Under the pieces are notes generated by a model. The model saw nothing but the letters and a program-made list of their open reading frames with translations, was not told the origin of the DNA and made no database searches. Made by a program: the position numbers and the translations under genes. Of a stretch of DNA of 64,000 bases, positions 1-64,000 are shown in pieces; within the stretch, counting starts at the first letter, position 1; the number at the start of each line of letters is the position of its first letter. Source of the DNA: Rubrivivax sp. (lineage in GTDB: Bacteria > Pseudomonadota > Gammaproteobacteria > Burkholderiales > Burkholderiaceae_C); assembly GCA_018780805.1 (NCBI GenBank), contig JADMJD010000079.1, positions 10,167 through 74,166 of the forward strand, read 5' to 3'.

Positions 1-3000
1 GTGGTGCCGGTGCCCGTGGTCAGCACCTGCAGGCTGGCGGCGCTGATGTCCAGGTCGGTGGTGCCGCTGTCGGAGATGGTCAGCGCCTGCAGGCTGACAC
101 CGCCGGCCGTGGCCAGGCTGCCCAGGCTCAGGCTGCCGGTGGCAACCAGGCGCAGCGTGCCACTGCCGGACGTGAGTGCTGCACCGTCGGCCAGCGCCAG
201 GTTGGCGCCGCTTTGCAGATCGATCGAACCGGCGCCGCTGGTGGTGACGTCACCCGCCGCGGCCAGGCTCAGGTTGCCGGACGCCAGCAGGCTCACCGGC
301 CCGCTGGCGTTGACGGCCGCGCCCAGGCTCAGCTGCCCGGCCAGCACGTCCAGCCGCAGGCTGCCCACGGTGCTGGCACTGGCCACGGCAAGGTCGCCGC
401 TGCTGAGTGTGAGCACCGCCGCCCCCCCGGCCTGCAGGCCTTGTTGCGCGGCCAGGGCCACGGCGGCACTGCTGCCATCGGCAGCCAGGCGCTCAGCGGC
501 CACGGCCACCGCGCCCAGGCTGAGCCCGGCGTCGTCGGCCAGGAAGACCGCACCGGTGCCCGCCACCGCGGTCAGCGTGCCGGTCTGCAGTTCCAGTGCA
601 TTCGCGCCGCTGCCGATGCTGCTGCCGGCCGTCAGGCGCACCGCGGCGGCGACGACGTCCACGGCGCTGTCGCCGTCGGCATCGCTGTCCAGGATGCGGT
701 CGGCCAGCAAAGCGGCGTTGGCCGTGCCGGCGCTGATGCTGACACCGACGCCGGCCAGCGTCAGATCGCCCGCGGCACTGAGCAGCAGGTCGCCATTGTT
801 CGTGGCAAGCGTGGCGCCCAGGCTCAGGTGGCGGCCAGCCTCGGCGACGATGCTGCGGCCAGCGGTGTCGGTGCCGATGGTCGCGCTGGCCAGCACATCG
901 CGGCCCGCGACCAGGCCCAGGTGGCCGCCGGTGCTGCGCACGGCTGCGGCCAGGCTCAGGTCGGCCGCCGAACCCATGGCGGCCAGGCGCAGCGGCCCGG
1001 CGGCGAGTGCCGCACCGCCCGCGGCCAGGCCCAGGCTGCCGGTGTTCGTGAGGATCAAGGCGCCGGCACTGACGAGGTCCGACAACGGGGTGTCACCCGC
1101 CACCTCGGACACGCTGCCGTCGGCCGCGACACGGGCGATGGTGGTGGCCGCCAGGGTGTCGATCAACAGGCTGCCGGTGTTGGCCAAGTAGAGCCCGTCG
1201 GCCCCGGCGCTGGCCACGAGCTGGCCCACGGCCAGGTCCAGCGCGTCGCTGCTGCTGCCCAGGCCGCCACTGCTGGCCACCAGGCGCAGGCGGGCGGCGG
1301 TCACGTCGACGGCATCGTCACCATCGGTCACGGCCGTCGCCGACAGGCTGACCGTGCCGGTGCCGGCATCCAGCGCCGACAGGCTCAGCACGCCGGCGCT
1401 GGCCATGCGGGCATCACCACCGCCGGTGCTGGCGCTGCTGCCGGCCGCCATCGTCAGCGCGGCGCCGGCTTGCACATCCAGGTCCGCACCGCCGGTGAGC
1501 AGGCTGCCGCCGGCCGCCAAGCTGAGCGTGCCTGCGGACTGCAGCGACAGCACACCACCACCGCTGTCCACGGCCGCGGCGATGTGCACGGCGCCGGCCT
1601 GGGCGACCAGCCGCAGGGCACCACCGTCGCTGTCGACGGCCGCGTCCACGCCCAGGTCGCCGGCCAGGCTGGTCAACACCAGCGGCGCGGCGCCCAGCGC
1701 GCTCAGGCCGCTGCCGCTGACGGCCAGGGCCGACAGGCTGCCGTCGGCCGCGACGCGGTTGACGTTGAAGGCCACGCTGCCCACATTCAGGCCGTCGCTT
1801 TCGACCAGGTGAACGCCCCCCGCCGAGCTGCGGGCGGCCAAGGTGCTGACCGCGATCTCCAGCGCATTGGCCGCGCTGCCCAGACCGGCACCGGCCTGCA
1901 GCCAGACCTGGGCGGCGCTGAGGTTGATGTTGCTGTCACCCGTTGCATCGGCGTCCAGCAGCGCAGCCCCGGCGACCAGGGCGATGTCACCCCCCGTCGC
2001 CACGAGGTTGGCCACCGTCAGCGCGCCGCCGGCCTGCAGGTGCTGGCTGGCGGCGGTGCTGCCGACACCGGCGGCCATCACCAGATCGGCCGCAGCGAGC
2101 AGATCGACGCTGCTGCCGGCCACGGGCGCCGACAGCGTCAGCTGGGCCGCCGATTGCACACTGAGCGCAGCACCAGCCGTGAGGCCTGAGCCGACCTCCA
2201 GCGCACCGGCCGTCGTGGCCAGCAGCGCGGCGCCCGTGGCCGCCACCGTGGCGCCCGCACCGATCTGCAGCGCGCCCCCGCTGCGCAGCACCAGGGCCGC
2301 GCCGCTGTTCAGGCCGGCCAATGCGCTGTTGATGCGCGGGTCGGTGTCCAGCGTGCCATCGGACAACACACGCACACCGGTGGTCTGCGCCAGCGCCACC
2401 ACCTGCAGCGCATCGGCTTCGGCCAGGTACAGGCCGCCGCCCACGGCGCCCGCAGCCAGCTGCGCCACCTGCAGTTGCAACGGCACGCTCGCCGTGCCGG
2501 CGGCACCGGCCGTGGCGGCCAGGCGCAGGGCGTCCGCGGTGAACAGCGCTCCCGCGCTGCCTTGCCAGGACGCGGCCGAGAGGTTGATGTCGCCGCTGCC
2601 GGCGTTCAGGTCGTCCACCGTCGCCGCGCCGATGGCGAGCAGGCGCATGTCACCACCGGCCGTGCTGGTGGCCTGGCTGAAGGCCAGCGCTGCGCCCGCC
2701 TGCGCATCGAGCGACCCACCACCACCGACGGCGATGGCCGCCGAGGCCGTGAGGTCGCCGGTGCTGATCAGGCTCAGGCTGCCGTCCAGCGTGGCCAGCG
2801 CGGCGTCGATGTTCAGCGTGCCGGCGGCCGTGAGGCGCGCGTGGCCCACCGCGGTGGTGGCGACGGCACGGTTCAGGTCCAGCGTGCCGCTGGCGTCCAG
2901 CACCAGGGGGCCGGCGGCAGACAGGCCGGCCAGCGCGGCGTCGGCGGCCAGGGCACTGGCCGTGCCGTCCGCGGCCACGCGCTGTACCGCGGCGCCAGCC

Positions 3001-5522
3001 ACGCTGTCCACCGCCGTGAGGCCGGCCGACAGGAACACCGCGCCGCCCGCCTGCACCGCCACCGAGGCGGCATTGAAAACCAGCGCCTGCGCGCCACTGG
3101 CCACCGCGCCGCCGGCCGCGATGCGCAGCGCACCGGCCACGACATCGGTGCCCGGCGCAGCCGCCAGCGTCACGGCGCCACCCGCCTGCAGGCTGACGGT
3201 GCCGGCGCCCGCATCGGCGCGGCCAAGCTGCAGGGCTGCGCCGGCCTCGGCACGTTGGGCGCCACCTTGGGTGAGCAGGCGCACATCGGCGCCCATGCCG
3301 AGGTTGCTGCCGGCACGCAGGTCCAGCGTCTGGCCGCTGGCCGCCGCGCGCACGTCAAAGGCCGCGCCCTGCAGCAGCAAGGCCTGCGAAGCCAGCAGGC
3401 TGATGCTGCCACCCAGCGTCAGCACCTCGGCACCCAGGCTCAGGTCACCCGCCAGCGCCTGCAGCAGGATGTGGCCGCTGCCGCTGGCTTGTGCGCGCAC
3501 CGCGCCACCGACCGACAGCGTGCCGCTGCTGGCCAACACGGCGATGGCGCCATCGCCGGAACCTGCGGTGCCCAGCCCGGTGACCACGAGTGCCGTTTCG
3601 TCGACGAAGAAGATGCCGCCGCCGGCCGTGGTGCTGGCCTGCAGCGAGCCGACGGTGCCGCGCAGCGCGGCGCCTGCGGCACCCACGCCGCTGGCGGCTT
3701 CCAGGGTGACCACGGCCGCTTCACCCCGCAGGTTGGCCGTGTCGCCGGCCAGGCCGTCGAGGATGCGGCCACCGGTGGAGCGCAGTGTGATGGCGTTCGC
3801 GGCTTCGATGATGCCGATGCTCAGGTCGCCCGCGGCCTCGATCTCGACGATGCCGCTGGGCCCGGCCACGATGGTGATGCCGCTGAAATCCAGCATGCCG
3901 CCAGAGACAAAGGCCACGGTGCCGCCGTTGGACGTGACCGCCGCGCCGATGGCCAGGTTGCCGGTGCCAGCGGCGAGCGTGATGTTTGCTGCGCCGGTGG
4001 CGGTGATAGCCGCCGCTGCGGCGGTGGTCAAGGCGTCGGCGGCCGAGAGCAGCACCGTGCCGTCAACGACGTTGATCGGCGCGTTCAACACCAGATCAGA
4101 ACCGGTGCCCAACGCCTGCAGCGTGAGTGCGCCGCTGCCGGCGATGGCGATGCCGGCACCGGCGGCCAGCGTGATGCTGCCGTTGTCGGCCAGCAGCGAT
4201 ATGTCGTTGGCCCCGCTGCCGGCCGCTTGCGAAAGGCTGACCACGGTGACGGCGCCGGTGATCTGCGTGTTGTCGAAACGCGTGGTGTTGCGCGCGGTGT
4301 TGATCTCGATGGCGATGTCGCCGGCACCGCTGTTGCTGGCCTGCAAGCTGTTGGTCTCGACCGAGTCCAGCGTGATGCCGGTGGCGGCCGACACCACCAG
4401 CAGCGGCGTGCGCAAGGCTTCATCAACGCGGTTGTCAGCACCTGCATCGGCCTGCACCACGCTGCCGCCGCTGCTGACCAGGCTGACGCTGTCGGCCTCG
4501 ATCTCGTTGGCCAGGTTGATGTTGCCGCTGGCCTCCAGCGCCAGGCTGTCGCCGGGCCCCAGCCGCAGCATCGCGTTGGGGTCGCTGTAGTCGCTGACGG
4601 TGATCGTGCCGCCACGCAGCACGGCAGGGTCGCGCAAGCTCACGCCGTCCAGGGCCGTTTCGGCGCCCACCGTCATCGCGCCCTGCCCGGTCTGGCCGAT
4701 GGCGATGCTGGAGAAGCCGTCGGCGAAGGCCCGCATCTCCGCGGTTTCCAGGTTCAGCACGCCCGCGGTGGCCGCACCCACGGGCGACAGCAGCGCCGTG
4801 GCCAGGCCGGGCGTGGCAGCGCGCAGGGTCAGCAGGCCGGTGCCGCTGAACAACTCGTCGCCCATCTGCAGGTCGATCTCGTCGGCCTCGATAGTGACGT
4901 TGCCTGGTGTCGTCGCCAAGCCGAGCTGCAGTTCGACCGCCGCTTTGAACACCACCTGCGTGGCGCCAGTGATGTTGAGGCTGCCGCCGTTGCGCAGCGT
5001 GATCTGGTCGTTGAAGGTGATGATGCCGCCGGCGTCGATGGTCAGGTTGCCGTCGACTATGAGTTCGCCCCCAAAGGTGACATCTTCACCGGCCACGACC
5101 GTTAGACCGTTCAACGCGTCTCTACCGTCCCCCTCTTCAACTGCACCAAAGAATGTGACATTGCCCCCTGCCACGACCAGTAACGTGTCGGTACCCGAGG
5201 AATGACTCACGACATAGTCAGTCGCATCGTCCCCTATCCGAACGTTGCCTACAGTTGCCTCGATACGCCGATCCCCGTCTACCTCAATCGATGTCTGTAT
5301 CGAGCTGATGTTGCCCGTTGCCACAATCAGGTCTGTGCTCAAGACGAAGGGCAGCCCGCTCAACGGCACGATGACGTCCTCATCCGCCTGCGGCGCCAGC
5401 GCCATCAGGCCTGCAGTCAGCGGGTCGGCCGACAGCAGCAACCGGGCCTCCAGGGCCTCCACGCGCCAGGCTTCGCGCAGTGCGCGTTGGAGCTTCGAAG
5501 CCGGCGTGCGGTCACAGTACAA
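1..5522 (-). CDS. Second giant LEPR-XLL-leader surface/adhesin-like protein, beta-helix-like repeats; 3' end runs off the window (>1,840 aa); not in the supplied ORF track
   Basis: Translated by hand: TTG at 5522-5520, GGAGG 6 nt upstream (5533-5529). Reads MYCDRTPASKLQRALREAWRVEALEARLLLSADP... The frame was read fully over 5522-4981 and spot-checked at 3001, 1201 and 1-40 (...DISAASLQVLTTGTGT) with no stop. The track lists no minus ORF in this frame, consistent with no stop inside the window. Codons are strongly G/C-ending outside 5050-5340. Confidence 0.9.
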   Translation of the reverse strand, partial: MYCDRTPASKLQRALREAWRVEALEARLLLSADPLTAGLMALAPQADEDVIVPLSGLPFVLSTDLIVATGNISSIQTSIEVDGDRRIEATVGNVRIGDDATDYVVSHSSGTDTLLVVAGGNVTFFGAVEEGDGRDALNGLTVVAGEDVTFGGELIVDGNLTIDAGGIITFNDQITLRNGGSLNITGATQVVFKAAVELQLGLATTPGNVTIEADEIDLQMGDELFSGTGLLTLRAATPGLATALLSPVGAATAGVLNLETAEMRAFADGFSSIAIGQTGQGAMTVGAETALDGVSLRDPAVLRGGTITVSDYSDPNAMLRLGPGDSLALEASGNINLANEIEADSVSLVSSGGSVVQADAGADNRVDEALRTPLLVVSAATGITLDSVETNSLQASNSGAGDIAIEINTARNTTRFDNTQITGAVTVVSLSQAAGSGANDISLLADNGSITLAAGAGIAIAGSGALTLQALGTGSDLVLNAPINVVDGTVLLSAADALTTAAAAAITATGAANITLAAGTGNLAIGAAVTSNGGTVAFVSGGMLDFSGITIVAGPSGIVEIEAAGDLSIGIIEAANAITLRSTGGRILDGLAGDTANLRGEAAVVTLEAASGVGAAGAALRGTVGSLQASTTAGGGIFFVDETALVVTGLGTAGSGDGAIAVLASSGTLSVGGAVRAQASGSGHILLQALAGDLSLGAEVLTLGGSISLLASQALLLQGAAFDVRAAASGQTLDLRAGSNLGMGADVRLLTQGGAQRAEAGAALQLGRADAGAGTVSLQAGGAVTLAAAPGTDVVAGALRIAAGGAVASGAQALVFNAASVAVQAGGAVFLSAGLTAVDSVAGAAVQRVAADGTASALAADAALAGLSAAGPLVLDASGTLDLNRAVATTAVGHARLTAAGTLNIDAALATLDGSLSLISTGDLTASAAIAVGGGGSLDAQAGAALAFSQATSTAGGDMRLLAIGAATVDDLNAGSGDINLSAASWQGSAGALFTADALRLAATAGAAGTASVPLQLQVAQLAAGAVGGGLYLAEADALQVVALAQTTGVRVLSDGTLDTDPRINSALAGLNSGAALVLRSGGALQIGAGATVAATGAALLATTAGALEVGSGLTAGAALSVQSAAQLTLSAPVAGSSVDLLAAADLVMAAGVGSTAASQHLQAGGALTVANLVATGGDIALVAGAALLDADATGDSNINLSAAQVWLQAGAGLGSAANALEIAVSTLAARSSAGGVHLVESDGLNVGSVAFNVNRVAADGSLSALAVSGSGLSALGAAPLVLTSLAGDLGVDAAVDSDGGALRLVAQAGAVHIAAAVDSGGGVLSLQSAGTLSLAAGGSLLTGGADLDVQAGAALTMAAGSSASTGGGDARMASAGVLSLSALDAGTGTVSLSATAVTDGDDAVDVTAARLRLVASSGGLGSSSDALDLAVGQLVASAGADGLYLANTGSLLIDTLAATTIARVAADGSVSEVAGDTPLSDLVSAGALILTNTGSLGLAAGGAALAAGPLRLAAMGSAADLSLAAAVRSTGGHLGLVAGRDVLASATIGTDTAGRSIVAEAGRHLSLGATLATNNGDLLLSAAGDLTLAGVGVSISAGTANAALLADRILDSDADGDSAVDVVAAAVRLTAGSSIGSGANALELQTGTLTAVAGTGAVFLADDAGLSLGAVAVAAERLAADGSSAAVALAAQQGLQAGGAAVLTLSSGDLAVASASTVGSLRLDVLAGQLSLGAAVNASGPVSLLASGNLSLAAAGDVTTSGAGSIDLQSGANLALADGAALTSGSGTLRLVATGSLSLGSLATAGGVSLQALTISDSGTTDLDISAASLQVLTTGTGT

Positions 5523-8500
5523 GGCTGTCCTCCCAGTAGTCGAAGCGGTCGCTGCCCAGGCTGCCAAGGCCAGTGGCCGCCGGCTGTTGTGATGCGCTGC
5601 CCAGCACCCAGCCCTGGGCCAGGCGGCTGGCCAGGCCGAAGGCCTCGACACTCAACCCGGCGTCGATGGCCATCGCGGGGTCGATGGTGGCGCCGGGCAG
5701 CGGGTCGGCCGTCAGCGTGGCCAGGTAGGCGGCGGCGGCGCTGCCGGCCGGCAGGGCGCGGTCGCCATCCAGCGCCGCCAATGCGCTGCGGGCCCGGGTG
5801 TCGCTGTCGCGCAGCTCGGCCAGCGGGCGCAGAGCGTTCAGCCAGGCGGCGGCCGCAGCGGCATCGCCACTGCTCAGGTCGCCACCGCTGGCGGCGCGGG
5901 TGCTGGGGCCCTGGGCCTCGATCTGCTGGTGCAGCACACCGTCTTTCAGCAGGTTGTAGCGGGTGCGGCCATCGGCGGTGGAATCGCGCAGGATCAGGCC
6001 ACCGTCGGCGTCGATGTCCACGCGGTTGGCCTCGACGTCGATGGCGTCCATCGCCACCGACTGGCCGGCGCCCAGCACCGGGCCCAGGCCGCGCATCACC
6101 AGCCAGGCGGCCCGCACGTTGGTGGCGCTGTCCCGGTCGGCGTCGCTGATGCGCCCGCCGCTCACCAGCACCAGGCCGGCGCTGCCCGTGTCCAGCTCGG
6201 CGATGGCCAGGTCGCCGGCGGCGCACAGCGTGAGTTCGTGGTTGCCGGTGGCCAGCAAGGCGCCCGGGGCCATGCTGATCGCACCGCGGCTGGTGAGCAC
6301 CACGCTGGCGTCCACACTGCCGCGGCCGCTGAGCTCGATGCGGCTGCCGGTGGCGTTGAGCTGATCCAGCACCAGGGAAGACAAGGTGGCGGTGTCAATC
6401 ACCAGCGCGCCACTGCTGGCATCGCCCAGCTGCAGGCTGCCAAAACCTTGCAGCGCGGCCAGCGTGCCAGCGGTCAGCACCAGGCCATCGCCCGCAGCAC
6501 CGACGGTGAGGGTGGCACCCGCCGTCGTGGGCGTCAGCAGCACCTGCGCATCGGCGCTGCCGCGCACGCTGCCGTTGAACTGCAAGGCGTCGGCACTGAG
6601 CACCAGATCGCCGCTGGCCAACACCACATCGCCCAGCACGATGCGGCTGGCACCGGTGATGGTGAGGCTGCCGCCGTTCAGCACGATGGGGCCGGTGAGC
6701 GTGACCACACCACTGGCTTCGATGACGAGATTGCCGTTGAGGGTGACCTGGGCCAGCGTGACGTCGGTGGCGCCGTCGATCAGAAGGCCGTCCAGCGGTG
6801 TGGTGGCGCCGATGGCACCGGTGACCACCACGGGCGCGCCGTCGGCGTGCAGCTCCAGCCGGTCGGGTGCACCGCCCGGGTTGCCGTCGATCGCACCGTC
6901 GATGAGGATGGCGCCGTCCCCCGTGCCTTCGCCGGTGCCGGCCCGCACGACAAAGTCGCCCTGGATGCGCAGGTCGCTGTCGATCTGAACCGGGCCTTCC
7001 TGCGTGATGTCGTCGCCGCGCACGTCCAGCACGGCCCCGTCACCGCCGGCTGACAGCTCGATGTGGCCGCTGCCGTGGGCGGTGATGGCGCGGCCGTCAC
7101 TGGGTGTGCTGCCGTCCAGCAGGTCGATGCTGCCGTCCAGCGTGCGCAGGCCGATGCTGCCGTTGCCGCTGGTGGTGATGAGGTCGCTTTGCAGGAAATC
7201 GAGTGCCGCGCCGGCCACACCGTCGCTGCCGACACGGTGCACGCGCACGGCCACGTCGTGCACGCGGATGGCGTCGGCTTCCTGCAGCCAGATGCCGCCA
7301 GCCCCGGCGCGGGCGCTGACGGTGCCGGCCTGCGTTTCCACGCGTGCTGCGCTGCTGCCGATGCCTTGGCCGGCCTGCATCAGCAGGCCTTCGGCCGCCA
7401 CGCGCTGGCCGCTGCTGCCGATGATCCAGCCGGCGGCCACCAGCATCAGGTCGCCCGGTGTCGTGACACGGCCGATCTGGATGTCGGCCGCGGCTTCGAC
7501 CAGGGCATCGCCCAGCGTCGCCAGCAGGCCATCGCTGCCAAAACGCAGGCTGCCACCGGCCGAGAGCACCACCGTGCCGGCCGCATCGCCCGTGCCAACC
7601 AGGCCGTTCAGCTGCAGGTCACCACCGGCGCTGGCGCTCAGGTGGCCGGCTTGTGTCTGGGCGCTGCCGTTGATCTGCAGTGCACCGGCGCTGGCCAGCA
7701 GCAGGTGGCTGCTGCCACGGGCTGAGGCTGAACCATCGAGCGTCAGGCTGCCACCACTGGTGGCGACCAGCGTGCCGGTCGACAAAACCGTGCCGCCGAT
7801 GCGCAGCGAGGACTCGGCCTGCAGCCGCAGCGCACCTGCTGTGTCCAGCGTACCAGCCAGTTCCAGCGTGCTGGCGTTGATGGCGGCATCGCCGGCCACG
7901 GCCACCTCACCGCCCAGCGTCAGGGCCTGTGTGGCGGTCAGCACCAGGCGCCCACCGACTTGCATGTCACCGCCCAGGGCGATGGTGGAGGCGCTGGCCA
8001 GCAGGTCGGCCCCGGCGGCCAGGTGGCCGGTGGCCAGCAGATCACCCAGCGCGGTGAGGTGGAGGTCACCAGCGGCTTGCAGGTCGCCATTCAGCGTCAG
8101 CGTGCTGCCGGTGATGGCCAGGTCGCCGGCCGCCACGAGCGCAGCGTCGATCAGGATGTCGACGCCACTCAGCGTCAGGCTGCCGCCGGCGTTGACCGCG
8201 GCCGCGACCTGCAGCGCACCATCGGCCGCCAGCGCGATGGCGCCCCCGGCCTGGAGAGGTGCGCCGATGTCCAGCGCCGCGCCGCTGAGGCTCAGATCGG
8301 TGCCTGCCGTCACAGCGCCGGTGATGCTGAGCGTGCCGCCGCTGGCGAGCTGCACCGCCCCGTCGGCGCTGGCGCCAGTGACCGTCAGCGCATCGACGTC
8401 ACTCAGCACCAGGGCGCCGCTGCCAGCTGCAGCCTGCAGGCTGCCGGCTTCGGTGCGCAGGCCATCGCCCCAGGCACCGATGCCTGCACCGGCGCTGAGG

Positions 8501-11500
8501 ATCAGGGCCTGGCCGCGCAGGTTCACACCGTCGCCGCCAGCATCGCCGATGTGGCCACCCGCCGTGACCGTGATCGTCGCGACCGCGGCATCCACCCCGC
8601 CCAGCGAGATGTCGCCGGTGGCCTGCAACTGAATGGCGCCGCCGCCACTGCGCAGGCTGCTGTCGGCGGCCATCGTCAAATCACCGGCCTGCACTTGCAG
8701 CACGATGCTGCCGCCGGCCGTGGCCACCACCGCATCAGCCGCCAGCGACAGGTCGCCGCTGGTGAGCACCAGAGACAGATCGCCACCGACGCTGAGGTCG
8801 CCCAGCACCAGGTCCCCGTCGCGCACGGCTTGCAGGCTGCCGCCCACGCTGCCGCTCAAGCCGCTGGCGGCCAGATCGAGTGCACCGCCGCCGCTGGCCA
8901 GCACATCACCCGCCACCTGCAGCGTCAGCGCGCCGCCGGCCTGCAGGCCGCCGAGCACGGCGTCGGTGAGCGCCTCTGCCGCCAGCGTGCCATCGGCCAA
9001 CACCACCGCCACGCTGATGGGACCGGCGCTGCCGATCAGCAGGTCACCCGCCGTCGTCAGGCTGACGGCGCCGCCGGCCGACACGGCCAGCACATCGGTG
9101 TCGAGCTGCACCGTGACCGCACCCCCGGCCTGCACACGCAGCTGCGTGGCCGTGACGGTGGACGACGACAGCACCGCGCCGCCGGCCACCAGGCTCAGCT
9201 CGCCGGCGGTGATGCCACCCACCGTCAGGTCGGTGCCAGCGGCCAGGCGCACATCGCCGCCGCCGCTGGCCAGCACGGCCGCGGCGTCCAGCGTGATGCT
9301 GCCGCCGGCGCGCAGGTCCAGCGTGTTGCCCTGGGTCAGCACGCGGCCGGTGGCGCTGACCAGCAGCGCGCCTTCGGCGACGATGCTGATGGCGCCGGTG
9401 CCGGCGTTCACCGTGGCGTTGATGTCGATGTCGCCCGGCACGGCCGGGGCGGCGCTGTTGGCGGCCAGCAGGATGTTGCCGCTGCCGGCGGCCACCACGT
9501 CGGCGTCCACGACGAAACGGCCTTCGTGTGTGTTGCCGTTGCTGATGACGATGGCACCGTCCACGCCCGAGGTCGCGCCCGAGACGCTGCCCACGGTGCC
9601 GACCACCAGGCCGTTGCCTTCGGCCAGGAAGATGCTGCCGGTGTCGCTGCTGGCGGCCAGCACGTTGACCGCGGTTTCGATGGCGGCCGTGCCGCTGCCA
9701 ATGCCACCTTCGGCCACCAGGCTCACCTGGCCGGCGGCGACGTGCACCACACCACCCGTGTCGGCGCCGACGATGGCACCGCCCGTGCTGACGCTGACGG
9801 TGCCGGTGCCGGCTGAGAACTGGCCGATCAGCACACCGCCCATGGCCTCGATGCGCTGCGCACCGCCGGCGCTGACCAGGCGCGCATCGGGCGCCATCAG
9901 CAGCTGGCCTCCGGCCACCACCTCCAGCAGCGATGCGGCATTTTTGGTCTGCGCGCGCTGGCCGGCGGCGAGCTGCACGTCACCGGTGGCGAGCAGGCGC
10001 AGGTCGCCGCTGTCGCTGACCACGTTGGCCTGCAGCAGGATGTGGGCGCCCGCGCCCAGCACCTGCAGTTGCACCCCGCCGTCGGTGGCGGCGCTGCTGG
10101 TGATGGACTGGTTGACGGTCAGGTCGCCAGTGCGCAGCGTCACGACAATCCGGCCACCGTCGGCCGCCAGGCCGCCGCCGACGAAGCTGAGTGCGTCTGT
10201 TTCATCCAGGAAGATGCCACCGATGCCGCTGTTGCCGCTGCTGTTGCTGGCGCCCACGGTCTGCAGCGTGGTGCGCAGCGCGGCCATGGCTTCGCCCACG
10301 CCCGTGGCCGCGGCCAGGCGGGCGGTGGGCGCGCGCAGGTTGGCCGCGTCGCCCGTCAGGCCGTCGCGCAAGGCCCCAGCAGTGCTGGTGAGCGCGAGGC
10401 TCTGGTCGGCGCTGACGATGGACAAGCGCATGTCGCCCACCGACTCCATCACCACCCGGCGTGCATCGGTGCTGGTGCTGCCGAGCGACGAGACCGTGGT
10501 GCCGTCGTCCATGACCAGGCTGCCACCGGCCGTGATGGTGACCAGGCCGCCCGCGGCCACGACATCGGCGCCGATATGCACATCGCCGCCCGTGGTGATG
10601 TTCAGCGCCCCGTTGCCGGCCAGCGTGATGCGGCCGGCGCCCGTGGTGCTCAGCGCGCCCGCCAGCTCGAGCGTGAGGCCACCGCTGGTGGTCTGCAGGG
10701 TCTGGGCCAGCAGCAGATCGGGGGCCTGTTCGGCCGCGCCGGCTGTGGCCAGCGTGATGCTGCCACTGCCGGCCGTCCACACACCGGAGCCAGCCGCATC
10801 GACCACCAGGCCACCGGCCGCAGCGCGCAGGTCGATGTTGCCGCTGCCCTGGGCCGAGAGCTGGGCCAGGCGCAGCACCGTCAGCGTGCCGTCGAGTGCC
10901 GCACTGCTGAAACGCAGCGTGTCGCGTGCGGCCAGCTGGCTGAAGAAAAAGTCGCCGTTGCCGCGGTTGACGGCGTCCAGCGTGCCAGCCTCCAGGCTCC
11001 CAAGCGACGCGCCTTCCAGCGTGTCCACCGTCAAGGCTGCGGTGCGGATGGCCTCGCCCAGCAGGCCATCGGCTGCGGCGTCGATCTGGCGCACGCTGCT
11101 GGTGGCCGACACCAGGTACACGGCATCGGCTTCGATCTGGTTGGCGATGGTGATCACGCTCACGGCGTCCAGCGTCAGCGTGGCGCCGGCGCCCAGGCGC
11201 AGCACGGCGGCGGCCTGGCTGTAGTCGGCCACGGCGATGGTGCTGCCGAACAGCGCCACGCTGTCGCGGAAGGTCAGGCTGTCCGCGTCCACCCGCGCGC
11301 CGACCGTGACGGCGCCGCTGCCCGCGAGCGCGTGGCCGTCGTTGCCCTGGTGGCCGATGACGATGCGGCTGAAGCCGTCGCCGAACGTGCGGATGTCGGC
11401 CATGTCGAGGTTCAGCACCCCGTTTGTGGCCACGCCGGCCGGCGACGCCACCGCGATGCCCTGCGACACCGTGGTGGAGCGCAGCGTGAGCAGGCCGCTG

Positions 11501-14500
11501 CCGGCCAGCTGCTGCTCGCTCATCGACAGGTCGATCTCATCGGCTTCCAGCAGGATGTCGCCCGCGCTGCCGTCCGCGGCCGTGCCCTGCAGGTTGACAC
11601 CGCCGCGCAGCAGGATCTGCGTGGCGCCGCGGATGATCAGGTCGCCGCCGTTCAGCAGCGTGATCGAGCCGTTGAAGGTGACGAGGCCGGTGGCGTCGAT
11701 GATCAGGTCGCCGTCGACCACGATGTCCTGGTCGAAGCTGACGTCACCCGCGCCCTGCACGCGCAGCAGCTGCAGCGCGTCGGAGCCTTCGTCGCCGCCA
11801 CCGATGCGGGACGCGACGCGGATGTTGCCGGCGCTGGCCAGCAGCGTCAGCGTGTCGCGGCCGGCCGAATCGCCACCCAGGTAATGGGTGTTGGCGCCGC
11901 CCAGCAGGATGTCGCCGCCCTGCGCGGTGATGACACGTTCGCCGTCCACGCGGATGGAGTCGAGCACCGTGACGTCACCGGCCGTGGCAGTGACATCGGC
12001 CACCACAGCCGTGGTGTCGCCAGAACCGAAGATGGTGAGCGACGGTGCCAGGAAATGTGCGCCGATCATCACGTGGCCGCCGTCGCCGTTGGTGAAGAAG
12101 ACCACGTCGTCGCGCATCGTGATCGCGCTGCCGTCGGCCGTCATCACCATCACCACCTGCGCGTTGCCGTTGGCACCGAAGACCAGCTGCGCAAAACCGT
12201 CGCGCAGGTTGGCCATGTCGGTGGCGTCCAGGTGCATCGCGCTGCCATCGGCCATCGAGAACACCCGCGCGCCGTTGCCGCCGCTCAGGCTGCCCAGCAC
12301 GATGCTGCCGTCGGCGGCGATGGTGCGGAAGCTCAGCGTGCCGCCGGCGCTGCGCATCGGCGCCAGGATGTCCACGTCGTCGGCGGCCACGCCCACGTCT
12401 TCACCGTCGGCGTCCACGGCGGCATCGATCACCTGCTTGCCGGCGAGGCTGATGACGTCGGTGCTGCCGGCACGAGAGCCGCTGCTGCCGCCGGTGCCCA
12501 GGCTCACGGCGCCTGCGGCGACCACCGCCACGGTGTCGCGTTCGCTGCTTACCGCGGCCACGCTGCCGGCGTTGACGAAGATCGCCAGCGGGCTGTAGCG
12601 GAAGCCCTCGACCGCCTCGCCGACCTGGTTCAGCGCGGTCAGCGTGAGCTGGCCGCCCACGGTCTCGACAAAGGCGCCGCCGGCACGTCGCAGGACAGTG
12701 CCGTTGCTGATGCCCTGGAAAACTTCTTCGTCAGGTGTCAGGTTGGCGGCCAACACCAGGCCGGAGTTGGCAAAAACCTCGAAGCGGCCTTTCGAGAGCG
12801 CCCACTCGAGCGACGCGGCAAAACCGTCCGCGCTGTCGAAGCCGCGCCATTGCGCAGCGGCCAGGTCGGTGAGGATGGAGCCTTGCACGGCGCGCAGCAG
12901 GATGGCACCGCCGATGTCGTCGCTGCTGTCGTTGGCGTTCACGCCATCGGCCAACACCAGGTCGCCGGCCTCGGCCGTGAGCGTGATGTTGCCGCCACCG
13001 CTGACCACATCCGCGCCGATGAACAAGCTGCCCTGGCCGGCGTACAGCACGATCGGCCCGCCGGTGGAGACGACACCGCTGCCACCGTCTTCAGCGCCCA
13101 GCACGGTGAGATCCCCACTGCGGGTGACGATCCGGACGGCGCTGGTCTGCGGCGTCGGGCCGTTGCTGTTCTGGCCCTCGGCGTTCTGGCGGATGGATTC
13201 GATGTCCAGACCATCCACTTCTTCGATGGAGATGTCGCCGCCGCCGCTGTTTTCCAGCCAGAGCGAACGCACCTGCACTTCGAGCGGGTTGCCGTCGTCG
13301 CCGATGCCGATGGTGCCCCCGATCCCGGCATCGGAGGTGATCACCAGCCGCGCCAGCGGCGCGACGATGTCGATGTCGCCTTCGCCCACGTCGACCACAC
13401 CGCCTGTGGTGATCACGACATCGGCGGTGGACGTGGTGCGCAGCTTGCCGAGCAGGATGGAATCGGTGGCCAGCAGCGTCAGCGTGCCGCCCGGGACGAT
13501 GCTGTCGTTGGGGTCGGGATCACTCACCCGCGCGTCCACATAGGTGGAGGCGTTCATCTGCAGGCCGCCGGCACCGGCGTTCAGCAACACGTTGCCGCCC
13601 AGCGTTGTGATGTCGGCCAGCTCGTTCATGAACAGGCCGTTGCCGGCGACCACGGTGACAGCGCCGCCCACCGTGGTGAGCGCCTGGCGCAGGTCGATCA
13701 GGCCGGCGGTGGACCGCAGGCTGATGGCCGCACCACCCAGGGTGGCCAGCGGTGCCTCGATCAGCAGATCGAGGCCGGCCGTGATGTCGATGGCCGCACC
13801 GGTTGACTCCAGCCGTGTGATGGTCAGGCCGGTGGCATCCACGATGGTGACGGCACCGCCAGCGCGGGCGTCCAGCGTCGTCGCGTCGATGTCGGCCTGG
13901 ACCGTGGTGCCGGCTTGCAGCACCAACTCACCGATCAGCGCCGTGCCGCTGAGGGTGATCGAGCCGGTGGCGATCAGCGTCATGCGGCCCACGCTGCCGG
14001 TCAGGCCCGACAGGTCGAGGTTGCCGTCGACGGTGATCGTCACGTTGCCGCCGTCCATCACCAGGCGGGTGATGTCCAAGTCCTCGCGCGCCAGGTTCTG
14101 TTCCAGCGCAAAGTCGCTGAACTGGCCGCTCGGGAGGTTGTCGCTGTCCAGCGTGACCTCGAGCACGCCGACGCGGGTCTGCAGGTTCAGGTCGTCGCCG
14201 GCTGCGACGTTGAGGCGCTGCGCCGTCACGGTGTCGCCCAGCGTCAGGCTGTTGCCCGCGCTCAGCGTGACGATGCCGGTGCTGCCGGTATTCAGTGCAT
14301 CCACGACCACCAGCGACTCGTCGGCACGCAGCGTGATGGTGTCGCCGGCGTGGGTCTGCAACAGCACCACCGACAGGCTGCCGCCCAACGCGCGGTAGGC
14401 CACGGTGCCCGGGTCGCGGTCCGGCAGGATCAGCACCGAGTCACCGTCCAGCGGCACCTCGGTGGCCAGGCCCGCGCTGCGCGAACCGGCGCCTACCGCA

Positions 14501-17500
14501 AACGGATCATTGTTGTTGACCGCCGTGAGCGTCAGCGTGCGTGCGTTGGCGTCGAACGCGGCGGTGACCTCGCCGGTGCCGGTGGCCAGATCGGCCATCT
14601 CCTGCAGCAGGCCGGCCCAGTCGACCGCGGCATCGACACCCAGTTCAATCTCGAAGGCGGTGGTCCCCACCGTCAACGTGAACAGGTCACCCGTGGCCAG
14701 GTCGCCCACGAAGGCGCTGAAGTCCAGCGTGCTGATCTGGCGGCTCAGGATGCCGGCGGGGGTGGGCGTGCTCGTCGAGACGCTGGCGCCGGCGGCCGTG
14801 CGGTCGATGGCGTCGAGCACCGACATGCCGCTGACGCTGAAGCCGGTGTTCTGCTGGTCGGCCGTGAGGCGGACGGCGCGGTCCGGCACGCCGGCAGCGG
14901 CGGTCACCGCGAGGCTGGTGTCGTCGTTGATCGCATCGATCAGGCCGTCGATCACCTCGTCCCAGCCGTCACCCTGCGCCACGGTGTAGGAGAAAACCGA
15001 GGCGTTGACGGTGACGCTGACCACATCGGCCACGCCCAGCGGCGCGTCCTTGAACTGGAACTGCGAAATCTGCGTGCTGTTGGTGCCGGGGTCCTGCACC
15101 CGCGCGGTGGTGCCGACACCGGAGGACTTGGTGATCGTCGCGGTGGCGGAGACGTTGAAGTCGACATCGTCGGCCACACCCGTCAGCACCAGGCGGCCAC
15201 TGCCGTCGACGGTGGCGTTGGCCGTGGGGTCGCTGGCCATCGCGTCGGCAAACAAGTTCGCGAGGCTGGCGTTGGTCGGGCCGTTGCCGGAATTGACGGT
15301 GTAGACCTGCCCTTCCAGGTTGATGCTGTAGCTGACGTTGGGCAGCGGGTTGGGCGAGAACGTCACGCGCCAGATGTCGGGCTGGTTGTTGTCGGCGTTC
15401 TGCACCTGGACGGGTGCATCCACGCTGTCGGTGGCGCTGATGGTGCCGATCGTGAAGCTGGTGTTGCCGACCTCGGCCTGCAGGCGCAACACACGCGGCG
15501 TGCTGTCCACCGTGATGCCGGTGCTGCCTGTGATGCTGGTGCTGTTGCCCACCCCGCCGGTGACCACGACCACATCGCCCTGGGCGTAGGCGTTGTAGGG
15601 GGCAGAGGCATCGACCAGGCCCGCCAGCGCCGTTGCGATCGAGGCCGCCGAGTCGCCGCCTTCGGCCGTCAGGAAGGCCTCGTACTGGAAGGTCGTGCCG
15701 GCGATGGTGATCGAGTAGACCGCGCCATTCGTGACCGTGACCGCACTCAGGTGGACCGTGCGCTCACCTGCCTGGAGGTCTTGGCCGGCTTCGATCTTCA
15801 GGCCCAGCACGGCCACCAGGGTGCGTGCATCGGCAACCGTGAATCCGCCCAGCGTCTCGCCAAAGCTGGCGGTGTAGGTGCTGCTGTTCACGACCACGCT
15901 GTAGGTCTTGCCGGCGTTGACCGGGATGTCGTCGGCCAGCGTCACCGTGCGCCGCTCGTCACGCACAAAACCGGCAGCAACCAACGGGGTGGCCCCATCG
16001 TTTTCCACGACATCGGCCGTGTCCAGCGGCGTGGTCACGAACTCGCGCACCTCGGCGGCCACCGTGAAGGCCTGGTTCGGCGTGGTGGCGGTGATCGTCA
16101 GGGCGTCATCGCTGCCCACCGAGACGGTGTAGGGGCCACCTGCGCTGATCTGGGCTTCGAGGCCGGCGAGCATGGCGTCGAACTCGAGCGCCGTGGCAAA
16201 GTCACCTGCCACGCTGATGGTCTGGCGGAAGGTCTGGCCCGCCAGCGTGACGCTGTACACCATGCCGTCGGTGGCCAGGCCACCGAACACCACGCGGCTG
16301 GACTGCGCGCGGTCGATGCCGGCCGTCGAGACGGCATCCACCTCGGCGGTCTGCACGCCCAGGCTGCCGTTGATGACACCTTCTTCGGTGATCTCCGTCT
16401 CGCCCGTGGTCAACGAGCCGCTGTAGCGCAGGTCCAGATCGGTGCCGGTGCCGCGGTCGCCAGCGCCGTCCAGGCGCTTCGTGACCGCGTTGCCGAGCAC
16501 CGTGAGGCTGTACGCATAGACGTCTGCCGCGCCCTGCTCTTCGGCGTTGTCGCCGCGGTCCAGCCACTCGACGATGTCCACTGTCGAGGCGTTGCCATCG
16601 TTGGCGTCCAGGTAGACCGTGGAGCCTGCCACCTTCTGCGCGCCATCGCTAGAGCCGGCTTCGATGCTGTCGATGGAAAGCAGGCCGTTGGCACGCACCG
16701 AGATGCCGTGGCCGCCGGTGAAGTTGACGATCTGGTCCACGTTCACCGAGCCGCCAGCCTCGACGCTGATGCTGCCGGTGCGCGCGCTGATCAGTTCCAC
16801 CGTCAGTTCGCCGGCTTCCTTGATCGTGATGTTGCCGGTGCCGGTGCTGACGGCCACCAGGGTGTTGATCAGCGTGTTGGCCTGGATGCTGCCCGTGGTC
16901 AGGATGTCCAGCCGGTCGGCGATGAACACCGACGCGGCGTCGGCGCTCAACGTGGTGGCGCGCACCACCAGCGCACCCGTTCCTTCGGGCACCGGCTGAC
17001 CGTCGGCCGGGGTCTGGGCGCTGACGATGCCACCGAAGAGCTTGAGCTCGCCCAGGATGTCGAGCCGCACGTTGCGTGCGGCGTCGAAGCCCGTCAGGCC
17101 ACCGACGAAACCGCGCAGTTCCAGGCTGGTGGCCACGTCCAGGCGGATGTTGCCGGACGCCCGCAGCTCGAAGCTGTCCACCGGCAGGCTGCCCAGGCGC
17201 AGCAGGATGTCGCCGGTGTCGGTGTTGGCGTTGGGGTTGTTCGCGCCGCCGGCCCATTCTTCGATCACGTCGTCGAAGTCACCGTCGCCGTTGTAGTCGA
17301 TCTGCTGGCCGCCTTCGATCAGCAGGTCCAGCTTGTCGCCGTCGTTGTTGAGGTCCAGGTCGAGGTCGATCTCGCTCAGCGTGTCCTGGGTGTCGCCATC
17401 GTTGTTGTAGTCGTTGGCGCCTTCGGTGGTCTCGTGCAGCACGGAGCTGAACTCGCCGTCGCCGTCGTAATCGCGGCCGGAGCGGGATGCGGCATCGCCA

Positions 17501-20500
17501 CGGGCCGTGATCACCAGCACGTCGATGTTGCTGCCGGCGCTGGTGCCGCCGAAGTAGCTGGCCTTGTGCAGGATCTGGGCGGGCGTGTTGTCGTCCAGGC
17601 CGGTGATCAGCACGCTCTCGCCGGCGATCAGCTCCAGGCGGCGGTTGGCGCTGATGCTGCCGGTGATGCTGAGCGTGCCGCCGGTCTCCAGGATCAGCGT
17701 GTCGGCCGCCAGCACCGTGGGCAACATGCGCGTGGTGTCGGCATCGATGCCGGTGCCAACACCGCTGCCGAAGACGAAGTAGTCCTGAGCCCGGTACTCC
17801 ATCCACTCGTCGGCTTCGAAGAACTGGTAGAGCTGCACCGTCTCGCCGGCCACGAAGGCCACGCCGCGGGTGTACTGCAGGGCGTCATCACCGTTGTCCA
17901 TGGCAAACGGCACGATCACGCTGGCGTCGGTGCTGGCCAGGCGGATGCTGTTGCCGCGTACCAGGCCTTCGATGAAGTTGTCATCGCTGGCTATGCTGCC
18001 CACACGCAAAGTGTTCACGGCCTGCAGCTCGACCCGCGTGGTGCCCGCCAGCGTGTTGGCACTCGTGGCCCGCAACACGTCCAGGCCCAGCTGGGATTCC
18101 AGTGCACCATCGGACTCGAAGAGCTGGATGTTGCCGCCAGACGTCTCGACCCACAGCGTGTTGGCAGCGATCTCCAGCCCGATCACACCCGTGTCAGCCT
18201 CGATCACCAGGCGGTCGGCCACGACGTCAACGCCGTCATCGAGCACACTTTCCAGCACCGAGCCGCCGGTGGAACGCAGCGTCACGTCACCGGCGGACGA
18301 CACCACCGTCGGCGCCGCGAAGCTGCCGTCCGGCAGCCGCACCTGCGGCGCTTCACCGGCGTTGTTGTAGAAAACACCGGCTGAGACGAACCGCACCAGC
18401 AGATCGCCCGCGGCCTCGACCTCGATCTCGGCGGTCGGCGTGCCGGCCGTTTCCTGGTCGCGGTTGGAGCTGACACGCACCGAACCCAGTTCGACCACGC
18501 CCTGGCCGGTGAGCCGGAAGCTGCCGTCGGCCACCACGGCGCTGCGCACCAGCAGGCGTGTGTCGGTCTGCTGGATGTTCACCTGTGCGAAGGCCACGGT
18601 CTGCAGCAGCAGCACCGAGACATCGCTGTTGATGTCGACGATGCCGATGTGGCCGGCGGTGCCGTCGTCATCCTGCCGCCCGCTGACCACGCTCAGCTCT
18701 TCGGCCTGGATCACGCCGCCCAGGCTGCTGCGCACCTCGCCTTCGGCCTTGATGAAAATGTCGCCGCGCTGCGCGTTGGTGAGCACCTGGCCCAGCAACA
18801 GATCGCTGCGGAAACCGCCCGCCTGGTAGACGCTGAGGAAGATGTCGTTGTTGTCGGTGCTGCCGTCGGCACGCAGCAAGGTGGCCGTGACGCTGCTGAA
18901 GCTCTTGATGCGGATGAAGCCATCGGCCACCCGCACCTGGTCCAGCGTCAGCTGGTAGTCGGCCGAGGTGGCAACCTGCCCCACAGGCACCACAACCTGG
19001 TTGACGAGGTCGATGTTGCCCGCGCCGCTCAGGCGGGCCCACTCAATGCGCTGCACCGCGGTGGCCAGCACGATGCCGGTCTCGGCCTGCGCGCGCAGCA
19101 CCGCGCCGCTGACCAGGCCGTTGATGGCCGGGTTGCCGAAGTCGTCGGTGACCACGTCGCCATCGGCATCGGTGAAGAAGGTCTGCAGGATCTGGCCGGA
19201 CTCGGCCGTCATGCTCACGGTGCCACTGGCGCTCAGCGCCGCGCCGTCCAGCCGGATGCTGCCGGCGTAGGGGCCGGCCATCAGCGTGAGGTCGCCGGCC
19301 AGCGCCGCCAAACGGGAGTCGCTGTCGATGTCGATGCCGCCGGCACCCCGGCCGTCGACGATGTTGTTGTTGGCGTCACGCGTGACGGCGCCGGCCTCGA
19401 TGGTGATGCTGGACGCGGTGATGGCGCCGCTGAGGCCGATCTCACCGTCGGCACGCAAGGTGACGCTGCCCAGCACGCCGCTGTCGGCCATGATCTGGCC
19501 ACCGACCAGCAGGTCGCCGTCGGTGGTGAGCAGGATGCTGGCGGCGCCCTGGGTGCCCACCTGCGTGCCGCCGAGCACGGTGGAATCGTCCACCCGCGTG
19601 ACGATGCCGGAGTGCAGCTCGATGCGGTTGCCCAGCAGCTCGGTGGCGCGGCGGGCTGCGCCGGGATCGTCACTCAACAACTCACCGCGCAGCGCCACCT
19701 CGCTGCCGGCGTTGACCTGCAGGAAATCGCTGGCCGAGATGCGGCCGCTCAACCGCACCGATGCACCGGCGTCGAGCAGGATGTTGCCGGCGTTCAGCGA
19801 CGCGTCGGAGCTGCTGTAATTGCGCGCACCGGCGTCGATCTCCTGCACCGTGGTGACCAGTTGCGACTGGATCACGATGTTGGGCACGTCCTGCCACACC
19901 GTGACCGACTGGTACTGCGTGACCATCACCTCCTGCACCGTGGTCTGGTAGACCGGCCGGTAGTCGACGATGTCCTGGCTCTGCGTCGTCAGCGTGTAGC
20001 TGAGCTGGATGCGCTGGTCGTAGACGTTGGCGTAGGTGGACGTCCAGGTGTAGCGGTAGTCATTGTAGGTTTCGTAGTGGTAGCCCCAGGCCTTGTACGA
20101 GCTGTAGTCGTCGTTGCGGACCACGTTGCCCGTGCCGTAGTAGGGGTCGCGGACACCACCGTAGTCGATGTGCTGGTAGCCATCGACGCGGTAGGTGGTG
20201 CTGTAGAACTGGATCGAGGAGTGTTCGTCGTTCGGGCCGCTGCCCACCCAACTCACGTTGCCGATCCAGGTGTTGCCGAAGCCACTGCCGACGCCGTGTT
20301 CCCACGCCGTGAAGATGGCGTTGCCGTTGTTCTGCACGGCACCGACGGCACCTGACACGCCGTTCCAGGACGGGGTGCGGGTGGTCGGGTTGCCACCCTC
20401 GAGCACCAGGCTTTGGGTGGTGCCCGTGACGGTGTCCAGCGCACCGAGGTAGTTGTTGGGCGCATAGATCGCGTGGGTCTGGCCAAAATTTTGGCCGCGC

Positions 20501-23500
20501 GCGCCGGTGTAGGGGCTGTCGGAGCCGTTGCCGTAGCTGCCCGGGTTCCAGGCCCAGTTCGGGTCCCGCACGACGTCGTCGCTGAAGTCGCCATCCAACC
20601 CGGCCACGGATTGACCGGTGATCTCGTAGTAGCGCTGGCCTCCGCCGCCGTAGTTGACGGTCCAGTAGGCGGCGCTGTTGTCGCCGTCGATGCTGACCCG
20701 GTTGGGGTCCTGCAGGTTGGGGTCGTCAATGTTGCCGCTGTTGCGCAGGAAGGAAGCGGACTGGGTGTACTGAACCTTGCCGTCGTCCTTGTAGCGGCCA
20801 ACGAGTTCACCCTTCAGTTCGAAGCTGTCGTTCGGATCGTTCGGATCATCTTCGTCGATCTGGTTGGCGTACTTCCAGGTGCCGCCGGTGCTCTCGCCGT
20901 CGCGCGACGGGTCGTTCACCAGGAACCTGGCCTGGTCGTTGGTGGCCACGGCCAGGATGTCTTCCTGCGCGCCCTTGGGCATCAGGACAAATTTGTCGCG
21001 CCAGCCGCTGATGTCGATGAAGTAGATCTTGTCGACGTTCTGCGGGTCGTCCCAGGTGGGCGTTGCCGCGGTGGCGGTGACGCTGCCGTTGAGCGTGACA
21101 TGCTTGACCGCGGTGTTGTACCCAAAGTCGTACAGCGGCTTGTAGCCCAGGCTGTTCATCACCGCCCAGCGCTGCGCATCGTTCAAGGCCTGGAACGGCC
21201 GGTAGTTCTGGTTGGTGTAGTCGCCGCTCGGAATGCCGGCGCCCGTGACCTGGCGGCCCGGGTTGAACTCGTCCCCCGCGTTGGACCAGTTGATGCTGGG
21301 CAGGTTGTTGCGGCCGTCGTTGGAATAGTCCAAGCCCTCGATCAGCACCTCGCGGAAGCTGTTGGTCTTGGGGTTGTAGTACCCGATCTGCGACAGCGTG
21401 ACGTTCATCGTCCAGTATTCGCTGCCCGCCTTCACCAGCTCGGTGCCCACCTGCTCGGTGACCTCGGTTGTCTCCCAGGTCACGACCGGCACGTCGACGG
21501 TGCCCACGGCCTCCTGCCGGTAGCCGGTGACGATCTCGACGTCCTGGTTCTGCGTCGTGGTGATCTGGATCTTCAACTCGCGCTCGGGCCCCACGGCGGT
21601 GCCGGCGTCCAGCGTGATGTCGCCACCAGCCACCAGGCGCAGGTCGCCGTCGGTGTCCAGCAGGCCGCGGCCGAGGATGGTGATGTCACCACCAAACACA
21701 TCGGCGGCGCCGATCGCGGACACGCCGTTGCTGTCCACCGCCTCCAACGCGTCGCGACCACGGCTCAGGTCCACGCCCACGTGTACGTCGATGCGGCGGC
21801 CGGCCCCCAGCGTGCCGCCGATGAGCACGCTGTTGGCGGCCGACAGCAGCAGGCGGCCGTCGGCGCCCTTGGCCTCGACGAAACCGTCGATCTGGATGTC
21901 CGGTGCCATCAGGTGCACCAGACGATCGGCCTGCACGATGGTCACGCGCACGGGGTCTGAGACCAGGTCGTCCGGGGCCACGTAAAGGCGCGTGCGGGCC
22001 TCCAGGCGCGCGGTGGAACCATCCGCGACCGCGAACACATGGCTGCCGTTGAGCAACGAGAGGTTGCCGCTGGTGATCTCGACGCTGTCGGCGACGTTGA
22101 TGTCGCGCCGCAGCGTCAGGTCCCCGGCGATGGACTCGATGACCAGGGTGGACACCTTGCCCTGGTCGCCCAGGTCGCCCTCGCCCGACAGCTGGCCGAC
22201 CACACCTTCGATCAGGATGCTGTCGATGGCGCCCAGCAGGATGTCGCCGCCGGCATCGGTGTCCAGCGTGCCGCCGGACTGGCGCTGGCCGCCCACCAGC
22301 ACCAGGGTGTCGACGACGATGGCGATGCCGGTTTCGTCGGTGCCACCAAACACCTCCAATCGGTCGGCCGCCGACACCAGGCCACCGATGCGCACCTGGG
22401 CCCGCGACTGCACTGCAACGTCGGCACCGGCATCCGCGTAGGCCGCGTCGGCGGGGCCCTCGTCGCCGGCCCGCACGAAGCCCATCAGACGGATGTCGCC
22501 ATCGGCAAGCAGCGAGACCAGACCATCGCCGAGCTGGTCCGCTGCCAGCGGCCAGCGGCCGTCGCCCGAGGCGTCGGCCACGATGCGGCTGCCGGTGGTC
22601 ATGTCGATGCCCATGCCGGCCGCCGAGGTGCCCGCGCTCAGCGCGATGGTGCCGGTGGCGGCCAGTTCGCCGCCGATGCCGCTGCCGCTGTTGCCGATGA
22701 CGATGTCGCGTTGCGCGGCCAGGTCGATCACCGCCCCGCGGCCGGACCAGGCCCAGCTGCTGTCGGCATCGGCCGCGTCGGCACCGGCGCGCAGTGCGCC
22801 GCTGATGCGCAAGGTCTGCGCCTCCAGCTCGATGCGGCTGTTCTCGCCGGTGCTGTAGAGCTGTCCCGCATCGCCCACCGTGATGCGGCCGCCGGCCGTC
22901 AGGCGCACCAGCGCATCGGCCTCCAGCAGTGCGGCGTTCGGGGTGGCGTTGCGGGCACCGATCTCGATGGCATCGCCCGCCCGCATCGTCAGGCGCTGTC
23001 CAGTCGCCTGGGCGCTGAGGCTGGTGTTCCAGGCTTCGATGTCGTCACCGGCGGTGGCCAGCACCGAGCCGGCGAACTCGAAGTCGCCGTGCAGCAGCAG
23101 GTCTTGCTCGGCGCGCAAGATCACCTCGTCGTCGTAGCTCGCGGCCGTGGCGCCCAGGCTGCGCACCGTCCCGGCCACATCGACGTTGACACCGTAGAGC
23201 TCGATCAGGCCGCCGGTTTCCAGCTGGCCCGAGGTGGCGGCGATGGTCAAGGTGCCGGTCTGGCTGCCGATCTCCAGCCGCTCCAGGCCCGGGCTGCCGG
23301 TGCCGACCTCGCTGTCGATGACCACGTCGTTCAGACCGGTCAGCACGATGCGCGCACCGGCGTCCAGCGTGCTGAGGCTGCTGGTGCCCACCGTGCGCAG
23401 GCTGACCTCGCCCGCCGCCTGCACCGTGCCGGCGCTGATGATGATGTTGCGCTGCGCCGTCAGCTTGCCCCGCAGTTCCAGCGTGTCGGCAGCGGTGATG

Positions 23501-26500
23501 ACGATGTCGGCGTCGCTGCCGCGCGCGATCAGCTCGCCCTCGAAGACAGCAGCGCCGTAGGGCGTGAGCCGCATGCCGCCCGAGAGCGTTTCCAGCAGGC
23601 CGCTGGCGGTGAGCCGCACGGCGGGCGCACCGGCGTCGGTGGTCGAGGCGTACATCTCGATGGCCGTGTGGGCCCGGATCGCGTTGCTGATGACGATCTC
23701 ACCACCCGCAGCACCGGCACGGCCCAGCTGCACCACGGAGCCCACCCCGATGGCGTCGATGGCGTAGGCGCGTGCGGACGCCAGCGCGCCGCCCGTCGGC
23801 GTGCTGCCCACCTGCGTGAAGCCCAGGCGCTCGGCACCACCTTCGTTGGCCGCCGCGATGCTGAAGGCACGCGAGCCCGTCAGCAGCAGCCGGCCTTCGT
23901 CCAGCCGCACGGTCGGGCGGTCGGCGCTGGTGAGCGTGGCCGGGGTGTTGAGTGCGGGCGAGCCCTGCGTGGCGCTGACCACAAAGCTGGCCGCCAGGAT
24001 CGCGGCCTGCAGGTCGTCGCGCAGACTGGCCAGGCCCTGGTTGTCCTGGGTGCTGGCTGCAGTGACCAGCACGGTGGCGGTGGCGGTCCAGCTGCCCATC
24101 ACCACGGAAATCTGCAGCGCGGCGTCGGCCGTCAGGCGGCCGTTGGCCAATTCGGCAAAGCCGTCGGCGATGAGCTCCTGCGTCCAGGCCGGCGGCAGCA
24201 CGGCGAGGTCACCGACGGCCGACAACAGGATCGTGCTGTCGTCCATCCAGGTGCTGAGCGAGACGTTGCCGCCAAGCACCATGCCATAGCTGGCAAAGGG
24301 ATCGTCGGGGTCGTTGACCGGCGCTTCGTAGCCGCCGCGCACGTCGATCGTGCGACCAGCCACCACGTCGCGGCCCAGGCGCACCTGCTGCTCGGCCGTG
24401 ATGGTGATGCTGGAGTTGCCAGCGAAGTTGCGCAGCGTAGAGCCCAGGTAGAAGCCGGCGGCGTCGTAGGCATCCACCAGTTCGCCACCGGCGACCAGCC
24501 AGCCGTTGACGACGGCATCCTGTTGGGCCTGCACGAGGATGTCGCCATCGGGGTCGGACACGATCACCCGTGCCGCGCCCGGGATCAGCACGCCGATGCC
24601 GTCGGCATTGGCGCCGCCGATCAGCGCGATGTGCATGTTGGACAGCACCGTTGCGCCCACCTCGACGGTGGCACCACTGACCGCCCGGGTCAGGCCACCC
24701 AGCCACAGCTGTCCCTGGGCCGCCAGCCGCACGGTGGACGCTTCGTCCGACCAGGCGATGCTTTCGCTTTCCAGGCGGCCGGTGTCGTCGTTGAAGACCT
24801 GCGTGACGGTGCCGCCGGCGATGATGCGGCCCGCCAGCGTGATGCCGCCGACGATGTCGGCCTCGACCCGGCCACCGCTGCCATCGCTGGTGAGGCCAGC
24901 CGCCGTCAGCCCCCCGGCAGAGCCCAGCACGAGGCCGAAGCCTTCGTCGTCGGCGCCGGGTGCACCGGTGGTGGACAACAGTACCGCCTGCGACGCCGCC
25001 ACCGCGGTGTCGATGCGGATCTGCTCGCCCGCGATGAGGGTGACCGTGCTGTCCGGCCCGGCCCACTGGATGTTCTTGTCGCTGATGCTGCCGCCCGCCA
25101 CCAAGGCGCCGAGCAGGTGCACGTCGCGGGCGCCTTCAATGTGGATGTCGGCACCCGGCGCGGTGGTGTTCAGCGTCGACGACGGATGCACGTAGACGCT
25201 CAGGCCCTCGCCGGGTTGGCCCAGGCTCGGGGCGCCACGGCCGATCAGCGTGATGTCGCCGTTGACGTTGGCCTGGCCTTCCCAGTAGACCCAGCGCTGC
25301 GATTCCAGCACGAGGTCGGAGCCCGCGCCCAGCAGGTTGAAGTTGCCGCGCACGATGATGTCGTCCACCGTGCTGACCACAAAGTCGGCGTCGTCCTGCA
25401 ACGTGTTGACCGTGCCGGTCAGCAGGAAGCCGGCGCCGCGCTGGCCGAACAGCGGGTGCAACTCCTGCACGCGGATCTCGTCTATCACGCCGTCCAGCGT
25501 CTCGTCGTAGGCGTAGACCAGGTAGCGGTTTGCGCCATCGTCGATCAGCCAGCGGTTGGGCTCGGCCGTCCCGGCACCGGCGTTGGTGTACTCCAGGCCC
25601 TGGACAAAGCTCGTGCGCACCGGCTGGTCGGCGCCGGCCTTGTAGAACACCGGCAGGTTGTATTCGGCAAAGCCGCTCTGGCTGAGCACACGGTACTGCT
25701 GCGCCGCGGTCATGTCGTCGAAGGAGGTGCCCGCGTCGGGGATCTCCAGCAGGCTCCACACCACGTTTTCGTTGGTGTAGTCCGAACCTTCGGTGAAGCT
25801 CAGGCGGTAGCGCTCGCTGCCGGCGCCCGGCTTTTCATAGACCAGGCCGCTCCAGCGTTCGTAGCCCAGCGTGGCCAGCACCACATCCTGCTGCGCCCGC
25901 GTCATCTCGGCAAAGGCGGTGCCCAGTGCCGGCTTGGCCACGCGGCCCCATTCGATGTCGTTGATCAGGAAGTCGCCGTTCACGCCCTCCTGCAGGTCGT
26001 CGACGACCTGCTTGTCCGGCGTCGGCGCCGATGGGTTGAGGAACAGCTGCCGGTCGACCTCGGTGTAGCCGAGCATGGCCAGCACGACGTCGCGCTGGGT
26101 GGGCGTCAGGTCTTCGAAGCTGGCGTCGGCAGCAGGCGCGGGCACACCGCCCCAGTCGATGGTGCGGATGTCGTAGTCGGCGCCACCGGCCGTGAAACCC
26201 AGTGTCAGTTGCAGGCCTTCGGGCGCATCGGCCGTGTAGAAGGCCGTGCCGTCGATGACCTCGTAACCCAGGGCATGGGCCACGACACGCTTCTGATCGG
26301 CAGTCAGCGACTCGAAGCTGGCGTTGTCGGCCGGCGCCCCCGCATCGCCCCAGAAGATGTCGCTGTTGCGATACTGGGTCACCCGGCCTTCGGTGAAGCC
26401 GGTGACGAGCTTTTCGCCCGACGGGCCGTCGTAGTTGTAGAACGTGACCTGGTCGCCCTTGCCTGCGGCGTACAGGCCGTCGATGTAGGCCACCACCACC

Positions 26501-29500
26501 GCCTGCTGGGCGGCGGTGAGGTCCTTGAACAGCACATCCAGGCCGGGGCGGACGAGGTTGTCCACCACCTCGCGCTGGTCGCCGGTGAGGTCGTCGTAGT
26601 CGGTGCCGGCGGCCGGTTCAAAACTGAAGTTGGCGTCGACCACGGCCTTCTGGGCGGACGTCAGGTCGGCATAGGCCGTGCCGGGGCCCGGCACCCCGGC
26701 CTGGCCCCAAACACCAGCCTCGATCAGCACCGAGAAGTTGGCCGTGCTCGCGTCGATCCAGACGCTGCGCGGCACGCTGGCGTAGTCGACCGTGCTGTTG
26801 CCGATCCAGCGCTCGGAGGAGATCGTGCCCCAGTCGAAGCGGTAGCCGATGCTGTTGGCGACCACCAGCTTCTGCGCGGTGGTGATCTGCGCAAACGACG
26901 GGTCCCCGGCCGGTGCGGCCACACCGGCGCCGGCCCAATCGATCAGGTCGTTGCTGTAGTCGGCCGAGAAGCCCTGCAGGAAGCCGGTGCGCAGCGCCTC
27001 TTCCTGCGGGCCGGCGTCGGCCTTGTAGTAGACACCGCCGGTGTAGGTGGTGTAACCCAGGTGCTGGGCCACCGCCACCTTCTGCGCCCCATTCAGGTCC
27101 GCGAACGGGGTGCCGTTGGCGGGCCGGCCGGCGTCGCCCCAGGCCACCGCTGCCGGGTCGTAGCCCACCACCGGACCGGCGATCAGCGCCTCGCGGATCA
27201 CGCCGCTCACGTCGTTGTAGAAGGCGCCATCGGCAAACACCGTGTAGCCCAGCGACTGCGCAATCTGGAACTGCTGCAGCGGCCGCAGTTCGCTGAACGG
27301 CCGGTAGTCGCCCACGGCCACCACGCCGGCACTGTCGCCCAGGGCCAGCGACTGGTCGGCCAGCAGGGCGCGCAGCGCGGCGCTGACGTTGCCCGCACCC
27401 AGGCCGGCCAGGATGCTGGCCACCGTGCTGGCGTCGGCCGTGGCGGCCAGTTCGACGCCCGGCAAGCGGTCGAAGTAATCGGCCAGATCGTCCTGCACCT
27501 CGCCGGCTTCCAGCGTCATCTGCCCGGCCGAGGTGATCACGCCACCCAGCAGCATCTCGCCTTCGGTGCGGATCTCCAGCACGGCGTTCGGCCCGGTGAT
27601 CACGGGTGCGCTCCCTGTGACAAACCGCCCACCGGAAATGATGGCGCTGCCCGGGTTCAGGTGCACGTGGCGATCAGCCGCCACCGAGATGCGGCCATCG
27701 GCCGCCTCGGCCACGAGCGCCGAGCCTTCCAGCAGCGTGAAGCCGGTGCCGGCCTGGATGTCCATCACCGAACGCGCGCCGTTCAGCGCCACCGTGCCGG
27801 CGTTGTAGATGGACTTGCTGGTGACGATGTTCAGCGTCGCGTTGTCGTTCAGCGTGCGGATCAGCGCCGAGGTATCGCTGGTGAAGCTGTTGGCGCCGTC
27901 GCCGTAGGACACCAGCGCGCCCAGGCCGGTGGTGCCGTCCACGACGATGTTCAGCCGGTCTTCGCCGCTGAGCGTGCCCGAGACGATCAGCTGTTCATCG
28001 ACGCTGAGGTTCAGCACGCGCGCCTGCACCGACACCGATGCTGCGCCCAGCAGGTCGTGGATGTTCTGGCGCTGCACCTCCAGCAGGCCAGCCTCGATGT
28101 CCAGCGTGCCGCTGGCGCGCACGTTGCCGACCACGGTCACGCGGTCGGCTTGCAGCAGCGTGGTGTCGTCGAAGCGCGCCGAGAAGCTGAAGCCGCGGAT
28201 GATGCTGTCGGCGACGTCACCGATGGCCATCTCCACGCCCAGGCCGCGGTGGCCGATGGTGACAGCGGCAAACCCGTCGCGCAGCGCGCTCAGGTCGCGC
28301 ATGCCGAGTTCCATGTAGCCGGTGCGGCCACCGTCGGAGAAATCGAAGCCGAACTCCGACTGCCCGGCGCTGCCGATGCGGTAACCCTGGCGCGCTTGCT
28401 CGGTGCGGATGGTCAGCGTGCCGTCGCCGCGCACGGTGTCGTTGCCGGCCCGCAAATCGATGTCGTCGGCCACCAGCAAAAGGCTGCGGCCCGGGCCGGT
28501 GCTGATCAGGCCGGAGTCGTGCGAGAACAAGGCCTCGCGGCCGGCCAGGCGCACGTCCACTCCGCCGGTGGCGGTGGCCAGGCCACCGCCAGCACGGCCG
28601 TCGGACACGATGGTGAGGCTGTCGTCCTCGCGCACGACGATGTCGCCGAAGGCACCGTCGGGCGTGCCGCGCAGCAGCACCGACAGTTCGGCCAAGCGGG
28701 TGTCGAATTCGCCGTGGATGCCGGTGGCGCTGACGCTGAACATCGCATCCGGCGCCACCAGGCGGGCGTTGCGGATGTCGACGACGCCGGCAGCGTCCAG
28801 CACCAGGTCGGTGTCGCCCCAGGTGGTGTTGTCGGCGGTGACCAGGGTGGTGCCGCCGGTGTTCTGGTCGGTGACTTCGATGCGGTCCACACCGGCAAAC
28901 TGCACGGTGCGCTGGAACGCGGAGGTCTGCAGTTCGAGCTTGGCCGTGCTGAGCTGGATCGGCGCAGTCGTGCTGACCGGCGCGACGATCACGCGGTCAA
29001 AGCCCTCGCCCCCCAACACGGTGAGCAGGCCGCCAGCGCTGAGGTAGACGGTGTCGTTGCCCGCGCCGCCAGCCACGGTGTTCTCGCCGGCACCGACGGT
29101 GAACACGTCCTGGCCCCCGTTGCCCACCATCGTGTTGTTGCCGGCGCCCATGTCGACGATCTCGCTGCCGTCGCCGCCGATGAAGCTGTCGTCGCCGTCA
29201 CCGCCCCAGAAACGCAGGCCGTTCGACGAGCCGCCGACAAAAGCGTCCTTGCCAGCGCCACCGCGGATCTGGCTGCTGCTGGCGCCGCCCAGGATCAGGA
29301 ACTTGTCGTTGCCCGCCTGGCCATCAAAATCCAGCTCGGCCTGCACCGAGGGGCCGACGTAGATGAAGTCGTTGCCACTGCCACCGTAACCGACGATGCG
29401 CCGCACCTGGCTGGCGTTGTAGGTGTCGGTCTCGCCCAGCGAACGCACGGTGAGCGTGTTGCCGTCCTGGTCGATGTTGAAGGCCTCGAGCGTGATGTCG

Positions 29501-32500
29501 TCGTACAGGTCGCCACTGCCGTAGCGCCCGGACTGGTCGCCCATGTGCAGGTACAGCGTGCCATCGGCATCGAGGTGGCTGATGTCCGGCGGATCACCGA
29601 AGCGCCAGATGTAGCTGCCGCCCACCGTGATGCCCATCACCGTCACGCGGGCGGCCAGGTAAGCGGCGGCGGGCGTGATGTCGATCTCGCCGTAGAAACC
29701 GGCGATGGTGAAGTCGATCTCGAAGAAGCCGAAGTCGATCTCGAAATCGAGCGAGCCGTAGGCCTTGGCGGCGAAGCGCGGCTTGCTGGACAGCGTCAGG
29801 CTCATGCCCGCTTCCAGGTGCAGGGGCCCGAGGAAGATGTTGATGCTGGCGCTGCCCGTGATCTCGAACTGGCCATCGCTCTGGATGAAGCCGCCGATGT
29901 CGATCGTGAGCGCGTTGAAGAAATTCAGGCCGCCGTTGAACTCGAGCCGGAAAACTTCTTCGACGATGCTGACACGGCCGCCGAAGGTGATGTCGAAGGC
30001 CAGCAGCTTGATGCCACCGTCCAACGCCAGGTCAAACAGCGTGTCACCCGCGATCACCTGGCCAGCCAGCGTGGTGTAGTCCAGGCTGCTGGTGTTGATC
30101 TGCAGGATGGCCGCGGCCTTGACGTTCAGCGACGACACGCCGAACTCCATGTTGGTGGCCACACGCAATGCGAAGAAGGCATCGCCGTTGGCGTCGGTGC
30201 CGATGGCAGCGGCGCCATCGAAGGCCAGCTCGCCAAAGTCGCCCAGGTCGAGTGTGACGTTCAGTGCGGCCTGGAAGCCGTTGCGGTCGATCAGCAGGTC
30301 GACCTTGCCTTCCAGCGAGATCGGCCCGATGGCCACGGACGCCGCGCCCGACAGGCGCAGCATCTGCGGCGTCAGCGTGACGATGACGGGCTGGCCATTG
30401 GCGTCGAAGACATTGCCCTGGGCGTCGCGGCCGCGCACCTGCTGCGACTCGGCCGTGGTGTTGATCTGCAGCAGGAAGCGGCCGCTGATCGAAAACACAC
30501 CGGCGTCCAGGATCTTGCCCTCGGCACCACCGCCGCCGATCTCCAGGCTGCCGTACAGGCCGGCCGGCACGATGCCCAGCGTGCCGGTGACCGACAGCGG
30601 CTCCAGCACCGGCAGGTCGATCTGCGCGGTGATGCCGATCTCGGCGCCGCTGGTGGAGACGATGACCGCGAAGTCGCCCTGCATCACCAGCAGGCCGTCC
30701 AGCAGGTTCAGGTCACCCTGGCCAGTGAGCGCCACGTAGGGGCCGGTCCAGTTGGGCTTGCCGGGCGGCGTGGCCGGGATCTCGTAGACCGGGAAGTCCA
30801 CCTTGTCCAGGAAGGCCTCGGGCACCTCGTAAATGATGTCGGTGCCGAAGCTGTTCATCGTCAGCTCGAGCTCGGCGTTGAGCTCGGCCACATCGCCGAA
30901 GTCGAGCTGCGTGCTGATCTCCAGCCGCATCGCGATGCCGTCGCGTATCACCAGCAGGCCGGTGGCCTGGGTTTGCAGGATGGGCGCGCTGGCGCTGCCG
31001 ATGCGCGCGTTGACGTCGGCAAACACCTGCAGGCCCTGGCTGGCGCTCAGGCGCAGGTCGATCACACCCGTCAGGAGCACCAGGCCGGCCACATCCAGTT
31101 CGGCCTCGCCGAAGATGCGCAGGAAGAGCTCGTCGTACATCAGCACGATGGGCTCGTCGGGGTTGCCGGTCTCGATGCCGTAACCCGGGCTGATCACGCC
31201 TTGAGAGTTGGTCCAGGTGGCGGCGGAGAAGTCGATCACCTCGAAACCGAAACTCACCTCGACATCGCTGTTCTGCGCCACGGCACCGGTCAACGGGTCG
31301 GTGGTGAACTGGCCGGCGCCCAGGAAGAAGCGGATGCCGCTGTTCACCTCCAGTTGCAGGCTGCCTTCGAGCGTGACCTCGGGCACGCCCACCAAACCCA
31401 CGCGGTCGACATCGGCGTAGGCGGCCAGGTACACACCCACGGACACGCCGCTGCCACTGATGACAAGCTCCTTGGCCACAATGACACCGACGTCCAGGTC
31501 TTCGATCACCACGCCCACGGCGCTGGTGTCGGGGCTGTCGGTCTCTTCGATGCGGCCGTTGCCGTTGCTGTCCTGCCAATAACCGCCGAAGCCGACAAAA
31601 CCGTAGGCGTCGTTGATGCCGATGGCCAGGCTGGTGACGATGGTTTCGTCGCCGTTGGACAGGCGCACCGTCTCGGAGCCGCGCTTGGTGAAGGCCATCG
31701 AGGCCGAGAGCTGGATGAAACCACCCAGGTTGATCTCGGCGTAGCCCACCTTGGCCTGCACGATCTCTTCATCGAAGTCGATGAAGATCATGTTGTTGCC
31801 ACCGGCCGGCAGCGCAAAACCGGCGCGGTCAATCAGGTTGTTCTGGTTGCGGTCTTCACCGGCGTCCAGCACGTCGTTGGCGTTCAGGTCTTCGCTGAAG
31901 TCCTTGAAGCTGGGGCTGGACGGGAAATCGATGGACGGCGGGCCGAAGAGCTGGATCGCCAGGTTCACCGGCGGTGGCACGCCCGGCACGTAGAAACTGT
32001 TGATGTTGACTTCAATGTCTTCGGCCCGGATGCTGAGCAGGTCGGGGTCGATGCCCACCAGCCCGGCCTGGCCGACGTAGGCCTTGGTGGCCATGAACCG
32101 CGGCGTGTACTGCTCCAGGCCCGGGATGGCCTTGCCGATGGCCGGTGTGAAGAGCGCGAAGCCAAAATCGACGTCGTCGACCACCAGGCCGGCGGCGCCT
32201 TCATTGATCTGGTCCAGCAGGCCGTCGCCATCGGCGTCTTCGCCAAAACGGTAGGGGCCGCCGATGCCCGCAAAACCGCTGAGGTTGGCACCGCCCAGGG
32301 TCATTGCCACCACCTGCAGCGGGAACTCGCCGTTTTCCAGCCCCAGGTCTTCGGCCAGCGTGGCCAGGCCGCCCAGGTTGACCGTGACGTCGTAGACCTC
32401 GCCCTGGCGGAAGGCCAGCGAGCCGCGCAGGAACAGGAAGTCGGCCACCGCGATCTCGGCCAGGCCGATGTCGATGCCGATGATTTCGGGCCCACTGAAG

Positions 32501-35500
32501 CTCAGCGTCACCGGGTCGCCACCGGTCTTGATGGCGTAGCCCGTGACCTCGTTGCCGTTGGCGTCCAGCGTCTTGACGGTGGTGTAGTCGGCGGTGGAGC
32601 GCATCAGCCCGCCGAAGAGCTTGCCGCCGCTGTTCACCTCCACGGTCACATCGGTGGCGCGGATGGTGAGCAGGTCACCAAAACCGTAGGTGCCGACCTC
32701 GGCCGCCTCCAGCGTCAGCGAGTAGAAGTTCTGCGTCTGGATGCCGGTGAGCTGGGCCTTGAACACCCCGAGGCCGAGCGACACGTCCTGCAGGCCGAAG
32801 CCGACCAGATCGTCCTGCTCGGAGAAGGGCCGGTCCCAATCGGGGCCACCGACGCCGATGAAGACGTTGACGTCGCTGGCGCCGAAACTCAGGCCGTTGA
32901 AAGTGACGCCGCCCAGGCGCGAGTAGTCGTCCGAGAGCTGGCCGACGCTCTTGAGCAGGTCGATGATCTGCTGCGCTTCGTCGCCCAGCAGGGTTTCGAT
33001 CAGCGACAGCTCCTTGGGCAGCCCGGTGTACATCGAGCCGGTGAAGGTGTCGCCCAGGTTGAGCTGGAAATCGCCGTTCAGGTAGAAAAAGTCGCCGATG
33101 TTCAGCGAGAGGTCGGGCAGGCTGATCGAGCCGAACAGCGTCAGCCCGATGTCGGGGTTGAAGCCGATGGAGAGCTGGATGTCCTTGACGAAATCGAGTG
33201 CACCGTCCAGGAAGTCGAAGCCAGGCAGTGTGTCGGGCAGGAATCCGGTGAGTTTGCTCAGGCTGATGCTGGGGATCAGCGAGCCGGTATCGGGCAGCTC
33301 AAACTCAAAGTCGAAACTCTCGCTGATGGTGAACAGGTCGAACAGGCCCAGCGTGGCCGTCATGCCGATGCGCAGCGAGTTCGAATCGAAGTCGATGCGC
33401 AAAGCTTCGGCATCGCTGCCGATGGGGATGGCCAGGCCGCCGCCGTCCATGGTGCTGAAGTCGACATAAGCCGCGGGCAGCGGGATCTTGCCGACGAAGG
33501 CACCGTTGAATTCCAGCACCACGTCGGTGGCCTGGGCGGTGAGGAAGGGGTCGGTGCCCACCAGGCCGGCCAGGCCGGCGCTGGCCGAGAGTGCAAAGAA
33601 GTTGCCCGGGATCGTCACGCCGCCGGGCAGCAGCGGCGACATCATCGCAAACGCGAAGTCCAGGTCGTCGATGGCAAAGCCGATGGCGTCGTCGTTGGGC
33701 GCGTCGTTGTCGTCGATGACACCGTCGTTGTTGCTGTCGGTGCGGTAGGGGCCGTTGATGCCGGCGAAGGCGTAGACGTCCTGGCCGGCAATGACCAGCG
33801 CGTCGGCGTTGGTCTGCAGCTCGATGCCGGGGCCGTGGAAGGTGACGTCTTCGACCACGCGCTTCTGGAACGCCAGCCCACCTTGCACCGACAGGATGCC
33901 GGCGATGTTGGCCGTGGCCTGGCCCACGGTGGCGCTGATGAGGCTGTTCGTGAAGTCCAGCAGCAGCGGTTCGCCGCCGGTGGCGATTTCGTAGCCTTCG
34001 GTGGTGCCACCCTGGGTGAAATCGGCGATGTAGAGCGGGTTGCTGCTGAGGTTGATGTCAACCGCCAGGTCCTGCAGCGACAGCTCGACAAAATCCTCGA
34101 AGCCCACGAAGGCGATCTGCCCGGCGGCGGCCTTCAGCGCGGTGAAGCGGGTGCCTGCCGGCACCAGCGCGTTGTCCGGGCTCAGCGGGTCGAAGACGGT
34201 GGTGAACAGGCCCAGCCCGAAGTCCAGGTCTTCGATCACCAGGCCGATGGCGTCGTCGCTGCCGCCGTTGATGCCGACAAAGGCGTTGACGTCGGTGGCC
34301 CCGATCTCGATGCTGCGGGCCTTCACGTCGGTGAAACCCACACCCAGCGGGCCGGTGACGCCGATGCCGCTGGCTTCGCCCTTCAGGAAACCGAAGTTGC
34401 CCTGGATCTCGACGAAATCAGCGATGCGCAGCGTGGCGCCGGTGAGTTGCGCGCCCACCACCGGGCCCGACATGTCCAGCACCACGGGGTCGGCACCGGT
34501 GGGCACAGCGTAACCACCGCTGGCCGCGAAGTCGATGGCGTAGGGGCTGCCCGTGACGGTGTTCAGCGTGACCTGCACCCCTTGCACCGAGAGCTCGAAG
34601 TCATCCGGGTCGATGCCATAGATCGCGGCGTTGGCCGAGCTGGCCTGCAGCGCGGTGTACGACACACCACCGGCCTTGGCCATCAGCAGGCCGAAGCTGA
34701 TGTCCTCGATGCCGATGCCAAACAGGCTGTCGGCCTGCTCGGAGAACGTCTTGCTGCGGTCGATGCCGTTTTCGGCGTACCCGACGAAGACATCGACGTT
34801 GCTGGCGCCGACGCTGAAGCCGCGCGTGTTCAGCAGCGGCAGGCCGAGCTGGTTCTTCAGCCCGGTGATCGTGCTCTTCTGGAAGCCGAAGGCGCCCTGC
34901 ACAAACACGAAGTTCGAGATGGACAGCGTGGCCAGGCCGGCAAACAGGCCCAGGCGCTCGCCCTTGAAATCGAGCACGACATCGTCGCCGCCGGTGGGGA
35001 TGGCCAGCTCACCCCCACCGGTGGCGGTGAAGTCCAGCGCCTGCACCAGGCCACCCGGGCCGGCGATGCCGCTGTTGTATTCGATGCGCAGGTCCAGCGC
35101 CGAGAGCTGGAAGTCGCTGGGGTCGAAGCCGTAGATGGCCACCGTGTCGGCGCTGGCCTTGAGCGACTGGAAGGTCCGGCCGCCGCCGTCGCGCACGCTC
35201 AGGAAGCCGAAGGTCAGGCCTTCGATGCCGAAGCCGAAGAGGTTGTCGGCCTGGTCGGCAAATGGCTGATCGGGGGCTATGCCGCCGTCGGCATAACCGA
35301 CAAAGGCGTCGATGTCGCTGCCGCCGATCGAGAAGCCCCGCGCCTGGCTGACGATCTGGCCCGGGCCGGTGCGCAGCGTGTTGGCGTAGTCGGCCTTCTG
35401 GAAGCCGATGCCGCCGCGGAAGTACAGGAACTCGCTGATCGTCAGCGTGGCTTCTTCGGCGAACACGCCGATGCGGTCGCCGGCCTCGAAATCCAGCACC

Positions 35501-38500
35501 ACCTGGCCTTCGAAGCCCAACGCCAGGCCGTCTTCGCCGTAGCTGGCCAGGAAGTCGATGGACTTGCCGGTGGGGTCGGCGCGGTTGATCTCCAACGTGA
35601 AGCCGGTGGCGCTGAGCTGGAAGTCGTCCGGGTCGAAGCCGTAGAGCGCCACGGTCTCCAGACGCGCCTTCAGCGTGGTGTACGACTGGCCGCCCGCCTT
35701 GGTGAGCAGCAGGCCGAAATCGGCGCCTTCCACACCAAAGCCGTACAGGTTGCCGGCCTGCTCGGCAAACGTGCGGCTGGTGTCCACGCCACCATCGGCC
35801 CAGCCGACGAAGATGTCGATGTCGCGCCCGGTGATGGCCAGCATCGAGGTGGGCGTGACCTGGGTGGCCACACCGGTGGGGGTGCGCAGCGTGATCGGTG
35901 CGGTGGGCGTGTACTTCTCGAAGCCGATGCGGCCCGAGAGGTAGGCAAACTCAGCGAGCTGCAGCGTGATCTGGCCTTCGGCGCGGATCACCTGGCCCAC
36001 GCCGCCGTCGATGGCCAGCAGCAGGCTGCTGTCGGGGCCGGTGGCGACCTCGAAGTTCTGTGCGGCAAAGTCGATCACGCCATCGGCCGGGCGGGCCGAC
36101 TGGTTGAGCTCGACCCGCAGGTCCTGCACCGTGGGCAGCAGGTCGGAGATGCCGACAAAACCCACGCTGTCGGCGTTGGCCTGCACCGTCGTCCACTTGG
36201 CGGCCGGTGTGGCCTGCGAGGTGAACAGCGCCACGCCCACGTCGATGCCGGTGAGCTGCAGGCCGATGGCGTCGTCGGTGCCGCCGTTCACGCCGGCAAA
36301 GGCGTTGACGTTGCTGGCGCCAATGGTCAACACATCCACGGCCACCGTGTTGCCGTTGGCCAGCACCACGCTGCCGCTCTTCTTCTCGACGGCAAAACCG
36401 CCGTCGACCTGGAAGAAACCGAAGGCGTCGATCTCAATCTCGCCGACCGCGCGGATCAGCTCACCTTCGGCACCGTCCATGCCAAAAGCCACGACGTCTT
36501 CGGCATCCGGCCCGGTGCTGACATTGAGCACCGTCGCGCCATCGACGAAGTCCAGCACCGCCTGGCCAGGCAGGCCGGCCTGGTTGACCTGCACGTCGAG
36601 GTTGTTGGCGTTGAGCACAAAACCGTCGATGCCCACCAGGCCCACGCTGCCGGCCGTGGCCTGCAGCACCGTCCACTTGCGTGGCGTGGCCACGCCAGCA
36701 CCGGCCTGCTCGCTGACCAGGGCGACGGCGAATCCGACATCGTCCATCTGCAGGCCGAGCGCATCGTCGGTACCGCCGTTCAGGCCGGCAAACGCGTTGA
36801 CGCTGCTGGCGCCGATGGTCAGCAGATCGGCCTGCAGCGTCTCGCCCTCGGCCGTGACCACGGCCTGGCTGCGTTGTTCGATCGCAAAGTCGCCGCTCAG
36901 CTGCACAAAGCCGAACACATCGAGCTGCAGGTTGCCGGCGGCCTTCAGCGACGGGCCATCGGCACCCGCCATGTCGAGCTGGAACTCGCTGTCGGGGCCG
37001 GTGCGCACCGCCAGGTCGGTGGCGCCGTCGGCAAAATCGACGACCTGGTCGCCCAGCACCGCGGCGCGGTTGATGGCCACGGTCAGGTTGTTGCCACTGA
37101 GCGTGAGGCCGTCGATGCCCACCAGGCTGACGCTGCTGGCTTCGGCCTGCACCGCCGTCCACTTGCGGGCCGGGTTCCCGCTGTCGGTCATCAGCGCGAC
37201 GGCAAAACCGGCGTTTTCAACCTTCACGCCGAGCTCGTCGTCGGTGCCGCCGTTGATGCCGACAAAAGCCTGAATGCCGCTGCCCCCCACGGTGAGCAGC
37301 TGGGCTTGCACCTGCTCACCATCGGCCAGCACCAGGGCGGCGCTGCTCTGCTGGAAGGCGAAGTCCCCTTCCAGCATCACGAAGCCGAACACGTCCAGCG
37401 TCACGGTACCGGCCGCGCGGGTCACCTGGCCCAGCGAGCCCTCGAGCGTGAGGTCCAGCGTGCCGTCTGGCCCGGTCAGCACCGCCAGCGGCGCGGCCTC
37501 GAAATCCACCACCAGGTCGGCCGCACCGCCGACACCGGCCACGCCGCGGTTGATCTGCACGACCAGGTCGGTGGCGCCGACCTCAAAACCATCAATGCCC
37601 ACCAGGCTGACGCTGCCGGCTTCGGCCTGCAGGCCCATGAACTGGCGCGGTGTGGGTGTGCCCACCGGGTCGCTCATCAAGGCGATGGCGAAGTTCACGT
37701 CTTCCAGCTTCAGGCCGAGCTCGTCGGCCGTGCCGCCGTTCAGGCCGGCGAAGGCGTTGACGTTGCCGCCGCCGATGGTGAGCAGGTCCACCGCCGCCGT
37801 GCTGCCGTCGCTGAGGGTGAGGTCGCTGCTCTTTTTCTCGACCGCAAAACCGCCGTCCAGCTGCAGGAAGCCGAAGGCATCGAGTGTGAGTTCACCGCTG
37901 GCGCGCAGCAGTTCACCGTCGGCACCGTCCATGTCCAGCACGATGCTGGACGACGGGCCGGTCAGCACCTCCAGCGCGGTGGCGGCGTGGTCGATGACCA
38001 CATCACCAGCCCGGCCGGCCTGGTTGATCTCCAGGCTGACGGTGTCGGCCTGGAGCGCGAAACCGTCGATGCCCACCAGACCGGCGCTGCCGACGTTGGC
38101 CTGCAGGCTGGTCCAGCTGCGTGTGGGTTCGGCGCGTGAGCTGGCCAGTGCGAGTGCGAAGCTGGTGTCCGCCAACGCCAGGCCCAGCGCATCGTCGGTG
38201 CCGCCGTTCAGGCCGGCGAAGGCGCTGACGTTGTTGGCGCCGATGGTGAGCAGGCCAACGTCCACGTCGTTGCCATCGGCCAGCGTGACGGTGGTGTCGC
38301 GCTTTTCGATGCCGAAGTCGCCATCGAGCATCACGAAGCCGAAGAGGTCGATGGTCAGCGTGCCGGTGGCGCGCAGCAGTTCACCGTCGTCACCGTCCAT
38401 GGCCAGCGTCAGGTCGCTGCTGGTGCCCGTGGGCAACGTCAGCGGTGACGCCGTGTAGTCCACCACGGCATCGCCCAAGGTGCCGGCCTGGTTGATCTCC

Positions 38501-41500
38501 AGCGCCAGGTCTTCCACCGTCACGGTCAGCCCATCGACGCCGACAAAACTGGCGCTGCCGACGCTGGCCTGCAGGCTGGTCCAGCTGCGCGTGGGCGTGG
38601 TGGAGGACGACATCAGCGCCAGGCCGAACTCCACCCCGCTGAGCGCCAGGCCCACACGGTCGTCGCTGCCGCCGTTCAGGCCGGCAAACGCGCTGACGTT
38701 GCTGGCGCCGACGGCCAGCAGGTCCACCGCCACTTGCTCACCACCGGCCAGCGTGACGTCGGCGGAGCGCTTCTCGAAGCCGAAGTCGCCGTTGATCTGG
38801 ACGAAGCCGAAGATGTCCAGATCCAGCGTGCCGGTGGCGCGCAGCAGGTCGCCGTCGGCGCCGTCCATCGCCAGGTCCAGGCTGCTGCTGGCGCCGGTGG
38901 CCACGCTGAAGGCCGTGGCGGTGTAGTCCACGACAGCATCACCCAGCACACCGGCCTGGTTGAGCTCGACGCGCAGGTCCTGCACCCCCACGGTGAGGCC
39001 ATCGACGCCGACGAAGCTGGCATCGCCCACATCGGCCTGCAGGCTGGTCCAGCCGCGGGCCGGGTCAGCCCGGGCACTGAGCAGGGCCAGGCCAAATTCA
39101 ACCCCTGTGAGCGACAGACCCAGGCGCTCGGCGCTGTGGCCGTTGACACCGGCAAAGGCGTCCACGCCGCTGGCGCCGACGGTGAGGCTGTCCACCGCCA
39201 CCACCTCGCCACCCGCCAGCGTGACGCTGCGGGTGTCGCGCACCAGCGCGAAGTCGCCCTCGACCTGGAAGAAGCCGAAGAGGTCAATCTCCAGCTCGGC
39301 CGCCACCTCCAGCAGCGGCCCCCGGCTGCCATCCATGTCCAGCGCCAGCGAGGTGCCAGTGCCGGTGGGCACGGCCAGCGTGGTGGCGCCGGCGGCGTAG
39401 TCGATGACGCTGCCGTCGGCGGCCGCCTGGTTGATGTTGAGCAGCAGGTCGCGCGCGGCCAGGGTCAGGCCTTCGACACCGGCAAAGGCCGCCGTGCCGC
39501 CTTGCGATTGCACGCTGGTCCAGCTGCGTGCCGGGGTGCCAACACCCGCGTTGGCCGGCAGGCGCTCCGACACCATCGCCAGGCCGAAGCCGATGTTGCC
39601 GAGCGTGAGGCCGATCGCGTCGGGTTCGCCGCCGTTGATGCCGGCAAAGGCACTGGCGTTGGCCGCGCCGACCAGCAGCAGCGACACCTCCACCGGCGCG
39701 GCCGATTCGTCCACACCGGCGGTGTCGGGGTTGTCGGCCAGCGTGACCTGGCCGTCGCGTTTTTCGAAGCCGAAGCTGCCGCCGACCTGGAAGAAGCCGA
39801 AGGCGTCGATCTCGACCTCGGCCGAGACCCGCAACAACTCGCCATCGCCGCCAGCCATGCCCAGCGTGAGGCTGTCCTGCGCGCCCGGGCCGGTGACCAC
39901 GGTCAGCACCGTGGCATCGGCGCCATAGGCCACCACCGGGCCCGTGGCCGCGCCGTCGATCTGGTTCAGCTCGACGTGCACATCGGTCACGCCGACGGTC
40001 AGGCCGTCGACGCCGACAAAACTGGCACTGCCCACATCGGCCTCCAGCGAGGTCCAGCTGCGCAGCGCGCCGCCCTGCTCACCGAACAAGGCCAGCGCAA
40101 ACCGCACGCCGTTGAGCTCCAGGCCGACCTTGGCTTCTTCGCTCTGGCCGTTGATGCCGGCAAAGGCCGACAGGCCCTGGCCACCCAGCAACAGCCGGTC
40201 CACCGCCACGCTGCTGCCGTCCGACAGCTCGACGCTGCCGCTGGACTTTTCCAGCGCCAGGCTGCCGGTGACGCGGAAGAAACCAAAGGCATCGACCGTG
40301 ATCGTGCCGCTGGCCTGCAGCAGCTCGCCCAGCGCGCCGTCCAGGCCCAGGCTGATCGGGTCGGCGCCGGTGAGCACCTGCAGCTCGGTGGCGCCCGCGC
40401 TGTAATCGGCCACGCTGTCGTTCAGCGTGCTGGCCTGGTTGAGCGCCAAGGCCAGTTCATCGGCCCGCAGCGTGAAACCTTCGATGCCGCTGAAGCTGAC
40501 GCTGCCGGCCGTGGCCTGCAGGCTGGTCCAGCCACGGGCCGGGTTGTTGGGGTCGGTCCACAGCGCCAGCGCAAAGTTCAGCTCGTCGAGCGTGAAGCCC
40601 AGGGCCTCGGGGGTTTCGCCGTTCAGGCCGGCAAACCCGCTCATGCCGCTGGCGCCAATGGTCAGCAGGTCGGCATCGGCCACCACCTCAGCGTTGGCGA
40701 GCGTGAGGTCGGCGGTGGTGCGCTCGAAGCCGAAGGAGCCGTCGATCTGCACAAAGCCGAAGAGATCGATCTCCAGCGTGCCCGACACCCGGGTGAGTGC
40801 GGTCTTCAGGTCCAGGTCGAAGCCGTTGGCATCGCCGGTGGGGATCACGAGGCCGGTGGCGTCGAAATCGATGACCGCATCGCCCAGCCGGCCGGCGCGG
40901 TTGAGCGCGACCGACAGGCCGCTGCCCTGCACGGTGACGTCGGCCACGCCGGTGAGCGACACGCTGCCGGCACTGGCCTGCAGGCCTGTCCAGCTGCGTG
41001 TGGTGTCGGCGCGGGCACTGGCCAGCACGAGCGCAAACTCCACGCCGCCCAGCACCAGGCCCGGGCCATCGGGGATGCCGGCGGTGAGGCCCACGCCGCT
41101 GGCGCCCAGCGTCAACCAGTCGGCGGCGACCACCTCGCCACCGGCCAGCGTGACGTTGCCACCGTCGCGGCGGATCGCAAAATTGCCCTGCGCGCTGACG
41201 AAGTCGCCGACCACCAGGTTGGCGCCCGTCAGCTCCAGCTGCTGCAGGCCAACGCCAAAGTCGGCCGCAAACGTGAAGGTCTGGTCCACGACTTCCATCG
41301 CGCGGTTGCTGGCGTCCACGCCACTGGCGTTCCAGCGCAGCTGGGCGGTGGCGGTGGCGCTGAAGGCATCGCCCGCCACGACGCTGGCCGTGCCCTGGGC
41401 TTCGATGAGCGAGATGGCGCCCGTGGTGGCGTCCATCTGCAGTGCGACGCCGGCATTGGACACGCCGGCCAGCACCTCACCCGCGGCCAGCCAGACGCTG

Positions 41501-43320
41501 GCGTTGCTGGCCAGCACCTCCAGGCCACCGGTGGTGGCGTCGCGCTCGAAAGCGAAGCTGCCGCTGATCTGGAAGCTGTCGGCGATGCGGGCCTGCAGGT
41601 TCTGCACCGACACGGCAGGCAGGTCCACCGCCTCCAGCGTGTTGAAGGTGTGGCTCAGCGCGCCAGCCCGCAGCACGACACCCGTCTGCACGACACCGGT
41701 GGTGTTCAGGCGCAGCGTGGTGCTGTCGGCGCTGACCTCGGCAAACCCGCCGCCCTGCACATAAAAGCCGGTGGCACGGGCTTCCAGCGCATAGGGGTTG
41801 CCGACACCGGGCAGCACCAGCAGGCCGAAATCGGCGTCGTCCAGGCCGATGGCCACACCGCCGGCCTGCAACCGCACCGCCACGTCCTGGCCCACCACCG
41901 TGAGCCCCGCGGGCGATTGTGCAAAGCCCAGCGAACCCGACAGGCTGAGCGTGGGGCCGACGTTCAGGCTCAGGTTGCCGCTGAGGCTGGCGTATTCGCC
42001 CAGGCTGCCGTCGTCGTCGAAGCTGAAGGTTTCACCACCGGCAACGATGCTCTGCGGCTGCGACGTGAGGTTGACGCCGCTGTTGTTGGGCTGGCCGTTC
42101 AGCAGGCCCAGGCCGAGCGAAAAATCCAGCGCCAGGTTGCCCACGCCCACCGACAGGTCGGACGTGCCCGCGATGTCCAGCCCGCCGGCCGTGCCACGCG
42201 CCAGCAGCCAGCCGAGGTCGGTGCCCGGCGTGGCGGCGTCGATGAAGAGCAGGCCAAAATCGATGTCGCTGAAGGACACGCCGGGCTGGGACGCGTCGTT
42301 GCGGTCGGCGCCCAGGTAGCCGCTGCCATCGGCCACGGCCACCTTCCACAAGTCGTAGGCCTGCGTGGCACCGCCGGCGTCCAGCAGCACGTTGGCGGTG
42401 TAGCCCACGGTCAGCGCGCCGGACAGGGCCAGGCCGCTGCCCAACTCCAGCTCACCTGCGAAGCTGAAGCTCTGGTTGTCCTGGAAATAGTCGAAGTTCA
42501 GCCACTCGCCGGCACGGTCCAGCAGGGCCGTGGCGTCGTTGGAGACGTTGGCGCCCAGGCTGAGCAGGTCCAGCACGAAGTCGGTGGACGAATCCAGCGT
42601 GTGCGCCACCAGTTCGAGGTTGCTGCCGGCCTGGCGCAGCTCGAAGTACAGGCCGTTGCCCGCGTCCACCAGGCCCAGGCCGGTGGCAAAACTGCCGCTG
42701 ATGGCGCCGGCCTGCAGGAACTGGAAGACCTGGCCGTCCGTCGGCGTGAAGTCGTTGATCACGGCCACCTGCAGCGTGCCGTCCAGGAAGGCCGTGCCAT
42801 CGACCACCACCTGGTCGTAACCTGTGCCAGGTGCGGCGCCGCCGATCTCGATCAGCAACGTCGAGCCGGCGCCGTTGGAAAAGTCGGCCTGGACCTCGAT
42901 CAGTCCGGGCGAATAACCCGGCGCCAAGCGGCCATCGTTGTGCAGCGCCAGATCGAACACGCCGCTGCCGGCCAAGGTCTCGTTGGCGGCGATGGTGAGC
43001 GTGCCGTCGAGGTAGCCGCTGCGGGCAGCCAGCTGCGCGGCGTCGAAGGCGGTGGCATCCACCGCAAAGGTCTGCGCCAGCGACGCCGCCGCGGCACTGC
43101 GCAGAGACGCCAGTTCGGCCGGCGGCAGGCTGGTCTGCGGTGCGTCGGGGTGGTCAGGGTCGTAGGCGGTGCTGAGGTCAGCCTGGCCGTCGCCCGGCGG
43201 CACCAGCAGCGCATGGGCGCCGCCGAAGATGGGGTCGGCCGACAGCAGGACACGCGGCTCGAGGGGCTCAAGCCGGAAGGCGTCGCGAACAGCGCTGGCC
43301 AGCCTCCTCAACGCAGTCAA
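5512..43320 (-). CDS. Giant 12,602-aa LEPR-XLL-leader secreted/surface protein (mosaic repeat adhesin-like)
   Basis: Single uninterrupted 37.8-kb ORF. TTG start with GAGG 7 nt upstream and an in-frame stop just upstream. N-terminal FRLEPLEPRVLLSADP. Contains RTX-like GGxGxD nonapeptides, DxNxDG Ca-loop motifs and several repeat families. Ends FDYWEDSLVL. Confidence 0.93.
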   Translation of the reverse strand: MTALRRLASAVRDAFRLEPLEPRVLLSADPIFGGAHALLVPPGDGQADLSTAYDPDHPDAPQTSLPPAELASLRSAAAASLAQTFAVDATAFDAAQLAARSGYLDGTLTIAANETLAGSGVFDLALHNDGRLAPGYSPGLIEVQADFSNGAGSTLLIEIGGAAPGTGYDQVVVDGTAFLDGTLQVAVINDFTPTDGQVFQFLQAGAISGSFATGLGLVDAGNGLYFELRQAGSNLELVAHTLDSSTDFVLDLLSLGANVSNDATALLDRAGEWLNFDYFQDNQSFSFAGELELGSGLALSGALTVGYTANVLLDAGGATQAYDLWKVAVADGSGYLGADRNDASQPGVSFSDIDFGLLFIDAATPGTDLGWLLARGTAGGLDIAGTSDLSVGVGNLALDFSLGLGLLNGQPNNSGVNLTSQPQSIVAGGETFSFDDDGSLGEYASLSGNLSLNVGPTLSLSGSLGFAQSPAGLTVVGQDVAVRLQAGGVAIGLDDADFGLLVLPGVGNPYALEARATGFYVQGGGFAEVSADSTTLRLNTTGVVQTGVVLRAGALSHTFNTLEAVDLPAVSVQNLQARIADSFQISGSFAFERDATTGGLEVLASNASVWLAAGEVLAGVSNAGVALQMDATTGAISLIEAQGTASVVAGDAFSATATAQLRWNASGVDASNRAMEVVDQTFTFAADFGVGLQQLELTGANLVVGDFVSAQGNFAIRRDGGNVTLAGGEVVAADWLTLGASGVGLTAGIPDGPGLVLGGVEFALVLASARADTTRSWTGLQASAGSVSLTGVADVTVQGSGLSVALNRAGRLGDAVIDFDATGLVIPTGDANGFDLDLKTALTRVSGTLEIDLFGFVQIDGSFGFERTTADLTLANAEVVADADLLTIGASGMSGFAGLNGETPEALGFTLDELNFALALWTDPNNPARGWTSLQATAGSVSFSGIEGFTLRADELALALNQASTLNDSVADYSAGATELQVLTGADPISLGLDGALGELLQASGTITVDAFGFFRVTGSLALEKSSGSVELSDGSSVAVDRLLLGGQGLSAFAGINGQSEEAKVGLELNGVRFALALFGEQGGALRSWTSLEADVGSASFVGVDGLTVGVTDVHVELNQIDGAATGPVVAYGADATVLTVVTGPGAQDSLTLGMAGGDGELLRVSAEVEIDAFGFFQVGGSFGFEKRDGQVTLADNPDTAGVDESAAPVEVSLLLVGAANASAFAGINGGEPDAIGLTLGNIGFGLAMVSERLPANAGVGTPARSWTSVQSQGGTAAFAGVEGLTLAARDLLLNINQAAADGSVIDYAAGATTLAVPTGTGTSLALDMDGSRGPLLEVAAELEIDLFGFFQVEGDFALVRDTRSVTLAGGEVVAVDSLTVGASGVDAFAGVNGHSAERLGLSLTGVEFGLALLSARADPARGWTSLQADVGDASFVGVDGLTVGVQDLRVELNQAGVLGDAVVDYTATAFSVATGASSSLDLAMDGADGDLLRATGTLDLDIFGFVQINGDFGFEKRSADVTLAGGEQVAVDLLAVGASNVSAFAGLNGGSDDRVGLALSGVEFGLALMSSSTTPTRSWTSLQASVGSASFVGVDGLTVTVEDLALEINQAGTLGDAVVDYTASPLTLPTGTSSDLTLAMDGDDGELLRATGTLTIDLFGFVMLDGDFGIEKRDTTVTLADGNDVDVGLLTIGANNVSAFAGLNGGTDDALGLALADTSFALALASSRAEPTRSWTSLQANVGSAGLVGIDGFALQADTVSLEINQAGRAGDVVIDHAATALEVLTGPSSSIVLDMDGADGELLRASGELTLDAFGFLQLDGGFAVEKKSSDLTLSDGSTAAVDLLTIGGGNVNAFAGLNGGTADELGLKLEDVNFAIALMSDPVGTPTPRQFMGLQAEAGSVSLVGIDGFEVGATDLVVQINRGVAGVGGAADLVVDFEAAPLAVLTGPDGTLDLTLEGSLGQVTRAAGTVTLDVFGFVMLEGDFAFQQSSAALVLADGEQVQAQLLTVGGSGIQAFVGINGGTDDELGVKVENAGFAVALMTDSGNPARKWTAVQAEASSVSLVGIDGLTLSGNNLTVAINRAAVLGDQVVDFADGATDLAVRTGPDSEFQLDMAGADGPSLKAAGNLQLDVFGFVQLSGDFAIEQRSQAVVTAEGETLQADLLTIGASSVNAFAGLNGGTDDALGLQMDDVGFAVALVSEQAGAGVATPRKWTVLQATAGSVGLVGIDGFVLNANNLDVQVNQAGLPGQAVLDFVDGATVLNVSTGPDAEDVVAFGMDGAEGELIRAVGEIEIDAFGFFQVDGGFAVEKKSGSVVLANGNTVAVDVLTIGASNVNAFAGVNGGTDDAIGLQLTGIDVGVALFTSQATPAAKWTTVQANADSVGFVGISDLLPTVQDLRVELNQSARPADGVIDFAAQNFEVATGPDSSLLLAIDGGVGQVIRAEGQITLQLAEFAYLSGRIGFEKYTPTAPITLRTPTGVATQVTPTSMLAITGRDIDIFVGWADGGVDTSRTFAEQAGNLYGFGVEGADFGLLLTKAGGQSYTTLKARLETVALYGFDPDDFQLSATGFTLEINRADPTGKSIDFLASYGEDGLALGFEGQVVLDFEAGDRIGVFAEEATLTISEFLYFRGGIGFQKADYANTLRTGPGQIVSQARGFSIGGSDIDAFVGYADGGIAPDQPFADQADNLFGFGIEGLTFGFLSVRDGGGRTFQSLKASADTVAIYGFDPSDFQLSALDLRIEYNSGIAGPGGLVQALDFTATGGGELAIPTGGDDVVLDFKGERLGLFAGLATLSISNFVFVQGAFGFQKSTITGLKNQLGLPLLNTRGFSVGASNVDVFVGYAENGIDRSKTFSEQADSLFGIGIEDISFGLLMAKAGGVSYTALQASSANAAIYGIDPDDFELSVQGVQVTLNTVTGSPYAIDFAASGGYAVPTGADPVVLDMSGPVVGAQLTGATLRIADFVEIQGNFGFLKGEASGIGVTGPLGVGFTDVKARSIEIGATDVNAFVGINGGSDDAIGLVIEDLDFGLGLFTTVFDPLSPDNALVPAGTRFTALKAAAGQIAFVGFEDFVELSLQDLAVDINLSSNPLYIADFTQGGTTEGYEIATGGEPLLLDFTNSLISATVGQATANIAGILSVQGGLAFQKRVVEDVTFHGPGIELQTNADALVIAGQDVYAFAGINGPYRTDSNNDGVIDDNDAPNDDAIGFAIDDLDFAFAMMSPLLPGGVTIPGNFFALSASAGLAGLVGTDPFLTAQATDVVLEFNGAFVGKIPLPAAYVDFSTMDGGGLAIPIGSDAEALRIDFDSNSLRIGMTATLGLFDLFTISESFDFEFELPDTGSLIPSISLSKLTGFLPDTLPGFDFLDGALDFVKDIQLSIGFNPDIGLTLFGSISLPDLSLNIGDFFYLNGDFQLNLGDTFTGSMYTGLPKELSLIETLLGDEAQQIIDLLKSVGQLSDDYSRLGGVTFNGLSFGASDVNVFIGVGGPDWDRPFSEQDDLVGFGLQDVSLGLGVFKAQLTGIQTQNFYSLTLEAAEVGTYGFGDLLTIRATDVTVEVNSGGKLFGGLMRSTADYTTVKTLDANGNEVTGYAIKTGGDPVTLSFSGPEIIGIDIGLAEIAVADFLFLRGSLAFRQGEVYDVTVNLGGLATLAEDLGLENGEFPLQVVAMTLGGANLSGFAGIGGPYRFGEDADGDGLLDQINEGAAGLVVDDVDFGFALFTPAIGKAIPGLEQYTPRFMATKAYVGQAGLVGIDPDLLSIRAEDIEVNINSFYVPGVPPPVNLAIQLFGPPSIDFPSSPSFKDFSEDLNANDVLDAGEDRNQNNLIDRAGFALPAGGNNMIFIDFDEEIVQAKVGYAEINLGGFIQLSASMAFTKRGSETVRLSNGDETIVTSLAIGINDAYGFVGFGGYWQDSNGNGRIEETDSPDTSAVGVVIEDLDVGVIVAKELVISGSGVSVGVYLAAYADVDRVGLVGVPEVTLEGSLQLEVNSGIRFFLGAGQFTTDPLTGAVAQNSDVEVSFGFEVIDFSAATWTNSQGVISPGYGIETGNPDEPIVLMYDELFLRIFGEAELDVAGLVLLTGVIDLRLSASQGLQVFADVNARIGSASAPILQTQATGLLVIRDGIAMRLEISTQLDFGDVAELNAELELTMNSFGTDIIYEVPEAFLDKVDFPVYEIPATPPGKPNWTGPYVALTGQGDLNLLDGLLVMQGDFAVIVSTSGAEIGITAQIDLPVLEPLSVTGTLGIVPAGLYGSLEIGGGGAEGKILDAGVFSISGRFLLQINTTAESQQVRGRDAQGNVFDANGQPVIVTLTPQMLRLSGAASVAIGPISLEGKVDLLIDRNGFQAALNVTLDLGDFGELAFDGAAAIGTDANGDAFFALRVATNMEFGVSSLNVKAAAILQINTSSLDYTTLAGQVIAGDTLFDLALDGGIKLLAFDITFGGRVSIVEEVFRLEFNGGLNFFNALTIDIGGFIQSDGQFEITGSASINIFLGPLHLEAGMSLTLSSKPRFAAKAYGSLDFEIDFGFFEIDFTIAGFYGEIDITPAAAYLAARVTVMGITVGGSYIWRFGDPPDISHLDADGTLYLHMGDQSGRYGSGDLYDDITLEAFNIDQDGNTLTVRSLGETDTYNASQVRRIVGYGGSGNDFIYVGPSVQAELDFDGQAGNDKFLILGGASSSQIRGGAGKDAFVGGSSNGLRFWGGDGDDSFIGGDGSEIVDMGAGNNTMVGNGGQDVFTVGAGENTVAGGAGNDTVYLSAGGLLTVLGGEGFDRVIVAPVSTTAPIQLSTAKLELQTSAFQRTVQFAGVDRIEVTDQNTGGTTLVTADNTTWGDTDLVLDAAGVVDIRNARLVAPDAMFSVSATGIHGEFDTRLAELSVLLRGTPDGAFGDIVVREDDSLTIVSDGRAGGGLATATGGVDVRLAGREALFSHDSGLISTGPGRSLLLVADDIDLRAGNDTVRGDGTLTIRTEQARQGYRIGSAGQSEFGFDFSDGGRTGYMELGMRDLSALRDGFAAVTIGHRGLGVEMAIGDVADSIIRGFSFSARFDDTTLLQADRVTVVGNVRASGTLDIEAGLLEVQRQNIHDLLGAASVSVQARVLNLSVDEQLIVSGTLSGEDRLNIVVDGTTGLGALVSYGDGANSFTSDTSALIRTLNDNATLNIVTSKSIYNAGTVALNGARSVMDIQAGTGFTLLEGSALVAEAADGRISVAADRHVHLNPGSAIISGGRFVTGSAPVITGPNAVLEIRTEGEMLLGGVITSAGQMTLEAGEVQDDLADYFDRLPGVELAATADASTVASILAGLGAGNVSAALRALLADQSLALGDSAGVVAVGDYRPFSELRPLQQFQIAQSLGYTVFADGAFYNDVSGVIREALIAGPVVGYDPAAVAWGDAGRPANGTPFADLNGAQKVAVAQHLGYTTYTGGVYYKADAGPQEEALRTGFLQGFSADYSNDLIDWAGAGVAAPAGDPSFAQITTAQKLVVANSIGYRFDWGTISSERWIGNSTVDYASVPRSVWIDASTANFSVLIEAGVWGQAGVPGPGTAYADLTSAQKAVVDANFSFEPAAGTDYDDLTGDQREVVDNLVRPGLDVLFKDLTAAQQAVVVAYIDGLYAAGKGDQVTFYNYDGPSGEKLVTGFTEGRVTQYRNSDIFWGDAGAPADNASFESLTADQKRVVAHALGYEVIDGTAFYTADAPEGLQLTLGFTAGGADYDIRTIDWGGVPAPAADASFEDLTPTQRDVVLAMLGYTEVDRQLFLNPSAPTPDKQVVDDLQEGVNGDFLINDIEWGRVAKPALGTAFAEMTRAQQDVVLATLGYERWSGLVYEKPGAGSERYRLSFTEGSDYTNENVVWSLLEIPDAGTSFDDMTAAQQYRVLSQSGFAEYNLPVFYKAGADQPVRTSFVQGLEYTNAGAGTAEPNRWLIDDGANRYLVYAYDETLDGVIDEIRVQELHPLFGQRGAGFLLTGTVNTLQDDADFVVSTVDDIIVRGNFNLLGAGSDLVLESQRWVYWEGQANVNGDITLIGRGAPSLGQPGEGLSVYVHPSSTLNTTAPGADIHIEGARDVHLLGALVAGGSISDKNIQWAGPDSTVTLIAGEQIRIDTAVAASQAVLLSTTGAPGADDEGFGLVLGSAGGLTAAGLTSDGSGGRVEADIVGGITLAGRIIAGGTVTQVFNDDTGRLESESIAWSDEASTVRLAAQGQLWLGGLTRAVSGATVEVGATVLSNMHIALIGGANADGIGVLIPGAARVIVSDPDGDILVQAQQDAVVNGWLVAGGELVDAYDAAGFYLGSTLRNFAGNSSITITAEQQVRLGRDVVAGRTIDVRGGYEAPVNDPDDPFASYGMVLGGNVSLSTWMDDSTILLSAVGDLAVLPPAWTQELIADGFAELANGRLTADAALQISVVMGSWTATATVLVTAASTQDNQGLASLRDDLQAAILAASFVVSATQGSPALNTPATLTSADRPTVRLDEGRLLLTGSRAFSIAAANEGGAERLGFTQVGSTPTGGALASARAYAIDAIGVGSVVQLGRAGAAGGEIVISNAIRAHTAIEMYASTTDAGAPAVRLTASGLLETLSGGMRLTPYGAAVFEGELIARGSDADIVITAADTLELRGKLTAQRNIIISAGTVQAAGEVSLRTVGTSSLSTLDAGARIVLTGLNDVVIDSEVGTGSPGLERLEIGSQTGTLTIAATSGQLETGGLIELYGVNVDVAGTVRSLGATAASYDDEVILRAEQDLLLHGDFEFAGSVLATAGDDIEAWNTSLSAQATGQRLTMRAGDAIEIGARNATPNAALLEADALVRLTAGGRITVGDAGQLYSTGENSRIELEAQTLRISGALRAGADAADADSSWAWSGRGAVIDLAAQRDIVIGNSGSGIGGELAATGTIALSAGTSAAGMGIDMTTGSRIVADASGDGRWPLAADQLGDGLVSLLADGDIRLMGFVRAGDEGPADAAYADAGADVAVQSRAQVRIGGLVSAADRLEVFGGTDETGIAIVVDTLVLVGGQRQSGGTLDTDAGGDILLGAIDSILIEGVVGQLSGEGDLGDQGKVSTLVIESIAGDLTLRRDINVADSVEITSGNLSLLNGSHVFAVADGSTARLEARTRLYVAPDDLVSDPVRVTIVQADRLVHLMAPDIQIDGFVEAKGADGRLLLSAANSVLIGGTLGAGRRIDVHVGVDLSRGRDALEAVDSNGVSAIGAADVFGGDITILGRGLLDTDGDLRLVAGGDITLDAGTAVGPERELKIQITTTQNQDVEIVTGYRQEAVGTVDVPVVTWETTEVTEQVGTELVKAGSEYWTMNVTLSQIGYYNPKTNSFREVLIEGLDYSNDGRNNLPSINWSNAGDEFNPGRQVTGAGIPSGDYTNQNYRPFQALNDAQRWAVMNSLGYKPLYDFGYNTAVKHVTLNGSVTATAATPTWDDPQNVDKIYFIDISGWRDKFVLMPKGAQEDILAVATNDQARFLVNDPSRDGESTGGTWKYANQIDEDDPNDPNDSFELKGELVGRYKDDGKVQYTQSASFLRNSGNIDDPNLQDPNRVSIDGDNSAAYWTVNYGGGGQRYYEITGQSVAGLDGDFSDDVVRDPNWAWNPGSYGNGSDSPYTGARGQNFGQTHAIYAPNNYLGALDTVTGTTQSLVLEGGNPTTRTPSWNGVSGAVGAVQNNGNAIFTAWEHGVGSGFGNTWIGNVSWVGSGPNDEHSSIQFYSTTYRVDGYQHIDYGGVRDPYYGTGNVVRNDDYSSYKAWGYHYETYNDYRYTWTSTYANVYDQRIQLSYTLTTQSQDIVDYRPVYQTTVQEVMVTQYQSVTVWQDVPNIVIQSQLVTTVQEIDAGARNYSSSDASLNAGNILLDAGASVRLSGRISASDFLQVNAGSEVALRGELLSDDPGAARRATELLGNRIELHSGIVTRVDDSTVLGGTQVGTQGAASILLTTDGDLLVGGQIMADSGVLGSVTLRADGEIGLSGAITASSITIEAGAVTRDANNNIVDGRGAGGIDIDSDSRLAALAGDLTLMAGPYAGSIRLDGAALSASGTVSMTAESGQILQTFFTDADGDVVTDDFGNPAINGLVSGAVLRAQAETGIVLATAVQRIEWARLSGAGNIDLVNQVVVPVGQVATSADYQLTLDQVRVADGFIRIKSFSSVTATLLRADGSTDNNDIFLSVYQAGGFRSDLLLGQVLTNAQRGDIFIKAEGEVRSSLGGVIQAEELSVVSGRQDDDGTAGHIGIVDINSDVSVLLLQTVAFAQVNIQQTDTRLLVRSAVVADGSFRLTGQGVVELGSVRVSSNRDQETAGTPTAEIEVEAAGDLLVRFVSAGVFYNNAGEAPQVRLPDGSFAAPTVVSSAGDVTLRSTGGSVLESVLDDGVDVVADRLVIEADTGVIGLEIAANTLWVETSGGNIQLFESDGALESQLGLDVLRATSANTLAGTTRVELQAVNTLRVGSIASDDNFIEGLVRGNSIRLASTDASVIVPFAMDNGDDALQYTRGVAFVAGETVQLYQFFEADEWMEYRAQDYFVFGSGVGTGIDADTTRMLPTVLAADTLILETGGTLSITGSISANRRLELIAGESVLITGLDDNTPAQILHKASYFGGTSAGSNIDVLVITARGDAASRSGRDYDGDGEFSSVLHETTEGANDYNNDGDTQDTLSEIDLDLDLNNDGDKLDLLIEGGQQIDYNGDGDFDDVIEEWAGGANNPNANTDTGDILLRLGSLPVDSFELRASGNIRLDVATSLELRGFVGGLTGFDAARNVRLDILGELKLFGGIVSAQTPADGQPVPEGTGALVVRATTLSADAASVFIADRLDILTTGSIQANTLINTLVAVSTGTGNITIKEAGELTVELISARTGSISVEAGGSVNVDQIVNFTGGHGISVRANGLLSIDSIEAGSSDGAQKVAGSTVYLDANDGNASTVDIVEWLDRGDNAEEQGAADVYAYSLTVLGNAVTKRLDGAGDRGTGTDLDLRYSGSLTTGETEITEEGVINGSLGVQTAEVDAVSTAGIDRAQSSRVVFGGLATDGMVYSVTLAGQTFRQTISVAGDFATALEFDAMLAGLEAQISAGGPYTVSVGSDDALTITATTPNQAFTVAAEVREFVTTPLDTADVVENDGATPLVAAGFVRDERRTVTLADDIPVNAGKTYSVVVNSSTYTASFGETLGGFTVADARTLVAVLGLKIEAGQDLQAGERTVHLSAVTVTNGAVYSITIAGTTFQYEAFLTAEGGDSAASIATALAGLVDASAPYNAYAQGDVVVVTGGVGNSTSITGSTGITVDSTPRVLRLQAEVGNTSFTIGTISATDSVDAPVQVQNADNNQPDIWRVTFSPNPLPNVSYSINLEGQVYTVNSGNGPTNASLANLFADAMASDPTANATVDGSGRLVLTGVADDVDFNVSATATITKSSGVGTTARVQDPGTNSTQISQFQFKDAPLGVADVVSVTVNASVFSYTVAQGDGWDEVIDGLIDAINDDTSLAVTAAAGVPDRAVRLTADQQNTGFSVSGMSVLDAIDRTAAGASVSTSTPTPAGILSRQISTLDFSAFVGDLATGDLFTLTVGTTAFEIELGVDAAVDWAGLLQEMADLATGTGEVTAAFDANARTLTLTAVNNNDPFAVGAGSRSAGLATEVPLDGDSVLILPDRDPGTVAYRALGGSLSVVLLQTHAGDTITLRADESLVVVDALNTGSTGIVTLSAGNSLTLGDTVTAQRLNVAAGDDLNLQTRVGVLEVTLDSDNLPSGQFSDFALEQNLAREDLDITRLVMDGGNVTITVDGNLDLSGLTGSVGRMTLIATGSITLSGTALIGELVLQAGTTVQADIDATTLDARAGGAVTIVDATGLTITRLESTGAAIDITAGLDLLIEAPLATLGGAAISLRSTAGLIDLRQALTTVGGAVTVVAGNGLFMNELADITTLGGNVLLNAGAGGLQMNASTYVDARVSDPDPNDSIVPGGTLTLLATDSILLGKLRTTSTADVVITTGGVVDVGEGDIDIVAPLARLVITSDAGIGGTIGIGDDGNPLEVQVRSLWLENSGGGDISIEEVDGLDIESIRQNAEGQNSNGPTPQTSAVRIVTRSGDLTVLGAEDGGSGVVSTGGPIVLYAGQGSLFIGADVVSGGGNITLTAEAGDLVLADGVNANDSSDDIGGAILLRAVQGSILTDLAAAQWRGFDSADGFAASLEWALSKGRFEVFANSGLVLAANLTPDEEVFQGISNGTVLRRAGGAFVETVGGQLTLTALNQVGEAVEGFRYSPLAIFVNAGSVAAVSSERDTVAVVAAGAVSLGTGGSSGSRAGSTDVISLAGKQVIDAAVDADGEDVGVAADDVDILAPMRSAGGTLSFRTIAADGSIVLGSLSGGNGARVFSMADGSAMHLDATDMANLRDGFAQLVFGANGNAQVVMVMTADGSAITMRDDVVFFTNGDGGHVMIGAHFLAPSLTIFGSGDTTAVVADVTATAGDVTVLDSIRVDGERVITAQGGDILLGGANTHYLGGDSAGRDTLTLLASAGNIRVASRIGGGDEGSDALQLLRVQGAGDVSFDQDIVVDGDLIIDATGLVTFNGSITLLNGGDLIIRGATQILLRGGVNLQGTAADGSAGDILLEADEIDLSMSEQQLAGSGLLTLRSTTVSQGIAVASPAGVATNGVLNLDMADIRTFGDGFSRIVIGHQGNDGHALAGSGAVTVGARVDADSLTFRDSVALFGSTIAVADYSQAAAVLRLGAGATLTLDAVSVITIANQIEADAVYLVSATSSVRQIDAAADGLLGEAIRTAALTVDTLEGASLGSLEAGTLDAVNRGNGDFFFSQLAARDTLRFSSAALDGTLTVLRLAQLSAQGSGNIDLRAAAGGLVVDAAGSGVWTAGSGSITLATAGAAEQAPDLLLAQTLQTTSGGLTLELAGALSTTGAGRITLAGNGALNITTGGDVHIGADVVAAGGLVTITAGGSLVMDDGTTVSSLGSTSTDARRVVMESVGDMRLSIVSADQSLALTSTAGALRDGLTGDAANLRAPTARLAAATGVGEAMAALRTTLQTVGASNSSGNSGIGGIFLDETDALSFVGGGLAADGGRIVVTLRTGDLTVNQSITSSAATDGGVQLQVLGAGAHILLQANVVSDSGDLRLLATGDVQLAAGQRAQTKNAASLLEVVAGGQLLMAPDARLVSAGGAQRIEAMGGVLIGQFSAGTGTVSVSTGGAIVGADTGGVVHVAAGQVSLVAEGGIGSGTAAIETAVNVLAASSDTGSIFLAEGNGLVVGTVGSVSGATSGVDGAIVISNGNTHEGRFVVDADVVAAGSGNILLAANSAAPAVPGDIDINATVNAGTGAISIVAEGALLVSATGRVLTQGNTLDLRAGGSITLDAAAVLASGGGDVRLAAGTDLTVGGITAGELSLVAGGAVLSSSTVTATQLRVQAGGAVTVQLDTDVLAVSAGGAVSLTTAGDLLIGSAGPISVAVVLADGTLAAEALTDAVLGGLQAGGALTLQVAGDVLASGGGALDLAASGLSGSVGGSLQAVRDGDLVLGDLSVGGDLSLVLTSGDLSLAADAVVATAGGSIVLQVQAGDLTMAADSSLRSGGGAIQLQATGDISLGGVDAAVATITVTAGGHIGDAGGDGVNLRGQALILSAGAGIGAWGDGLRTEAGSLQAAAGSGALVLSDVDALTVTGASADGAVQLASGGTLSITGAVTAGTDLSLSGAALDIGAPLQAGGAIALAADGALQVAAAVNAGGSLTLSGVDILIDAALVAAGDLAITGSTLTLNGDLQAAGDLHLTALGDLLATGHLAAGADLLASASTIALGGDMQVGGRLVLTATQALTLGGEVAVAGDAAINASTLELAGTLDTAGALRLQAESSLRIGGTVLSTGTLVATSGGSLTLDGSASARGSSHLLLASAGALQINGSAQTQAGHLSASAGGDLQLNGLVGTGDAAGTVVLSAGGSLRFGSDGLLATLGDALVEAAADIQIGRVTTPGDLMLVAAGWIIGSSGQRVAAEGLLMQAGQGIGSSAARVETQAGTVSARAGAGGIWLQEADAIRVHDVAVRVHRVGSDGVAGAALDFLQSDLITTSGNGSIGLRTLDGSIDLLDGSTPSDGRAITAHGSGHIELSAGGDGAVLDVRGDDITQEGPVQIDSDLRIQGDFVVRAGTGEGTGDGAILIDGAIDGNPGGAPDRLELHADGAPVVVTGAIGATTPLDGLLIDGATDVTLAQVTLNGNLVIEASGVVTLTGPIVLNGGSLTITGASRIVLGDVVLASGDLVLSADALQFNGSVRGSADAQVLLTPTTAGATLTVGAAGDGLVLTAGTLAALQGFGSLQLGDASSGALVIDTATLSSLVLDQLNATGSRIELSGRGSVDASVVLTSRGAISMAPGALLATGNHELTLCAAGDLAIAELDTGSAGLVLVSGGRISDADRDSATNVRAAWLVMRGLGPVLGAGQSVAMDAIDVEANRVDIDADGGLILRDSTADGRTRYNLLKDGVLHQQIEAQGPSTRAASGGDLSSGDAAAAAAWLNALRPLAELRDSDTRARSALAALDGDRALPAGSAAAAYLATLTADPLPGATIDPAMAIDAGLSVEAFGLASRLAQGWVLGSASQQPAATGLGSLGSDRFDYWEDSLVL
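7720..8350 (-). repeat. Short-period (~19-21 aa) beta-helix coil repeats
   Basis: Run of L-x-[IL]-x-G-x-[VL]-x-A-[GA]-G-x-L-x-L units (GGTLSITGAVTAGTDLSL, GALQVAAAVNAGGSLTL, TLTLNGDLQAAGDLHL, TLELAGTLDTAGALRL). Confidence 0.7.
14491..16308 (-). repeat. Six ~85-100-aa beta-beta-alpha-beta repeats
   Basis: Shared pattern Y/F-S-V-T-[LVI]-x-G-x-x-[FY]-x-[YF]...[helix: A-x-x-L-x-x-x-I]...L-T-L-T-A, e.g. YSVTLAGQTF...LTITAT, VSVTVNASVFSY...LIDAIN...VRLTAD, FTLTVGTTAF...LTLTAV. Confidence 0.7.
17269..17472 (-). repeat. Four clustered D-x-[ND]-x-D-G-[DE] Ca-binding loop motifs
   Basis: DYDGDGE, DYNNDGD, DLNNDGD and DYNGDGD within about 68 aa. Confidence 0.75.
25640..27310 (-). repeat. About 10 copies of a W-G-x-x-x-x-P...F-x-x-L-T-x-x-Q-x-x-V-V-x-x-x-L-G-Y repeat
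   Basis: Examples: FADLNGAQKVAVAQHLGY, FESLTADQKRVVAHALGY, FEDLTPTQRDVVLAMLGY, FAEMTRAQQDVVLATLGY. An isolated copy (FQALNDAQRWAVMNSLGY) lies at 21142-21204. Confidence 0.85.
29040..29400 (-). repeat. RTX/haemolysin-type Ca-binding nonapeptide repeats (internal)
   Basis: GGSGNDFIY, GQAGNDKFL, GGAGKDAFV, GGDGDDSFI, GNGGQDVFT, GGAGNDTVY plus degenerate copies. Confidence 0.8.
31300..41230 (-). repeat. Tandem array of about 19 beta-rich repeats of 154-180+ aa in the giant protein
   Basis: The marker [RK]-[SGK]-W-T-x-[LV]-Q-A-x-x-G-S recurs at 40990, 40528, 40054, 39520, 39049, 38581, 38113, 37639, 37159, 36673 and 36193 (period mostly 462-486 nt). Diverged copies lie at 35680, 35170, 34657, 34144 (510-513 nt), 33598, 32725, 32095 and 31429. 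Confidence 0.9.
42600..43020 (-). other. N-terminal beta-rich domain of the giant protein (LAPGYSPG...GYDQVVVDGTAFLDGTL)
   Basis: The G-x-LAPGxSPG...GYDQ-x-x-V-x-G-x-A-x-LDGTL pattern resembles the beta-helix cap domains I recall from autotransporter-passenger and PEP-CTERM-type proteins; recognised by eye. Confidence 0.55.
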
Positions 43321-43376
43321 GCGACGACCTCATCAGGGTTACCCCGGATGCGCTTGCAAGCCGCGGGTGAGGCCGG

Positions 43377-43406
43377 AGGTTAACGGCTTTTGTCCCGCTT
43401 TTTCAA
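43377..43406 (-). promoter_or_regulatory. Candidate sigma70 promoter for the giant-protein genes
   Basis: Minus strand TTGAAA (43406-43401), 18-nt spacer, TAACCT (43382-43377), in the relatively AT-rich part of the divergent intergenic region. Consensus match only. Confidence 0.3.
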
Positions 43407-43422
43407 GAGTGCAATCGGATGT

Positions 43423-43451
43423 TTCATGCCGGGCCCAAGCTCACCCATAAT
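43423..43451 (+). promoter_or_regulatory. Candidate sigma70 promoter for the sapC-tolC cluster
   Basis: Good -10-like CATAAT at 43446-43451; weak -35-like TTCATG 17 nt upstream. Confidence 0.25.
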
Positions 43452-43482
43452 GATTTGGAGGCCCAGTCCCCAGAGGAGTCCC

Positions 43483-44211
43483 ATGTTCGAGAAAGTTGTC
43501 CCGGTCAACCGTGAGCGCCACGCCAAGACACGCGTGCGTGAGATCCAGGGTTTTGGTTTTGCCGCCAAGTTCCACATCGCCTATGTGACGATGCACGAGT
43601 TCTCTCGCGCCGCGGCGGTCTACCCCATCGTGTACGTGGAAGACAAGGACAGCTTCCGCCCGGTGGCCCTGCTGGGCCTGGACGCGGGCGAAAACCTGTT
43701 CGTCGCGCCCGACGGTGGCAAGTGGGAGGCCTCCTACGTGCCGGCCATCATCCGGCGCTACCCGTTTGCGCTGGCCGCGACTGGCGGCGAAGGCCAGTAC
43801 ACGATCTGCCTGGATGAAGGCAGCGAACTGATCAGCACCACCGACGGCAGCCCGCTGTTCGACGACAAGGGCGAGCCCACCCAGGTGATTGAAAACGTCA
43901 AGCGCTACCTGGCGGAACTGCAGCAGATGGACCAGCTCACGCAGCAGTTCACGCAGTTCCTGAAAGAGAACAACATGCTCACGCCGCTGAACATGCGCGT
44001 GCGTGACAACGACAAGGTGAAAAACATCGCCGGTTGTTATGTCGTCAATGAAGAACGGCTGAACAACCTGAGCGACGAGAAGTTCCTCGAATTGCGCAGC
44101 AAGCGCTTTCTGCCCGCGATCTACGCGCAATTGATGTCGCTGGCCCAGATCGAGCGGCTGATGACGCTCAAGGACAAGCGCCATGCCCCTGCGCCGGCGG
44201 CCAAGGCCTGA
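43483..44211 (+). CDS. sapC: SapC family protein (242 aa)
   Basis: HEFSRAAAVYPIVY...PVALLGL...NLFV...W...YVPAIIRRYPF are the motifs I recognise for SapC. The ATG at 43483 follows GAGGAG, so it is preferred over the track's upstream start at 43390. Confidence 0.85.
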   Translation: MFEKVVPVNRERHAKTRVREIQGFGFAAKFHIAYVTMHEFSRAAAVYPIVYVEDKDSFRPVALLGLDAGENLFVAPDGGKWEASYVPAIIRRYPFALAATGGEGQYTICLDEGSELISTTDGSPLFDDKGEPTQVIENVKRYLAELQQMDQLTQQFTQFLKENNMLTPLNMRVRDNDKVKNIAGCYVVNEERLNNLSDEKFLELRSKRFLPAIYAQLMSLAQIERLMTLKDKRHAPAPAAKA

Positions 44212-45751
44212 CCGGCCGGGATCCGTCCGAGCCCCCGTCGCCTGCCTGCTGCTGAGCCTGGCCGCGCTGGCGCCAGCCGGTGCGGCGGCGGCCGAGCGGG
44301 CGGCCACTTTGCGGCTGGAGCCGGCCAGCGTGTTGCAGCTGGCCTTGGCGCACAACGCCGACCTGCAATACGCCAAGCTGCAATCCGCGGTGGCGCGCGA
44401 AGGGTTTGAGGCGGAGACCGGCCTGTACCTGCCCATCGCCTACGCCAGCTTCCGGCGCGACGGCCGCAGCCGGCCGCGCACGGTGGAGGAGCGGCTCACG
44501 GCGGCCTTGGGCGGCATCGCGCGGCTGGAGGAGTCCGGCCGCAGCGGCGAACTCGGGATGAAGGTGCGCACGCCCACCGGCGCCGAGGCCAGCCTGGCCT
44601 GGCGCAGCACCCAGAAACGCAGCAACGTGATCGACTCGGCGCAGTTTTCACCCAGCGACTCGGAAAGCAATGCCGCGCTGGTGATGACGGTGCGCCAGCC
44701 GCTGATGCGTGGCGCCAGCCGCGACGTGGTGGAGACCGACCTGCGCGTGGCCGAAGCCGAACGCGAGGTGGGCCGCTGGCAATACCGGCAACAGCTGCTG
44801 CGCGTGGCGAGTGATGCCTTGTCGGCCTACTGGCAGCTGCAGCGCGCGGTGGCCGCGCAGGCCATGCGCCGCACCGCGCTGGACAACGCCTTGGCACTGC
44901 GCGAGGACACCCGCGTGCGCATCGCCGGTGGCCGCCTCGCAGCGTCGGTGCTGGACGAAGCCAACGTGGCCGTGGCCACGCGCCAGGCCGACATCGCCCG
45001 TGGCGCACAGGCCGTGGCCGAAGCCGAGGCCCGGCTGCGTGTGCTGCTGGACCTGCCACCCGAAGACGGGGGCTGGACGCTGGCCGCGCCGCCGGCGCCC
45101 GATCCGTCACCGGTGGACGAAGGCCTGGCCGGCGCGGCCCGCCGCGTGCCAGCGGCCCTGGCCGCCTGGCCACCGCTGCGGGTGGCGCAGTTCCGCCGCC
45201 AGCAGGCCGAACACCGGCTCAAGCTGGCCGACGACCGCACGCTGCCGGCGCTGGACGTGTCGCTCAGCGTCAGCAGCAATGCGCTGGAGTACGGCCCGAT
45301 GTCGGCCGCCGAACGGGCGCTGGAAGGACGCAACCCCGACTGGACGCTGGGCTTCAGCCTGGAGATCCCGATCGGTGGCGACCCGCGCGCCAAGGCCCAG
45401 CAGCGGGCGCAGCAGCTGCGGCTGCAGCAGGCCGAGCTGGAAATCCGCTCGGTGCAGCAGGCGCTGGCCAGCGATGTCTACAACCGTGTCGCGCAGCTGG
45501 ACGCGCTGAAGCGCGAACAAGCGCAGATGCTGGCCGACCGCAACGCGCGGCGCGAGCTGCTGGCCGCCGACGAAGCGCAATACAACACCGGCAGCGCACC
45601 ACTGAACCGTTTGTTGCGCCGCCAGGCCGATGTGCTGGACGCCGAGCTGAAGCTCGCCGACGGCGCGGCGCGCGTGGCCCTGGCCCAGGTGTCGCTGCAG
45701 CTGGCCGACGGCACGCTGCTGGCCAGCCACCGGGTCGAGTTCGAGGACTGA
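44183..45751 (+). CDS. TolC-family outer membrane efflux protein
   Basis: Signal-peptide-like N-terminus, LQLALAHNADL, long helical segments, two-fold internal repeat (QQLLRVASDALSAYWQL / LASDVYNRVAQL) and C-terminal LQLADGTLL. Exact start uncertain. Confidence 0.85.
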   Translation: MPLRRRPRPDRPGSVRAPVACLLLSLAALAPAGAAAAERAATLRLEPASVLQLALAHNADLQYAKLQSAVAREGFEAETGLYLPIAYASFRRDGRSRPRTVEERLTAALGGIARLEESGRSGELGMKVRTPTGAEASLAWRSTQKRSNVIDSAQFSPSDSESNAALVMTVRQPLMRGASRDVVETDLRVAEAEREVGRWQYRQQLLRVASDALSAYWQLQRAVAAQAMRRTALDNALALREDTRVRIAGGRLAASVLDEANVAVATRQADIARGAQAVAEAEARLRVLLDLPPEDGGWTLAAPPAPDPSPVDEGLAGAARRVPAALAAWPPLRVAQFRRQQAEHRLKLADDRTLPALDVSLSVSSNALEYGPMSAAERALEGRNPDWTLGFSLEIPIGGDPRAKAQQRAQQLRLQQAELEIRSVQQALASDVYNRVAQLDALKREQAQMLADRNARRELLAADEAQYNTGSAPLNRLLRRQADVLDAELKLADGAARVALAQVSLQLADGTLLASHRVEFED

Positions 45752-45755
45752 AACG

Positions 45756-46550
45756 ATGTTGCCGCGCTTGTTGTTGATCGCCCTGCTCGCCAGCCCAGGG
45801 GCCACCCTGGCAGCCGACTACACCGGCCTCGTGCACGCCCGCCACCAGCTCACGCTCAGCGTGGCCACGGCCGGCGTGGTGGCCGGTGTGCCGGTGCAGC
45901 CAGGTCGGCGTGTGCAGGCGGGCCAGGTGCTGCTGCAGCTGGACGACCGGCTGCAGGCCATCGAAGAACAGCGCCGCAAGACCGTGCTGGACGACCGCAG
46001 CGAGCTGGCCGCTGTCGAAGAGCGCCTGAAACTCGTGCTGCCGCTGGCGGAAGACGCGCGCAAGCTGCAGGCGAGCAAGGGTGCGCTCAGCCGCGAGGAC
46101 CTGGCCCGCGCCGAGCTGGACGTGGTCACCACCCGCGGCCGTTTGCTGCAGCTGCAGGCGCAGGAAGAACGCGAGCGCAGCGAACACCAGGGCGCGGTCC
46201 AGGAGCGCGCGCAACGGCGCCTGGTGGCGCCGGTGGCCGGTGTCATCACCAAGGTGGCCATCGACCTGGGCGAATGGGCCCGGCCTGGCGATCCGCTGGT
46301 GGAGCTGGTGGACGCGTCGGTGCTGCACCTGCGTGTCAACGTGCCAGCGGTGGCCGCGCGCAGCCTGAAAGATGGCGCCACGCTGAGCGTCAGCTTCGAG
46401 CCAGCGCTGCAGTTGCCGGCGGTGCAGGGCCAGCTGAGTTTTGTCTCGCCGGTGGTGGATGCCGCCAGCGGCCTGGTCGAGCTGCGGGTGCAGTTCAGCA
46501 ACCCCGGTGGCCGCATCCCGCCCGGCATCAAGGGGCAGGTGAAGCTGTGA
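45756..46550 (+). CDS. Periplasmic adaptor / membrane fusion protein (HlyD/RND type) with cleavable signal peptide
   Basis: Lipoyl-like halves (GVVAGVPVQPGRRVQAGQVLLQLD; LVAPVAGVITKV...GEWARPGDPLVELVD) flank a coiled hairpin; C-terminal SPVVDAASG...PPG. Confidence 0.88.
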   Translation: MLPRLLLIALLASPGATLAADYTGLVHARHQLTLSVATAGVVAGVPVQPGRRVQAGQVLLQLDDRLQAIEEQRRKTVLDDRSELAAVEERLKLVLPLAEDARKLQASKGALSREDLARAELDVVTTRGRLLQLQAQEERERSEHQGAVQERAQRRLVAPVAGVITKVAIDLGEWARPGDPLVELVDASVLHLRVNVPAVAARSLKDGATLSVSFEPALQLPAVQGQLSFVSPVVDAASGLVELRVQFSNPGGRIPPGIKGQVKL

Positions 46551-46554
46551 TCTC

Positions 46555-48456
46555 ATGAGTGCGGTGCCGTCCGGCAACCCGTCGGCCCGGGAGGTCATCG
46601 AAGCCCTGCACGCACTGCGCCAGGCGCCGGTGGACGCCGCTTGGTGGCCGCTGCTGGCCGGCAACCTGCAGCGCCTGTGCCGCGCAAACGCCGTGTGGCT
46701 GCTGCAGGAGGCCGACGGCCGGCTGCAGCCGTTGGCCCAGGCCGGCAGCGCGGCCGCCGTCGACGACCCGCTGCGCGAGGCCTGGCAGGACGAGTTGCGC
46801 ACGCTGCTCGGCCGGGCCGGCAGCCAGGGGTATGCCACCTGCCCGGGGCGCAGCGCGGCCGGTGCAGCAGGCTGGTGGGCCGCGGTCCGCATGGAGCGCC
46901 AGGCCGGCGGCTGGATCCTGCTGAACCTGCCCGACGCCGAACGTGCGCAGATCAACGAGTTGCTGCTGCGCGCTCAGCTGGTGGCGGACCTGCCCGGCCC
47001 GTCGCCGGATCACACCCCCGCCGCAGAACCCGCACCAGGCACAGCCCTGAGCCCGCTGGCCGCCACCAATGGCGCCGACCTGCCGCAGACCTGGCACCGC
47101 CTGGCCGACGTCGCGGCGCAGGTCACCGTGCAAACCGCATTCGGCCCGGCGGCGCTGGCGCTGGTGAACGGCCTGGCCGCACGCTGCGAAGCACAGCAGG
47201 TGGTGCTGGGCTGGCGCGCAGGCCCGGGTGCGCGGCCCGAGGTGGTGGCCATCAGCCACCGCGACAAGTTCGACCGCGGCAGCGCGCCCATCGCACGCAC
47301 CGAAGACGCGCTGGACGAGGCGCTGGACCACGCCGGCGGGGTCTGGCTGCCCGCGCCGCGGGGCCAGCCGGTGATCAACGACACACCCGCCCATGCCCTG
47401 CTGCAGGAAGAGCTGGGCCGGCCGCTGCACCTGCTCTCCCTGCCGCTGGCGCAGGCCGACAGCGCGCCGCGCGCGGTTCTGCTGCTGGCCTTCGAGACCC
47501 CGCCCTCCCCGCTGCTGCGCAGCCTGCTGCCGGCCAGCTTGCAGCAACTGCTGCCCACGCTGGAACTGCTGCACGACCGCGAGCGCGCCTGGCCGCTGCG
47601 CATGAAAGACCGTGCGCTGGTACACCTGCAAGGCTGGCTGGGCCCGGGCCGCACGGGCTGGAAGGCCAGTGCCGGCATCGGCGCGTTGCTGCTGCTGTAC
47701 ACGCTGTTGGCGCACTGGGACTACCGCGTCAACGCGACCGGCCAGATCGTCACCGACAGCACCCGCGTGCTCAGCGCGCAGTTCGACGGCCGGGTGGAAG
47801 AAGCCCGCGCCAAGGCCGGCGACGTGGTGCGCAGCGGTGATGTGCTGGCCCGGCTGGACACCCGCGAGCTGCGTCAGCAGGAGGTGGACGCCGGCGCCGA
47901 GTTGAAACGTTACGTGGCCGAGGCCGACAAGGCCCGCGCCGCCAACGCACTGGCCGAGCTGGAGGTGGCCTCGGCCCGCGCCGCGCAGGCGCAGGCCCGG
48001 CTGTCGCGGGTGCTGGAGCTGATCAACCAGGCCCAGGCGACAGCACCCTTCGATGGCGTGGTGGTCGAAGGCGAGCGACAGGAGCTGCAGGGCGCGCCGG
48101 TGCGCAAGGGCGACAAACTCTACCGGCTGGCCCGCATCGAAGGCCTGTACGCCACGCTGGTGGTGCCCGAGCGCGACGCCGCGCTGGTGGCACCCGGCGC
48201 CAGCGGCGAGCTGGTGCTGGTGAGCCGGCCGGGGCAGAAGATCCCACTGCGCGTGACGGCGGTGATCCCGGTGGCGCAGACCCGCGGCAGCGAAGGCAAC
48301 CAGTTCCTGGTGCGCGCCGAACTGCAGCAGGCGCCCGAGGCCTGGTGGCGGCCCGGCATGAGCGGCGCCGCGCGCATCGACGCCGGCGAACGGCAGGTGG
48401 CCTGGATCCTGACGCACCGGCTGCTGGACACCTTGCGCCTGTGGTTGTGGTGGTGA
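46555..48456 (+). CDS. Membrane fusion protein with N-terminal GAF-like region
   Basis: The C-terminal third is a HlyD-type MFP (SAQFDGRVEEARAKAGDVVRSGDVLARLD...ATAPFDGVVVEG) preceded by one TM segment. The ~350-aa N-terminal region has a GAF-like pattern (inference). Confidence 0.78.
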   Translation: MSAVPSGNPSAREVIEALHALRQAPVDAAWWPLLAGNLQRLCRANAVWLLQEADGRLQPLAQAGSAAAVDDPLREAWQDELRTLLGRAGSQGYATCPGRSAAGAAGWWAAVRMERQAGGWILLNLPDAERAQINELLLRAQLVADLPGPSPDHTPAAEPAPGTALSPLAATNGADLPQTWHRLADVAAQVTVQTAFGPAALALVNGLAARCEAQQVVLGWRAGPGARPEVVAISHRDKFDRGSAPIARTEDALDEALDHAGGVWLPAPRGQPVINDTPAHALLQEELGRPLHLLSLPLAQADSAPRAVLLLAFETPPSPLLRSLLPASLQQLLPTLELLHDRERAWPLRMKDRALVHLQGWLGPGRTGWKASAGIGALLLLYTLLAHWDYRVNATGQIVTDSTRVLSAQFDGRVEEARAKAGDVVRSGDVLARLDTRELRQQEVDAGAELKRYVAEADKARAANALAELEVASARAAQAQARLSRVLELINQAQATAPFDGVVVEGERQELQGAPVRKGDKLYRLARIEGLYATLVVPERDAALVAPGASGELVLVSRPGQKIPLRVTAVIPVAQTRGSEGNQFLVRAELQQAPEAWWRPGMSGAARIDAGERQVAWILTHRLLDTLRLWLWW

Positions 48457-48473
48457 CCAGAAGATCAACCTGA

Positions 48474-50621
48474 ATGGCCGGCCATCTGCTCAGCGACGCC
48501 TGGTACCAGGTGGCCGACGCCCAGGTGGCGCTGCTGCCCACGGTGCAGGCGCAGCCGCAGCGGTTTCGCGGCCGTACCTGGGTGGTGCTGGAAGATCCGT
48601 ATGCACACCGCTTCTTCCGCGTCACACCCCAGGCCTACAGTTTTTTGCGCGCGCTGAACGCCGAAGAGACCGTGGACGCCGTCTGGCAGCGCGTGGCGGC
48701 CGAACAGCCCGACACCGTGCCCACGCAGGACGAGGTGCTGGGCCTGCTGTCGCAGCTGCATTTGTCCAGCCTGCTGTACTTCCGCGCCGCACCGCAGAGC
48801 AGCGCCATCTTCGAGCGCCAGCAGGCCACCCGTCGGCGTGAGCTGATGGGCAAGGCCATGGCCTTCCTGTTCGTGCGCATCCCGCTGTTCAGCCCGGACC
48901 GGGCGCTGAACGCCGTGCAGCCACTGGTCCGCGCCACCACCGGCCGGGCAGCCGGGCTGGTCTGGATGGCGGTGGTGCTGGCCGGCCTGTGGGCCGTGAT
49001 CGGCGAGTGGCCGGCGTTGTCGGCCGCGGGCCAGGGGCTGCTGTCGCTGTCCAACCTGCCGGTGTTGTACGTGGCCATCGCCATCGTCAAGGTGATCCAC
49101 GAGCTGGCGCACGCTTTCGTCTGCAAACGTTATGGCGGCCAGGTACCGGTGTTCGGCATCATGCTGCTGGTGCTGGCGCCGCTGCCGTACACCGATGCCA
49201 CCGCCAGCTGGGGCCTGCGCAGCAAGTGGCAGCGCGCCTACATCGGCGCCGCCGGCATGCTGGCCGAGCTCTTTGTGGCCGCACTTGCCGCCCTGGTCTG
49301 GGTCAACACCGGGGCCGGGCCGGTGAACAGCCTGGCCTTCAACATGATGGTGGTGGGCTCGGTGTCCAGCCTGCTGTTCAACGGCAACCCGCTGCTGCGC
49401 TTTGACGCGTACTACATCCTCTCCGATCTGGCCGAGCTGCCCAACCTGTACCAGAAGGCGCAGGCGCAGTGGCTGCACTGGGGCCGGCGCTTTGTGCTGG
49501 GCCAGGCCGACAGCCAAGGCCCGGCGACCGACGCGAGCGAGCGCAGCTGGTACGGCTTTTACGGCGCCGGCGCGTTTGCCTACCGGCTGCTGGTGACGGC
49601 GACCATCCTGCTGTTTGTCACCGACCAGTGGTTCGCCGTCGGCCTGGTGCTGCTGGTCACCACCGCGCTGGCCATGGTGCTGATGCCCTTGTCCAAGTTC
49701 GGACGTTACCTGCTCGCGCTGCGCCAGGGCCGTGGCCGGGCACTGGCCGGCACGGCCGGCGTGGTGGCGCTGCTGTGGTTGGGCATCGCTGTCTTGCCGC
49801 TGCCGCACGCCGTGCGCCTGCAGGGGGTGTTGCAGGCCCAGGCCAGCAGCCAGCTCTACGTGCAGACCGCCGGCCAGCTGGTGGCGCTGCCGGTGCGCCA
49901 TGGGCAGCGTGTGGCCAAAGGCGAGCTGATCGCCCGCCTGGACAACCCCGACCTGACACATGCGCTGCAGGCCGTGGCGCTGCAGCAGGCCGAGACCGAA
50001 GCGATGCAGCGCCAGGCCCTGCTGGCCACACCGGCCGAGGTGGCGCCGCTGCAGAGCCGGCTCGACGCGCTGCGCGACCGCGAACGCGAGCTGCGGGTGC
50101 TGGCCGCCCAGCTGGAGGTGCGCGCACCGCAGGCCGGCGAGTGGGTGGCGCCGCTGCTGCACGAACGCCAGGGCAACTGGATCGAACGTGGCCAGCCGCT
50201 GGGTGAGCTGGTGGACCGCGGCGCCTTCCGCTTCAGCGCCGTGCTGCCGCAGAGCCAGGCGGCCGAACTCTTCGGCCTGCCCGACGCAGGCGGCGACGTG
50301 CGGCTGATGCACGCGCGCGGCGTCGATCTGCCGGTGGCCCGGCTGCGCCTGGTGCCCTACCAGCGCCAGCGCCTGATGTCGCCGGTGCTGGGTTTTGGCG
50401 GTGGTGGGGATGTGGCGGTGCGGCCCGACGATGCCAGCGGTACGCTGGCCACCGAACCGTTTTTCGAGCTGCAGGCCGAGCTGGCTGACCCAGCGCTGGC
50501 CGGGCTGGTGGCCTACCACGGCCTGTCCGGGGTGCTGCGGGTGCCGGTGCCGGCCCGGCCGCTGTGGGAACGCACCGTCGCGGCGCTGCGCCAGCTGCTG
50601 CAGCAGCGGTACCAGGTGTGA
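48474..50621 (+). CDS. PqqD-like domain / M50 site-2 metalloprotease / MFP fusion protein
   Basis: HELAH zinc motif plus NGNPLLRFD third-ligand motif within a multi-TM core. The N-terminal ~90 aa look like a PqqD/RRE winged helix. The C-terminus has an MFP lipoyl/hairpin (GQLVALPVRHGQRVAKGELIARLDN). Confidence 0.85.
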   Translation: MAGHLLSDAWYQVADAQVALLPTVQAQPQRFRGRTWVVLEDPYAHRFFRVTPQAYSFLRALNAEETVDAVWQRVAAEQPDTVPTQDEVLGLLSQLHLSSLLYFRAAPQSSAIFERQQATRRRELMGKAMAFLFVRIPLFSPDRALNAVQPLVRATTGRAAGLVWMAVVLAGLWAVIGEWPALSAAGQGLLSLSNLPVLYVAIAIVKVIHELAHAFVCKRYGGQVPVFGIMLLVLAPLPYTDATASWGLRSKWQRAYIGAAGMLAELFVAALAALVWVNTGAGPVNSLAFNMMVVGSVSSLLFNGNPLLRFDAYYILSDLAELPNLYQKAQAQWLHWGRRFVLGQADSQGPATDASERSWYGFYGAGAFAYRLLVTATILLFVTDQWFAVGLVLLVTTALAMVLMPLSKFGRYLLALRQGRGRALAGTAGVVALLWLGIAVLPLPHAVRLQGVLQAQASSQLYVQTAGQLVALPVRHGQRVAKGELIARLDNPDLTHALQAVALQQAETEAMQRQALLATPAEVAPLQSRLDALRDRERELRVLAAQLEVRAPQAGEWVAPLLHERQGNWIERGQPLGELVDRGAFRFSAVLPQSQAAELFGLPDAGGDVRLMHARGVDLPVARLRLVPYQRQRLMSPVLGFGGGGDVAVRPDDASGTLATEPFFELQAELADPALAGLVAYHGLSGVLRVPVPARPLWERTVAALRQLLQQRYQV

Positions 50622-52411
50622 TGGGGCTGCACCGCCACCGGGCCAGGCGCCGCTGGTTGGCGAGCCAGGCCACGGCCCGGGCGGCATTGGCACTGGAACG
50701 CCAGCAGCCGGCCGACCTGGCCACGGCACACCAGGCCGCGCGCCGGGCCGCGGTGCGCCAGGAGCCGGCCCTGCAGCAGCTGGCCCAGCTGCAGGGCCTG
50801 GCCACGGTGCTGGCGGCGGTGGAGAGCCATCAAGGTCGGGCCGTGCCGGCCCCGGTGGTGGACACCGCGCTGGCCCTGCTGCGCCACGCCGCCGTCGAGC
50901 TGCCCGCGCTGAAGGACCGCCGCCTGGCCACTGCCCTGGCTGCTGCCACGGCCGCGCTGGCCGGCGAGCCGGTGCACGTGGTGACCACCAGCGATGAAGA
51001 CGCGGCGGCCACGGCCGCGGCCATGCGCCCGGTGTTCGACGCCTGTGGCCTGAGTGCCGCCGCGTTGTCGCTGGACATGGCACCGGCCGCGCTGGCCGCC
51101 GGCTACCGCGCTGACGTGGTGCTGGCCGGTGTGCGCCGGCTGGCTGCCGACCTGGCGCGCGACGAGCATCTGCAGTCGCGCCTGGGCGCCGATGGCCCGG
51201 TGCCGCTGCTCACCCGCGGCGCCGCCTGGGCTTTGCTGGAGCCGCTGGACCGTGTGCTGGCCGATGAAGCCCTGGGCCCGGTGCAGCTGTCGGTGGCCGA
51301 CGACCCCAGCGGCTTCGGCGCCGCGCTGGCGCTGGCCCGCCGCCTGGCCGACACCCTGGTGACCGGTGTGCACCACGACGGCCTGGACCTGCTGGACGCC
51401 GGCCGTGAGCTGCTGGACACCCACACCACCGCCTGGCCACCGCTGTGGCGGGCCGCCGCCAGGCGCGACGACCTGGTGCGCCAGGCGCTGTACGTGCGCG
51501 ACGGCCTGCAGCGTGGGCGCGACTACGAGCTCGCGCCCGGCAACCTGCTGTGGCTGGACGAAGGCCTGTCCGAGCGCCTGCCCGAGCGTGGCTTCAGCCC
51601 GGGCCTGAGCCAGGCCCTGCAACTGCGGCTGGGCGTGCCGATGGCGCCCATCACCCGCACCCTGGGGCGCACCAGCGTGCCGGCCTTCTGCCAGCGCTAC
51701 CGCCACCTGGCAGGCACCGCACCGGCGCTGGCCGGACTGGACGCCGAACTCTGGCAGGCCCATGGCCTGACGCTGCACGTGGCCGCGCCCGCCCCGCCGC
51801 TGCCCTGCAGCACCCGCGCCCTGCCGGACCGCGCCGCCTGGGAGCAGGCGCTGGCCGATGCCGCCGGCTCGGGCGCCGACAGCCTGGCCCGCCTGGTGGT
51901 GCTGCGCCGCGCCGCCGACCTGGCCAGCCTGCAGGCCCTGGTGCAGCACCCGCGTGCCGCCTGGGCACTGGAGGCCGTGGGCCCGCAGACGGCGTTGCAG
52001 GCGCTGGGGTTTGGCGGCCCGGACGCACCGGCGGGCCTGCGTGTGGTGTTTGCCGAGCCGCCCGACACCGCCCGCGCGGAGCTCGCCTTCCTGCGCCGCG
52101 CCGCCGACGCCAGCAGCGGCACGTTCGAAGCCGTGCGCCTGGTGCATGCCCACAGCCGCTGGCTGGCCGACCGCCTGCCGCTGCCGGCAGCGGCCTTGCG
52201 CCAGCTGTGCCGCCTGTGGCCCGGCGCCGCCCCGCGGCTGCTGCCCGCCCTGGTGGCCTGGGCACAGCGCTGCACGGCACGCCAGACCCGCGCCCACCGC
52301 CTGGCGCTGCCCCAACGTGAACGCCAGCTGCAGCAGCAACTCTCCTTCACCGCCGCCCGGTCGCCAGCCCCAACGCCCGGCCCCCAGCCGGCCCCCGGAA
52401 CATCCCCTTGA
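50621..52411 (+). CDS. SecA_DEAD-like protein with degenerate ATPase motifs (596 aa)
   Basis: Colinear with SecA by eye: GEPVHVVTTSD, YRADVVLA, DRVLADEALGPVQLS, RDYEL...LDE...FSPGLSQALQ...TRTLGRTSV..FCQRYRHLAG. TGATG overlap with the upstream stop (alternative GTG at 50618). Confidence 0.72.
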   Translation: MGLHRHRARRRWLASQATARAALALERQQPADLATAHQAARRAAVRQEPALQQLAQLQGLATVLAAVESHQGRAVPAPVVDTALALLRHAAVELPALKDRRLATALAAATAALAGEPVHVVTTSDEDAAATAAAMRPVFDACGLSAAALSLDMAPAALAAGYRADVVLAGVRRLAADLARDEHLQSRLGADGPVPLLTRGAAWALLEPLDRVLADEALGPVQLSVADDPSGFGAALALARRLADTLVTGVHHDGLDLLDAGRELLDTHTTAWPPLWRAAARRDDLVRQALYVRDGLQRGRDYELAPGNLLWLDEGLSERLPERGFSPGLSQALQLRLGVPMAPITRTLGRTSVPAFCQRYRHLAGTAPALAGLDAELWQAHGLTLHVAAPAPPLPCSTRALPDRAAWEQALADAAGSGADSLARLVVLRRAADLASLQALVQHPRAAWALEAVGPQTALQALGFGGPDAPAGLRVVFAEPPDTARAELAFLRRAADASSGTFEAVRLVHAHSRWLADRLPLPAAALRQLCRLWPGAAPRLLPALVAWAQRCTARQTRAHRLALPQRERQLQQQLSFTAARSPAPTPGPQPAPGTSP

Positions 52412-52442
52412 CGCCCCTGGCGCCGCACCGCAGGATCAAGCC

Positions 52443-53882
52443 ATGAACGCACGTCAACGCCTCTTCTTTTGCCCTGCCGGGCTGTCATTCGCCGCGGTGG
52501 CTGCCGCCGGCCTGCTGGCGGCCTGCGGCGGAGGCGGCGGTGGTTCGTCGCCCAGCGGCCCGCTGACGATCACCACCACGCCGGTGCTGGCCGGCAGTGC
52601 GCTGGTGTATGCCATCACCCTGCCCAACGGCTACAACGACGCGTCCATCGTCACCTACCGCACGGCCGATGTGGCCAGCGGCCTGGGTTACGCCACCGGT
52701 GGCCTGGCCTGCGGCGCCGGGGTGGACTACATCGCCGTGCCCGCGGGCAGCGTCACCATCACACGCAGCGGCACGGTGAACATCACCACCTGCCCCAACG
52801 CCAGCTTCGAACCGAACGAACAGCTGGTGCTGGTGGTCGATTGGCAAGGCGGCAGCACACGCAACCCGGGGCTCATCGTCAACACCGTGGCCGGTGGCCT
52901 GAATGACACCGGCAGCAGCCAGTGCCTGGACGCCAGCGGCGCCCTGGTGGCCTGCACCGCCGCCACCGCACTGGCCGGCCAGGACGGCAGCACCGGCCGC
53001 GACACCACCGCCGTGAGCAACGGCGGCAGCGACGGCCGCCTGGGTTTTGCGTTCACGGCCAGCGGCGGCTGCGTGACCGACCATGTCACCGGCCTGGTCT
53101 GGGACAGCAGCGCAGAAAGCGCCGGCACTGTGGCGACGGCCGAAGCCAACGTGGCCGCCGCCAACACCGCGGCGCGCTGCGGCGCCAGCGACTGGCGGCT
53201 GCCCACGACTGCCGAACTGCTGTCGCTGGTGGACGCCGGCCTGAGCAGCGGCGCCCGCATCGACCCCACGTTTGCCGACACGCCCGCCAACGGCTTCTGG
53301 ACCGCCGAGCCCTATGCCGGCGATACGCGCGCGTCGTGGCTGGTGGATTTCAGTTCCGGCGCGGTGGCCTTCGACACCGCCACCAACCCGCTGGCCAAGG
53401 CCTTCTCCAGCCGCCTGGTGCGCGGCACGGCCGACACACCGGCCTGCGATGCCGACGTCGCCACGCTGGTCACCAACAGCAACGCCACCGTCACCGACAG
53501 CCGCCTGGGCCTGATGTGGCAGCAGTGCGCCGAAGGTTTGTCGGGCGCCGGTTGTGCCACCGGCACGGCCACGGTCTACGGCACCTATGCCGCGGCGTTG
53601 TCACGCGCCGCGGCCGTCAACGCCGACCCGGCCGGTGCCGGCCGTGGCCACAGCGATTGGCGGGTGCCCAACCGCAACGAACTGGCGTCGCTGGTGAACC
53701 GCCGCTGCGAAGCACCGGCCATCCAGCGCACGCCCTTCCCAGGCACACCGTCGGCCAGTTTCTGGACCGCCACGCCGGCCTTTGCCGGGTTCGCCTGGTA
53801 CGTGGATTTCACCGACGGCAGCATCGGCCCCGGTGGCACGACGGGCGACCGTGTGCTGCGCCTGGTGCGCGGCGGGCAGTGA
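52443..53882 (+). CDS. Lipoprotein with Calx-beta-like domain and two Lcl C-terminal (DUF1566) domains (479 aa)
   Basis: Lipobox LLAAC followed by GGGGGGSS; GLNDTG motif; two VTDxxTGLxW...DWRLP/VPxxxELxSLV...FW domains ending LVRG. Start at ATG 52443. Confidence 0.85.
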   Translation: MNARQRLFFCPAGLSFAAVAAAGLLAACGGGGGGSSPSGPLTITTTPVLAGSALVYAITLPNGYNDASIVTYRTADVASGLGYATGGLACGAGVDYIAVPAGSVTITRSGTVNITTCPNASFEPNEQLVLVVDWQGGSTRNPGLIVNTVAGGLNDTGSSQCLDASGALVACTAATALAGQDGSTGRDTTAVSNGGSDGRLGFAFTASGGCVTDHVTGLVWDSSAESAGTVATAEANVAAANTAARCGASDWRLPTTAELLSLVDAGLSSGARIDPTFADTPANGFWTAEPYAGDTRASWLVDFSSGAVAFDTATNPLAKAFSSRLVRGTADTPACDADVATLVTNSNATVTDSRLGLMWQQCAEGLSGAGCATGTATVYGTYAAALSRAAAVNADPAGAGRGHSDWRVPNRNELASLVNRRCEAPAIQRTPFPGTPSASFWTATPAFAGFAWYVDFTDGSIGPGGTTGDRVLRLVRGGQ

Positions 53883-53890
53883 CCTGTCTT

Positions 53891-53929
53891 CGGCCGGCTG
53901 CGTGGCGGTTCAGCCGCCGGCCGCTTCTT
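53891..53929 (+). terminator. Possible hairpin between convergent genes
   Basis: CGGCCGGC (53891-53898) pairs with GCCGGCCG (53916-53923), followed by CTTCTT. Weak U-tract. Confidence 0.3.
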
Positions 53930-53930
53930 G

Positions 53931-54863
53931 TCAACGCGCCGGCACCTGCGCCTGCACATGCGCCTGCACCCGCGCCTGCACAAACGCCTGCAGCCGGGTC
54001 ATCCTGAAACCGAAGCGCTGCGCCAGCGCGGCCGCGCCGTCAAAGTGCTCCGGCAAGGCCTCGTCCGGCAGGCCCATCAGCCCGAGGATGCGTGCCACGC
54101 CCGGGTGCAGGGGCCGCACCACCCGCGCCAAGGCACGCGCCAGCCCGGCGGGCAGGTGCGTGGCCTTGTACGGCAGGCCCGCCAGACGGGCATACAAAGC
54201 CGCCACCTCAGCATTGCTGGCGTGGTCGGGCCCGCCGATGTCGAGGCGCTCGAAGGGCAGCGGGTCGTCCAGCAGCGCATGCACCGCGATGCGGGCCACG
54301 TCGTCGGCGGCCACGAAGTTGCGTGGCTTGGACGCAGGGCCGAAAAATACCGCCCGGCCGTGCTTCAGGAAAGGCTCGCCGTTGAATCGGTGCACATGGT
54401 GCTCCATGAAGGCCGAGGGCCGCAGGATGGCGTGGGGCAGGCCGCTGGCCGCCACCGCCTGCTCGATCGCATGTTTGGTGCGGCCGAAATCCAGCGGGCT
54501 GTCAGGCCCCGCCAGCAGCGCCGACACATAAACAAACCGCTGCACGCCAGCCGCCTGCGAGGCAGCGATCAGCGCGCGGTGGCCGGTGTCGTCCACCGCC
54601 TCCGAGCGCCAGCGGCCACGGCCCAGCAGGCCATGGGCGCAGGCCAGCACCGATTGCACGCCAACACAGGCGCGCTGCAACGACGCCGCGTCGATCAGGT
54701 CGCCGGCCACGACCTCGGCGCCCAGCGCCACCAGGTCGGCCGCCTGCGCAGGGTGGCGGCACAGCGCACGCACCGGCACACCGGCGGCCAGCAGACGGCG
54801 CACGACGGGACGCCCAAGCGCGCCGGTGGCGCCAACGACGAGCACAAGCGGTGGTGTCTTCAT
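53931..54863 (-). CDS. NmrA-like / atypical SDR NAD(P)-binding oxidoreductase
   Basis: N-terminal VLVVGATGALG Rossmann motif; GVQRFVYVS; K..IEQAVAASGLPHAILRPS. Confidence 0.85.
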   Translation of the reverse strand: MKTPPLVLVVGATGALGRPVVRRLLAAGVPVRALCRHPAQAADLVALGAEVVAGDLIDAASLQRACVGVQSVLACAHGLLGRGRWRSEAVDDTGHRALIAASQAAGVQRFVYVSALLAGPDSPLDFGRTKHAIEQAVAASGLPHAILRPSAFMEHHVHRFNGEPFLKHGRAVFFGPASKPRNFVAADDVARIAVHALLDDPLPFERLDIGGPDHASNAEVAALYARLAGLPYKATHLPAGLARALARVVRPLHPGVARILGLMGLPDEALPEHFDGAAALAQRFGFRMTRLQAFVQARVQAHVQAQVPAR

Positions 54864-54920
54864 GGCCGCTGATTCTGGTCACCAAGCCGGCCCTTGCCAA
54901 GCGGCGGTACCCGCCGCTGG

Positions 54921-56033
54921 TCAGGCGCTGAGCAGCTTGCCGGTGCGCACCAGGGTGCGGCCGGCGATCTTGGCCACGCGGGTGCCGGGCACGGCCCAGC
55001 GTGTGTTGATGCGGGCGTAGAGCACACCGGCCGACTGGGCGCGCAGCGGCAGGCGCTCGCCGGTGTCGACATCGACGATGTCGGCCACGGTCTGGCCGAC
55101 CTCGATGTGTTCGCCGGGCTGCGCGTGGAACACCACCACGCCGGGACGGGGCGCGGTGACGGGCTCCGACGCCGCCAGCAGCGTGGGCTCGCAGCGGGCC
55201 ACGGGCAACGGCGCCGGCGCACCGGCCACGATGCCACGCCGGCGCAGGAATTCGATGAGTGCCGCCGCATCCGCTTCGGCCAGCGCATGGTCGGTGTCGG
55301 CCTCGCCACGCAGCTCGACCGTGGTGCTGAAACAGGGCAGCGGCATCGGGTGCGCGGGGAAACGTTTCTGCAGCGCCGGCCCGGGCCGGCTGCAGGCTTC
55401 GTCGAACGGTGAATCGCCCGATTCTTCGGCCAGCAGCACAGCCTGCGCGCCCAGCAGCGCACCCAGTTCATGCGCCAGGTCGGCCTGCAGCGTGTGCGCG
55501 TACAGGTGCAGCACGGCCTCGCTGTCGCAGTGCAGGTCCAGCACCACGTCGGCGTCGATGGCCAGCTGCAGCAGCTGGCGCTTCAGGTCCTGCACCGGGG
55601 TCTGCACCGTCAAGGCCGCTGCCGCGTCCCGCAGTGCAGCACGTGCCAGCCGCACGTTGGTGCGGGCATCGTCGCCCAGGCGGCCGGCCAGCGCGGTGGC
55701 CGCGGCCTCGCTCAGATCGGCGTAGCCGCGGTTGAAGTTCAGGCCGTCGCGCAGGTCGAAGCGGCCCTGGTCGCGCGCCAGCACCTGCTGCGCCAAGCCG
55801 ATTGGGTTGGCGTAGGGCACCAGGCGCACCTCGCCGATCAACTGGCCCGCGGCCTCCAGCACCGTGAGCTGCCGGCGCAGCGCTTGCGCCACCAGCAGCG
55901 CCGGCACCTCGTCGGCGTGCAGCGCGGCCTGGATCGTGGCCACGGGGCCGCCGGAGGTGCCGAAGCGCAGCACGGTCAGCGTGTGCTGCAGGCCGGGCGA
56001 GGCGCTGAACAGCGGCAAGGTCTGGGGTGTCAT
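54921..56033 (-). CDS. Succinylglutamate desuccinylase/aspartoacylase family (M14) protein
   Basis: QAALHADE zinc motif, ANPIG, NFNR, VLDLH and a C-terminal lipoyl-like domain (PVTAPRPGVV...GEHIEVGQTVADI). Confidence 0.82.
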   Translation of the reverse strand: MTPQTLPLFSASPGLQHTLTVLRFGTSGGPVATIQAALHADEVPALLVAQALRRQLTVLEAAGQLIGEVRLVPYANPIGLAQQVLARDQGRFDLRDGLNFNRGYADLSEAAATALAGRLGDDARTNVRLARAALRDAAAALTVQTPVQDLKRQLLQLAIDADVVLDLHCDSEAVLHLYAHTLQADLAHELGALLGAQAVLLAEESGDSPFDEACSRPGPALQKRFPAHPMPLPCFSTTVELRGEADTDHALAEADAAALIEFLRRRGIVAGAPAPLPVARCEPTLLAASEPVTAPRPGVVVFHAQPGEHIEVGQTVADIVDVDTGERLPLRAQSAGVLYARINTRWAVPGTRVAKIAGRTLVRTGKLLSA

Positions 56034-56107
56034 GTGCGGGTTGTACCAGCGGCGCGGCGCGCCCAGGCTGGCATCATCGGCGCCATCTCACCAGGAATTG
56101 ACAAGAC

Positions 56108-56950
56108 ATGTGTGCCAGCAAGGTGCCCGAGGGCCGGGAGCGGGGATGGATCATCCCCATCGGCGGGGCCGAAGAAAAAGAGAACTCGCCGCAGATCCTG
56201 CGCCGCTTCGTGCAGCTGGCGGGTGGCAACGACGCCGACATCGTCGTCATCCCCACCGCCAGCCAGATGCGCGACACCGGCGCACGCTACGAACGCATCT
56301 TCGGCGAGCTGGGCGCCGGCCGTGTGAGCGCGCTGGATTTCGACACCCGGCGCGATTGCGACGAAACCAGCCGCATCAGCCGCCTGCAGCAGGCCACGGG
56401 GGTGTTTTTCACTGGCGGCAACCAGCTGCGGCTGTCCACGCTGCTGGGCGGCACGCCGGTGGCCAAGGCCCTCCGTGCGCTCAATGCGGCGGGTGTGCCG
56501 GTGGCCGGCACCAGCGCCGGGGCGGCTTTCATCAGCGAACACATGATCGCGTTTGGTGACGAAGGCAGCACGCCGATCGCCGGCTCGGTGCGCCTGGCCG
56601 CGGGCCTGGGGCTGACGAACCGCTTCATCATCGACCAGCACTTCCGCCAGCGCGACCGGCTCGGCCGGCTGCTCACCGCGCTGGCCTACAACCCGTTCGC
56701 CGTGGGCATCGGGCTGGACGAAGACACCGCCGCCTTCATCGCGCCCGACAACACGGTGCACGTGGAAGGTTCGGGCGCGATCACCGTGGTCGACGCGGCC
56801 GAGGTGCAGTTTTCGTCGATGGACAGCGTCAGCGAAGGCCGGCCCGTGTGCCTGCTGGGCGTGAAGCTGCACATCCTCACGCAAGGTGCCACCTTCAACC
56901 TGCACACGCGGCAGGCGGATGCGGGCAGCCTGGTGCGGCCCAAGGCCTGA
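56108..56950 (+). CDS. cphB: Cyanophycinase (peptidase S51)
   Basis: IIPIGGAEEK, FTGGNQLRL, GTSAGA nucleophile motif, DQHFRQRDRLGRL; directly upstream of cphA. Confidence 0.92.
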   Translation: MCASKVPEGRERGWIIPIGGAEEKENSPQILRRFVQLAGGNDADIVVIPTASQMRDTGARYERIFGELGAGRVSALDFDTRRDCDETSRISRLQQATGVFFTGGNQLRLSTLLGGTPVAKALRALNAAGVPVAGTSAGAAFISEHMIAFGDEGSTPIAGSVRLAAGLGLTNRFIIDQHFRQRDRLGRLLTALAYNPFAVGIGLDEDTAAFIAPDNTVHVEGSGAITVVDAAEVQFSSMDSVSEGRPVCLLGVKLHILTQGATFNLHTRQADAGSLVRPKA

Positions 56951-56991
56951 AACCTGCTTCGTTCATCCCTTCTGATCCCGGAGCCTGCTGC

Positions 56992-59805
56992 ATGCGCATC
57001 CTCGAACGCAACGTCTACGTCGGCCCGTCGCTGTACGCGCATTTCCCGGTCATCCGGCTGCTGCTGGACCTGGGACCGCTGGAGGGCTGGCCCACGGGCA
57101 AACTGGGTGCGGCGTTTGTCGACGGCCTGGTGGCGGCGCTGCCGACGCTGCAGGAGCATGGTTGTTCGTACCGCGAGCCGGGCGGTTTCATCCGCCGCAT
57201 GCGGGGAGATCCACAAGACCCCGACGGCACCTGGTTGGGCCATGTCTTCGAACACGTGGCCATCGAGCTGCAGAACATCGCCGGTGAAGACGTCACCTTC
57301 GGCAAGACCCGCAGCGTGGACGGCCAGCCCGGTGTCTACACCGTGGTCTACGAATACGCGCAGCGAGACGAAGGTGTGGAGGCCGGTGAACTGGCGATCC
57401 GGCTGCTGTGTTCGCTGCTGCCGCCCGAGCTGCAGCCTGAAGGCGTGGTGCCTGCCGACTGGGCCTGGCCCGAGGCGCGGCTGGACTTCATCCGCTACGC
57501 GCAGCGGCGTGCGCTGGGCCCGTCGACGGCCTCGCTGGTCAAGGCCGCCGAAGAACGCAACATCCCCTGGCTGCGGCTGAACGAACAAAGCCTGATCCAG
57601 CTGGGCCACGGCAAATTCCAGCAGCGCATCCAGGCCACCGTCACCGGCCGCACCAGCTACATCGCGGTGGAGCTGGCGCAGGACAAGGAAGAAACCAACA
57701 AGATCCTGGCCAACCAGGGCCTGCCGGTGCCGCGGCAAGAGCTGGTGCGCAGCGCCGACCGCGCCGTGCGCGCGGCCGAACGCCTGGGTTTCCCGGTGGT
57801 CACCAAGCCCTACAACGGCAACCATGGGCGTGGCATCAGCATCGAGCTGAAAACCGCCGACGAGGTGCGCGCCGGTTTTGCCGCCGCCGCCGAGCACAGC
57901 AGCAGCGTGATCGTCGAGACCTACCTCAGCGGCGCCGACCACCGGCTGCTGGTGGTGAACGGCGAGTTGATCGCGGCCACACGCCGCACGCCGGGGCGGG
58001 TGATCGGCGACGGCCAGCATTCGGTGCGTGAACTCGTGGACATCGTCAACCAGGACCCGCGCCGCGGCGTGGGCCACGAAAAGGTGATGACCCGCATCGA
58101 ACTCGATGCGCAGGCCGACACGATGCTGGCGCGCCAGGGCATGACCCCCGACTCGGTACCGGCCGAAGGCCAGGTCGTCGAACTGCGCAGCACCGCCAAC
58201 CTCTCCACCGGCGGCACCGCCACCGACGTGACCGACGTCATCCACCCCGACAACCGCGAGATGGCCGTGCGCGCCGTCACCGCCATCGGCCTGGACGTGG
58301 GCGGCGTGGACTTCCTCTGCCCCGACATCACCGAGAGCTACAAGACGGTGGGCGGTGGCATCTGCGAGGTGAACGCGGCACCGGGTTTTCGCATGCACGT
58401 GGCCCCCAGCGAAGGCACCCCACGCGACGCCGCCGGCCCGGTGATCGACATGCTGTTCCCGGCCGGTGTGGCCAGCCGCGTGCCGATTGCCGCCATCACC
58501 GGCACCAACGGCAAGACCACCACCAGCCGCATGCTGGCGCACATCACCAAGATGGCGGGTTACACCCCGGGCCTGACCACCACCGATGGCGTCTACATCG
58601 ACGGCCAGCGCACCGTGGAGGGCGACATGACCGGCCCCGTGGCCACGCGCATGGTGCTGGCCGACCCGGCCATCGACATGGCGGTGCTGGAGATCGCGCG
58701 TGGCGGCCTGCTGCGCGCCGGCATGGGCGTGCCCTTCGTCAACGTCGGCGCGGTGCTCAACGTGCAGGCCGACCACCTGGGCATGAAAGGCATCGACACC
58801 CTCGAACAACTGGCCGAGGTCAAACGCATCATCGTCGAGGTGGCGCGCGATTGCGCGGTGCTGAACGCCGACGACGAACACGTGATCCGCATGTCGGCCC
58901 ACACCGAGGCCAAACACCTGTGTTACGTGACGCTGAACCCGCAACACGCCGTAGTGCGCGAGCACATCCGTGCCGGTGGCCGGGCGTGTGCGCTGGAGGC
59001 GGGTGTGAACGGCCAGATGATCACGCTGTACGACAAGGGCCGGCACATCCCGCTGATGTGGACGCACCTGATCCCGGCCACACTGGAAGGCCGTGCGATG
59101 CACAACGTGCAGAACGCGATGTTCGCCGCCGCACTCGCCTTCAGCCTGGACATCAAGCTCGACGCCATCCGCCAGGGGCTGCGCACCTTCGACAGCACCT
59201 TCTTCCAGGCCCCGGGCCGCATGAACGTCTACGACGAACACCCGTTCAAGGTGATCTTCGACTACGCGCACAACGCCCATGCCGTGGGCGTGATGGCCGA
59301 CCTGGCGCAGCGGCTGGACGTGCGCGGCCGGCGCATCGTGGTGGTGGCCGGCCCGGGCGACCGGCGTAATGAGGACATCGTCGCCATCGCCGAGGCGGTG
59401 GCCGGCCGCTTTGACCACTACATCTGCCGGCGCGACGACGGCCTGCGCGGGCGTGCGCCCGACGAGGTGCCGCAGATGATCGCCGCCGTGCTGCGCCAGC
59501 GTGGCGTGCCTGACAGCGCGATCACCATCATCCCGGACGAGCAGGAAGCGATCGACGCCGCCTTGCGCATGGGCCAGCCGGGTGACCTGCTGCTGGTGTT
59601 TGCCGATGCGCTGACACGGTCGTGGAAGCAGGTCACGAAGTTCAAACCCGATGGGGCGGCCGTGGCCAGCGCAGCGCCTGCAGCGGCCGCGCCTGCGCCG
59701 GCCGACGACGAGCCGGCCACCGTGGCCCTGGGCGCCGACCTGGAGGCCGCCGGCTTCGTGCGCGACGAGCGCGGGCTGCGGTTCGTGGGTGAAGCCGCTG
59801 ACTGA
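56992..59805 (+). CDS. cphA: Cyanophycin synthetase (937 aa)
   Basis: N domain GTWLGHVFEHVAIELQ; ATP-grasp (KPYNGNHGRGIS, ANLSTGGTA, EVNAAPGFRMH); Mur domain (GTNGKTTT, DYAHN). Start at ATG 56992 (MRILERNVYVGPSLY). Confidence 0.95.
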   Translation: MRILERNVYVGPSLYAHFPVIRLLLDLGPLEGWPTGKLGAAFVDGLVAALPTLQEHGCSYREPGGFIRRMRGDPQDPDGTWLGHVFEHVAIELQNIAGEDVTFGKTRSVDGQPGVYTVVYEYAQRDEGVEAGELAIRLLCSLLPPELQPEGVVPADWAWPEARLDFIRYAQRRALGPSTASLVKAAEERNIPWLRLNEQSLIQLGHGKFQQRIQATVTGRTSYIAVELAQDKEETNKILANQGLPVPRQELVRSADRAVRAAERLGFPVVTKPYNGNHGRGISIELKTADEVRAGFAAAAEHSSSVIVETYLSGADHRLLVVNGELIAATRRTPGRVIGDGQHSVRELVDIVNQDPRRGVGHEKVMTRIELDAQADTMLARQGMTPDSVPAEGQVVELRSTANLSTGGTATDVTDVIHPDNREMAVRAVTAIGLDVGGVDFLCPDITESYKTVGGGICEVNAAPGFRMHVAPSEGTPRDAAGPVIDMLFPAGVASRVPIAAITGTNGKTTTSRMLAHITKMAGYTPGLTTTDGVYIDGQRTVEGDMTGPVATRMVLADPAIDMAVLEIARGGLLRAGMGVPFVNVGAVLNVQADHLGMKGIDTLEQLAEVKRIIVEVARDCAVLNADDEHVIRMSAHTEAKHLCYVTLNPQHAVVREHIRAGGRACALEAGVNGQMITLYDKGRHIPLMWTHLIPATLEGRAMHNVQNAMFAAALAFSLDIKLDAIRQGLRTFDSTFFQAPGRMNVYDEHPFKVIFDYAHNAHAVGVMADLAQRLDVRGRRIVVVAGPGDRRNEDIVAIAEAVAGRFDHYICRRDDGLRGRAPDEVPQMIAAVLRQRGVPDSAITIIPDEQEAIDAALRMGQPGDLLLVFADALTRSWKQVTKFKPDGAAVASAAPAAAAPAPADDEPATVALGADLEAAGFVRDERGLRFVGEAAD

Positions 59806-61570
59806 GACCCTGTCGACGCCACTGGGCCAGGAACCCGAGCCGAACCACGGCTTCGAGGATTCGCGCCGGCTCACCGGTGCCAACCGCTGGTTCCCGGGCC
59901 CGGCCGTGGTGCTGACGCCGCTGGGCGTCGCATCGACCGATGCCGCCGCGTTGGCCCGCTGGGCGGCACGGGTCGAGACCCTGGCCGCGGCCCTGGGCTG
60001 GGCCGCGCCCACGCCGGTGGTGCACCACCACGCCGGCGGCACGCTGCTGGTGTTTGCAGCGCCGGCGTCCACGCTGTTCACCGCCACCGAGCTGAACGAA
60101 TGGGCCTGGGAGCGCAGCGCGGCCGAGGCCGGCGAAACCGGCTTCGACATCGCCCAGCCTTTTGGCGACGACGTGGCCGTGGCCACGCTGGGCGCGCGTG
60201 CCACCGCCGAGCACCGGCCGGACGTGCAGGCGCTGCTGGACGCCGCGGCCGCGCAAGGCCTGCCCGCGCTGCTGGACGATCACAGCTTGTCGCTGGGCGG
60301 AGGCGTCAGCAGCCAGACCTGGGCCTTGACCACCCTGCCAGACCCGGCCACGGTGCCCTGGGACCGGCTACACGACGTACCCACGGCCCTGGTCACCGGC
60401 AGCAACGGCAAGACCACCACCGTGCGGCTGCTGGCCGCCATCGCGGCGCAGGCCGGGTTCACCGCCGGTTATTCCTGCACCGAAGGCCTGTTCGTCGGCG
60501 GCCAGCCGGTGGACCGCGGCGACTGGGCCGGCCCGGCCGGTGCCCGCGCCGTGCTGCGCCATCCGGCCGTCACCGCCGCAGTGCTGGAAACGGCGCGTGG
60601 CGGCCTGCTGCGGCGCGGCCTGGCGGTGGCCCGCGCCGACGTGGCCGTGGTCACCAACATCAGCCCCGACCACCTGGGTGAATACGGCGTGCACAGCGCT
60701 GCCGACCTGGCCGAGGTGAAGCTCATCGTCGCCCACGCGGTGGCGGGTGGTGGGAAGGGCGGCGGCGCGCTGGTGTTGAACGCTGACGATGTGGTGCTGA
60801 TGGCGGCGGTGGCTCGGCGCCTGCCCCAGGTGCCCACCGCGCTCTTTGCCCAGGACCACGAGCACCCGGCCCTGCAGGCGCTGCGCGCCGCAGGAGGCAG
60901 CAGCTGTGGGGTGGCCAACGGCCAGCTGCTGCTGGCGCATGCCGGCCGCACACACGACCTGGGCCCGGTGGCCGGGATGCCGATCACACTCGGCGGCGCC
61001 GCGCGCCACAACGTCGACAACGCCGCCGCTGCTGCCCTGGCCGCGGCGCTGCTGGGCTGGCCGGCGGCGGCCATCACCACCACACTGCAGCAGTTCGGCC
61101 AAGCACCGAGTGACAACCCCGGCCGGCTGGAACGTTGGACGCACCGCGGTGCCACCGTGCTGTTGGACTACGCCCACAACCCCGAGGGCCTGGCGCAGCT
61201 GCTGACCGTGGCGCGTGCGCTGGGCGGCCAGCGCCTGGGCCTGCTGCTGGGCCAGGCCGGCAACCGGGACGACGCCGCCATCACCGACCTGGCCCGAACC
61301 GCCGCCGCCTTTGCGCCCGAGCAGGTGGTGGTGAAAGAGCTGCCGGGCATGCTGCGCGGGCGGCTGCCCGGCACGGTGCCGGCGCTGATCGTTCAGGCGC
61401 TGGTGGACGCCGGCTTGCCACCCGGGCGCTGCCAGCGCATCGACGACGAATCCGCCGCCGCCCAGGCCCTGCTGGCCTGGGCGCCGCCCGGGGATGTGCT
61501 GGTGCTGCCGGTGCACACGGCCGCAGTCCGCGACACGCTGGTGGGCGTGCTCAGGGCTTCTGCAGCCTGA
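59789..61570 (+). CDS. CphA paralogue / Mur-ligase family protein lacking the ATP-grasp domain (~593 aa)
   Basis: GSNGKTTT, VLETARGGLLRRG, NISPDHLG, PGRLE, DYAHNPEG are colinear with the CphA C-terminal half. GTG at 59789 overlaps the cphA stop; exact start uncertain. Confidence 0.8.
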   Translation: MKPLTETLSTPLGQEPEPNHGFEDSRRLTGANRWFPGPAVVLTPLGVASTDAAALARWAARVETLAAALGWAAPTPVVHHHAGGTLLVFAAPASTLFTATELNEWAWERSAAEAGETGFDIAQPFGDDVAVATLGARATAEHRPDVQALLDAAAAQGLPALLDDHSLSLGGGVSSQTWALTTLPDPATVPWDRLHDVPTALVTGSNGKTTTVRLLAAIAAQAGFTAGYSCTEGLFVGGQPVDRGDWAGPAGARAVLRHPAVTAAVLETARGGLLRRGLAVARADVAVVTNISPDHLGEYGVHSAADLAEVKLIVAHAVAGGGKGGGALVLNADDVVLMAAVARRLPQVPTALFAQDHEHPALQALRAAGGSSCGVANGQLLLAHAGRTHDLGPVAGMPITLGGAARHNVDNAAAAALAAALLGWPAAAITTTLQQFGQAPSDNPGRLERWTHRGATVLLDYAHNPEGLAQLLTVARALGGQRLGLLLGQAGNRDDAAITDLARTAAAFAPEQVVVKELPGMLRGRLPGTVPALIVQALVDAGLPPGRCQRIDDESAAAQALLAWAPPGDVLVLPVHTAAVRDTLVGVLRASAA

Positions 61571-62744
61571 GCAGCAAGCCGGCAATGGGCCGGCCTTGTT
61601 CGTGGCGCAGCACCGTGGACTGCACCGCTTCCACCGTGAAGCCGGCGGCGCTGGCCAGCCGGCGCAGCGCGGTTTCGCCATGCCGGTAACGCAGTTGCGC
61701 GCACAGCTGCACGGCGTCGGTGTCATCGGCCGCTTCGACGCTGAACACCACGGGGCCACCCGGCCACAACACACGCCACAGGCCGGCGAACACCGGCGCC
61801 AGATCGCCGATGTAGATGAAGACATCGGCCGCGAGCGCGAGGTCAAAACGTTCCGGCGTCTGCTGCAGCCACTGCACCGCCTCGGCTTCGTGCAGCGCCT
61901 GGTACAGGCCGCGCGCACGCGCCTGCACCAGCATGCGCGGCGACAGGTCCACGCCGGTCAGCCGCTGCACACGCCCCTGCAGCGGCGGCGCACACAGGCC
62001 GGTGCCGCAGCCCAGGTCCAGCGCGTGGGTGTAGACGCGGCCCGGCGGCAGCAGGTCCACCACGCCCTGGTGCGCGCTGTAACCCAGGCCTTGCACCAGG
62101 TGCTGGTCGAAGCCGTCGGCATACCCGTCGAACAACGCCTGCACATAGGCGGGTGGCGCCTGGCCGTCGGCGGGCGCACCGGTGACCGAGGCCAGGAACC
62201 AGCGGTTCAGCGTCGGGTCACCGCCGTGCGCCAGGGCCTGCTCGAAGCAGTGCCGCGCATCGGCCAGCCGGCCGGCCTCGCGCAGCAGGCTGCCACGTTG
62301 GGTCCAGGCCGCGGCGTGCGTGGCATCCAGCGCCAACGCCGTGTCGAACGCCGACAAGGCTTCGTCGGCCCGCTCCAGCCGGCCCAGCAGCAGGCCGCGG
62401 CGGTGCTGCAGTTCGGCATCGACCGGGCGTTGGTGCAACAGGCGCTCCAGCACCGGCAAGGCCTGGGCCGGTTGGTCCAGCGCGGTCAGCGCGCGCGCCA
62501 GCAAGGCCAGCGCTTCAGGGTGCCCGGGTTCGGCGGCGAGCAGCGGCGCCAGGTCGTCGGGCACGGGGCCGGGGCGGCCAAGCGCCAGCCGCGTGGCGGC
62601 CAGATTGATGACCACCGAGGCGCGGCCCGGCACCAGCGCCTGTGCCTGCAGGAAACTCTGCTCGGCCTCGGCCAGCTGGCCGGCTTCGTGTTGCTGCACA
62701 CCGGCCATGAAAGCGGCGCGTGCCTGTTCAAAGCGGTGATCCAT
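61551..62744 (-). CDS. TPR-repeat class I SAM-dependent methyltransferase
   Basis: N-terminal TPR helices, YVQALFDGYADGFDQHLV, LDLGCGTG motif I, GVDLSPRML, AADVFIYIGDL. Confidence 0.87.
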   Translation of the reverse strand: MDHRFEQARAAFMAGVQQHEAGQLAEAEQSFLQAQALVPGRASVVINLAATRLALGRPGPVPDDLAPLLAAEPGHPEALALLARALTALDQPAQALPVLERLLHQRPVDAELQHRRGLLLGRLERADEALSAFDTALALDATHAAAWTQRGSLLREAGRLADARHCFEQALAHGGDPTLNRWFLASVTGAPADGQAPPAYVQALFDGYADGFDQHLVQGLGYSAHQGVVDLLPPGRVYTHALDLGCGTGLCAPPLQGRVQRLTGVDLSPRMLVQARARGLYQALHEAEAVQWLQQTPERFDLALAADVFIYIGDLAPVFAGLWRVLWPGGPVVFSVEAADDTDAVQLCAQLRYRHGETALRRLASAAGFTVEAVQSTVLRHEQGRPIAGLLLRLQKP

Positions 62745-62770
62745 GACCGCGATGATGCCCGCACCAGCGT

Positions 62771-63847
62771 TCAGGCCACGCGCTGCAGCCGCTGCGTTGT
62801 GCCCAGCACGCCACCGAACAGGTCCTTGGGGTTGGTGAGCTCTGGCACCAGGTCGATCGTGCGCCGCAGGTCGCCATGTTCCTGCAGCAGCTGGTGCAGC
62901 AGGCGCAGCGCGGAAAAATCCTCCAGCGCAAAACCCACCGAGTCGAAGACCGTCACCTCATCGGCATCGGCGCGGCCAATGGACTGGCCGCTGACCACGT
63001 CGGCAAACTCCGTGACGCCGAAGTTGGCCGGCAGCTGCTGGATCTCACCTTCGATGCGCGACTGCGGCGCGAACTCCACCACCACCCGCGTGCCGGGCCG
63101 GGTGAGGATGTCCACGTGCAGCTCGGTTTTGCCCGGGCAATCGCCGCCGACGGCGTTCAGGTGCATGCCGGGTTTCACCATCGACGGCGTCAAGATCACC
63201 GCGTTGCGCTTGTCTGCCGTGACGGTGGTGACGATGTGCGCACACATCACCGCGTCCGCGGTGGATGTGGCCACATGCAGCTGCAGATCGCGCAGCTCCG
63301 GCATCGCGCGCAGGTTGCGCAGCAGCTTGGCGGTGGCGGCGGGGTCGGTGTCGTACAGCCGCAGCGCGCGCACGCCCAGCAGCCGGTGGAAGGCGATGGC
63401 CTGGAACTCGCTCTGCGCGCCGTTGCCGATGATGGCCATCGTGCTGCCGCCCGGCCGCGCCAGCCAGCGCGCGGCCAGCGCCGACATCGCCGCGGTGCGC
63501 AGCGCGGTGGTGATGGTCAGCTCCGACAGCAGCAGCGGGTAACCCGTCTGCACATCGGCCAGCACGCCGAAGGCGGTGACCGTCAGCAGACCGGCCGCGG
63601 TGTTCTGCGGGTGGCCGTTGACGTACTTGAAGGCGTACTGCTGGCCGTCGCTGGTGGGCATCAGCTCGATCACGCCGACGGTGGAATGGCTGGCCACGCG
63701 CGCGCTTTTTTCGAACTGTTCCCAGCGCCGGTAGTCAGCTTCGATTTCGCCGGCCAGGCGTTCGATGAAGGCGCCGATGCCGACGCGCTGCAGCAGGCGC
63801 TGGATGTCGCTGATGCCGATGAAGGGCACGCCGATGAAAGGGACCAT
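62771..63847 (-). CDS. ocd: Ornithine cyclodeaminase (358 aa)
   Basis: ELMPTSDG..YAFKYVNGHP, TTALRTAA, IGNGAQSEFQ, NAVGGDCPGKTEL, FDSVGFALEDFSALR. Start at ATG 63847 with GGAG 7 nt upstream, rather than the track's 63973. Confidence 0.92.
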   Translation of the reverse strand: MVPFIGVPFIGISDIQRLLQRVGIGAFIERLAGEIEADYRRWEQFEKSARVASHSTVGVIELMPTSDGQQYAFKYVNGHPQNTAAGLLTVTAFGVLADVQTGYPLLLSELTITTALRTAAMSALAARWLARPGGSTMAIIGNGAQSEFQAIAFHRLLGVRALRLYDTDPAATAKLLRNLRAMPELRDLQLHVATSTADAVMCAHIVTTVTADKRNAVILTPSMVKPGMHLNAVGGDCPGKTELHVDILTRPGTRVVVEFAPQSRIEGEIQQLPANFGVTEFADVVSGQSIGRADADEVTVFDSVGFALEDFSALRLLHQLLQEHGDLRRTIDLVPELTNPKDLFGGVLGTTQRLQRVA

Positions 63848-64000
63848 GGAGAGACTCCGTTTTGCGGGAATCTCCATTGTTCCGGGCGGTCTGCTCAGCC
63901 GGAAGGCGGCGAACTGGCCAGATCGCTGCAGGCGGCTGGCACTTTGCCAGCCACCGCTGCCGGAACGCTCCATATCGGGCGCTCAGTGCAGCGCCGACAG

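Follow-up and report, generated by a model that had tools for sequence, protein, structure and literature searches.

A low-GC3, strain-variable segment of a giant LEPR-XLL gene from a groundwater Burkholderiales bacterium is probably a recombination mosaic

Introduction

Recombination can join diverged alleles into mosaic genes, classically penA and pbp in Neisseria and Streptococcus. In Pseudomonas aeruginosa, the pilA, pyoverdine, O-antigen, and flagellin glycosylation loci are replacement islands (reviewed in PMC7685784), and more generally, recombining bacterial genes show higher GC3 (Lassalle et al., 2015; PMC4450053).

The locus described here lies in a 64-kb stretch of metagenomic DNA (the window) and consists of a short segment of unusual codon usage, which we call the patch, inside one of two giant genes. 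It resembles the P. aeruginosa islands in that deeply divergent versions occupy the same place in every strain, in a G+C-rich genome, at a gene with a surface or secreted function (PMC7685784). The islands are whole genes or gene clusters of which several types are well sampled, whereas the patch covers only part of a gene, and its single aberrant allele has been seen once. With the work on GC-biased gene conversion (PMC4450053), it shares a heterogeneity of silent-site GC within the genome that is tied to recombination history, but that work describes a genome-wide statistical trend and the patch is a single 290-nt tract.

Results

The window carries two giant genes whose products belong to the secreted or surface-type LEPR-XLL class of giant proteins, which is almost unstudied.

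Gene 2, 2..5522, minus strand: LEPR-XLL protein, 1,840 codons inside the window (orthologues are about 2,600 aa)
Gene 2 start codon, 5520..5522, minus strand: TTG, with GGAGG at 5533-5529, six bases upstream
LEPR-XLL motif of gene 2, 5415..5468, minus strand: aa 19-36, matching NF012209
Gene 1, 5512..43320, minus strand: LEPR-XLL protein of 12,602 aa, which served as an internal control for codon usage

The NF012209 scores of gene 2 (25.2 bits) and gene 1 (32.1 bits) are both above the curated cut-off of 17, and the leader of gene 2 around the motif is predicted to be disordered (pLDDT below 50 for aa 1-49). The start of gene 2 overlaps the end of gene 1 (stop at 5512) by 11 nt, and the identical overlap is called in the loci L002, L003, and L004.

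An earlier note on this DNA had counted 39 A/T-ending codons among the 100 in 5342-5043 of gene 2 and 33 among the 80 in 5342-5103, had put the number in the 38 codons directly upstream at about 3, and had listed ATA (three times), GTA (twice), TTA, CTA, and AGA among the patch codons. Our recount reproduced both counts, gave 3 for the upstream codons, and confirmed every codon in the list. Against a background A/T-ending frequency of 10.2%, 39 of 100 has a binomial p of 3e-14; from the amino-acid sequence of 5342-5043, 11.2 such codons (SD 3.0) are predicted (z = 9.2). A sliding 100-codon scan across both giant genes (approximately 14,400 codons) gave a mean of 10.3 (SD 3.9), and the next-richest window outside the patch held 23. 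The dip, whose uniqueness the earlier note had left to such a scan, therefore has no counterpart of equal depth in either gene.

Run of A/T-ending codons, 5058..5336, minus strand: codons 63-155 of gene 2

The GC3 of this run is 0.61, compared with approximately 0.90 in the remainder of both genes, and a CAI-like index is 0.23 in the patch and at least 0.50 elsewhere (mean 0.70). The host GC is 70%; only one 300-nt window of the 64 kb has a lower GC than 5054-5353 (55.7%), namely 43886-44185, within the SapC gene upstream of gene 1.

The codon pattern is not conserved. Five orthologous genes are GC3-rich at the position of the patch (0.95-0.97, versus 0.61), the orthologue from Pelomonas parva has normal codon usage in the segment, and four full-length orthologues reach at most 15-20 A/T-ending codons per 100 at any point along their length. 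Gene 1 has no comparable dip despite having the same kind of leader. These observations bear on two proposals of the earlier note, a programmed translational pause after the leader and an embedded regulatory element. Selection for such a feature, be it a rare-codon pause behind the LEPR-XLL leader or a promoter, an RNA, or a binding site for a silencer within the gene, would accord with the position of the patch just behind a putative export leader and with the 18 of its 100 codons that have a synonymous fraction below 5%. A/T-rich DNA can attract nucleoid proteins in G+C-rich genomes, and the patch is a potential target of this sort. The pattern is nevertheless missing from gene 1, whose leader has the same motif, from the five orthologues, and probably from the nearest strains, which speaks against the pause. 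For a regulatory element, a scan of 4500-6000 returned 0 promoter-like sites and 1 terminator-like site (0.7 expected), Rfam gave no match at E<=1 on 4000-6500, and RNA folding of the two patch strands gave z-scores of +0.97 and -0.09, indicating no structure. We consider a selected function of either type highly improbable. An overlapping gene in another frame was also ruled out: GC at the three codon positions of the patch is 0.63/0.43/0.61, so native GC3 is seen in none of its frames.

The closest full-length orthologue of gene 2 is P0003/L002. Amino-acid identity to it is 100% over aa 1-45, 42% in the patch, and 82% over aa 156-1840; nucleotide identity per 50 codons has a mean of 0.80 (SD 0.083) and falls to its minimum, 0.41, in the patch, the next lowest value being 0.65. 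The homologous segment has a GC3 of 0.95 in L002 and 0.97 in L003, compared with 0.61 in the window. Every orthologue can be aligned across the block, which is an in-frame homologous replacement (290 versus 293 nt) and not an insertion. In a triplet comparison of informative sites in the flanks, the window agrees with L002 at 544 sites and with L003 at 185, and L002 agrees with L003 at 179; in the patch, the corresponding numbers are 28, 43, and 68 (Fisher p, 1.6e-18 and 3.6e-9). The window is thus sister to L002 outside the patch and an outgroup to L002 and L003 inside it. Within the patch, P0003 shares 62-63% identity with P0002 and P0004, as it does in the flanks, and so it is the window's allele that is the odd one.

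We compared the window with contigs from three other groundwater runs (X2, X3, and X4) that are 97.6-99% identical to it over 20 kb. Each of these contigs matches both flanks and has, in place of 5067-5356, 293 nt that are less than 80% alike.

Strain-variable replaced segment, 5067..5356, minus strand: 290 nt, roughly aa 56-152 of gene 2
Upstream junction flank, 5357..5411, minus strand: no listed difference from X2-X4; the first differences are at 5412 and 5415
Downstream junction flank, 5035..5066, minus strand: no listed difference from X2-X4; encodes a conserved GNLTIDAGG rung
Second, small divergent tract, 4905..4944, minus strand: 13 differences in 40 nt from X2-X4, with AAA, GAA, ACA, and CCA codons

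The X3 contig (31.6 kb) is colinear with window positions 1-20000 at 97.6-99.0% identity, with only two breaks, one at 5067-5356 (290 versus 293 nt) and the other a 61-nt spot at 8527-8587. The patch coincides with this 290-nt break, the only large block of difference from a near-identical strain. The X2 and X4 contigs have the joint at the same place as X3, and alignment with the more distant relatives X5, X8, and X10 is also lost at 5053-5068 and at 5370. The 4905-4944 tract may have arisen in the same recombination event, which would then have been discontinuous.

The 31-mers of the patch occur in run X1 alone, whereas the flank sequence is present in approximately 10 further runs. Between the same anchors, L002 has 293 nt, as do X2-X4, and the loose ends of X10 are identical to L002 at 28-29 of 30 positions. 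Altogether, we saw two types of allele, that of the window in a single instance and that of L002 in several samples. We infer that X2-X4 carry a GC3-rich allele like that of L002.

The earlier note had named a chimeric assembly, to be checked by read mapping, as a result that would overturn its interpretation. The patch could in that case come from another, lower-GC organism in sample S1 that was joined to the host sequence through shared k-mers, and such a join might be suspected here because the source of the window is a metagenome covered to a modest depth (12.9) and the adjoining flanks are highly conserved among relatives, which is where chimeric joins occur. However, an independent k=31 assembly of X1 (Logan) runs through 4000-6500 in one unbranched 58.5-kb contig with 0 differences, and no second X1 contig carries the patch or an alternative allele between these flanks. 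The patch is also in frame, homologous, and of matching length, and its source organism would need identical flanks of 32-55 nt and hence would itself be a mosaic. A chimera is accordingly very unlikely.

If the segment had hypermutated in place, whether through error-prone repair, deaminase action, or a diversity-generating retroelement, this would account for a short tract with sharp borders in which the differences from orthologues lean from G/C to A/T (59 versus 29, and 61 versus 16). The substitution spectrum argues otherwise. The 136 nucleotide differences between the patch and L002 comprise 84 transversions and 52 transitions, with many C<->G changes, and are not limited to adenines; there are also three codon-length indels. 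The A-ending and T-ending codons are balanced (18 versus 21), so there was no strand-coordinated deamination. At positions with the same amino acid, only 18 of 44 codons are identical to those of L002. Saturation of the synonymous sites, together with the excess of transversions, rules against a recent C-to-T hypermutation, and the overall divergence of 40-46% amounts to saturation, with the predicted fold kept. We judge hypermutation to be very improbable. A blastn/repeat search for a diversity-generating retroelement template within the 64-kb window found no second copy of the patch. The sole repeat of the patch is an internal rung repeat of 27 nt, the copies lying 78 nt apart.

The N-terminal part of gene 2 (aa 60-360) is predicted to form a beta-solenoid, and an AlphaFold2 model places residues 61-160 in beta-solenoid rungs with a block pLDDT of 72-97. 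The earlier note had held that the patch stays in frame and that the encoded domain is preserved; the reading frame is indeed kept, and so, in the model, are the predicted beta-solenoid rungs. Its claim that the patch remains alignable with the paralogous module of gene 1 is borne out by a tblastn match of 38% identity at 11994-11704. A Foldseek search against the PDB returned beta-helix matches, none of them significant (the HMW1 secretion domain ranked first, at E 0.08 and TM 0.30), and we therefore claim no specific fold family.

The earlier note had also suggested a recombined patch from a lower-GC donor. Recombination is well supported by the sharp replacement relative to a strain of 97.6-99% identity and by the discordant phylogeny, whereas the lower-GC donor is an extrapolation, as no such donor was found. 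Checking the patch against relatives, as that note had advised, revealed the divergent allele at this locus in X2-X4 and no donor. A search of an SRA word index with the patch alone found no near-identical sequence. A word-index protein search gave no match for a donor; the same index, queried with aa 1-500, returned only a relative of 38% identity and missed P0003, and so it is an unreliable basis for exclusion. An exhaustive search of representatives gave a best match of 59% amino-acid identity, itself GC3-rich, and no closer donor in the reachable databases, which are incomplete. Scans of JGI contigs with patch peptides gave no match, and with a degenerate pattern of the LEPR region they gave nothing. 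The missing donor makes the source less certain but leaves the case for a mosaic structure as it was.

The donor lineage was probably of lower GC. The third positions of the patch are near-uniform (A 17%, T 22%, G 29%, C 32%), compared with 90% G/C in the host, and its codon use appears unbiased (ATA is 3 of 8 Ile codons, and GGG accounts for 6 of the Gly codons). There is no shift in GC1, GC2, or amino-acid composition relative to the orthologues. Both properties count against a lower-GC source: long residence in one should have shifted GC1, GC2, and amino-acid composition slightly, although 100 codons offer little power to see this, and unbiased codon usage is unlike that of a typical adapted gene of a mid-GC proteobacterium.

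These same properties would follow if the patch were an old balanced polymorphism, with silent sites having drifted in a maintained allele class. At least two allele classes of the N-terminal beta-solenoid cap would then persist under diversifying or frequency-dependent selection (recognition by phage, predator, or partner) while recombination homogenised the flanks; the rare class would be too divergent to recombine and would have lost GC3, its silent sites moving toward mutational equilibrium, by being out of reach of GC-biased gene conversion or of efficient selection favouring codons that end in G/C. The sharp borders within identical flanks and the surface-type beta-solenoid predicted for the segment are compatible with this account, silent-site decay fits the third positions and the unshifted GC1 and GC2 better than residence in a different proteome does, and the link between recombination and GC3 is known in bacteria (Lassalle et al., 2015; PMC4450053). 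However, the window's class was found in one sample only, all other sampled relatives (probably including X2-X4) have GC3-rich alleles whose phylogeny agrees with that of the flanks, and the segment is not unusually variable among orthologues (P0003 and P0002 are 62% identical in the patch and 59-65% in the flanks). A decay of GC3 from 95% to 61% would, in addition, need about the time of a species-level split. We therefore regard an old maintained allele class as unlikely. If it were true, the locus would be a natural experiment indicating that recombination, through GC-biased gene conversion, and not codon selection holds GC3 at 90% in this genome.

Discussion

The patch is most likely an intragenic mosaic segment, in which homologous recombination brought in a deeply diverged allele from an unsampled lineage. 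The window's lineage would be the recipient, and the exchange would have occurred after its strain split from the closest sampled relatives (approximately 1-2.4% nucleotide divergence). Homologous recombination would have swapped approximately 290 nt of gene 2, corresponding to the first beta-solenoid rungs behind the LEPR-XLL leader, for the homologous segment of a deeply diverged allele, with the junctions falling within 5357-5411 and 5035-5066, where no strain difference is listed. The imported segment would have kept the frame and the fold while retaining the codon usage of its source, in which case the rare codons are a historical footprint and not a device.

If the patch is such a mosaic, its codon anomaly is explained by history rather than by function, which makes it unnecessary to pursue the patch as a pause site or a concealed regulator. 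Different lineages could then exchange the first beta-solenoid rungs after the LEPR-XLL leader and still have an intact protein. Should more alleles be found, the site could reveal diversifying selection on the module, and it could show the pace at which imported silent sites return to high GC.

There is nothing unusual in bacterial recombination leaving a mosaic tract in a surface-type gene. The variable regions of diversity-generating retroelements are likewise short, sharply bounded, strain-variable tracts in surface proteins, but the patch differs from them in that the window holds no template repeat, the changes are not adenine-specific, and indels are present; moreover, the patch is N-terminal with a predicted beta-solenoid fold, whereas those regions have a C-type lectin fold. 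In penA and pbp mosaic alleles, as in gene 2, a divergent block with sharp borders lies in an otherwise near-identical gene with the frame kept, block and flanks give conflicting phylogenies, and the block has (in gene 2, probably) the base composition of its source. The patch is unlike these mosaics in that no donor species was found for it, it spans just 290 nt, and it has no phenotype attached to it, and in that the gene affected encodes a giant LEPR-XLL beta-solenoid protein and belongs to a groundwater bacterium of the Burkholderiales that is uncultured.

Results

Two Giant LEPR-XLL Genes

The window has a G+C content of 70% and contains two giant genes that open with the LEPR-XLL motif (NCBIfam NF012209), both scoring above the curated cut-off. 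A Pfam search of gene 2 gave no match.

43320-5512, minus strand: gene 1, 12,602 aa
From a TTG start at 5522, minus strand, continuing past the window's left end: gene 2, with GGAGG six bases upstream
5336-5058, minus strand: run of codons ending in A or T, codons 63-155 of gene 2

The start of gene 2 lies over the stop of gene 1, giving an 11-nt overlap (5512-5522). Three orthologous loci (L002, L003, and L004) are called with an overlap of this same length, and in a fourth (L005) the counterparts lie ~75 nt apart with no overlap. The overlap suggests that translation of the 12.6-kaa gene and that of the 2.6-kaa gene are coupled. Upstream of the giant genes and divergent from gene 1, a plus-strand gene run (43474-52411) encodes a SapC-family protein, a TolC-like outer-membrane factor (OEP), two HlyD-type adaptors, a peptidase-M50/HlyD-like protein, and a protein with a SecA DEAD-like domain. 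Together, these could be machinery dedicated to exporting or processing the LEPR-XLL proteins, which are almost unstudied and whose name occurs in only 2 papers of the collection searched. The lowest-GC region of the window (43305-44185; 0.55-0.57 per 300 nt) comprises the intergenic stretch upstream of gene 1 together with most of the SapC gene, in which the G+C fraction is only 0.82 at third codon positions (GC3) and 0.40 at second positions (GC2).

The Codon Anomaly Is Confined to One Segment of Gene 2

The earlier note described a sharply bounded low-GC3 patch near the start of gene 2, and its counts proved exact on recounting: 39 of the 100 codons in 5342-5043 have A or T at the third position (33 in the first 80), as do only 3 of the 38 codons lying upstream, and every rare codon that it listed is present. 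The expected number, given the encoded amino acids and the codon preferences of both genes, is 11.2 (z = 9.2; binomial p = 3e-14). Equally deep dips are not common: across the ~14,400 codons of both genes, a sliding count reaches at most 23 per 100 codons elsewhere, and a CAI-like index is 0.23 in the patch and never falls below 0.50 outside it. The anomaly is therefore real.

A Near-Identical Strain Carries a Different Segment

The sequence derives from a groundwater metagenome; run X1 contains all sampled words of the window, and runs X2-X5 from another groundwater study contain 19%-42%. We aligned contigs from the runs to the window. An assembly chimera is improbable, because an independently assembled X1 contig (58.5 kb) spans 4000-6500 with zero differences and passes through the patch unbranched. 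The contigs of X2, X3, and X4 match closely on both flanks but skip 5067-5356, in place of which they carry 293 letters of below 80% identity. The X3 contig (31.6 kb) is colinear with window positions 1-20000 in three pieces (97.6%, 98.0%, and 99.0% identity), interrupted only at 5067-5356 and at a 61-nt spot at 8527-8587. The X3 break coincides with the codon anomaly, so a single 290-nt segment is both the outlier in composition and the only large island of divergence in 20 kb. The junctions sit in stretches with no listed inter-strain difference (5035-5066 and 5357-5411). In more distant relatives (X5, X8, and X10), alignment is also lost at 5053-5068 and at 5370, and a search with the patch alone matched no run except X1.

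The second X3 interruption, in gene 1, replaces 61 nt with ~73 nt, and TRF found no tandem-repeat array there. At 4905-4944, a 40-nt tract shows 13 differences relative to X2-X4 and contains the A/T-ending codons AAA, GAA, ACA, and CCA; it is set apart from the patch by a native-looking conserved stretch and may stem from the same, discontinuous recombination event. In the aligned flanks within 4000-6500, the window has A/T where X2-X4 have G/C at 28 sites and the reverse at 14, so that its lineage leans slightly toward A/T outside the patch as well.

Orthologues Lack the Dip, and the Phylogeny Switches within the Patch

Five relatives came out of an exhaustive profile search that used the patch protein as query. 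Four of them are full-length proteins of ~2,600 aa, and their loci (L002-L005) all have the giant-gene/2.6-kaa-gene pairing. A further, fifth orthologue (L001) comes from a Pelomonas parva genome. A word-index protein search passed over P0003, the L002 protein, which represents a cluster in that collection and whose N terminus shares 45 identical residues with the query, so negatives from that search do not indicate absence.

None of the five orthologues has a codon dip at the patch position. In the homologous segment, L002 and L003 have a GC3 of 0.95 and 0.97, respectively, versus 0.61 in the window; the maximum anywhere in four orthologous genes is 15-20 A/T-ending codons per 100, and gene 1, which has a leader of the same kind, shows normal codon usage. 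This excludes a conserved pause or signal, and the translational pause put forward in the earlier note finds no support. Its embedded regulatory element fares no better: we found no promoter-like sites around the patch, one terminator-like hairpin versus 0.7 expected, no Rfam match at E<=1, and RNA folding z-scores of +0.97 and -0.09. A selected pause or regulator is the least probable explanation that we considered. No second copy of the patch was found in the window, and no alternative reading frame of the patch has native GC3.

L002 is the closest orthologue. Amino-acid identity to P0003 is 100% over aa 1-45, 42% in the patch, and 82% from aa 156 onward; nucleotide identity to L002 per 50 codons averages 0.80 (sd 0.083), falling to 0.41 in the patch (next lowest, 0.65). 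Within the patch the window is 43%-56% identical to every orthologue, and P0003 retains its usual 62%-63% identity to the relatives P0002 and P0004. The pattern of informative sites switches between flanks and patch (Fisher p = 1.6e-18), placing the window allele as the outgroup to L002 and L003 in this segment.

Informative sites in the triplet window/L002/L003
Region: window=L002; window=L003; L002=L003
Flanks: 544; 185; 179
Patch: 28; 43; 68

Between the same anchors, L002 has 293 nt, matching the X2-X4 replacement in length, and the loose ends of X10 are 28-29/30 identical to L002. From these matches we infer that the usual allele is of the GC3-rich L002 type, the change having occurred in the window's lineage.

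The Divergence Is Old and the Predicted Fold Preserved

Of the codons encoding the same amino acid in the patch and L002, only 18/44 are identical; transversions account for 84/136 differences, C<->G changes being frequent; codons ending in A and those ending in T are about equal in number (18 versus 21); and there are three codon-length indels. Such divergence is old and saturated. These features rule out a recent deamination burst or an adenine-directed process, and in-situ hypermutation or a DGR is very improbable.

The compositional shift is almost wholly at third positions, which are near-uniform (A 17%, T 22%, G 29%, C 32%); GC1 (0.63) and GC2 (0.43) are inside the range of the orthologous segments, and amino-acid composition is unchanged. 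A source of lower GC with weak codon bias fits this pattern, and so might an allele that does not recombine and whose silent sites have decayed.

Residues 1-360 were modeled with AlphaFold2 from an alignment with six relatives (the five orthologues and P0001), giving a mean pLDDT of 78.6 and a pTM of 0.77. In the model, the leader (aa 1-55) is disordered and gives way to a regular beta-solenoid, with block pLDDT of 72-97 over residues 61-160. Foldseek returned only weak beta-helix neighbors (including two-partner-secretion domains, tapirin, RsaA, and tailspikes), and because the best E-value was 0.08, we claim no family. The patch probably forms the first few rungs of a fiber-like, probably exported protein, and the imported version is predicted to preserve the fold.

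Discussion

The most likely explanation is that homologous recombination swapped the module for a deeply diverged allele of an unsampled lineage, the rare codons being the footprint of that import. An old balanced allele class with decayed silent sites is unlikely, and is of interest given the link between recombination and GC3 (PMC4450053). The proposal in the earlier note of a recombined patch from a lower-GC donor holds for recombination, which the divergence island and the switched informative sites support; the donor itself was not found. The patch has the structural attributes of a mosaic segment. The observation is solid and the patch belongs to this already known kind: it works like the classic mosaic genes and resembles, on a smaller scale, the replacement islands of P. 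aeruginosa (PMC7685784).

Follow-up and report, generated by a model that had tools for sequence, protein, structure and literature searches.

A LEPR-XLL giant protein of 12,602 residues and the adjacent gene set that probably exports it in a groundwater betaproteobacterium

The window, i.e., the whole 64-kb stretch of DNA analysed here, encodes on its minus strand a protein of 12,602 residues (5512..43320, TTG start) with a computed mass of 1.28 MDa, a pI of 4.05, a single Cys and 0.8% Lys. To judge by its sequence the protein is a member of the LEPR-XLL family, an annotated family of giant proteins, and is neither an adhesin of the LapA/SiiE type nor an orphan. The reading that we favour, at a probability of about 0.6, is that it is a Ca2+-binding extracellular filament exported via TolC by the gene set located next to it (Table 1). 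A secreted character is suggested by the low pI, the scarcity of Cys and Lys and the RTX and DxNxDG motifs. The host is a free-living groundwater betaproteobacterium of the Burkholderiales.

Table 1. Features of the giant, of the second giant (ORF2) and of the divergent gene set, in nucleotide positions of the window
Feature	Position	Strand	Basis or remark
LEPR-XLL motif, aa 15-32	43225..43278	-	NCBIfam NF012209, 29.3 bits, cutoff 17
N-terminal single-copy domain, aa 33-346	42283..43224	-	One copy by iterated HMM search
Repeat A, 23 tandem units of ~156-170 aa, aa 347-4113	30982..42282	-	All-beta
Conserved ~490-aa domain, aa 4114-4600	29521..30981	-	Same block before RTX in P0030, P0036, P0040
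Internal RTX beta-roll block, aa ~4630-4782	28975..29433	-	Six GGxGxD
~250-aa beta-helix module, first copy, aa 4899-5146	27883..28626	-	
LGY repeats, aa 5323-5920	25561..27354	-	Motif L-T-x-A-Q-K-x-V-V-A-x-x-L-G-Y
Aromatic-/Asn-rich single-copy insertion, aa ~7270-7860	19741..21513	-	Composition; candidate ligand-binding 'head'
Four DxNxDG Ca2+-loop-like motifs, aa 8617-8681	17221..17493	-	
About six ~95-aa alpha/beta-pattern modules, aa 9008-9612	14485..16299	-	Two clearly homologous
Beta-helix-like shaft, aa 9613-12450	5971..14484	-	AlphaFold2 tile, loose self-similarity
Ala-rich tail, aa 12451-12602	5515..5970	-	C-terminal motif FDYWEDSLVL
ORF2, second LEPR-XLL giant, >1,840 aa, runs off window	1..5522	-	NF012209, 23.5 bits, cutoff 17
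SapC-family protein (PF07277)	43483..44211	+	
TolC-like outer-membrane factor	44183..45751	+	
MFP1, short periplasmic adaptor with signal peptide	45756..46550	+	
MFP2, ~370-aa cytoplasmic N-domain, then membrane-fusion domain	46555..48456	+	
M50 (site-2-protease-like) intramembrane metalloprotease fused to membrane-fusion domain (M50-MFP)	48474..50621	+	HELAH, NGNPLLRFDA intact
Truncated SecA-like protein, 596 aa	50621..52411	+	Walker A and B degenerate in clade
Lcl_C (PF07603) lipoprotein	52443..53882	+	Position conserved in clade

The giant ORF is a real and intact gene of the expressed type. Its TTG start lies three codons past an in-frame stop, the three codon positions have GC contents of 0.68/0.48/0.90, and all 1000-aa tiles show a GC3 between 0.87 and 0.92; the ORF is therefore coding from end to end. 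A 5,366-aa ORF antisense to it (22039..38139, plus strand) was rejected as a GC-rich artefact. Contigs of an independent strain from another study, diverged by about 1% (runs X2/X3), tile positions 4600-43900 colinearly and in frame, and all their differences from the window are substitutions, with the exception of a compensated -1/+1 pair at 8471/8476; 34 of the 40 substitutions listed in 24157-25531 fall in codon position 3. In a relative diverged by about 5%, a JGI contig of 187 kb encodes a 12,628-aa ortholog in syntenic position, with 181 synonymous and 47 amino-acid differences over the 889 codons compared, and contigs about 92% identical to the giant gene are present in three metatranscriptomes. 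An assembly chimera, or a pseudogene in decay whose intactness is only apparent, is an extremely improbable explanation of the ORF. All assemblies are short-read, most database entries of related giants are fragments and one relative is interrupted by IS elements, but the uniform codon bias, the colinear independent contigs, the ortholog of the same size, the purifying selection and the transcript contigs argue against it, as does the lack of long repeats, the longest exact repeat inside the gene being 27 nt and the best repeat units sharing 75% DNA identity. An earlier sequence-only reading of this DNA, which took the ORF to be intact over its 37.8 kb, is upheld by the uniform GC3, the colinear strain, the ortholog and the shortness of the repeats.

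Both giants of the window score above the cutoff of NF012209 (model name 'LEPR-8K'). The motif of the giant is found 15 residues in from the N-terminus, a layout shared by P0001-P0009 and P0033-P0162, within a basic leader of about 35 aa (RDAFRLEPLEPRVLLSADP) that terminates in LEPLEPRVLLSADP and is conserved in L082, L084, L087 and P0001-P0009. Repeat A is present in 1,746 protein clusters elsewhere, LEPR leaders are carried by 20 of the 149 best repeat-A matches, and the order of repeat A, a domain of about 500 aa, RTX and the beta-helix module is the same in P0030, P0036 and P0040 as in the giant. The LEPR-XLL domain, the spread of repeat A and the order shared by the relatives speak against the previous view of an unusual type I secretion system (T1SS) adhesin of new architecture. 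Whether the segments map onto an already characterised family has a divided answer: an annotated family does exist, but it is barely characterised, a single 2026 preprint being its sole characterisation.

Cag_663 (36,806 aa) and Cag_665 (20,647 aa) of Chlorobium chlorochromatii are the two largest bacterial proteins known and the sole family members studied so far. Their N-termini carry LEPRxLL, their genes neighbour sapC and tolC (Cag_662/Cag_664), both are produced as proteins and were localised to the partner bacterium, and Cag_1676, a secA acquired horizontally, is co-expressed with them (2026 preprint). The giant resembles them in its LEPRxLL leader, its extreme size and the adjacent sapC and tolC, in having extended beta-sheet repeats in its N-terminal and a very long predicted beta-helix in its C-terminal part, and in its internal hemolysin/RTX-type Ca2+ motifs, although it has only about one third to one half of their length and the repeats are likened by description. 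The neighbourhood also differs, as the full MFP/M50-MFP/SecA-like set is adjacent in the window, whereas the candidate hlyD and secA of C. chlorochromatii lie elsewhere and no mention is made of an M50 protein.

Most of the mosaic of segments described earlier for the giant is present, with changes in the copy number of the 156-aa repeat, in the alpha/beta domains and in the number of families. Repeat A was counted 23 times and not about 19 times, 15 copies being well conserved and those at either end diverged, and instead of at least seven repeat families there are six, together with four single-copy segments. One of five AlphaFold2 models of repeat A is good (pLDDT 64, moderate confidence) and predicts an antiparallel meander of long strands, not an Ig fold; the model has no PDB fold match, and no Pfam model of the repeat exists. 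The N-terminal single-copy domain has no match in Pfam or PDB, and the ~490-aa domain none in Pfam. The RTX nonapeptides, the LGY repeats and the DxNxDG loops were all recovered: the six GGxGxD nonapeptides (aa 4646-4778) have PDB chains of CyaA, lipase and serralysin as matches (E=1e-10), and LGY, which also occurs in P0040, has about nine matches in its main block and one more at aa 7361-7420. Further copies of the ~250-aa beta-helix module are found at aa 10257-10465, 10533-10778 and 12192-12487, as well as at the N-terminus of ORF2. The putative 'head' (6% Y, 2% W, 6.6% N) has just three homologs, weak and partial, and no Pfam match or recognisable fold or family. As for the six alpha/beta domains of about 90 aa, two modules are strongly related, three weakly (E~0.02-0.03) and one by eye alone; P0030 has similar modules.

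The C-terminal half of the giant is predicted to be mostly a beta-solenoid shaft, interrupted by the 'head', the DxNxDG cluster and the ~95-aa modules, and shaft-like sequence also occurs at aa 5921-7250 and 7861-8600. AlphaFold2 gives aa 10490-10890 a short-strand solenoid topology (pLDDT 78, pTM 0.84), in line with the C-terminal beta-helix proposed earlier, but the top Foldseek matches of this model, although all beta-solenoids, are not significant. A long beta-solenoid shaft, as modelled, would be a feature in common with FhaB and CdiA, and EtpA, HMW1, FHA and autotransporter passengers are among the nearest neighbours in fold, albeit below significance. It is nevertheless very unlikely that the giant is a beta-helical exoprotein of the two-partner-secretion/autotransporter type (type V), as it has, in contrast to FhaB and CdiA, neither a Sec signal peptide nor a TPS (Haemagg_act) domain, and neither a TpsB/Omp85 gene close by nor a C-terminal beta-barrel was found.

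The features of the giant can also be read in terms of type I secretion, i.e., as those of a classical T1SS RTX adhesin exported C-terminus first, for which the ABC gene lies elsewhere and the M50 and SecA-like proteins are accessory or unrelated. RTX repeats, a very low pI and near-zero Cys are typical of T1SS substrates, and TolC, MFPs and SapC are T1SS-associated, SapC for example in sapCDEF of Campylobacter fetus. Like LapA, SiiE, MpIBP and FrhA, the giant appears to be an acidic, Cys-poor, Ca2+-binding and repetitive surface protein of giant size with TolC and membrane-fusion genes nearby, and like T1SS RTX adhesins it has a putative ligand-binding insertion within a long extender. The acidic-plus-hydrophobic C-terminal end FDYWEDSLVL is common to the giant and four relatives (P0059, P0066, P0128 and P0136), and the LEPR-XLL protein P0003 adjoins, instead of the gene set, a complete classical T1SS (SapC, the TolC-type OEP, ABC and HlyD). 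On the other hand the coding ORFs of the window and the syntenic relatives showed no ABC domain, and RTX sits well inside the protein, with 7,800 residues between it and the C-terminus; the locus is therefore not a classical T1SS locus. The C-terminal 4,600 aa gave no RTX, Pfam or PDB match. Pfam searches (E<=0.01 on tiles, E<=1 on segments) returned nothing for the giant except one sub-threshold RTX match, and no Ig, cadherin, BIg or VCBS domain. The earlier statements that there is no clear Ig/cadherin array, and that the architecture differs from that of LapA, SiiE and MpIBP, both hold. A family search of aa 30-346 gave no match, and hence none to a retention module with a LapG-type cleavage site. 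Unlike in T1SS RTX adhesins, the conserved element of the giant is the N-terminal leader. Moreover, the gene set accompanies giants across phyla, and no ABC gene was noticed in the inspected loci, where ABC was not specifically searched for. Taken together, type I secretion of the giant seems rather doubtful.

The gene neighbourhood indicates that the gene set probably exports the neighbouring LEPR-XLL giants. MFP2, M50-MFP and the short SecA-like protein form an adjacent triad at 46555-52411, and four relatives preserve the synteny of the whole arrangement, giant included. Scanning genomes with the SecA-like protein as seed gave 80 loci in more than eight phyla; in 69 of them M50-MFP adjoins the SecA-like gene and the triad recurs, and for 10 of the other 11 the upstream sequence is too short. 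HExxH and NxxPxxxxD are kept in all M50-MFP homologs (69/69). The usual order on one strand, in unrelated phyla, is giant ORF, MFP2, M50-MFP, SecA-like and MFP1, and LEPRxLL(S/Y)AD is found in all six loci where the start of the giant is visible. The giants beside the gene set differ in domains (RTX, PKD, He_PIG, cadherin) and have only the leader and the neighbourhood in common. In the reverse look-up from LEPR or repeat-A proteins, P0002 and P0033 directly adjoin the gene set and P0064 adjoins SapC, while for P0087 both the gene set and a T1SS are absent within 10 kb. The gene set is conserved and apparently undescribed, and is a more novel lead than the giant.

The gene set might instead be unrelated to the giants, i.e., an efflux or RiPP-like peptide export/maturation system that happens to share genomic islands with them. 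The nearest curated relatives of the M50 domain are RiPP leader proteases (daptide, 164 bits and thus below the cutoff of 300; YydH/LiaK), the window MFPs score best against RND-type adaptors, and the gene set was not shown in two of the five LEPR-protein look-ups. However, the same-strand order of giant, MFP2, M50-MFP and SecA-like is kept in unrelated phyla, giants of unlike domain content share just the leader and the neighbourhood, and the inspected ORFs of the window include neither genes for small precursor peptides nor enzymes that modify RiPPs, so that an unrelated system is distinctly unlikely. A resemblance to RiPP/bacteriocin exporters (NHLP/daptide) lies in a dedicated protease that is physically joined to the export machinery and in putative substrates whose sole common part is a short conserved N-terminal leader. 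The gene set differs in that its substrates would be megadalton proteins rather than peptides, and in that the protease is an MFP-fused M50 intramembrane enzyme with putative cleavage activity, where those exporters have a C39 domain as part of an ABC transporter.

Accessory Sec (SecA2) systems export very large serine-rich adhesins in Gram-positives. Similar to these, the gene set has a dedicated SecA paralog gene beside giant repetitive surface proteins with atypical N-terminal signals. In contrast to SecA2 the SecA-like protein is truncated to about 600-680 aa, lacks SecY2 or Asp partners, is MFP/TolC-coupled in diderm bacteria and is catalytically degenerate in the clade of the window. Its Walker A reads ELPALxDRR in the window protein and P0011-P0018, and its Walker B EPLD in the window protein and P0011-P0014, so that the Walker A/B (DEAD) of an active ATPase is absent from the window protein, whereas Walker A (TGEGKT) is intact in 67 of 81 other SecA-like homologs. 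The window has no other energiser beside this degenerate protein. It is tempting to speculate, although we hold this only tentatively, that LEPR-XLL giants in general are substrates of an undescribed, phylum-spanning and TolC-dependent pathway with non-ABC inner-membrane machinery (M50-MFP, a truncated SecA-like ATPase, and MFP2 with its cytoplasmic sensor-like domain) and the LEPRxLL leader as targeting signal; the window would then be a complete example with two substrates in which the ATPase has turned into a non-catalytic receptor. The MFP2 homolog of L091 has weak GAF matches.

Under the favoured reading, the giant and the putatively translationally coupled ORF2 would both be substrates of the divergent SapC/TolC/MFP1/MFP2/M50-MFP/SecA-like/Lcl_C set. 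The N-terminal leader would be the recognition element, bound in the cytoplasm by the SecA-like protein and/or SapC, and the M50 intramembrane metalloprotease, whose motifs are always intact, would then probably cut it off. The unfolded giant would exit through the MFP-TolC duct and fold outside on Ca2+ binding by its RTX, DxNxDG and solenoid parts, which may also bias movement outward. By analogy, the product could be a filament of hundreds of nanometres for adhesion or cell-cell contact, a role suggested because the giant is modelled on Cag_663 and Cag_665, which reach the partner cell. Some observations run against the proposal, namely that the SecA-like protein of the clade lacks Walker A and B, that P0003 is located beside a classical T1SS and that P0087 is found with neither system. 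The preprint's own export model is C-terminus first and T1SS-like (2026 preprint), and this model and the conserved FDYWEDSLVL favour C-terminus-first export, in competition with the leader-first order proposed here.

The earlier reading was silent on the surroundings of the giant, i.e., on the second LEPR-XLL giant downstream and the divergent export-type genes upstream. ORF2, the second giant, likely starts with a TTG at 5522, thereby overlapping the stop of the giant by 11 nt, and has a GC3 of 0.87.

With about 70% G+C in the window, long spurious ORFs are to be expected. The giant ORF on the minus strand has a G+C content by codon position of 0.68/0.48/0.90, its GC3 stays between 0.87 and 0.92 in each of 13 tiles of 1000 aa, and its TTG start lies three codons past an in-frame stop. 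An open frame of 5,366 aa on the plus strand (22039-38139), antisense to the giant gene, is devoid of this GC3 pattern and was rejected as a gene, i.e., it is an artefact of the 70% G+C and a possible miscalled gene. Repeat collapse or other misassembly of the giant gene was also rejected: the longest exact direct repeat within it is just 27 nt and even the closest pair of repeat units shares only 75% identity as DNA, so that the assembler cannot have been misled by them. The sequence originates from a groundwater metagenome, and in the source run it lies on a single 58.5-kb contig. A strain diverged by about 1% was found in two runs of a different study, where its contigs tile positions 4600-43900 and a single 31.6-kb contig spans 4600-28568. 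This strain differs from the window by substitutions only, except for a compensated -1/+1 pair at 8471/8476, five bases apart, and of the 40 substitutions listed for 24157-25531 codon position 3 holds 34. Short "joints" in the read layouts, which might be taken for rearrangements, have sides of 20-28 nt and are chance k-mer matches. Close to the indel pair, about 60 nt (8526-8588) of the same strain are unaligned at 95% identity, and window 8471-8588 (-) looks like a local hypervariable patch within the beta-helix region.

A 187-kb JGI contig of a more distant relative, whose SecA-like neighbour is 90% identical to that of the window, carries a syntenic gene with a called length of 12,628 aa, and the first 889 codons of this gene hold 181 synonymous against 47 amino-acid differences. 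The sequence-only reading had claimed an intact ORF, and the uniform GC3, the colinear strain, this syntenic relative and the lack of long exact repeats all bear it out; the giant is a real gene of the LEPR-XLL family. Three metatranscriptome runs contain multi-kb contigs about 92% identical to the giant gene, which suggests that an ortholog is transcribed, DNA carry-over being another possible source of these contigs.

Features of the giant protein and of its neighbourhood (aa, residues of the giant; other positions are those of the window)
Feature	Position	Remarks
Giant gene, 12,602 aa	5512-43320 (-)	
Basic leader with LEPR-XLL domain	aa 15-32	NCBIfam NF012209, 29.3 bits (cutoff 17)
N-terminal single-copy domain	to aa 346	
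Repeat A, 23 tandem copies	aa 347-4113	156-170 aa each
Conserved ~490-aa domain	directly after repeat A	
Six RTX nonapeptides	aa 4646-4778	PDB sequence match CyaA, E=1e-10
Beta-helix module, ~250 aa	aa 4899, 10257, 10533, 12192	also at start of downstream ORF2
"LGY" repeats	aa 5323-5920	
Aromatic/Asn-rich insertion	about aa 7270-7860	
Four DxNxDG motifs	aa 8617-8681	
About six ~95-aa alpha/beta-pattern modules	aa 9008-9612	clear homology between only two
Gly/Ala/Leu/Thr-rich sequence, about 2,800 aa	ends aa 12450	
Ala-rich tail	C-terminal end	closes in FDYWEDSLVL, aa 12593-12602, 5515-5544 (-)
ORF2, second LEPR-XLL giant, >1,840 aa	1-5522 (-)	off window start; GC3 0.87; LEPR-XLL 23.5 bits
SapC		PF07277; first of seven upstream genes
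TolC-like OEP		upstream, divergent
MFP1, short periplasmic adaptor		upstream, divergent
MFP2, 633-aa adaptor	N-domain 46555-47650	~370-aa cytoplasmic N-domain
M50-MFP, 715 aa		M50 site-2-protease-like membrane domain fused to membrane-fusion domain; HELAH, NGNPLLRFDA, six hydrophobic segments
SecA-like protein, 596 aa	50621-52411 (+)	match to SecA DEAD domain only
Lcl_C lipoprotein	52443-53882 (+)	PF07603; after SecA-like gene

The product of the giant gene has a mass of 1.28 MDa, a pI of 4.05, one cysteine and 0.8% lysine, and it shows the composition and the Ca2+ motifs of an extracellular substrate that is transported unfolded. Its leader contains neither a hydrophobic stretch nor a twin-arginine consensus, and a Sec or Tat signal was therefore rejected. 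Searches of Pfam and NCBIfam with three tiles and nine segments of the protein returned nothing but RTX and LEPR-XLL, with no Pfam match above threshold anywhere, and the RTX block was the only part with a match in a PDB sequence search. A homolog search with the aromatic-rich "head" insertion found just 3 weak fragments. The order of segments proposed from sequence alone is essentially right, but repeat A had been put at about 19 copies, "at least seven" repeat families become six when counted, and the six alpha/beta domains of about 90 aa were recovered only in part, as few of the modules are clearly homologous.

The short-strand pattern of aa 10490-10890, modelled with AlphaFold2 from an alignment of four internal paralogs (pLDDT 78, pTM 0.84; five models consistent at 71-78), is predicted to be a beta-solenoid. 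The PDB structures that Foldseek ranks nearest to this model are without exception solenoids (curli CsgA, EtpA, tapirin, autotransporter passengers, HMW1, FHA), though no match is significant (best E=0.27). Two repeat-A units, modelled likewise from an alignment with 13 further unit pairs, came out as an all-beta meander with antiparallel strands of 15-18 residues at moderate confidence (pLDDT 64, one of five models good). Foldseek against the PDB found no real match to it, only outer-membrane barrels with TM <=0.26, which may be read as "long antiparallel strands" rather than as homology.

The first 1,200 aa of the giant retrieved only ten relatives, all of them fragments from Burkholderiaceae, Azohydromonas and Malikia annotated as "LEPR-XLL domain-containing protein, partial". 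Their leaders align closely, with a basic stretch followed by RDAF(R/K)(L/V)E(P/A)LE(P/Q)R(V/I)LLSADP, and diverge beyond. Repeat A, for which there is no Pfam model, proved far more widespread when its profile was searched exhaustively against 1.84 billion cluster representatives (50% identity clusters): 1,746 proteins matched at E<=0.001 and 532 at E<=1e-30, with up to 38 copies and lengths up to 7,900 aa, and the array of the giant is one of the longest among the matches listed. An LEPRxLL-type motif occurs within the first 150 residues of 20 of the 149 best matches, the rest being mostly internal fragments. The giant shares with P0030, P0036 and P0040, related proteins, the order repeat A, ~490-aa domain, RTX, beta-helix module and LGY or what follows it. 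Its C-terminal end is kept in four members (P0059, P0066, P0128 and P0136), whose true C-termini read YEYWMEELYI, YEYWTEDIVF, FEYWIENIAI and YEYWTESLSV, and is possibly a C-terminal signal or an anchoring motif. As segment order, C-termini and repeat A are common to family members, the architecture is not unique. The giant has every LEPR-XLL family feature for which we looked; it is one of the long proteins in a family that is sizeable and almost without Pfam coverage, and a new, very large representative of the known but barely studied LEPR-XLL kind. The earlier view that its architecture stands apart from LapA, SiiE and MpIBP holds, since a C-terminal RTX, an Ig-like extender and an ABC transporter, which mark that class, are all missing here, but membership of the LEPR-XLL family does not agree with the framing as a T1SS adhesin. 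The giant likewise falls outside the TPS class, as neither a TPS domain nor a signal peptide nor TpsB is seen.

The second giant, ORF2, has a likely TTG start at 5522 that overlaps the stop codon region of the giant by 11 nt, which suggests that the two may be translationally coupled; over its N-terminal ~400 aa it matches aa 10490-10890 of the giant at 45% identity. Seven genes lie divergently upstream, 160 bp away, and the whole arrangement, including the Lcl_C lipoprotein, is syntenic in four relatives. The Lcl_C gene follows the SecA-like gene in the window and in all five related loci examined, and the lipoprotein may be part of an export system. An MFP2 homolog at another locus (L091:3768-5609) has weak GAF matches in its ~370-aa cytoplasmic N-terminal domain, a hint that export could be ligand-regulated.

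When one genome for each GTDB species was scanned with the SecA-like protein alignment as query, at least 500 of the first 600 matches to the pattern were confirmed as relatives. The best 80 loci, which were kept, span Alpha-, Beta- and Gammaproteobacteria, Campylobacterota, Nitrospirota, Planctomycetota, Verrucomicrobiota, Myxococcota, Bacteroidota, Chlorobiota and others. In 69 of them a homolog of M50-MFP adjoins the SecA-like gene, nearly always with MFP2, and HExxH and NxxPxxxxD[GAS] are kept in all 69; in ten of the 11 loci without it the sequence available upstream is shorter than ~3 kb. Walker A TGEGKT is kept in 67 of 81 SecA-like homologs. The common order is giant ORF, MFP2, M50-MFP, SecA-like, MFP1 and sometimes then SapC; the order of the window (SapC, TolC, MFP1, MFP2, M50-MFP, SecA-like) is common to four loci, and a SapC homolog was detected only in one of these (L004). 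The conserved neighbouring genes encode a SecA-like protein and an intact intramembrane metalloprotease besides adaptors and the outer-membrane duct.

An ORF of at least 1,200 aa is present in about 28 of the 80 loci, usually running off the 10-kb flank, and in all six with a visible start (L032, L035, L042, L056, L069 and L074) the giant begins with LEPRxLL(S/Y)AD. These giants contain RTX, PKD, He_PIG, cadherin-like and Big_9 domains and BLAST found no similarity between them and the giant of the window; conservation is confined to leader and neighbourhood and does not extend to the cargo. Cultured bacteria in which the gene set adjoins giant, unrelated surface proteins belong to Achromobacter, Bordetella, Ramlibacter, Neptuniibacter, Marinobacterium, Bradyrhizobium and other genera, among them the carriers Achromobacter piechaudii NBRC 102461, Ramlibacter montanisoli B156, Neptuniibacter caesariensis MED92 and Marinobacterium mangrovicola DSM 27697, and the export hypothesis is therefore open to direct genetic testing. 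Starting from the substrates, P0002 and P0033 directly adjoin the gene set and P0064 has a SapC neighbour on a short contig. P0003, a smaller LEPR-XLL protein (1,759 aa, L089:1-9067), has as neighbours a Big_13 protein of 3,536 aa and a type I system of the classical SapC-OEP-ABC-HlyD make-up, so that SapC occurs with either kind of machinery. Neither the gene set nor a type I system was seen around P0087, where IS elements abound. At this locus (L092:10001-32123, on a 619-kb long-read contig) the LEPR-XLL/repeat-A giant P0087, of 4,303 aa, precedes a transposase and then ORFs of 1,300 and 936 aa with further IS genes between; insertion sequences have apparently interrupted a giant gene here.

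In the most likely mechanism the LEPR-XLL leader would be a targeting signal, read by the SecA-like protein and/or SapC and possibly cleaved by the M50 domain, whose nearest curated relatives are RiPP leader proteases; leader-cleaving peptide exporters offer a parallel. The chain would then cross the envelope via MFP-TolC, either in one T1SS-like step or in two, a Sec-like motor first taking the N-terminus across the inner membrane, and a second signal may reside in the conserved C-terminal motif. Outside, Ca2+-driven folding would give a beta-sheet ribbon and a solenoid shaft with a binding insertion. What this model chiefly lacks in the window is a source of energy. The SecA-like protein of this Burkholderiales clade has ELPALxDRR for TGEGKT (Walker A; ELPALKDRR in the window) and EPLD for DEAD (Walker B), and looks like a pseudo-ATPase judging from these motifs; more distant members of the gene set keep TGEGKT/DEAD. 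With Walker A and B lost it cannot be the motor here, and as no ABC, RND or MFS transporter is found in the window, the system has no visible energy source there. That giant proteins are secreted by a new route that depends on TolC has, in our estimate, a probability of roughly 0.4.

Almost nothing was found in the literature on the LEPR-XLL family. A genome note mentions a Vibrio LEPR-XLL/RTX protein of ~8,000 aa, and a preprint on the Chlorochromatium aggregatum epibiont (2026 preprint) describes two members that are among the largest prokaryotic ORFs known, Cag_663 (36,806 aa) and Cag_665 (20,647 aa), with N-terminal LEPRxLL motifs. Both proteins are produced, and immunofluorescence and immunogold labelling located them at the partner bacterium; their models combine an N-terminal extended beta-sheet with a Ca2+-binding beta-helix of 12-14,000 aa. 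Their flanking genes include sapC and a tolC homolog, and they share a co-expression cluster with a horizontally acquired secA, Cag_1676; an M50 protease is not mentioned by the authors (2026 preprint). Literature searches for SapC/T1SS/giant, SecA-like/HlyD and M50/HlyD/SecA combinations found no description of the gene set. Apparently it is the candidate export pathway that is undescribed, the giant itself being of a known family, and this pathway is the part that would surprise a specialist. The size of LEPR-XLL members raises the question of how a cell exports a polypeptide of 1-4 MDa, to which the locus, with two putative substrates sharing a leader beside candidate export genes, provides a compact, syntenic candidate answer. 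Should the export link fail, what is left is simply a very large protein of an annotated family, and a well-verified one. Repeat A is a large block of undescribed sequence (1,746 clusters at 50% identity).

Beyond these genes the window holds a cyanophycin cluster (54921-61570) with an AstE/AspA-like deacylase, an S51 cyanophycinase, a full cyanophycin synthetase and a second ligase of Mur-ligase domains only; the cluster is syntenic in the 90%-related JGI contig (L082).

What the first reader, a model, noticed from the sequence alone, without database searches (positions are those of the whole stretch)
50621..52411. SecA-like protein with every ATPase motif eroded: pseudo-enzyme or decaying gene
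Seen versus recalled SecA consensus: Walker A region EMxTGEGKT reads ELPALKDRR (~50897-50923); the DEVD region reads EPLD; the NMAGRGTD region reads EAVGPQTA; motif VI QLRGRSGR reads AFLRRAAD. The spacing of SecA landmarks is nonetheless preserved, the ORF is intact with typical codon usage, and it is coupled by a TGATG overlap. Inference: it is a catalytically dead SecA scaffold, perhaps a holdase for unfolded giant cargo. The cluster would then have no recognisable ATPase, leaving the energy source (e.g. PMF, cargo folding) open.
Basis: partly seen in the sequence, partly recalled or inferred. Interest (0 to 1): 0.75.

Follow-up and report, generated by a model that had tools for sequence, protein, structure and literature searches.

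The report
ATPase-dead SecA-like secretion subunit
This gene encodes a short SecA-like protein that has lost every ATP-hydrolysis motif yet is kept by selection, as one subunit of a little-studied type-I-like export machine sitting next to a 12,600-residue giant protein it probably helps export.

Summary
ORF 50621-52411 (596 aa) is a true SecA homologue by Pfam SecA_DEAD (1.9e-20) and by structure (AF2 pLDDT 88; Foldseek hits SecA over about 620 columns). Walker A, Walker B and motifs III, V and VI are all destroyed. It is not a decayed housekeeping SecA. It belongs to the "secondary SecA_DEAD" family of Kamneva et al. 2015, about 660 aa and lacking the wing domain. That family is always co-encoded with an M50-protease/HlyD fusion, a long HlyD and a short HlyD, often with TolC.

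Nearly all relatives keep intact motifs. The dead form defines one monophyletic Burkholderiales clade with fixed gene order. At least one more full loss (L083) and two partial losses occurred independently.

The gene is not decaying. dN/dS is 0.19-0.38, all relatives have intact ORFs, and the start overlap with the upstream gene is conserved. It does evolve about twice as fast as live relatives.

The module sits beside giant proteins with an N-terminal LEPR-XLL tag in many phyla, which points to these as the cargo. Azohydromonas australica carries both a dead and a live module, so energy could come in trans.

Verdict: a maintained pseudo-ATPase subunit, a new variant of a known but uncharacterised system.

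The parts
50621..52411 (+). Target: ATPase-dead short SecA-like protein (596 aa). Layout: N-terminal helices 1-87, NBD1 88-226 plus 345-390, PPXD-like insert 227-344, NBD2-like 391-512, long scaffold helix 513-578, Pro-rich tail.
   Evidence: Pfam SecA_DEAD 1.9e-20. AF2 pLDDT 87.8, pTM 0.81. Foldseek to SecA 3jv2/5eul, E 1e-22. dN/dS 0.19 against L001.
50897..50923 (+). Former Walker A: ELPALKDRR in place of EMxTGEGKT. The glycines are lost, and the Walker lysine is replaced by Arg100, which is invariant in the dead clade.
51239..51250 (+). Former Walker B / DEAD box: EPLD in place of DEAD. Basal clade members still read DDLD or DEID.
51707..51727 (+). Former motif III: LAGTAPA in place of L(A/S)GMTGTA.
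51971..51994 (+). Former motif V: EAVGPQTA in place of NMAGRGTD.
52085..52108 (+). Former motif VI: AFLRRAAD in place of QLxGRxGR.
52337..52351 (+). C-terminal QLSFT motif (L..F), shared with live relatives (LAFSG). A candidate docking motif.
   Evidence: L574 and F576 are at least 90% conserved across dead and live members.
48474..50621 (+). M50-like intramembrane metalloprotease (HELAH, NPLLRFDAYY, about 6-7 hydrophobic segments) fused to a periplasmic HlyD-type adaptor. The N-terminal about 100 aa is weakly PqqD-like.
46555..48456 (+). Long HlyD-family adaptor (633 aa) with a cytoplasmic N-terminal region of about 360 aa. It is the counterpart of the GAF-HlyD protein of live modules, but GAF is not detected here.
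45756..46550 (+). Short HlyD-family periplasmic adaptor (264 aa).
44183..45751 (+). TolC-like outer membrane factor (OEP).
43483..44211 (+). SapC-family protein. The start is uncertain: 43390, 43426, 43450 or 43483. It overlaps the OEP start by 29 nt, as in L007.
   Evidence: PF07277 2e-71
52443..53882 (+). Lcl_C (DUF1566) lipoprotein with lipobox LAAC. It lies immediately downstream in every dead-clade locus.
   Evidence: PF07603 1e-53
5512..43320 (-). Giant protein of about 12,600 aa with an N-terminal LEPR-XLL tag (LEPLEPRVLLSADP), transcribed divergently from the operon. It is the presumed cargo. It has no Sec-type signal, no TM segment and one Cys. No Pfam domain was found in the first 10,000 aa scanned.
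3..5522 (-). Second LEPR-XLL giant gene in tandem. It runs off the window, and its start is probably TTG 5522.
   Evidence: NF012209 24.4 bits, cutoff 17

Best explanation
The gene encodes the SecA_DEAD-family subunit of a type-I-like, envelope-spanning export module. The module comprises a TolC-like OEP, a short HlyD, a long HlyD and an M50-protease/HlyD fusion as the only polytopic inner-membrane protein, with SapC and an Lcl_C lipoprotein as local accessories. Its most likely cargo is the pair of LEPR-XLL-tagged giant proteins encoded divergently next door.

In most bacteria this subunit is an intact DEAD-type ATPase and the presumed motor. In one Burkholderiales clade, which includes this window, it has lost Walker A, Walker B and motifs III, V and VI, so it cannot bind or hydrolyse ATP in the SecA manner. 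It still keeps the SecA fold (NBD1, PPXD-like insert, NBD2 shell, scaffold helix, C-terminal L..F motif) and is maintained by purifying selection.

It therefore most likely acts as a non-catalytic subunit. It would dock on the cytoplasmic face of the M50-HlyD/HlyD complex and bind or guide the unfolded cargo through a PPXD clamp. Energy would come from elsewhere: a live paralogue or housekeeping SecA in trans, the proton-motive force, or extracellular folding of the cargo.

Shown: homology, fold, motif loss, selection, synteny, clade structure, LEPR-XLL adjacency, and co-existence of a live paralogue in A. australica.
Inferred: the cargo assignment, the docking or clamp role, and the energy source.
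For: 1. SecA homology and fold.

2. All five motifs are lost, with no P-loop anywhere.

3. The gene is maintained.
- dN/dS is 0.19 against L001, where neighbours give 0.09-0.21, and 0.38 against L007, where neighbours give 0.16-0.24.
- Every folded domain gives 0.11-0.45. Only the Pro-rich tail looks neutral.
- More than 13 relatives have full-length ORFs, down to 36% identity, where the partner M50-HlyD is still 57% identical.
- The 1-nt or 4-nt start overlap with the upstream gene is conserved.

4. Constraint is relaxed but not lost.
- At M50-HlyD identity of 0.57-0.68, dead pairs are 0.36-0.42 identical, against 0.55-0.72 for live pairs.
- NBD2 conservation falls from 0.56 in live members to 0.33 in dead ones. 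NBD1 and PPXD stay similar, and the C-terminal helix is more conserved.

5. The module is conserved. HlyD-long, M50-HlyD and SecA-like occur together in nearly all 80 loci across many phyla. The subunits are 27-34% identical between dead and live modules. The same module was described in PMC4452313.

6. Cargo. LEPR-XLL (NF012209, above cutoff) is found on both giant genes here. It is also found on large ORFs next to the module in Desulfobacterales, Opitutia, Planctomycetia, Ramlibacter, Marinobacter, Myxococcota and Betaproteobacteria.

7. A live paralogous module exists in the same genome as a dead one, in Azohydromonas australica DSM 1124 (P0284 dead, P0288 live).
Against: - There are no biochemical data, so loss of nucleotide binding is inferred from sequence and a predicted model only.
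- Arg100, invariant at the Walker-lysine position, and partial retention of acidic Walker B residues in basal members leave a small chance of residual nucleotide or phosphate binding.
- The cargo link rests on gene adjacency. Only about 16 of 94 loci show a LEPR-XLL ORF within 10 kb.
- Whether this window's own genome, a groundwater MAG, has a live paralogue is unknown.
- Transcription evidence is a single 216-nt contig identical to the target in a metatranscriptome that may contain DNA.
- NG86 dN/dS in a 76%-GC gene is approximate.
Confidence: 0.6

Rival explanations
1. The dead subunit works only as a partner or regulator of an active SecA-type ATPase, either the live paralogue of a second module or housekeeping SecA. 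It could form a heterodimer in which one protomer is catalytic, or act as a gatekeeper that holds the cargo until the active motor engages. The module would then not be ATPase-independent at all.
For: A. australica carries both dead and live modules. SecA is known to dimerise (established knowledge; PDB dimers 2ipc and 2ibm appear). The NBD2 shell and all folded domains remain under constraint.
Against: The two A. australica modules are old paralogues, with M50-HlyD only 40% identical. Each has its own full adaptor set and its own giant cargo. Dead and live SecA-like proteins share only about 35% identity. Co-occurrence was checked in a single genome.
Confidence: 0.2
2. The protein is still an NTPase or nucleotide-binding switch that uses a non-canonical site.
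For: Arg100 is invariant at the Walker-lysine position. Basal clade members keep DD/DE in Walker B. NBD2 gives dN/dS of 0.11 against L001.
Against: All P-loop glycines and the Ser/Thr are gone, and the loop is modelled as a helix start. Motifs III, V and VI, including the arginine-rich motif VI, are lost. No alternative Walker A exists. NBD2 is the least conserved folded domain across the clade.
Confidence: 0.07
3. The gene is decaying: a pseudogene in progress whose ORF is intact only by chance.
For: It evolves about twice as fast as live homologues relative to its partner gene. Its dN/dS is higher than that of its neighbours.
Against: dN/dS is 0.19-0.38, not about 1. Intact ORFs of 586-646 aa (one 728-aa clade member, P0104) are found in more than 13 relatives spanning deep divergence, with no frameshifts. 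Position and start overlap are conserved. The predicted fold is confident.
Confidence: 0.03
4. The protein has been recruited to a role unrelated to export, for example nucleic-acid binding like other SF2 folds. Its operon position would then be historical.
For: Foldseek also gives weak hits to DEAD-box and RecQ helicases.
Against: Those hits are far weaker (E 1e-5 against 1e-22). The fixed position, the translational coupling to M50-HlyD and the retention of the family-wide C-terminal motif all argue for continued function in the module.
Confidence: 0.05

Closest known systems
Secondary SecA_DEAD domain proteins of the T1SS-related module (Kamneva, Poudel & Ward, PLoS One 2015, PMC4452313)
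   Same: It is a short SecA homologue lacking the wing and most of the scaffold domain. It is co-encoded with a Peptidase_M50-HlyD protein, a long (GAF-)HlyD, a short HlyD and often an OEP. There is full-length homology, including the C-terminal L..F motif.
   Different: That paper proposed the SecA_DEAD protein as the module's ATPase. Here all ATPase motifs are gone. The paper does not mention motif loss, cargo, LEPR-XLL, SapC or Lcl_C.
Canonical SecA (E. coli, B. subtilis; PDB 3jv2, 5eul, 2fsf)
   Same: It has the NBD1, PPXD, NBD2 and long-helix architecture. Foldseek gives E 1e-22 and TM about 0.6 over about 620 columns.
   Different: It has no helical wing domain, two-helix finger or C-terminal tail, and no catalytic motifs. 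It scores 52-61 bits against equivalog cutoffs of 800-814. It is not associated with SecYEG genes.
Accessory SecA2 (mycobacteria, Gram-positives; PDB 4uaq, 6t4h)
   Same: It is a second, shorter SecA paralogue dedicated to a subset of cargo. SecA2_Mycobac is the best NCBIfam match at 1.4e-20.
   Different: SecA2 proteins are active ATPases that work with SecY or SecY2 (established knowledge). The score here is 73 against a cutoff of 725. This protein is dead and is coupled to HlyD and TolC components.
Type I secretion systems for giant adhesins (LapA/LapBCE, SiiE/SiiCDF)
   Same: Both have a TolC-like outer membrane factor plus HlyD-type adaptors next to a giant repetitive surface protein. The general logic of one-step export is shared.
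   Different: There is no ABC transporter. The inner-membrane component is an M50-like protease/HlyD fusion plus a SecA-like protein. The cargo has an N-terminal LEPR-XLL tag rather than a C-terminal RTX-type signal.
SecA_DEAD domains embedded in Omnitrophota and Actinobacteria giant proteins (West-Roberts et al., bioRxiv 10.1101/2023.11.21.568195)
   Same: Divergent SecA motor domains without scaffold or wing are linked to giant proteins and are suggested to serve their own export.
   Different: There the domain is part of the giant protein itself. Here it is a separate 596-aa protein in a T1SS-like operon. The motif status of those domains was not examined here.
SapC and TolC neighbours of the Chlorobium chlorochromatii giant proteins (bioRxiv 10.64898/2026.03.19.712371)
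   Same: Giant beta-helix-like proteins without known export signals are flanked by SapC and TolC homologues.
   Different: According to that text, no SecA-like or M50-HlyD genes are reported beside them. Homology of the giant proteins was not tested.

Membership tests
SecA_DEAD superfamily (Pfam PF07517) | Significant match to the SecA NBD1 profile above the gathering score | tested here: met
   73.7 bits against a cutoff of 24.6, E 1.9e-20, residues 24-367.
SecA_DEAD superfamily (Pfam PF07517) | SecA-like three-dimensional architecture (NBD1, PPXD, NBD2, scaffold helix) | tested here: met
   AF2 pLDDT 87.8. The top 36 Foldseek PDB hits are all SecA or SecA2, with E down to 6e-22.
Canonical SecA translocase (TIGR00963 / NF009538 equivalogs) | Score above the equivalog cutoff | tested here: not met
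   51.9 and 61.1 bits against cutoffs of 800 and 814.
Canonical SecA translocase (TIGR00963 / NF009538 equivalogs) | Helical wing domain, two-helix finger and C-terminal domain | tested here: not met
   The chain ends after one long helix (513-578) and a disordered tail. The protein is 596 aa, against about 800-900 aa for SecA.
SF2 / DEAD-type ATPase (catalytically competent) | Walker A GxxGxGK[ST] | tested here: not met
   ELPALKDRR occupies the aligned position, and there is no Walker A anywhere in the protein.
SF2 / DEAD-type ATPase (catalytically competent) | Walker B DE(A/V)D, motif III (S/T)GT, motif V GRGTD, motif VI arginines | tested here: not met
   The aligned positions read EPLD, GTAPA, GPQTA and LRRAAD.
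SF2 / DEAD-type ATPase (catalytically competent) | Measured ATP binding or hydrolysis | not testable with these tools
   This needs purified protein.
Secondary SecA_DEAD / T1SS-related module (PMC4452313) | Short SecA_DEAD protein without the wing-scaffold domain, clustering apart from housekeeping SecA | tested here: met
   There is full-length alignment to relatives of about 660 aa. An NJ tree places it within this family sample. No canonical SecA was included in that tree.
Secondary SecA_DEAD / T1SS-related module (PMC4452313) | Co-encoded Peptidase_M50-HlyD, long (GAF-)HlyD and short HlyD, with or without OEP | tested here: met
   Subunits are 34%, 34% and 27% identical to those of a live module. 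The GAF domain itself is not detected in this copy.
Secondary SecA_DEAD / T1SS-related module (PMC4452313) | SecA_DEAD subunit acts as the module's ATPase (proposed, not demonstrated, in the paper) | tested here: not met
   Motifs are intact in 130 of 156 representatives by strict pattern, but absent here and throughout its clade.
Classical type I secretion system | ABC transporter with nucleotide-binding domain | tested here: not met
   There is no ABC or P-loop protein in the operon or the rest of the window.
Classical type I secretion system | Membrane fusion protein (HlyD family) and TolC-family outer membrane factor | tested here: met
   Three HlyD-family proteins and one OEP protein.
Classical type I secretion system | C-terminal (RTX-type) secretion signal on the cargo | tested here: not met
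   There are only 5 GGxGxD motifs, all mid-protein. The recognisable tag is the N-terminal LEPR-XLL.

The most novel reading that the evidence does not exclude
The SecA_DEAD / M50-HlyD / HlyD / TolC module may be the dedicated export system for LEPR-XLL-tagged giant proteins. In that case the M50 protease domain and its PqqD-like N-domain would recognise and perhaps cleave the N-terminal tag. The system would also be able to run with a catalytically dead SecA-like subunit and no other dedicated ATPase. A 12,600-residue protein would then cross two membranes powered by the proton-motive force or by extracellular folding, with the SecA shell reduced to a passive cargo clamp. Repeated independent erosion of the ATPase motifs (L083, L041, P0013/P0063) would mean that ATP hydrolysis by this subunit is generally dispensable for the system.
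Probability: 0.2. Interest if true: 0.85.

Novelty: new variant of a known kind. Interest (0 to 1): 0.62.

Why it matters
The secondary SecA_DEAD/T1SS-like module was predicted in 2015. In the paper library searched here it has no known cargo, no experiment and no follow-up. This window adds two things.

First, it points to a probable cargo class. LEPR-XLL giant proteins lie next to the module in many phyla, and their export route is undescribed.

Second, it provides a natural loss-of-function series. The only candidate motor has lost its catalytic site in a whole clade, and independently elsewhere, yet is retained. That makes two questions directly testable: whether this subunit is a motor or a cargo-handling scaffold, and how giant proteins are energised across the envelope.

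A cultured strain, Azohydromonas australica DSM 1124, carries a dead and a live module side by side, each with its own giant gene.

Tried and rejected
- The genome-collection scan using patterns from the dead-clade alignment A2 found nothing, because the patterns were too clade-specific. The repeat scan, anchored on the M50-HlyD alignment A3, found more than 561 loci.
Its PqqD-like N-domain therefore rests only on a weak Pfam hit (E 0.13) and a sub-cutoff NCBIfam daptide_HExxH match. A PDB profile search gave only MacA/EmrA-type adaptors and a weak S2P hit.
- A Pfam scan of 10,000 aa of the giant protein gave no domain. Only a sub-threshold Fil_haemagg hit appears near the C-terminus.
- Expression: one metatranscriptome contig of 216 nt, identical to the target, is too weak to claim transcription. 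The many 'joints' in that output are 20-27-nt chance matches in GC-rich DNA and were ignored.
- The midpoint-rooted NJ tree puts the dead clade outside all live sequences. I treat this as a long-branch effect. M50-HlyD identities place the clade next to the live Burkholderiales modules L015 and L092.
- P0104 first looked like an independent dead lineage. Its sequence (RERQLQQQLSF, LIDDLDRV) shows that it belongs to the same clade.
- Literature searches for LEPR-XLL, for SecA + M50 + HlyD and for SapC found no functional study.

Full report
**Observation**

The window is about 70% GC. A GC3-based gene map shows a plus-strand operon from 43.4 to 53.9 kb. It is transcribed divergently from a giant minus-strand ORF (5512-43320, about 12,600 aa), which is followed by a second giant ORF that runs off the window.

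The target ORF is 50621-52411 (596 aa). Its ATG shares one base with the TGA of the upstream gene. GC3 is 0.88, like its neighbours.

Pfam gives SecA_DEAD at 1.9e-20, above the gathering score. NCBIfam gives only far-sub-cutoff SecA and SecA2 hits. A phmmer search against PDB aligns 'AEMKTGEGKTL' of SecA with 'AVELPALKDRRL', and 'IIDEVDSILIDEA' with 'LLEPLDRVLADEA'.

No Walker A pattern exists anywhere in the protein or in the six other operon proteins.

**Structure**

An AF2 model built on a 17-sequence alignment is confident (pLDDT 87.8, pTM 0.81). Its best 36 Foldseek matches in the PDB are all SecA or SecA2, with E down to 6e-22 and about 620 aligned columns.

The chain contains:
- N-terminal helices
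- NBD1
- a PPXD-like insert
- an NBD2-like alpha/beta domain
- one long helix, followed by a disordered Pro-rich tail

There is no helical wing domain, two-helix finger or C-terminal domain. At the old P-loop the strand is followed almost directly by the helix.

**What family it belongs to**

Homologue searches show a large family of short SecA-like proteins of about 660 aa. More than 150 clusters at 50% identity score E<1e-146 over the full length.

By strict patterns, 130 of 156 representatives keep all five motifs, and most of the remainder are conservative variants. The target aligns with them end to end, including a shared C-terminal L..F motif.

This family and its gene neighbourhood were described by Kamneva, Poudel and Ward in 2015 (PMC4452313). 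They called these proteins 'secondary SecA_DEAD domain proteins'. They found them co-encoded with Peptidase_M50-HlyD, GAF-HlyD and HlyD proteins and sometimes an OEP. They proposed the SecA_DEAD protein as the ATPase and the M50 protein as the pore. The paper names no cargo and does not mention motif loss. I found no follow-up work.

**The module here**

The operon contains, in order:
- SapC (about 43483-44211)
- TolC-like OEP (44183-45751)
- short HlyD (45756-46550)
- long HlyD (46555-48456)
- M50-like protease/HlyD fusion (48474-50621), with intact HELAH and NPLLRFDAYY and the only polytopic membrane domain
- the dead SecA-like protein
- an Lcl_C lipoprotein (52443-53882)

The three HlyD-type proteins are 27-34% identical to their counterparts in a module with a live SecA-like protein. 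The rest of the window encodes cyanophycin metabolism and unrelated enzymes. It contains no ABC transporter or other export ATPase.

**Distribution of the dead form**

A scan of GTDB species genomes with the M50-HlyD alignment found more than 561 loci. I analysed the 80 best together with the metagenomic loci.

The triplet of long HlyD, M50-HlyD and SecA-like protein is almost universal. It occurs in Proteobacteria, Verrucomicrobiota, Planctomycetota, Omnitrophota, Nitrospirota, Methylomirabilota, Campylobacterota and others, and the SecA-like motifs are intact almost everywhere.

The dead form is confined to one monophyletic clade. Its members are:
- the window
- L001, L007 and L009
- L012 (Azohydromonas australica DSM 1124)
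- L013 and L014 (Aquabacterium and a related MAG)
- P0004-P0010, P0104 and P0286

In every locus long enough to show it, this clade has the gene order SapC-OEP-HlyDs-HlyDl-M50HlyD-dead SecA-like, followed by Lcl_C where the locus extends that far, with a giant gene upstream.

Basal members still keep acidic Walker B residues (DDLD, DEID). The crown group, including this window, reads EPLD, so erosion was stepwise. An Arg at the Walker-lysine position is invariant in the clade.

Other losses arose independently:
- L083, a Betaproteobacterium whose M50-HlyD groups with live modules, has lost all motifs.
- L041 (Planctomycetota) keeps Walker A but has lost motifs III, V and VI.
- P0013 and P0063 show the same partial pattern as L041.

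**Selection**

| Comparison | Target dN/dS | Neighbouring genes |
|---|---|---|
| L001 (90% aa identity) | 0.19 | 0.09-0.21 |
| L007 (73% aa identity) | 0.38 | 0.16-0.24 |

Every folded domain, including NBD2, gives 0.11-0.45. Only the Pro-rich tail looks neutral. All relatives have intact ORFs.

The protein nevertheless evolves about twice as fast as live homologues. At M50-HlyD identity of 0.57-0.68, dead pairs are 0.36-0.42 identical, against 0.55-0.72 for live pairs.

Across the clade, NBD2 is the domain that has lost most conservation (0.33 against 0.56 in live members). NBD1 and PPXD stay similar, and the C-terminal helix is more conserved. This is the signature of a maintained protein whose catalytic constraint has been lifted. 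It is not the signature of a pseudogene.

**Cargo**

Both giant genes in the window carry the NCBIfam LEPR-XLL N-terminal domain above cutoff (31.4 and 24.4 bits against a cutoff of 17).

The large one has the following properties:
- no Sec-type signal
- no TM segment
- one Cys
- five mid-protein RTX-like motifs
- no Pfam domain in 10,000 aa

Large LEPR-XLL ORFs lie next to the module in loci from at least seven other lineages. All seven tested by NF012209 scored above cutoff, and 16 loci were positive with my own profile. The live module of A. australica likewise lies next to a gene of more than 13,000 aa beginning '...VERLEDRVLMSADP'.

I found no paper linking LEPR-XLL to any export system. 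The cargo assignment is an inference from recurrent adjacency.

**Energy**

However, A. australica DSM 1124 carries both a dead module (P0284, L012) and a complete live module (P0288 with all motifs, L093). These lie on different contigs, and their M50-HlyD proteins are 40% identical, so they are old paralogues.

A live paralogue could therefore act in trans. Whether the window's own organism, a groundwater MAG, has one could not be tested.

**Mechanism proposed**

The dead protein remains a subunit of the module. Three features support this: translational coupling to M50-HlyD, its fixed position, and the retained family-wide C-terminal motif. It most likely serves as a non-catalytic cargo-binding or docking element, with energy supplied elsewhere.

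The motif loss, the fold, the selection and the synteny are shown. The clamp or docking role, the recognition of LEPR-XLL by the M50/PqqD-like domain, and the energy source are inferred.

**Verdict**

The finding is real and more interesting in context than as a 'decayed SecA'. It is a maintained pseudo-ATPase variant of a known but uncharacterised secretion-module subunit, sitting beside its probable giant LEPR-XLL cargo. In novelty it is a new variant of a known kind.

Noticed in passing
window 43230-43320 (-), window ~5415-5468 (-); L025, L027, L030, L042, L067, L083, L090, L093: Large ORFs with the N-terminal LEPR-XLL tag (consensus ..LE.LE.R.LLSAD..) lie next to the SecA_DEAD/M50-HlyD module in many phyla. 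This suggests that LEPR-XLL is the export signal of this system. No paper in the library makes this link.
   Followed up: partly
L083:2103-4088 (+); L041; P0013, P0063: ATPase motifs have eroded independently in other lineages of the same family. L083 has lost all of them. L041, P0013 and P0063 keep Walker A but have lost motifs III, V and VI. These proteins also evolve faster than their M50-HlyD partners.
   Followed up: partly
L012 and L093 (Azohydromonas australica DSM 1124, GCA_000430725.1): One cultured strain carries both a dead module and a live module. The live module lies next to a giant gene of more than 13,000 aa. The dead-module locus L012 starts at the contig end, about 4 kb upstream of SapC, so no giant gene could be seen there. 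This strain is a ready experimental system.
   Followed up: yes
window 5512-43320 (-): The 12,600-aa protein has no Pfam domain in the first 10,000 residues scanned and only a sub-threshold Fil_haemagg hit near the C-terminus. It has one cysteine, no hydrophobic segment and five GGxGxD motifs clustered around residue 4,700. Its composition is rich in G, A, L, V, D and T.
   Followed up: partly
window 52443-53882 (+): An Lcl_C (DUF1566) lipoprotein follows the SecA-like gene in dead-clade loci. It also occurs in the nearest live Burkholderiales modules (L015, L092). It may be a surface tether or accessory for the giant protein.
   Followed up: no
window 50621-52411 (+), residue 98 and Arg100: The protein has a single lysine among 596 residues, against 62 arginines. 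The Walker-lysine position holds an arginine that is invariant throughout the dead clade.
   Followed up: partly
window 48474-48800 (+): The N-terminal about 100 aa of the M50-HlyD protein gives a weak PqqD hit (E 0.13). The first 410 aa match the NCBIfam daptide intramembrane metalloprotease model at 7e-48, below its cutoff. This hints at a leader-peptide-recognition domain as seen in RiPP systems.
   Followed up: partly
window 43483-44211 (+); L093:12036-12752: A SapC-family gene accompanies both dead and live Burkholderiales modules. A 2026 preprint reports SapC and TolC homologues beside the giant proteins of Chlorobium chlorochromatii.
   Followed up: partly
window 54921-61570: Directly downstream lies a cyanophycin metabolism cluster. 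It contains an AstE/AspA-like gene, a Peptidase_S51 cyanophycinase-like gene, a cyanophycin synthetase and a second Mur-ligase-type synthetase. The cluster is syntenic with L001 but absent downstream in L009.
   Followed up: no
L013, L028 (record titles): Two environmental MAGs that carry these modules are titled 'Bordetella parapertussis'. Their closest relatives here are Aquabacterium and Azohydromonas loci, so the label looks like a taxonomic misassignment.
   Followed up: no

Follow-up and report, generated by a model that had tools for sequence, protein, structure and literature searches.

A cyanophycin synthetase paralogue with a Mur and a probable N-type domain and without the ATP-grasp domain, encoded directly downstream of cphA1

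In the current picture of cyanophycin synthesis the polymer is made by CphA1 alone, with CphA2 recycling dipeptides. The locus described here raises the question of what a further CphA-type protein, encoded directly after a complete cphA1 gene and here called X, could contribute to this process. The window, i.e. the whole stretch of DNA that was analysed, comprises 64,000 nucleotides of a Rubrivivax sp. genome, and the features surrounding X are the following:

54921–56033, minus strand: upstream gene in divergent orientation, AstE/AspA (M14-like) family (Pfam PF24827 AstE_AspA_cat, E 3.8e-10)
56108–56950, plus strand: cphB, cyanophycinase (Pfam Peptidase_S51, E 1.4e-23; TIGR02069, 256 bits, cut-off 126.6)
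56992–59805, plus strand: cphA1, full-length cyanophycin synthetase 1 of 937 amino acids, with N, G and M domains
59644–59802, plus strand: CphA1 C-terminal tail, with a conserved end motif after a variable Ala/Pro-rich linker
59789–61570, plus strand: X, CphA1 paralogue without G domain, 593 amino acids, GTG start
61578–61594, plus strand: GC hairpin, terminator-like, found by consensus scan 8 nt past the X stop

The CphA1 of the window matches TIGR02068 over profile positions 1–861 with 1097 bits (cut-off 850), and Pfam finds in it (56992–59802) the Cyanophycin_syn N domain, several ATP-grasp families and the Mur M and C domains. Its Cys...HxxEH motif is present and its M-domain catalytic motifs are intact. 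The frame of X is open across 59651–61570 and holds only two start codons ahead of the conserved region, ATG 59651 and GTG 59789; the latter is the likely start, because homologues of 585–600 amino acids span 100% of the 593-residue form. GTG 59789 lies 17 nt inside the end of cphA1 (TGA 59803–59805), the overlap that the preliminary description of this DNA had given. Concerning the gene at 54921–56033, an NCBIfam search of its product gave no match; AstE/AspA-annotated genes inside cphA1 clusters have turned out to encode isoaspartyl dipeptidases (PMC10206079), and the product is a candidate cyanophycin dipeptide hydrolase of the CphZ-like kind. Among the compared loci this gene is kept only in the nearest relative, and iadA (TIGR01975, 392 bits) takes its place in others. 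The window genes downstream of X are convergent and unrelated, and the compared loci show no conservation of genes beyond X. The position of the hairpin is suggestive of a terminator, with hairpins across the region not in excess of shuffled sequence (4 vs 2.3 ± 1.6).

Based on profile searches, X combines the Mur part of CphA1 with a missing ATP-grasp domain, as had been claimed. Pfam detects only Mur_ligase_M (residues 202–419) and Mur_ligase_C (445–573), and no ATP-grasp family up to an E-value of 0.1. TIGR02068 covers X at profile positions 477–848 only, with 320.5 bits against the cut-off of 850, so that X does not count as a full-length CphA1. The identity between X and the neighbouring CphA1 is 36% across the M domain. 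About 25 residues (171–196) separate the GGG of X from VPTALVTGSNGKTT, whereas in the window's CphA1 about 290 residues lie between the corresponding points, residues 206 and 497. The regions of X are the following:

59846–60214, plus strand: diverged, probably CphA-type N domain (residues ~20–142)
60215–60373, plus strand: remnant of the start of the G core and linker into the M domain (residues ~143–195)
60374–61102, plus strand: Mcore (residues 196–438), with the P-loop GSNGKTT (K208, T209), T231, E267, D294-H295 and K311
61103–61567, plus strand: Mlid, the Mur C-terminal domain (residues 439–593), with the DYAHN, GNR and RGR motifs

The first two of these regions had been overlooked in the preliminary description, which was otherwise right on the Mur domain, the absent ATP-grasp domain and the coupling to cphA: X appears to be an ‘N+M’ enzyme and not a bare M domain. 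By sequence the N domain is difficult to recognise. PF18921 (CphA N domain) has no match in X according to Pfam, BLASTP between X and the CphA1 next to it aligns the M domain only and leaves the N region without a significant match, and a search of PDB sequences with an HMMER profile built from this domain of X returned no CphA and one chance match (E 0.1). The profile–profile alignment by hhalign is collinear (X 12–167 on CphA1 5–214) and marginal, with an E-value of 1.1e-3 and a probability of only 21%. When the N region was modelled alone, CphA2 (7ta5, Z 9.6) and CphA1 (7lgm, Z 8.3) were found, and no others among 48,161 chains reached a Z of at least 8. The structural match of the model, together with the hhalign alignment, thus points to kinship with the CphA N domain. 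Invariant in the family alignment of this domain are S25-R26-R27-L28-x-G30, W58, W71, T100, E104 and A106.

The remnant of the G core is formed in the model by a helix and three short strands; it holds the AAAQGLPALLDD..GGG segment and the invariant D163, G170 and G172, and hhalign places it (X ~143–195) on CphA1 ~170–214. The range of the matched CphA chain runs to residues 470–484, the end of the G domain. The 20-residue likeness from which the preliminary description had started, AAAQGLPALLDD.. in X to AAEERNIPWLRLN.. in CphA1, is not significant by itself and is unreported by BLASTP; it is real, though weak at the sequence level, since it falls within the collinear hhalign alignment and the structural superposition.

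The AF2 model of the whole protein has a pLDDT of 94.4, and the best PDB matches of X are all CphA1. Foldseek gives a TM score (by query) of 0.78–0.81 to CphA1, and VIA-align places X residues 20–593 on CphA1 chain residues 1–872 with 546–553 residues aligned (Z 34–38.7); the Z for MurE is 25.8 at most. The superposition thus spans CphA1 1–872, yet only about 550 residues align. Atlas's own model of X has a TM score of 0.83–0.85 to CphA1 clusters from four phyla.

Concerning the active site, 58 positions are conserved and identical in the aligned M domains of 109 X and 67 CphA1 sequences. The shared invariant set includes the P-loop (K208, T209), T231, E267, D294/H295, K311, DYAHN and RGR; the counterparts are K499, T500, T522 and E558 in TeCphA1 (PMC9427784), and D585 and H586 for D294-H295 in SuCphA1 (PMC9262961). 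X also keeps residues which are CphA-specific and absent from MurE: R213, G248-P249, R253, ARGG 269–272, R275 and R523-G-R525. Five Mlid positions are conserved in X and unlike CphA1 (N443, A462, G467, P510 and H576). Where X has H576, Asp is found in the proteobacterial CphA1 sequences sampled, and SuCphA1 has Glu one position earlier; in the sequence alignment H576 falls on the GKGHE loop of MurE. That loop touches the incoming amino acid in MurE. As the conserved differences sit in Mlid, with H576 at this loop, the amino-acid specificity of X may differ from that of CphA1.

X is not peculiar to this locus. The profile search of cluster representatives yielded 826 clusters at 50% identity, with hosts in Burkholderiales, Lysobacterales, Acidobacteriota and Actinomycetota; among the matches listed, full-length members have 553–662 amino acids and nearly all carry the X-type domain at the N terminus. 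In alignments X fits a family of G-less CphA paralogues (N'+M, ~560–660 amino acids) with SRRLTG...NEWAW...DD motifs in the N-terminal domain and a CphA-type M domain right after it. Co-occurrence with cphB and cphA, proposed in the preliminary description as a check, was borne out: the order cphB–cphA1–X is found in all 78 genome_contigs loci with upstream DNA, and likewise in six of six loci of the same genus, in six of six divergent Acidobacteriota loci and in G171. At the related junctions the start of X overlaps the cphA1 stop as NTGA in 65 of 81. Several loci have an X-frame stop directly before the CTG which overlaps the cphA1 stop. Fusion of CphA1 and X by frameshifting at loci without a start codon was rejected as a general explanation, because a stop abutting the CTG leaves no room to shift.

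Measured against the nearest relative, dN/dS is 0.32 for X and 0.084 for CphA1, and X evolves about four times faster (dN/dS, branch lengths). In the M-domain tree, a quick search without cyanobacterial CphA1 sequences which does not settle whether the G domain was lost or gained, X stands apart as a clade of its own, with the sampled CphA1 M domains all in its sister group. On this tree the M domains of X and CphA1 are old sister lineages, and the origin of X as a recent duplicate of the adjacent cphA1 is rejected.

There is also a difference in the partner CphA1 proteins. Their tail ends in the motif (V/I)RDERG(V/L/I)..(R)E..D, which is conserved in the CphA1 sequences preceding X (57 aligned; the copy in L033 seems to be broken, and L096 has a looser form) and absent from ten of ten classic or solo CphA1 sequences examined. 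As a hypothesis only, this tail could dock X. The Cys...HxxEH motif, which in the N domain constitutes the primer-generating site (Cx19HxxEH) and occurs in ~80% of CphA1 sequences, is present in all 57 partner CphA1 sequences; its HxxEH peptidase motif was found in none of 84 X N regions.

The reading that we prefer, to which we give a probability of about 0.55, is that X acts in trans as an ATP-dependent side-chain ligase on cyanophycin. An accessory side-chain ligase (or a hetero-oligomeric partner of CphA), as the preliminary description had proposed, would fit all the findings: the intact catalytic residues, the CphA-specific residues, the strict synteny and the translational coupling. X would be made from one transcript with CphB and CphA1, with translational coupling at the cphA1 end. 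Between its N-like domain and Mcore X would most likely hold a chain of cyanophycin or poly-Asp; it would then spend ATP to phosphorylate the Asp side-chain carboxylate and attach an amino acid, a reaction of the CphA1 M-domain type carried out in trans. CphA1 domains are able to act in trans (PMC9262961). Since the M domain of the partner CphA1 is itself intact, X is unlikely to be a mere second Arg ligase; it would more probably add a different residue, or serve chain ends or positions which CphA1 leaves bare, and so tune the composition or completeness of the polymer. We infer the acceptor, the added amino acid and the contact of X with CphA1 from these comparisons. Against the ligase reading count the motifs of the partner's own M domain, which are all kept and leave the need for X unexplained, the likeness of the N domains, visible in structure and in a marginal profile match only, and the faster evolution of X; a regulator or scaffold could look alike in its rate. 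A more speculative form, which we regard as rather doubtful, is a two-enzyme system in which X would be held at a fixed low level by termination–reinitiation at the cphA1 stop (often CTG), dock on the CphA1 tail and add a non-arginine residue, giving a chemically distinct and undescribed cyanophycin variant.

The strict adjacency and translational coupling of X would also suit a mainly non-catalytic, regulatory subunit, which would bind CphA1 (perhaps at its tail) or the granules and govern synthesis, the length of the chain or the formation of granules instead of ligating anything. Such a role would be in keeping with the tail motif, which always goes with a following X and is missing from the ten other CphA1 examined, with the looser constraint on X than on CphA1, and with the oligomer contacts which Mcore makes in CphA1 (PMC9427784). 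However, no ATP-binding, Mg-binding or catalytic residue of the M domain varies among the 109 sequences, which come from several phyla; this is hard to explain without catalysis, and the correlation with the tail may merely mirror one CphA1 clade; we consider this explanation unlikely. To the same degree improbable is an active ligase working on a small acceptor, which might, for instance, join Asp and Arg into beta-Asp-Arg or short primers, or ligate the products of CphB or IadA again. The intact M-type active site, the operon shared with the degradative cphB and iadA or cphZ-like gene, and the dependence of CphA1 on primers no shorter than (beta-Asp-Arg)-Asp (PMC9262961) speak for it, but the partner CphA1 always has the Cys...HxxEH primer-making site (57/57), so that an extra primer supply seems unneeded. 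In addition, an N-type domain appears to be kept and packed on Mcore, which suggests polymer binding, and the M site of CphA1 requires a chain ending in a bare Asp (PMC9427784).

That only Mur_ligase_M and Mur_ligase_C are found by Pfam, and that relatives are often labelled ‘UDP-N-acetylmuramyl tripeptide synthase’ in the sources, would be expected of an ordinary or alternative peptidoglycan ligase (MurE- or Mpl-like) lying next to cphA by chance. This is very improbable: the MurE and Mpl models score far under their cut-offs (103 bits vs 476 for MurE, the best Mur-family match of X) when the CphA model reaches 320 bits, the N region and the best PDB matches lead to CphA, Pfam finds no Mur N-terminal UDP-binding domain, and X is linked to cphA1 and not to cell-wall genes in every locus checked. 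A cphA duplicate in decay could likewise be shorter and faster-evolving than CphA1, as X is, but this explanation is effectively refuted by conservation: the frame is open, the family is large and its listed members run to full length, the catalytic residues are invariant with a dN/dS of 0.32, and the M domain belongs to an old sister clade and is not nested in the clade of its neighbour.

If the ligase reading holds, X would be a third, widespread and apparently catalytic CphA-type enzyme whose gene goes strictly with cphA1 across several phyla, and hence would represent an unrecognised step of the pathway. Addition of another side chain, or completion of chains, could account for natural differences in the composition and solubility of the polymer, which is of interest to industry, and X would then be an existing tool with which tailored cyanophycins could be produced. 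Family members carry the wrong label of ‘cyanophycin synthetase’ or ‘UDP-N-acetylmuramyl tripeptide synthase’, and metagenomic cphA counts are distorted by this. Full-text literature searches turned up no functional study of a G-less CphA paralogue; ‘cyanophycin ligase-like proteins’ appear only in a supplementary tree (PMC3646047), and ‘cphA3’ is the name of a beta-lactamase.

Compared with known systems, X is most like CphA1 (TIGR02068; 7LG5, 7LGJ, 7LGQ, 7WAE, 7LGM, 7LGN), with which it shares the same catalytic and many CphA-specific residues of Mcore and Mlid, the operon and, to judge from the model, an N-type domain packed on the M domain. Unlike CphA1, it has a stub of ~50 residues in place of the ATP-grasp G domain, by which CphA1 lengthens the Asp backbone (~590 vs 870–940 amino acids in all), an N domain too diverged for PF18921 and without Cys...HxxEH, and conserved substitutions in Mlid. 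With the MurE/Mur ligases (PF08245, PF02875) the two C-terminal domains share the fold and the ATP-dependent acyl-phosphate chemistry, but X has CphA-type substrate loops (ETARGG, RGR) and no UDP-binding N domain. The cphA/cphA' tandem pairs of Betaproteobacteria (G014, G026, G028, G033, G038 and others) resemble X as adjacent CphA paralogues with an apparent division of labour, and they are found within the order, and even within the genus, to which the organism of the window belongs. In these pairs CphA' consists of N, G and Mcore without P-loop or Mlid (~740–800 amino acids) and its partner is full-length, without HxxEH and with GNQGKG replacing GNHGRG; unlike X both proteins keep the G domain, and none is of the X type. 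Finally, X resembles CphA2 (7TA5) as an apparent CphA1 derivative in which one activity is shed and an N-type domain seems to be kept. It is the mirror image of that enzyme, X having an intact M and no G domain and CphA2 an active G and a truncated, inactive M domain (PMC10273328), in agreement with the opposite configuration that had been ascribed to CphA2.

The 593-aa CphA1 paralogue encoded at 59789-61570 on the forward strand (here X) consists of a probable, much diverged CphA-type N domain, some 50 residues that remain of the G core as a stub, and an M domain that is complete, as follows from structural superpositions, an hhalign alignment and the Pfam content taken together. Pfam finds only Mur_ligase_M (202-419) and Mur_ligase_C (445-573), and superposition of the whole chain on CphA1 leaves a gap at the place of the G (ATP-grasp) domain; the preliminary description, in which the Mur domain is kept and ATP-grasp is missing, therefore holds. 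The top NCBIfam model is cyanophycin synthetase, matched in its M-domain part only (positions 477-848, 320 bits). The best matches in a PDB sequence search are all CphA1, and the M domains of X and the neighbouring CphA1 share 36% identity. An AlphaFold model that used 61 family members has a pLDDT of 94.4 and a pTM of 0.93. Against CphA1 it gives a TM by query of 0.78-0.81 (Foldseek) and a Z of 34-38.7 with 546-553 residues aligned (VIA-align), X residues 20-593 corresponding to residues 1-872 of the CphA1 chain. The ESM Atlas's own model (TM 0.83-0.85 against CphA1 clusters of four phyla) agrees with the other superpositions.

A separate model of the N region (pLDDT 91) was compared, without Foldseek, with 48,161 representative chains. 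Only two reach a Z of at least 8, CphA2 7TA5 (9.6) and Acinetobacter baylyi CphA1 7LGM (8.3), and the range matched in them extends to residues 470-484, where the G domain ends. With hhalign, X 12-167 aligns collinearly with CphA1 5-214 (E 1.1e-3), and HMMER with the X N-domain profile found no CphA among PDB sequences. The homology of the two N domains is hardly detectable in sequence; the segment previously matched to CphA does lie inside the hhalign alignment. All 57 partner CphA1 (the products of the cphA1 immediately upstream of X) have the Cys...HxxEH peptidase motif known from the N domain of CphA1 (PMC9262961); none of the 84 X sequences examined has it.

The G+C content of the window is about 72%, and its closest public relatives point to a Rubrivivax-like species of the Burkholderiales. 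Its features around X are:

50564-52411, forward: predicted long ORF with a SecA DEAD-like domain, overlapping the next
51858-53882, forward: predicted long ORF with two Lcl C-terminal domains, overlapping the previous one, in high-GC DNA
54921-56033, reverse: AstE/AspA-family gene, divergent (Pfam E 3.8e-10; M14-like, CphZ-like)
56108-56950, forward: cphB (TIGR02069, 256 bits, cut-off 126.6)
56992-59805, forward: full-length cphA1, 937 aa (TIGR02068, 1097 bits, cut-off 850)
59644-59802, forward: CphA1 tail (residues ~885-937)
59789-61570, forward: X gene, 593 aa, GTG start
8 nt 3' of the X stop: GC hairpin
61551-62744, reverse: TPR and class I methyltransferase protein, convergent with X
62771-63973, reverse: ornithine cyclodeaminase (NF005762, 524 bits), convergent with X

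The 3' end of the methyltransferase gene overlaps that of X by about 20 nt. Ornithine cyclodeaminase belongs to arginine/ornithine catabolism; its position next to X is not conserved at other X loci. The GTG at 59789 and the cphA1 TGA at 59803-59805 agree with the 17-nt overlap reported earlier. The only alternative in-frame start is ATG 59651, and homologues of 585-600 aa cover the 593-aa form in full.

At 65 of 81 related junctions an NTG overlaps the cphA1 TGA in register with the X frame (CTGA 49, TTGA 11, ATGA 3, GTGA 2; for example L013 ~6975-7010, L030, L052, L055, L071 and L073). In 25 CTGA loci, ATG, GTG and TTG are all missing from the stretch that runs from the preceding X-frame stop to an invariant SRRL motif, which lies about nine codons downstream, and in several loci an X-frame stop directly precedes the overlapping CTG. 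The simplest reading of these sequences is that X in the 25 loci probably starts at the near-cognate CTG by termination-reinitiation, which would make the synthesis of X depend on translation of cphA1, at a low ratio; gene callers will misplace the start of X there. The window junction is unlike these, with a different frame and a GTG start. Partner CphA1 also carries a tail of about 55 residues, in which a variable Ala/Pro-rich linker is followed by a conserved C-terminal motif, (V/I)RDERG(V/L/I)...E..D, not found in 10 classic or solo CphA1 sequences. The tail may act as a peptide on which X docks, or may equally be a mere marker of that CphA1 clade.

A word-indexed search gave 120 clusters (548-639 aa, identity at least 59%) with the two Mur domains as their only Pfam content; source names are 'cyanophycin synthetase' or 'UDP-N-acetylmuramyl tripeptide synthase'. 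The N-region profile matched 826 cluster representatives (clusters at 50% identity), 604 of them with E of at most 1e-10. Among the 150 matches listed, the domain is N-terminal in nearly all, and full-length members have 553-662 aa, apart from two that are longer, at 713 and 757 aa. Species genomes encode a relative in 324 loci, the best 80 of which belong to Rubrivivax and other Burkholderiales, Lysobacterales (Rhodanobacter, Dokdonella, Arenimonas, Dyella, Novilysobacter) and Holophagaceae/Geothrix. Among these 80, cphA1 is directly upstream of X in all 78 loci with upstream DNA, and cphB precedes it wherever the sequence extends that far. Within the window's genus, six genomes have the order cphB-cphA1-X as well; so do six divergent Acidobacteriota (X ~40% identical) and one distant Pseudomonadota genome. 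CphA1 scores above the cut-off in seven of 201 sampled Pseudomonadota genomes, two with X, four with a classic cphA/cphA' tandem and one alone. ESM Atlas clusters include Actinomycetota relatives too; among these, one form of ~727 aa has a TPR_5 domain in 98% of members and is a fused G-less variant.

The isoaspartyl dipeptidase gene iadA (TIGR01975, 392 bits) precedes cphB in about 40 loci (e.g. L032:1826-3094); most Lysobacterales and Holophagales loci have it there, on the strand of cphB. This dipeptidase slot varies by lineage, with the divergent AstE/AspA gene in the window and L009. In L033, a long-read MAG, the cphA1 before X is broken at ~6736-6968 (match in two pieces, frame ending at 605 aa), probably by a frameshift or assembly error.

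In a quick IQ-TREE search on M domains (MurE outgroup, cyanobacterial sequences left out), X forms one clade (SH-aLRT 93), sister to the clade of all sampled CphA1 M domains (SH-aLRT 93); on this tree X is placed as other than a recent copy of the neighbouring cphA1. Compared with the window proteins, partner CphA1 is 74-87% identical across phyla and X 45-65% over the same genomes. Since the cphB-cphA1-X module is common to Burkholderiales, Lysobacterales and Holophagaceae (Acidobacteriota; L009-L088 against window 56108-61570) with CphA1 so similar, horizontal transfer of the whole operon is suggested.

In an alignment of 109 X and 67 CphA1 M domains, 58 positions are conserved with one and the same residue in the two groups, including the P-loop (G204, N206, G207, K208, T209, T210), T231, E267, D294-H295, K311, N331, D334, D460-H463-N464, R493 and R523-G524-R525. 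The shared residues correspond to the ATP/Mg residues K499, T500, T522 and E558 of TeCphA1 (PMC9427784) and to D585/H586 of SuCphA1, a pair whose mutation kills the M domain (PMC9262961). Many of the 58 are common to X and CphA1 and not to MurE: R213, G248-P249, R253, A269-R270-G271-G272 and R275. Seven positions are conserved in each group yet different (X/CphA1): L328/A, L337/V, N443/A, A462/G, G467/A, P510/D and H576/D. H576 lies eight residues past a Gly-Asp common to both; sampled proteobacterial CphA1 have Asp there, and SuCphA1 has Glu one position earlier. The MurE counterpart of this region is the GKGHE loop, which helps to bind the incoming amino acid. The H576 region may thus hint at altered specificity, as a lead rather than a result.

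Because X retains exactly the N-type and M parts with the catalytic and CphA-specific residues intact, and CphA1 active sites are able to work in trans (PMC9262961), ATP-dependent side-chain ligation on cyanophycin by a separate protein is the most likely role predicted for X, with a probability of about 0.55. The M domain of partner CphA1 looks intact, so X is probably not simply redundant with it; the obvious possibilities are that X adds a different amino acid or acts on chains in states left unserved by CphA1. A non-catalytic role, as partner or regulator, is rather unlikely, and a ligase on small acceptors or a maker of primers is about equally doubtful. MurE models of NCBIfam reach at most 103 bits on X, and VIA-align against MurE a Z of at most 25.8; a cell-wall Mur ligase is very improbable. 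X is under purifying selection, looser than that on CphA1 (dN/dS against the nearest relative 0.32 and 0.084, respectively), and the chance that it is a decaying remnant is practically negligible.

Full-text literature searches, with most subscription journals outside their scope, gave no functional description of the X family, and NCBIfam and Pfam have no model for it or its N domain. As far as we can tell, the strict cphB-cphA1-X operon common to Burkholderiales, Lysobacterales and Holophagales is new, as are the coupling through NTGA/CTG, the motif in the CphA1 tail and the set of conserved-but-different positions.

Classic betaproteobacterial cphA/cphA' tandems are found at L089-L094 and L098-L101 (genomes G014, G026, G028, G030, G033, G038, G067, G079 and G162). 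The window's genus has the cphB-cphA1-X module in some genomes and the tandem instead in one (G014). CphA' (~740-800 aa) keeps HxxEH and GNHGRG and lacks the M-domain P-loop, the DH motif and Mlid, whereas its tandem partner has a full M domain, no Cys...HxxEH, and GNQGKG in the G domain. By these motifs, the two tandem proteins have degenerated in complementary ways, which looks like a division of the G and M activities between them.
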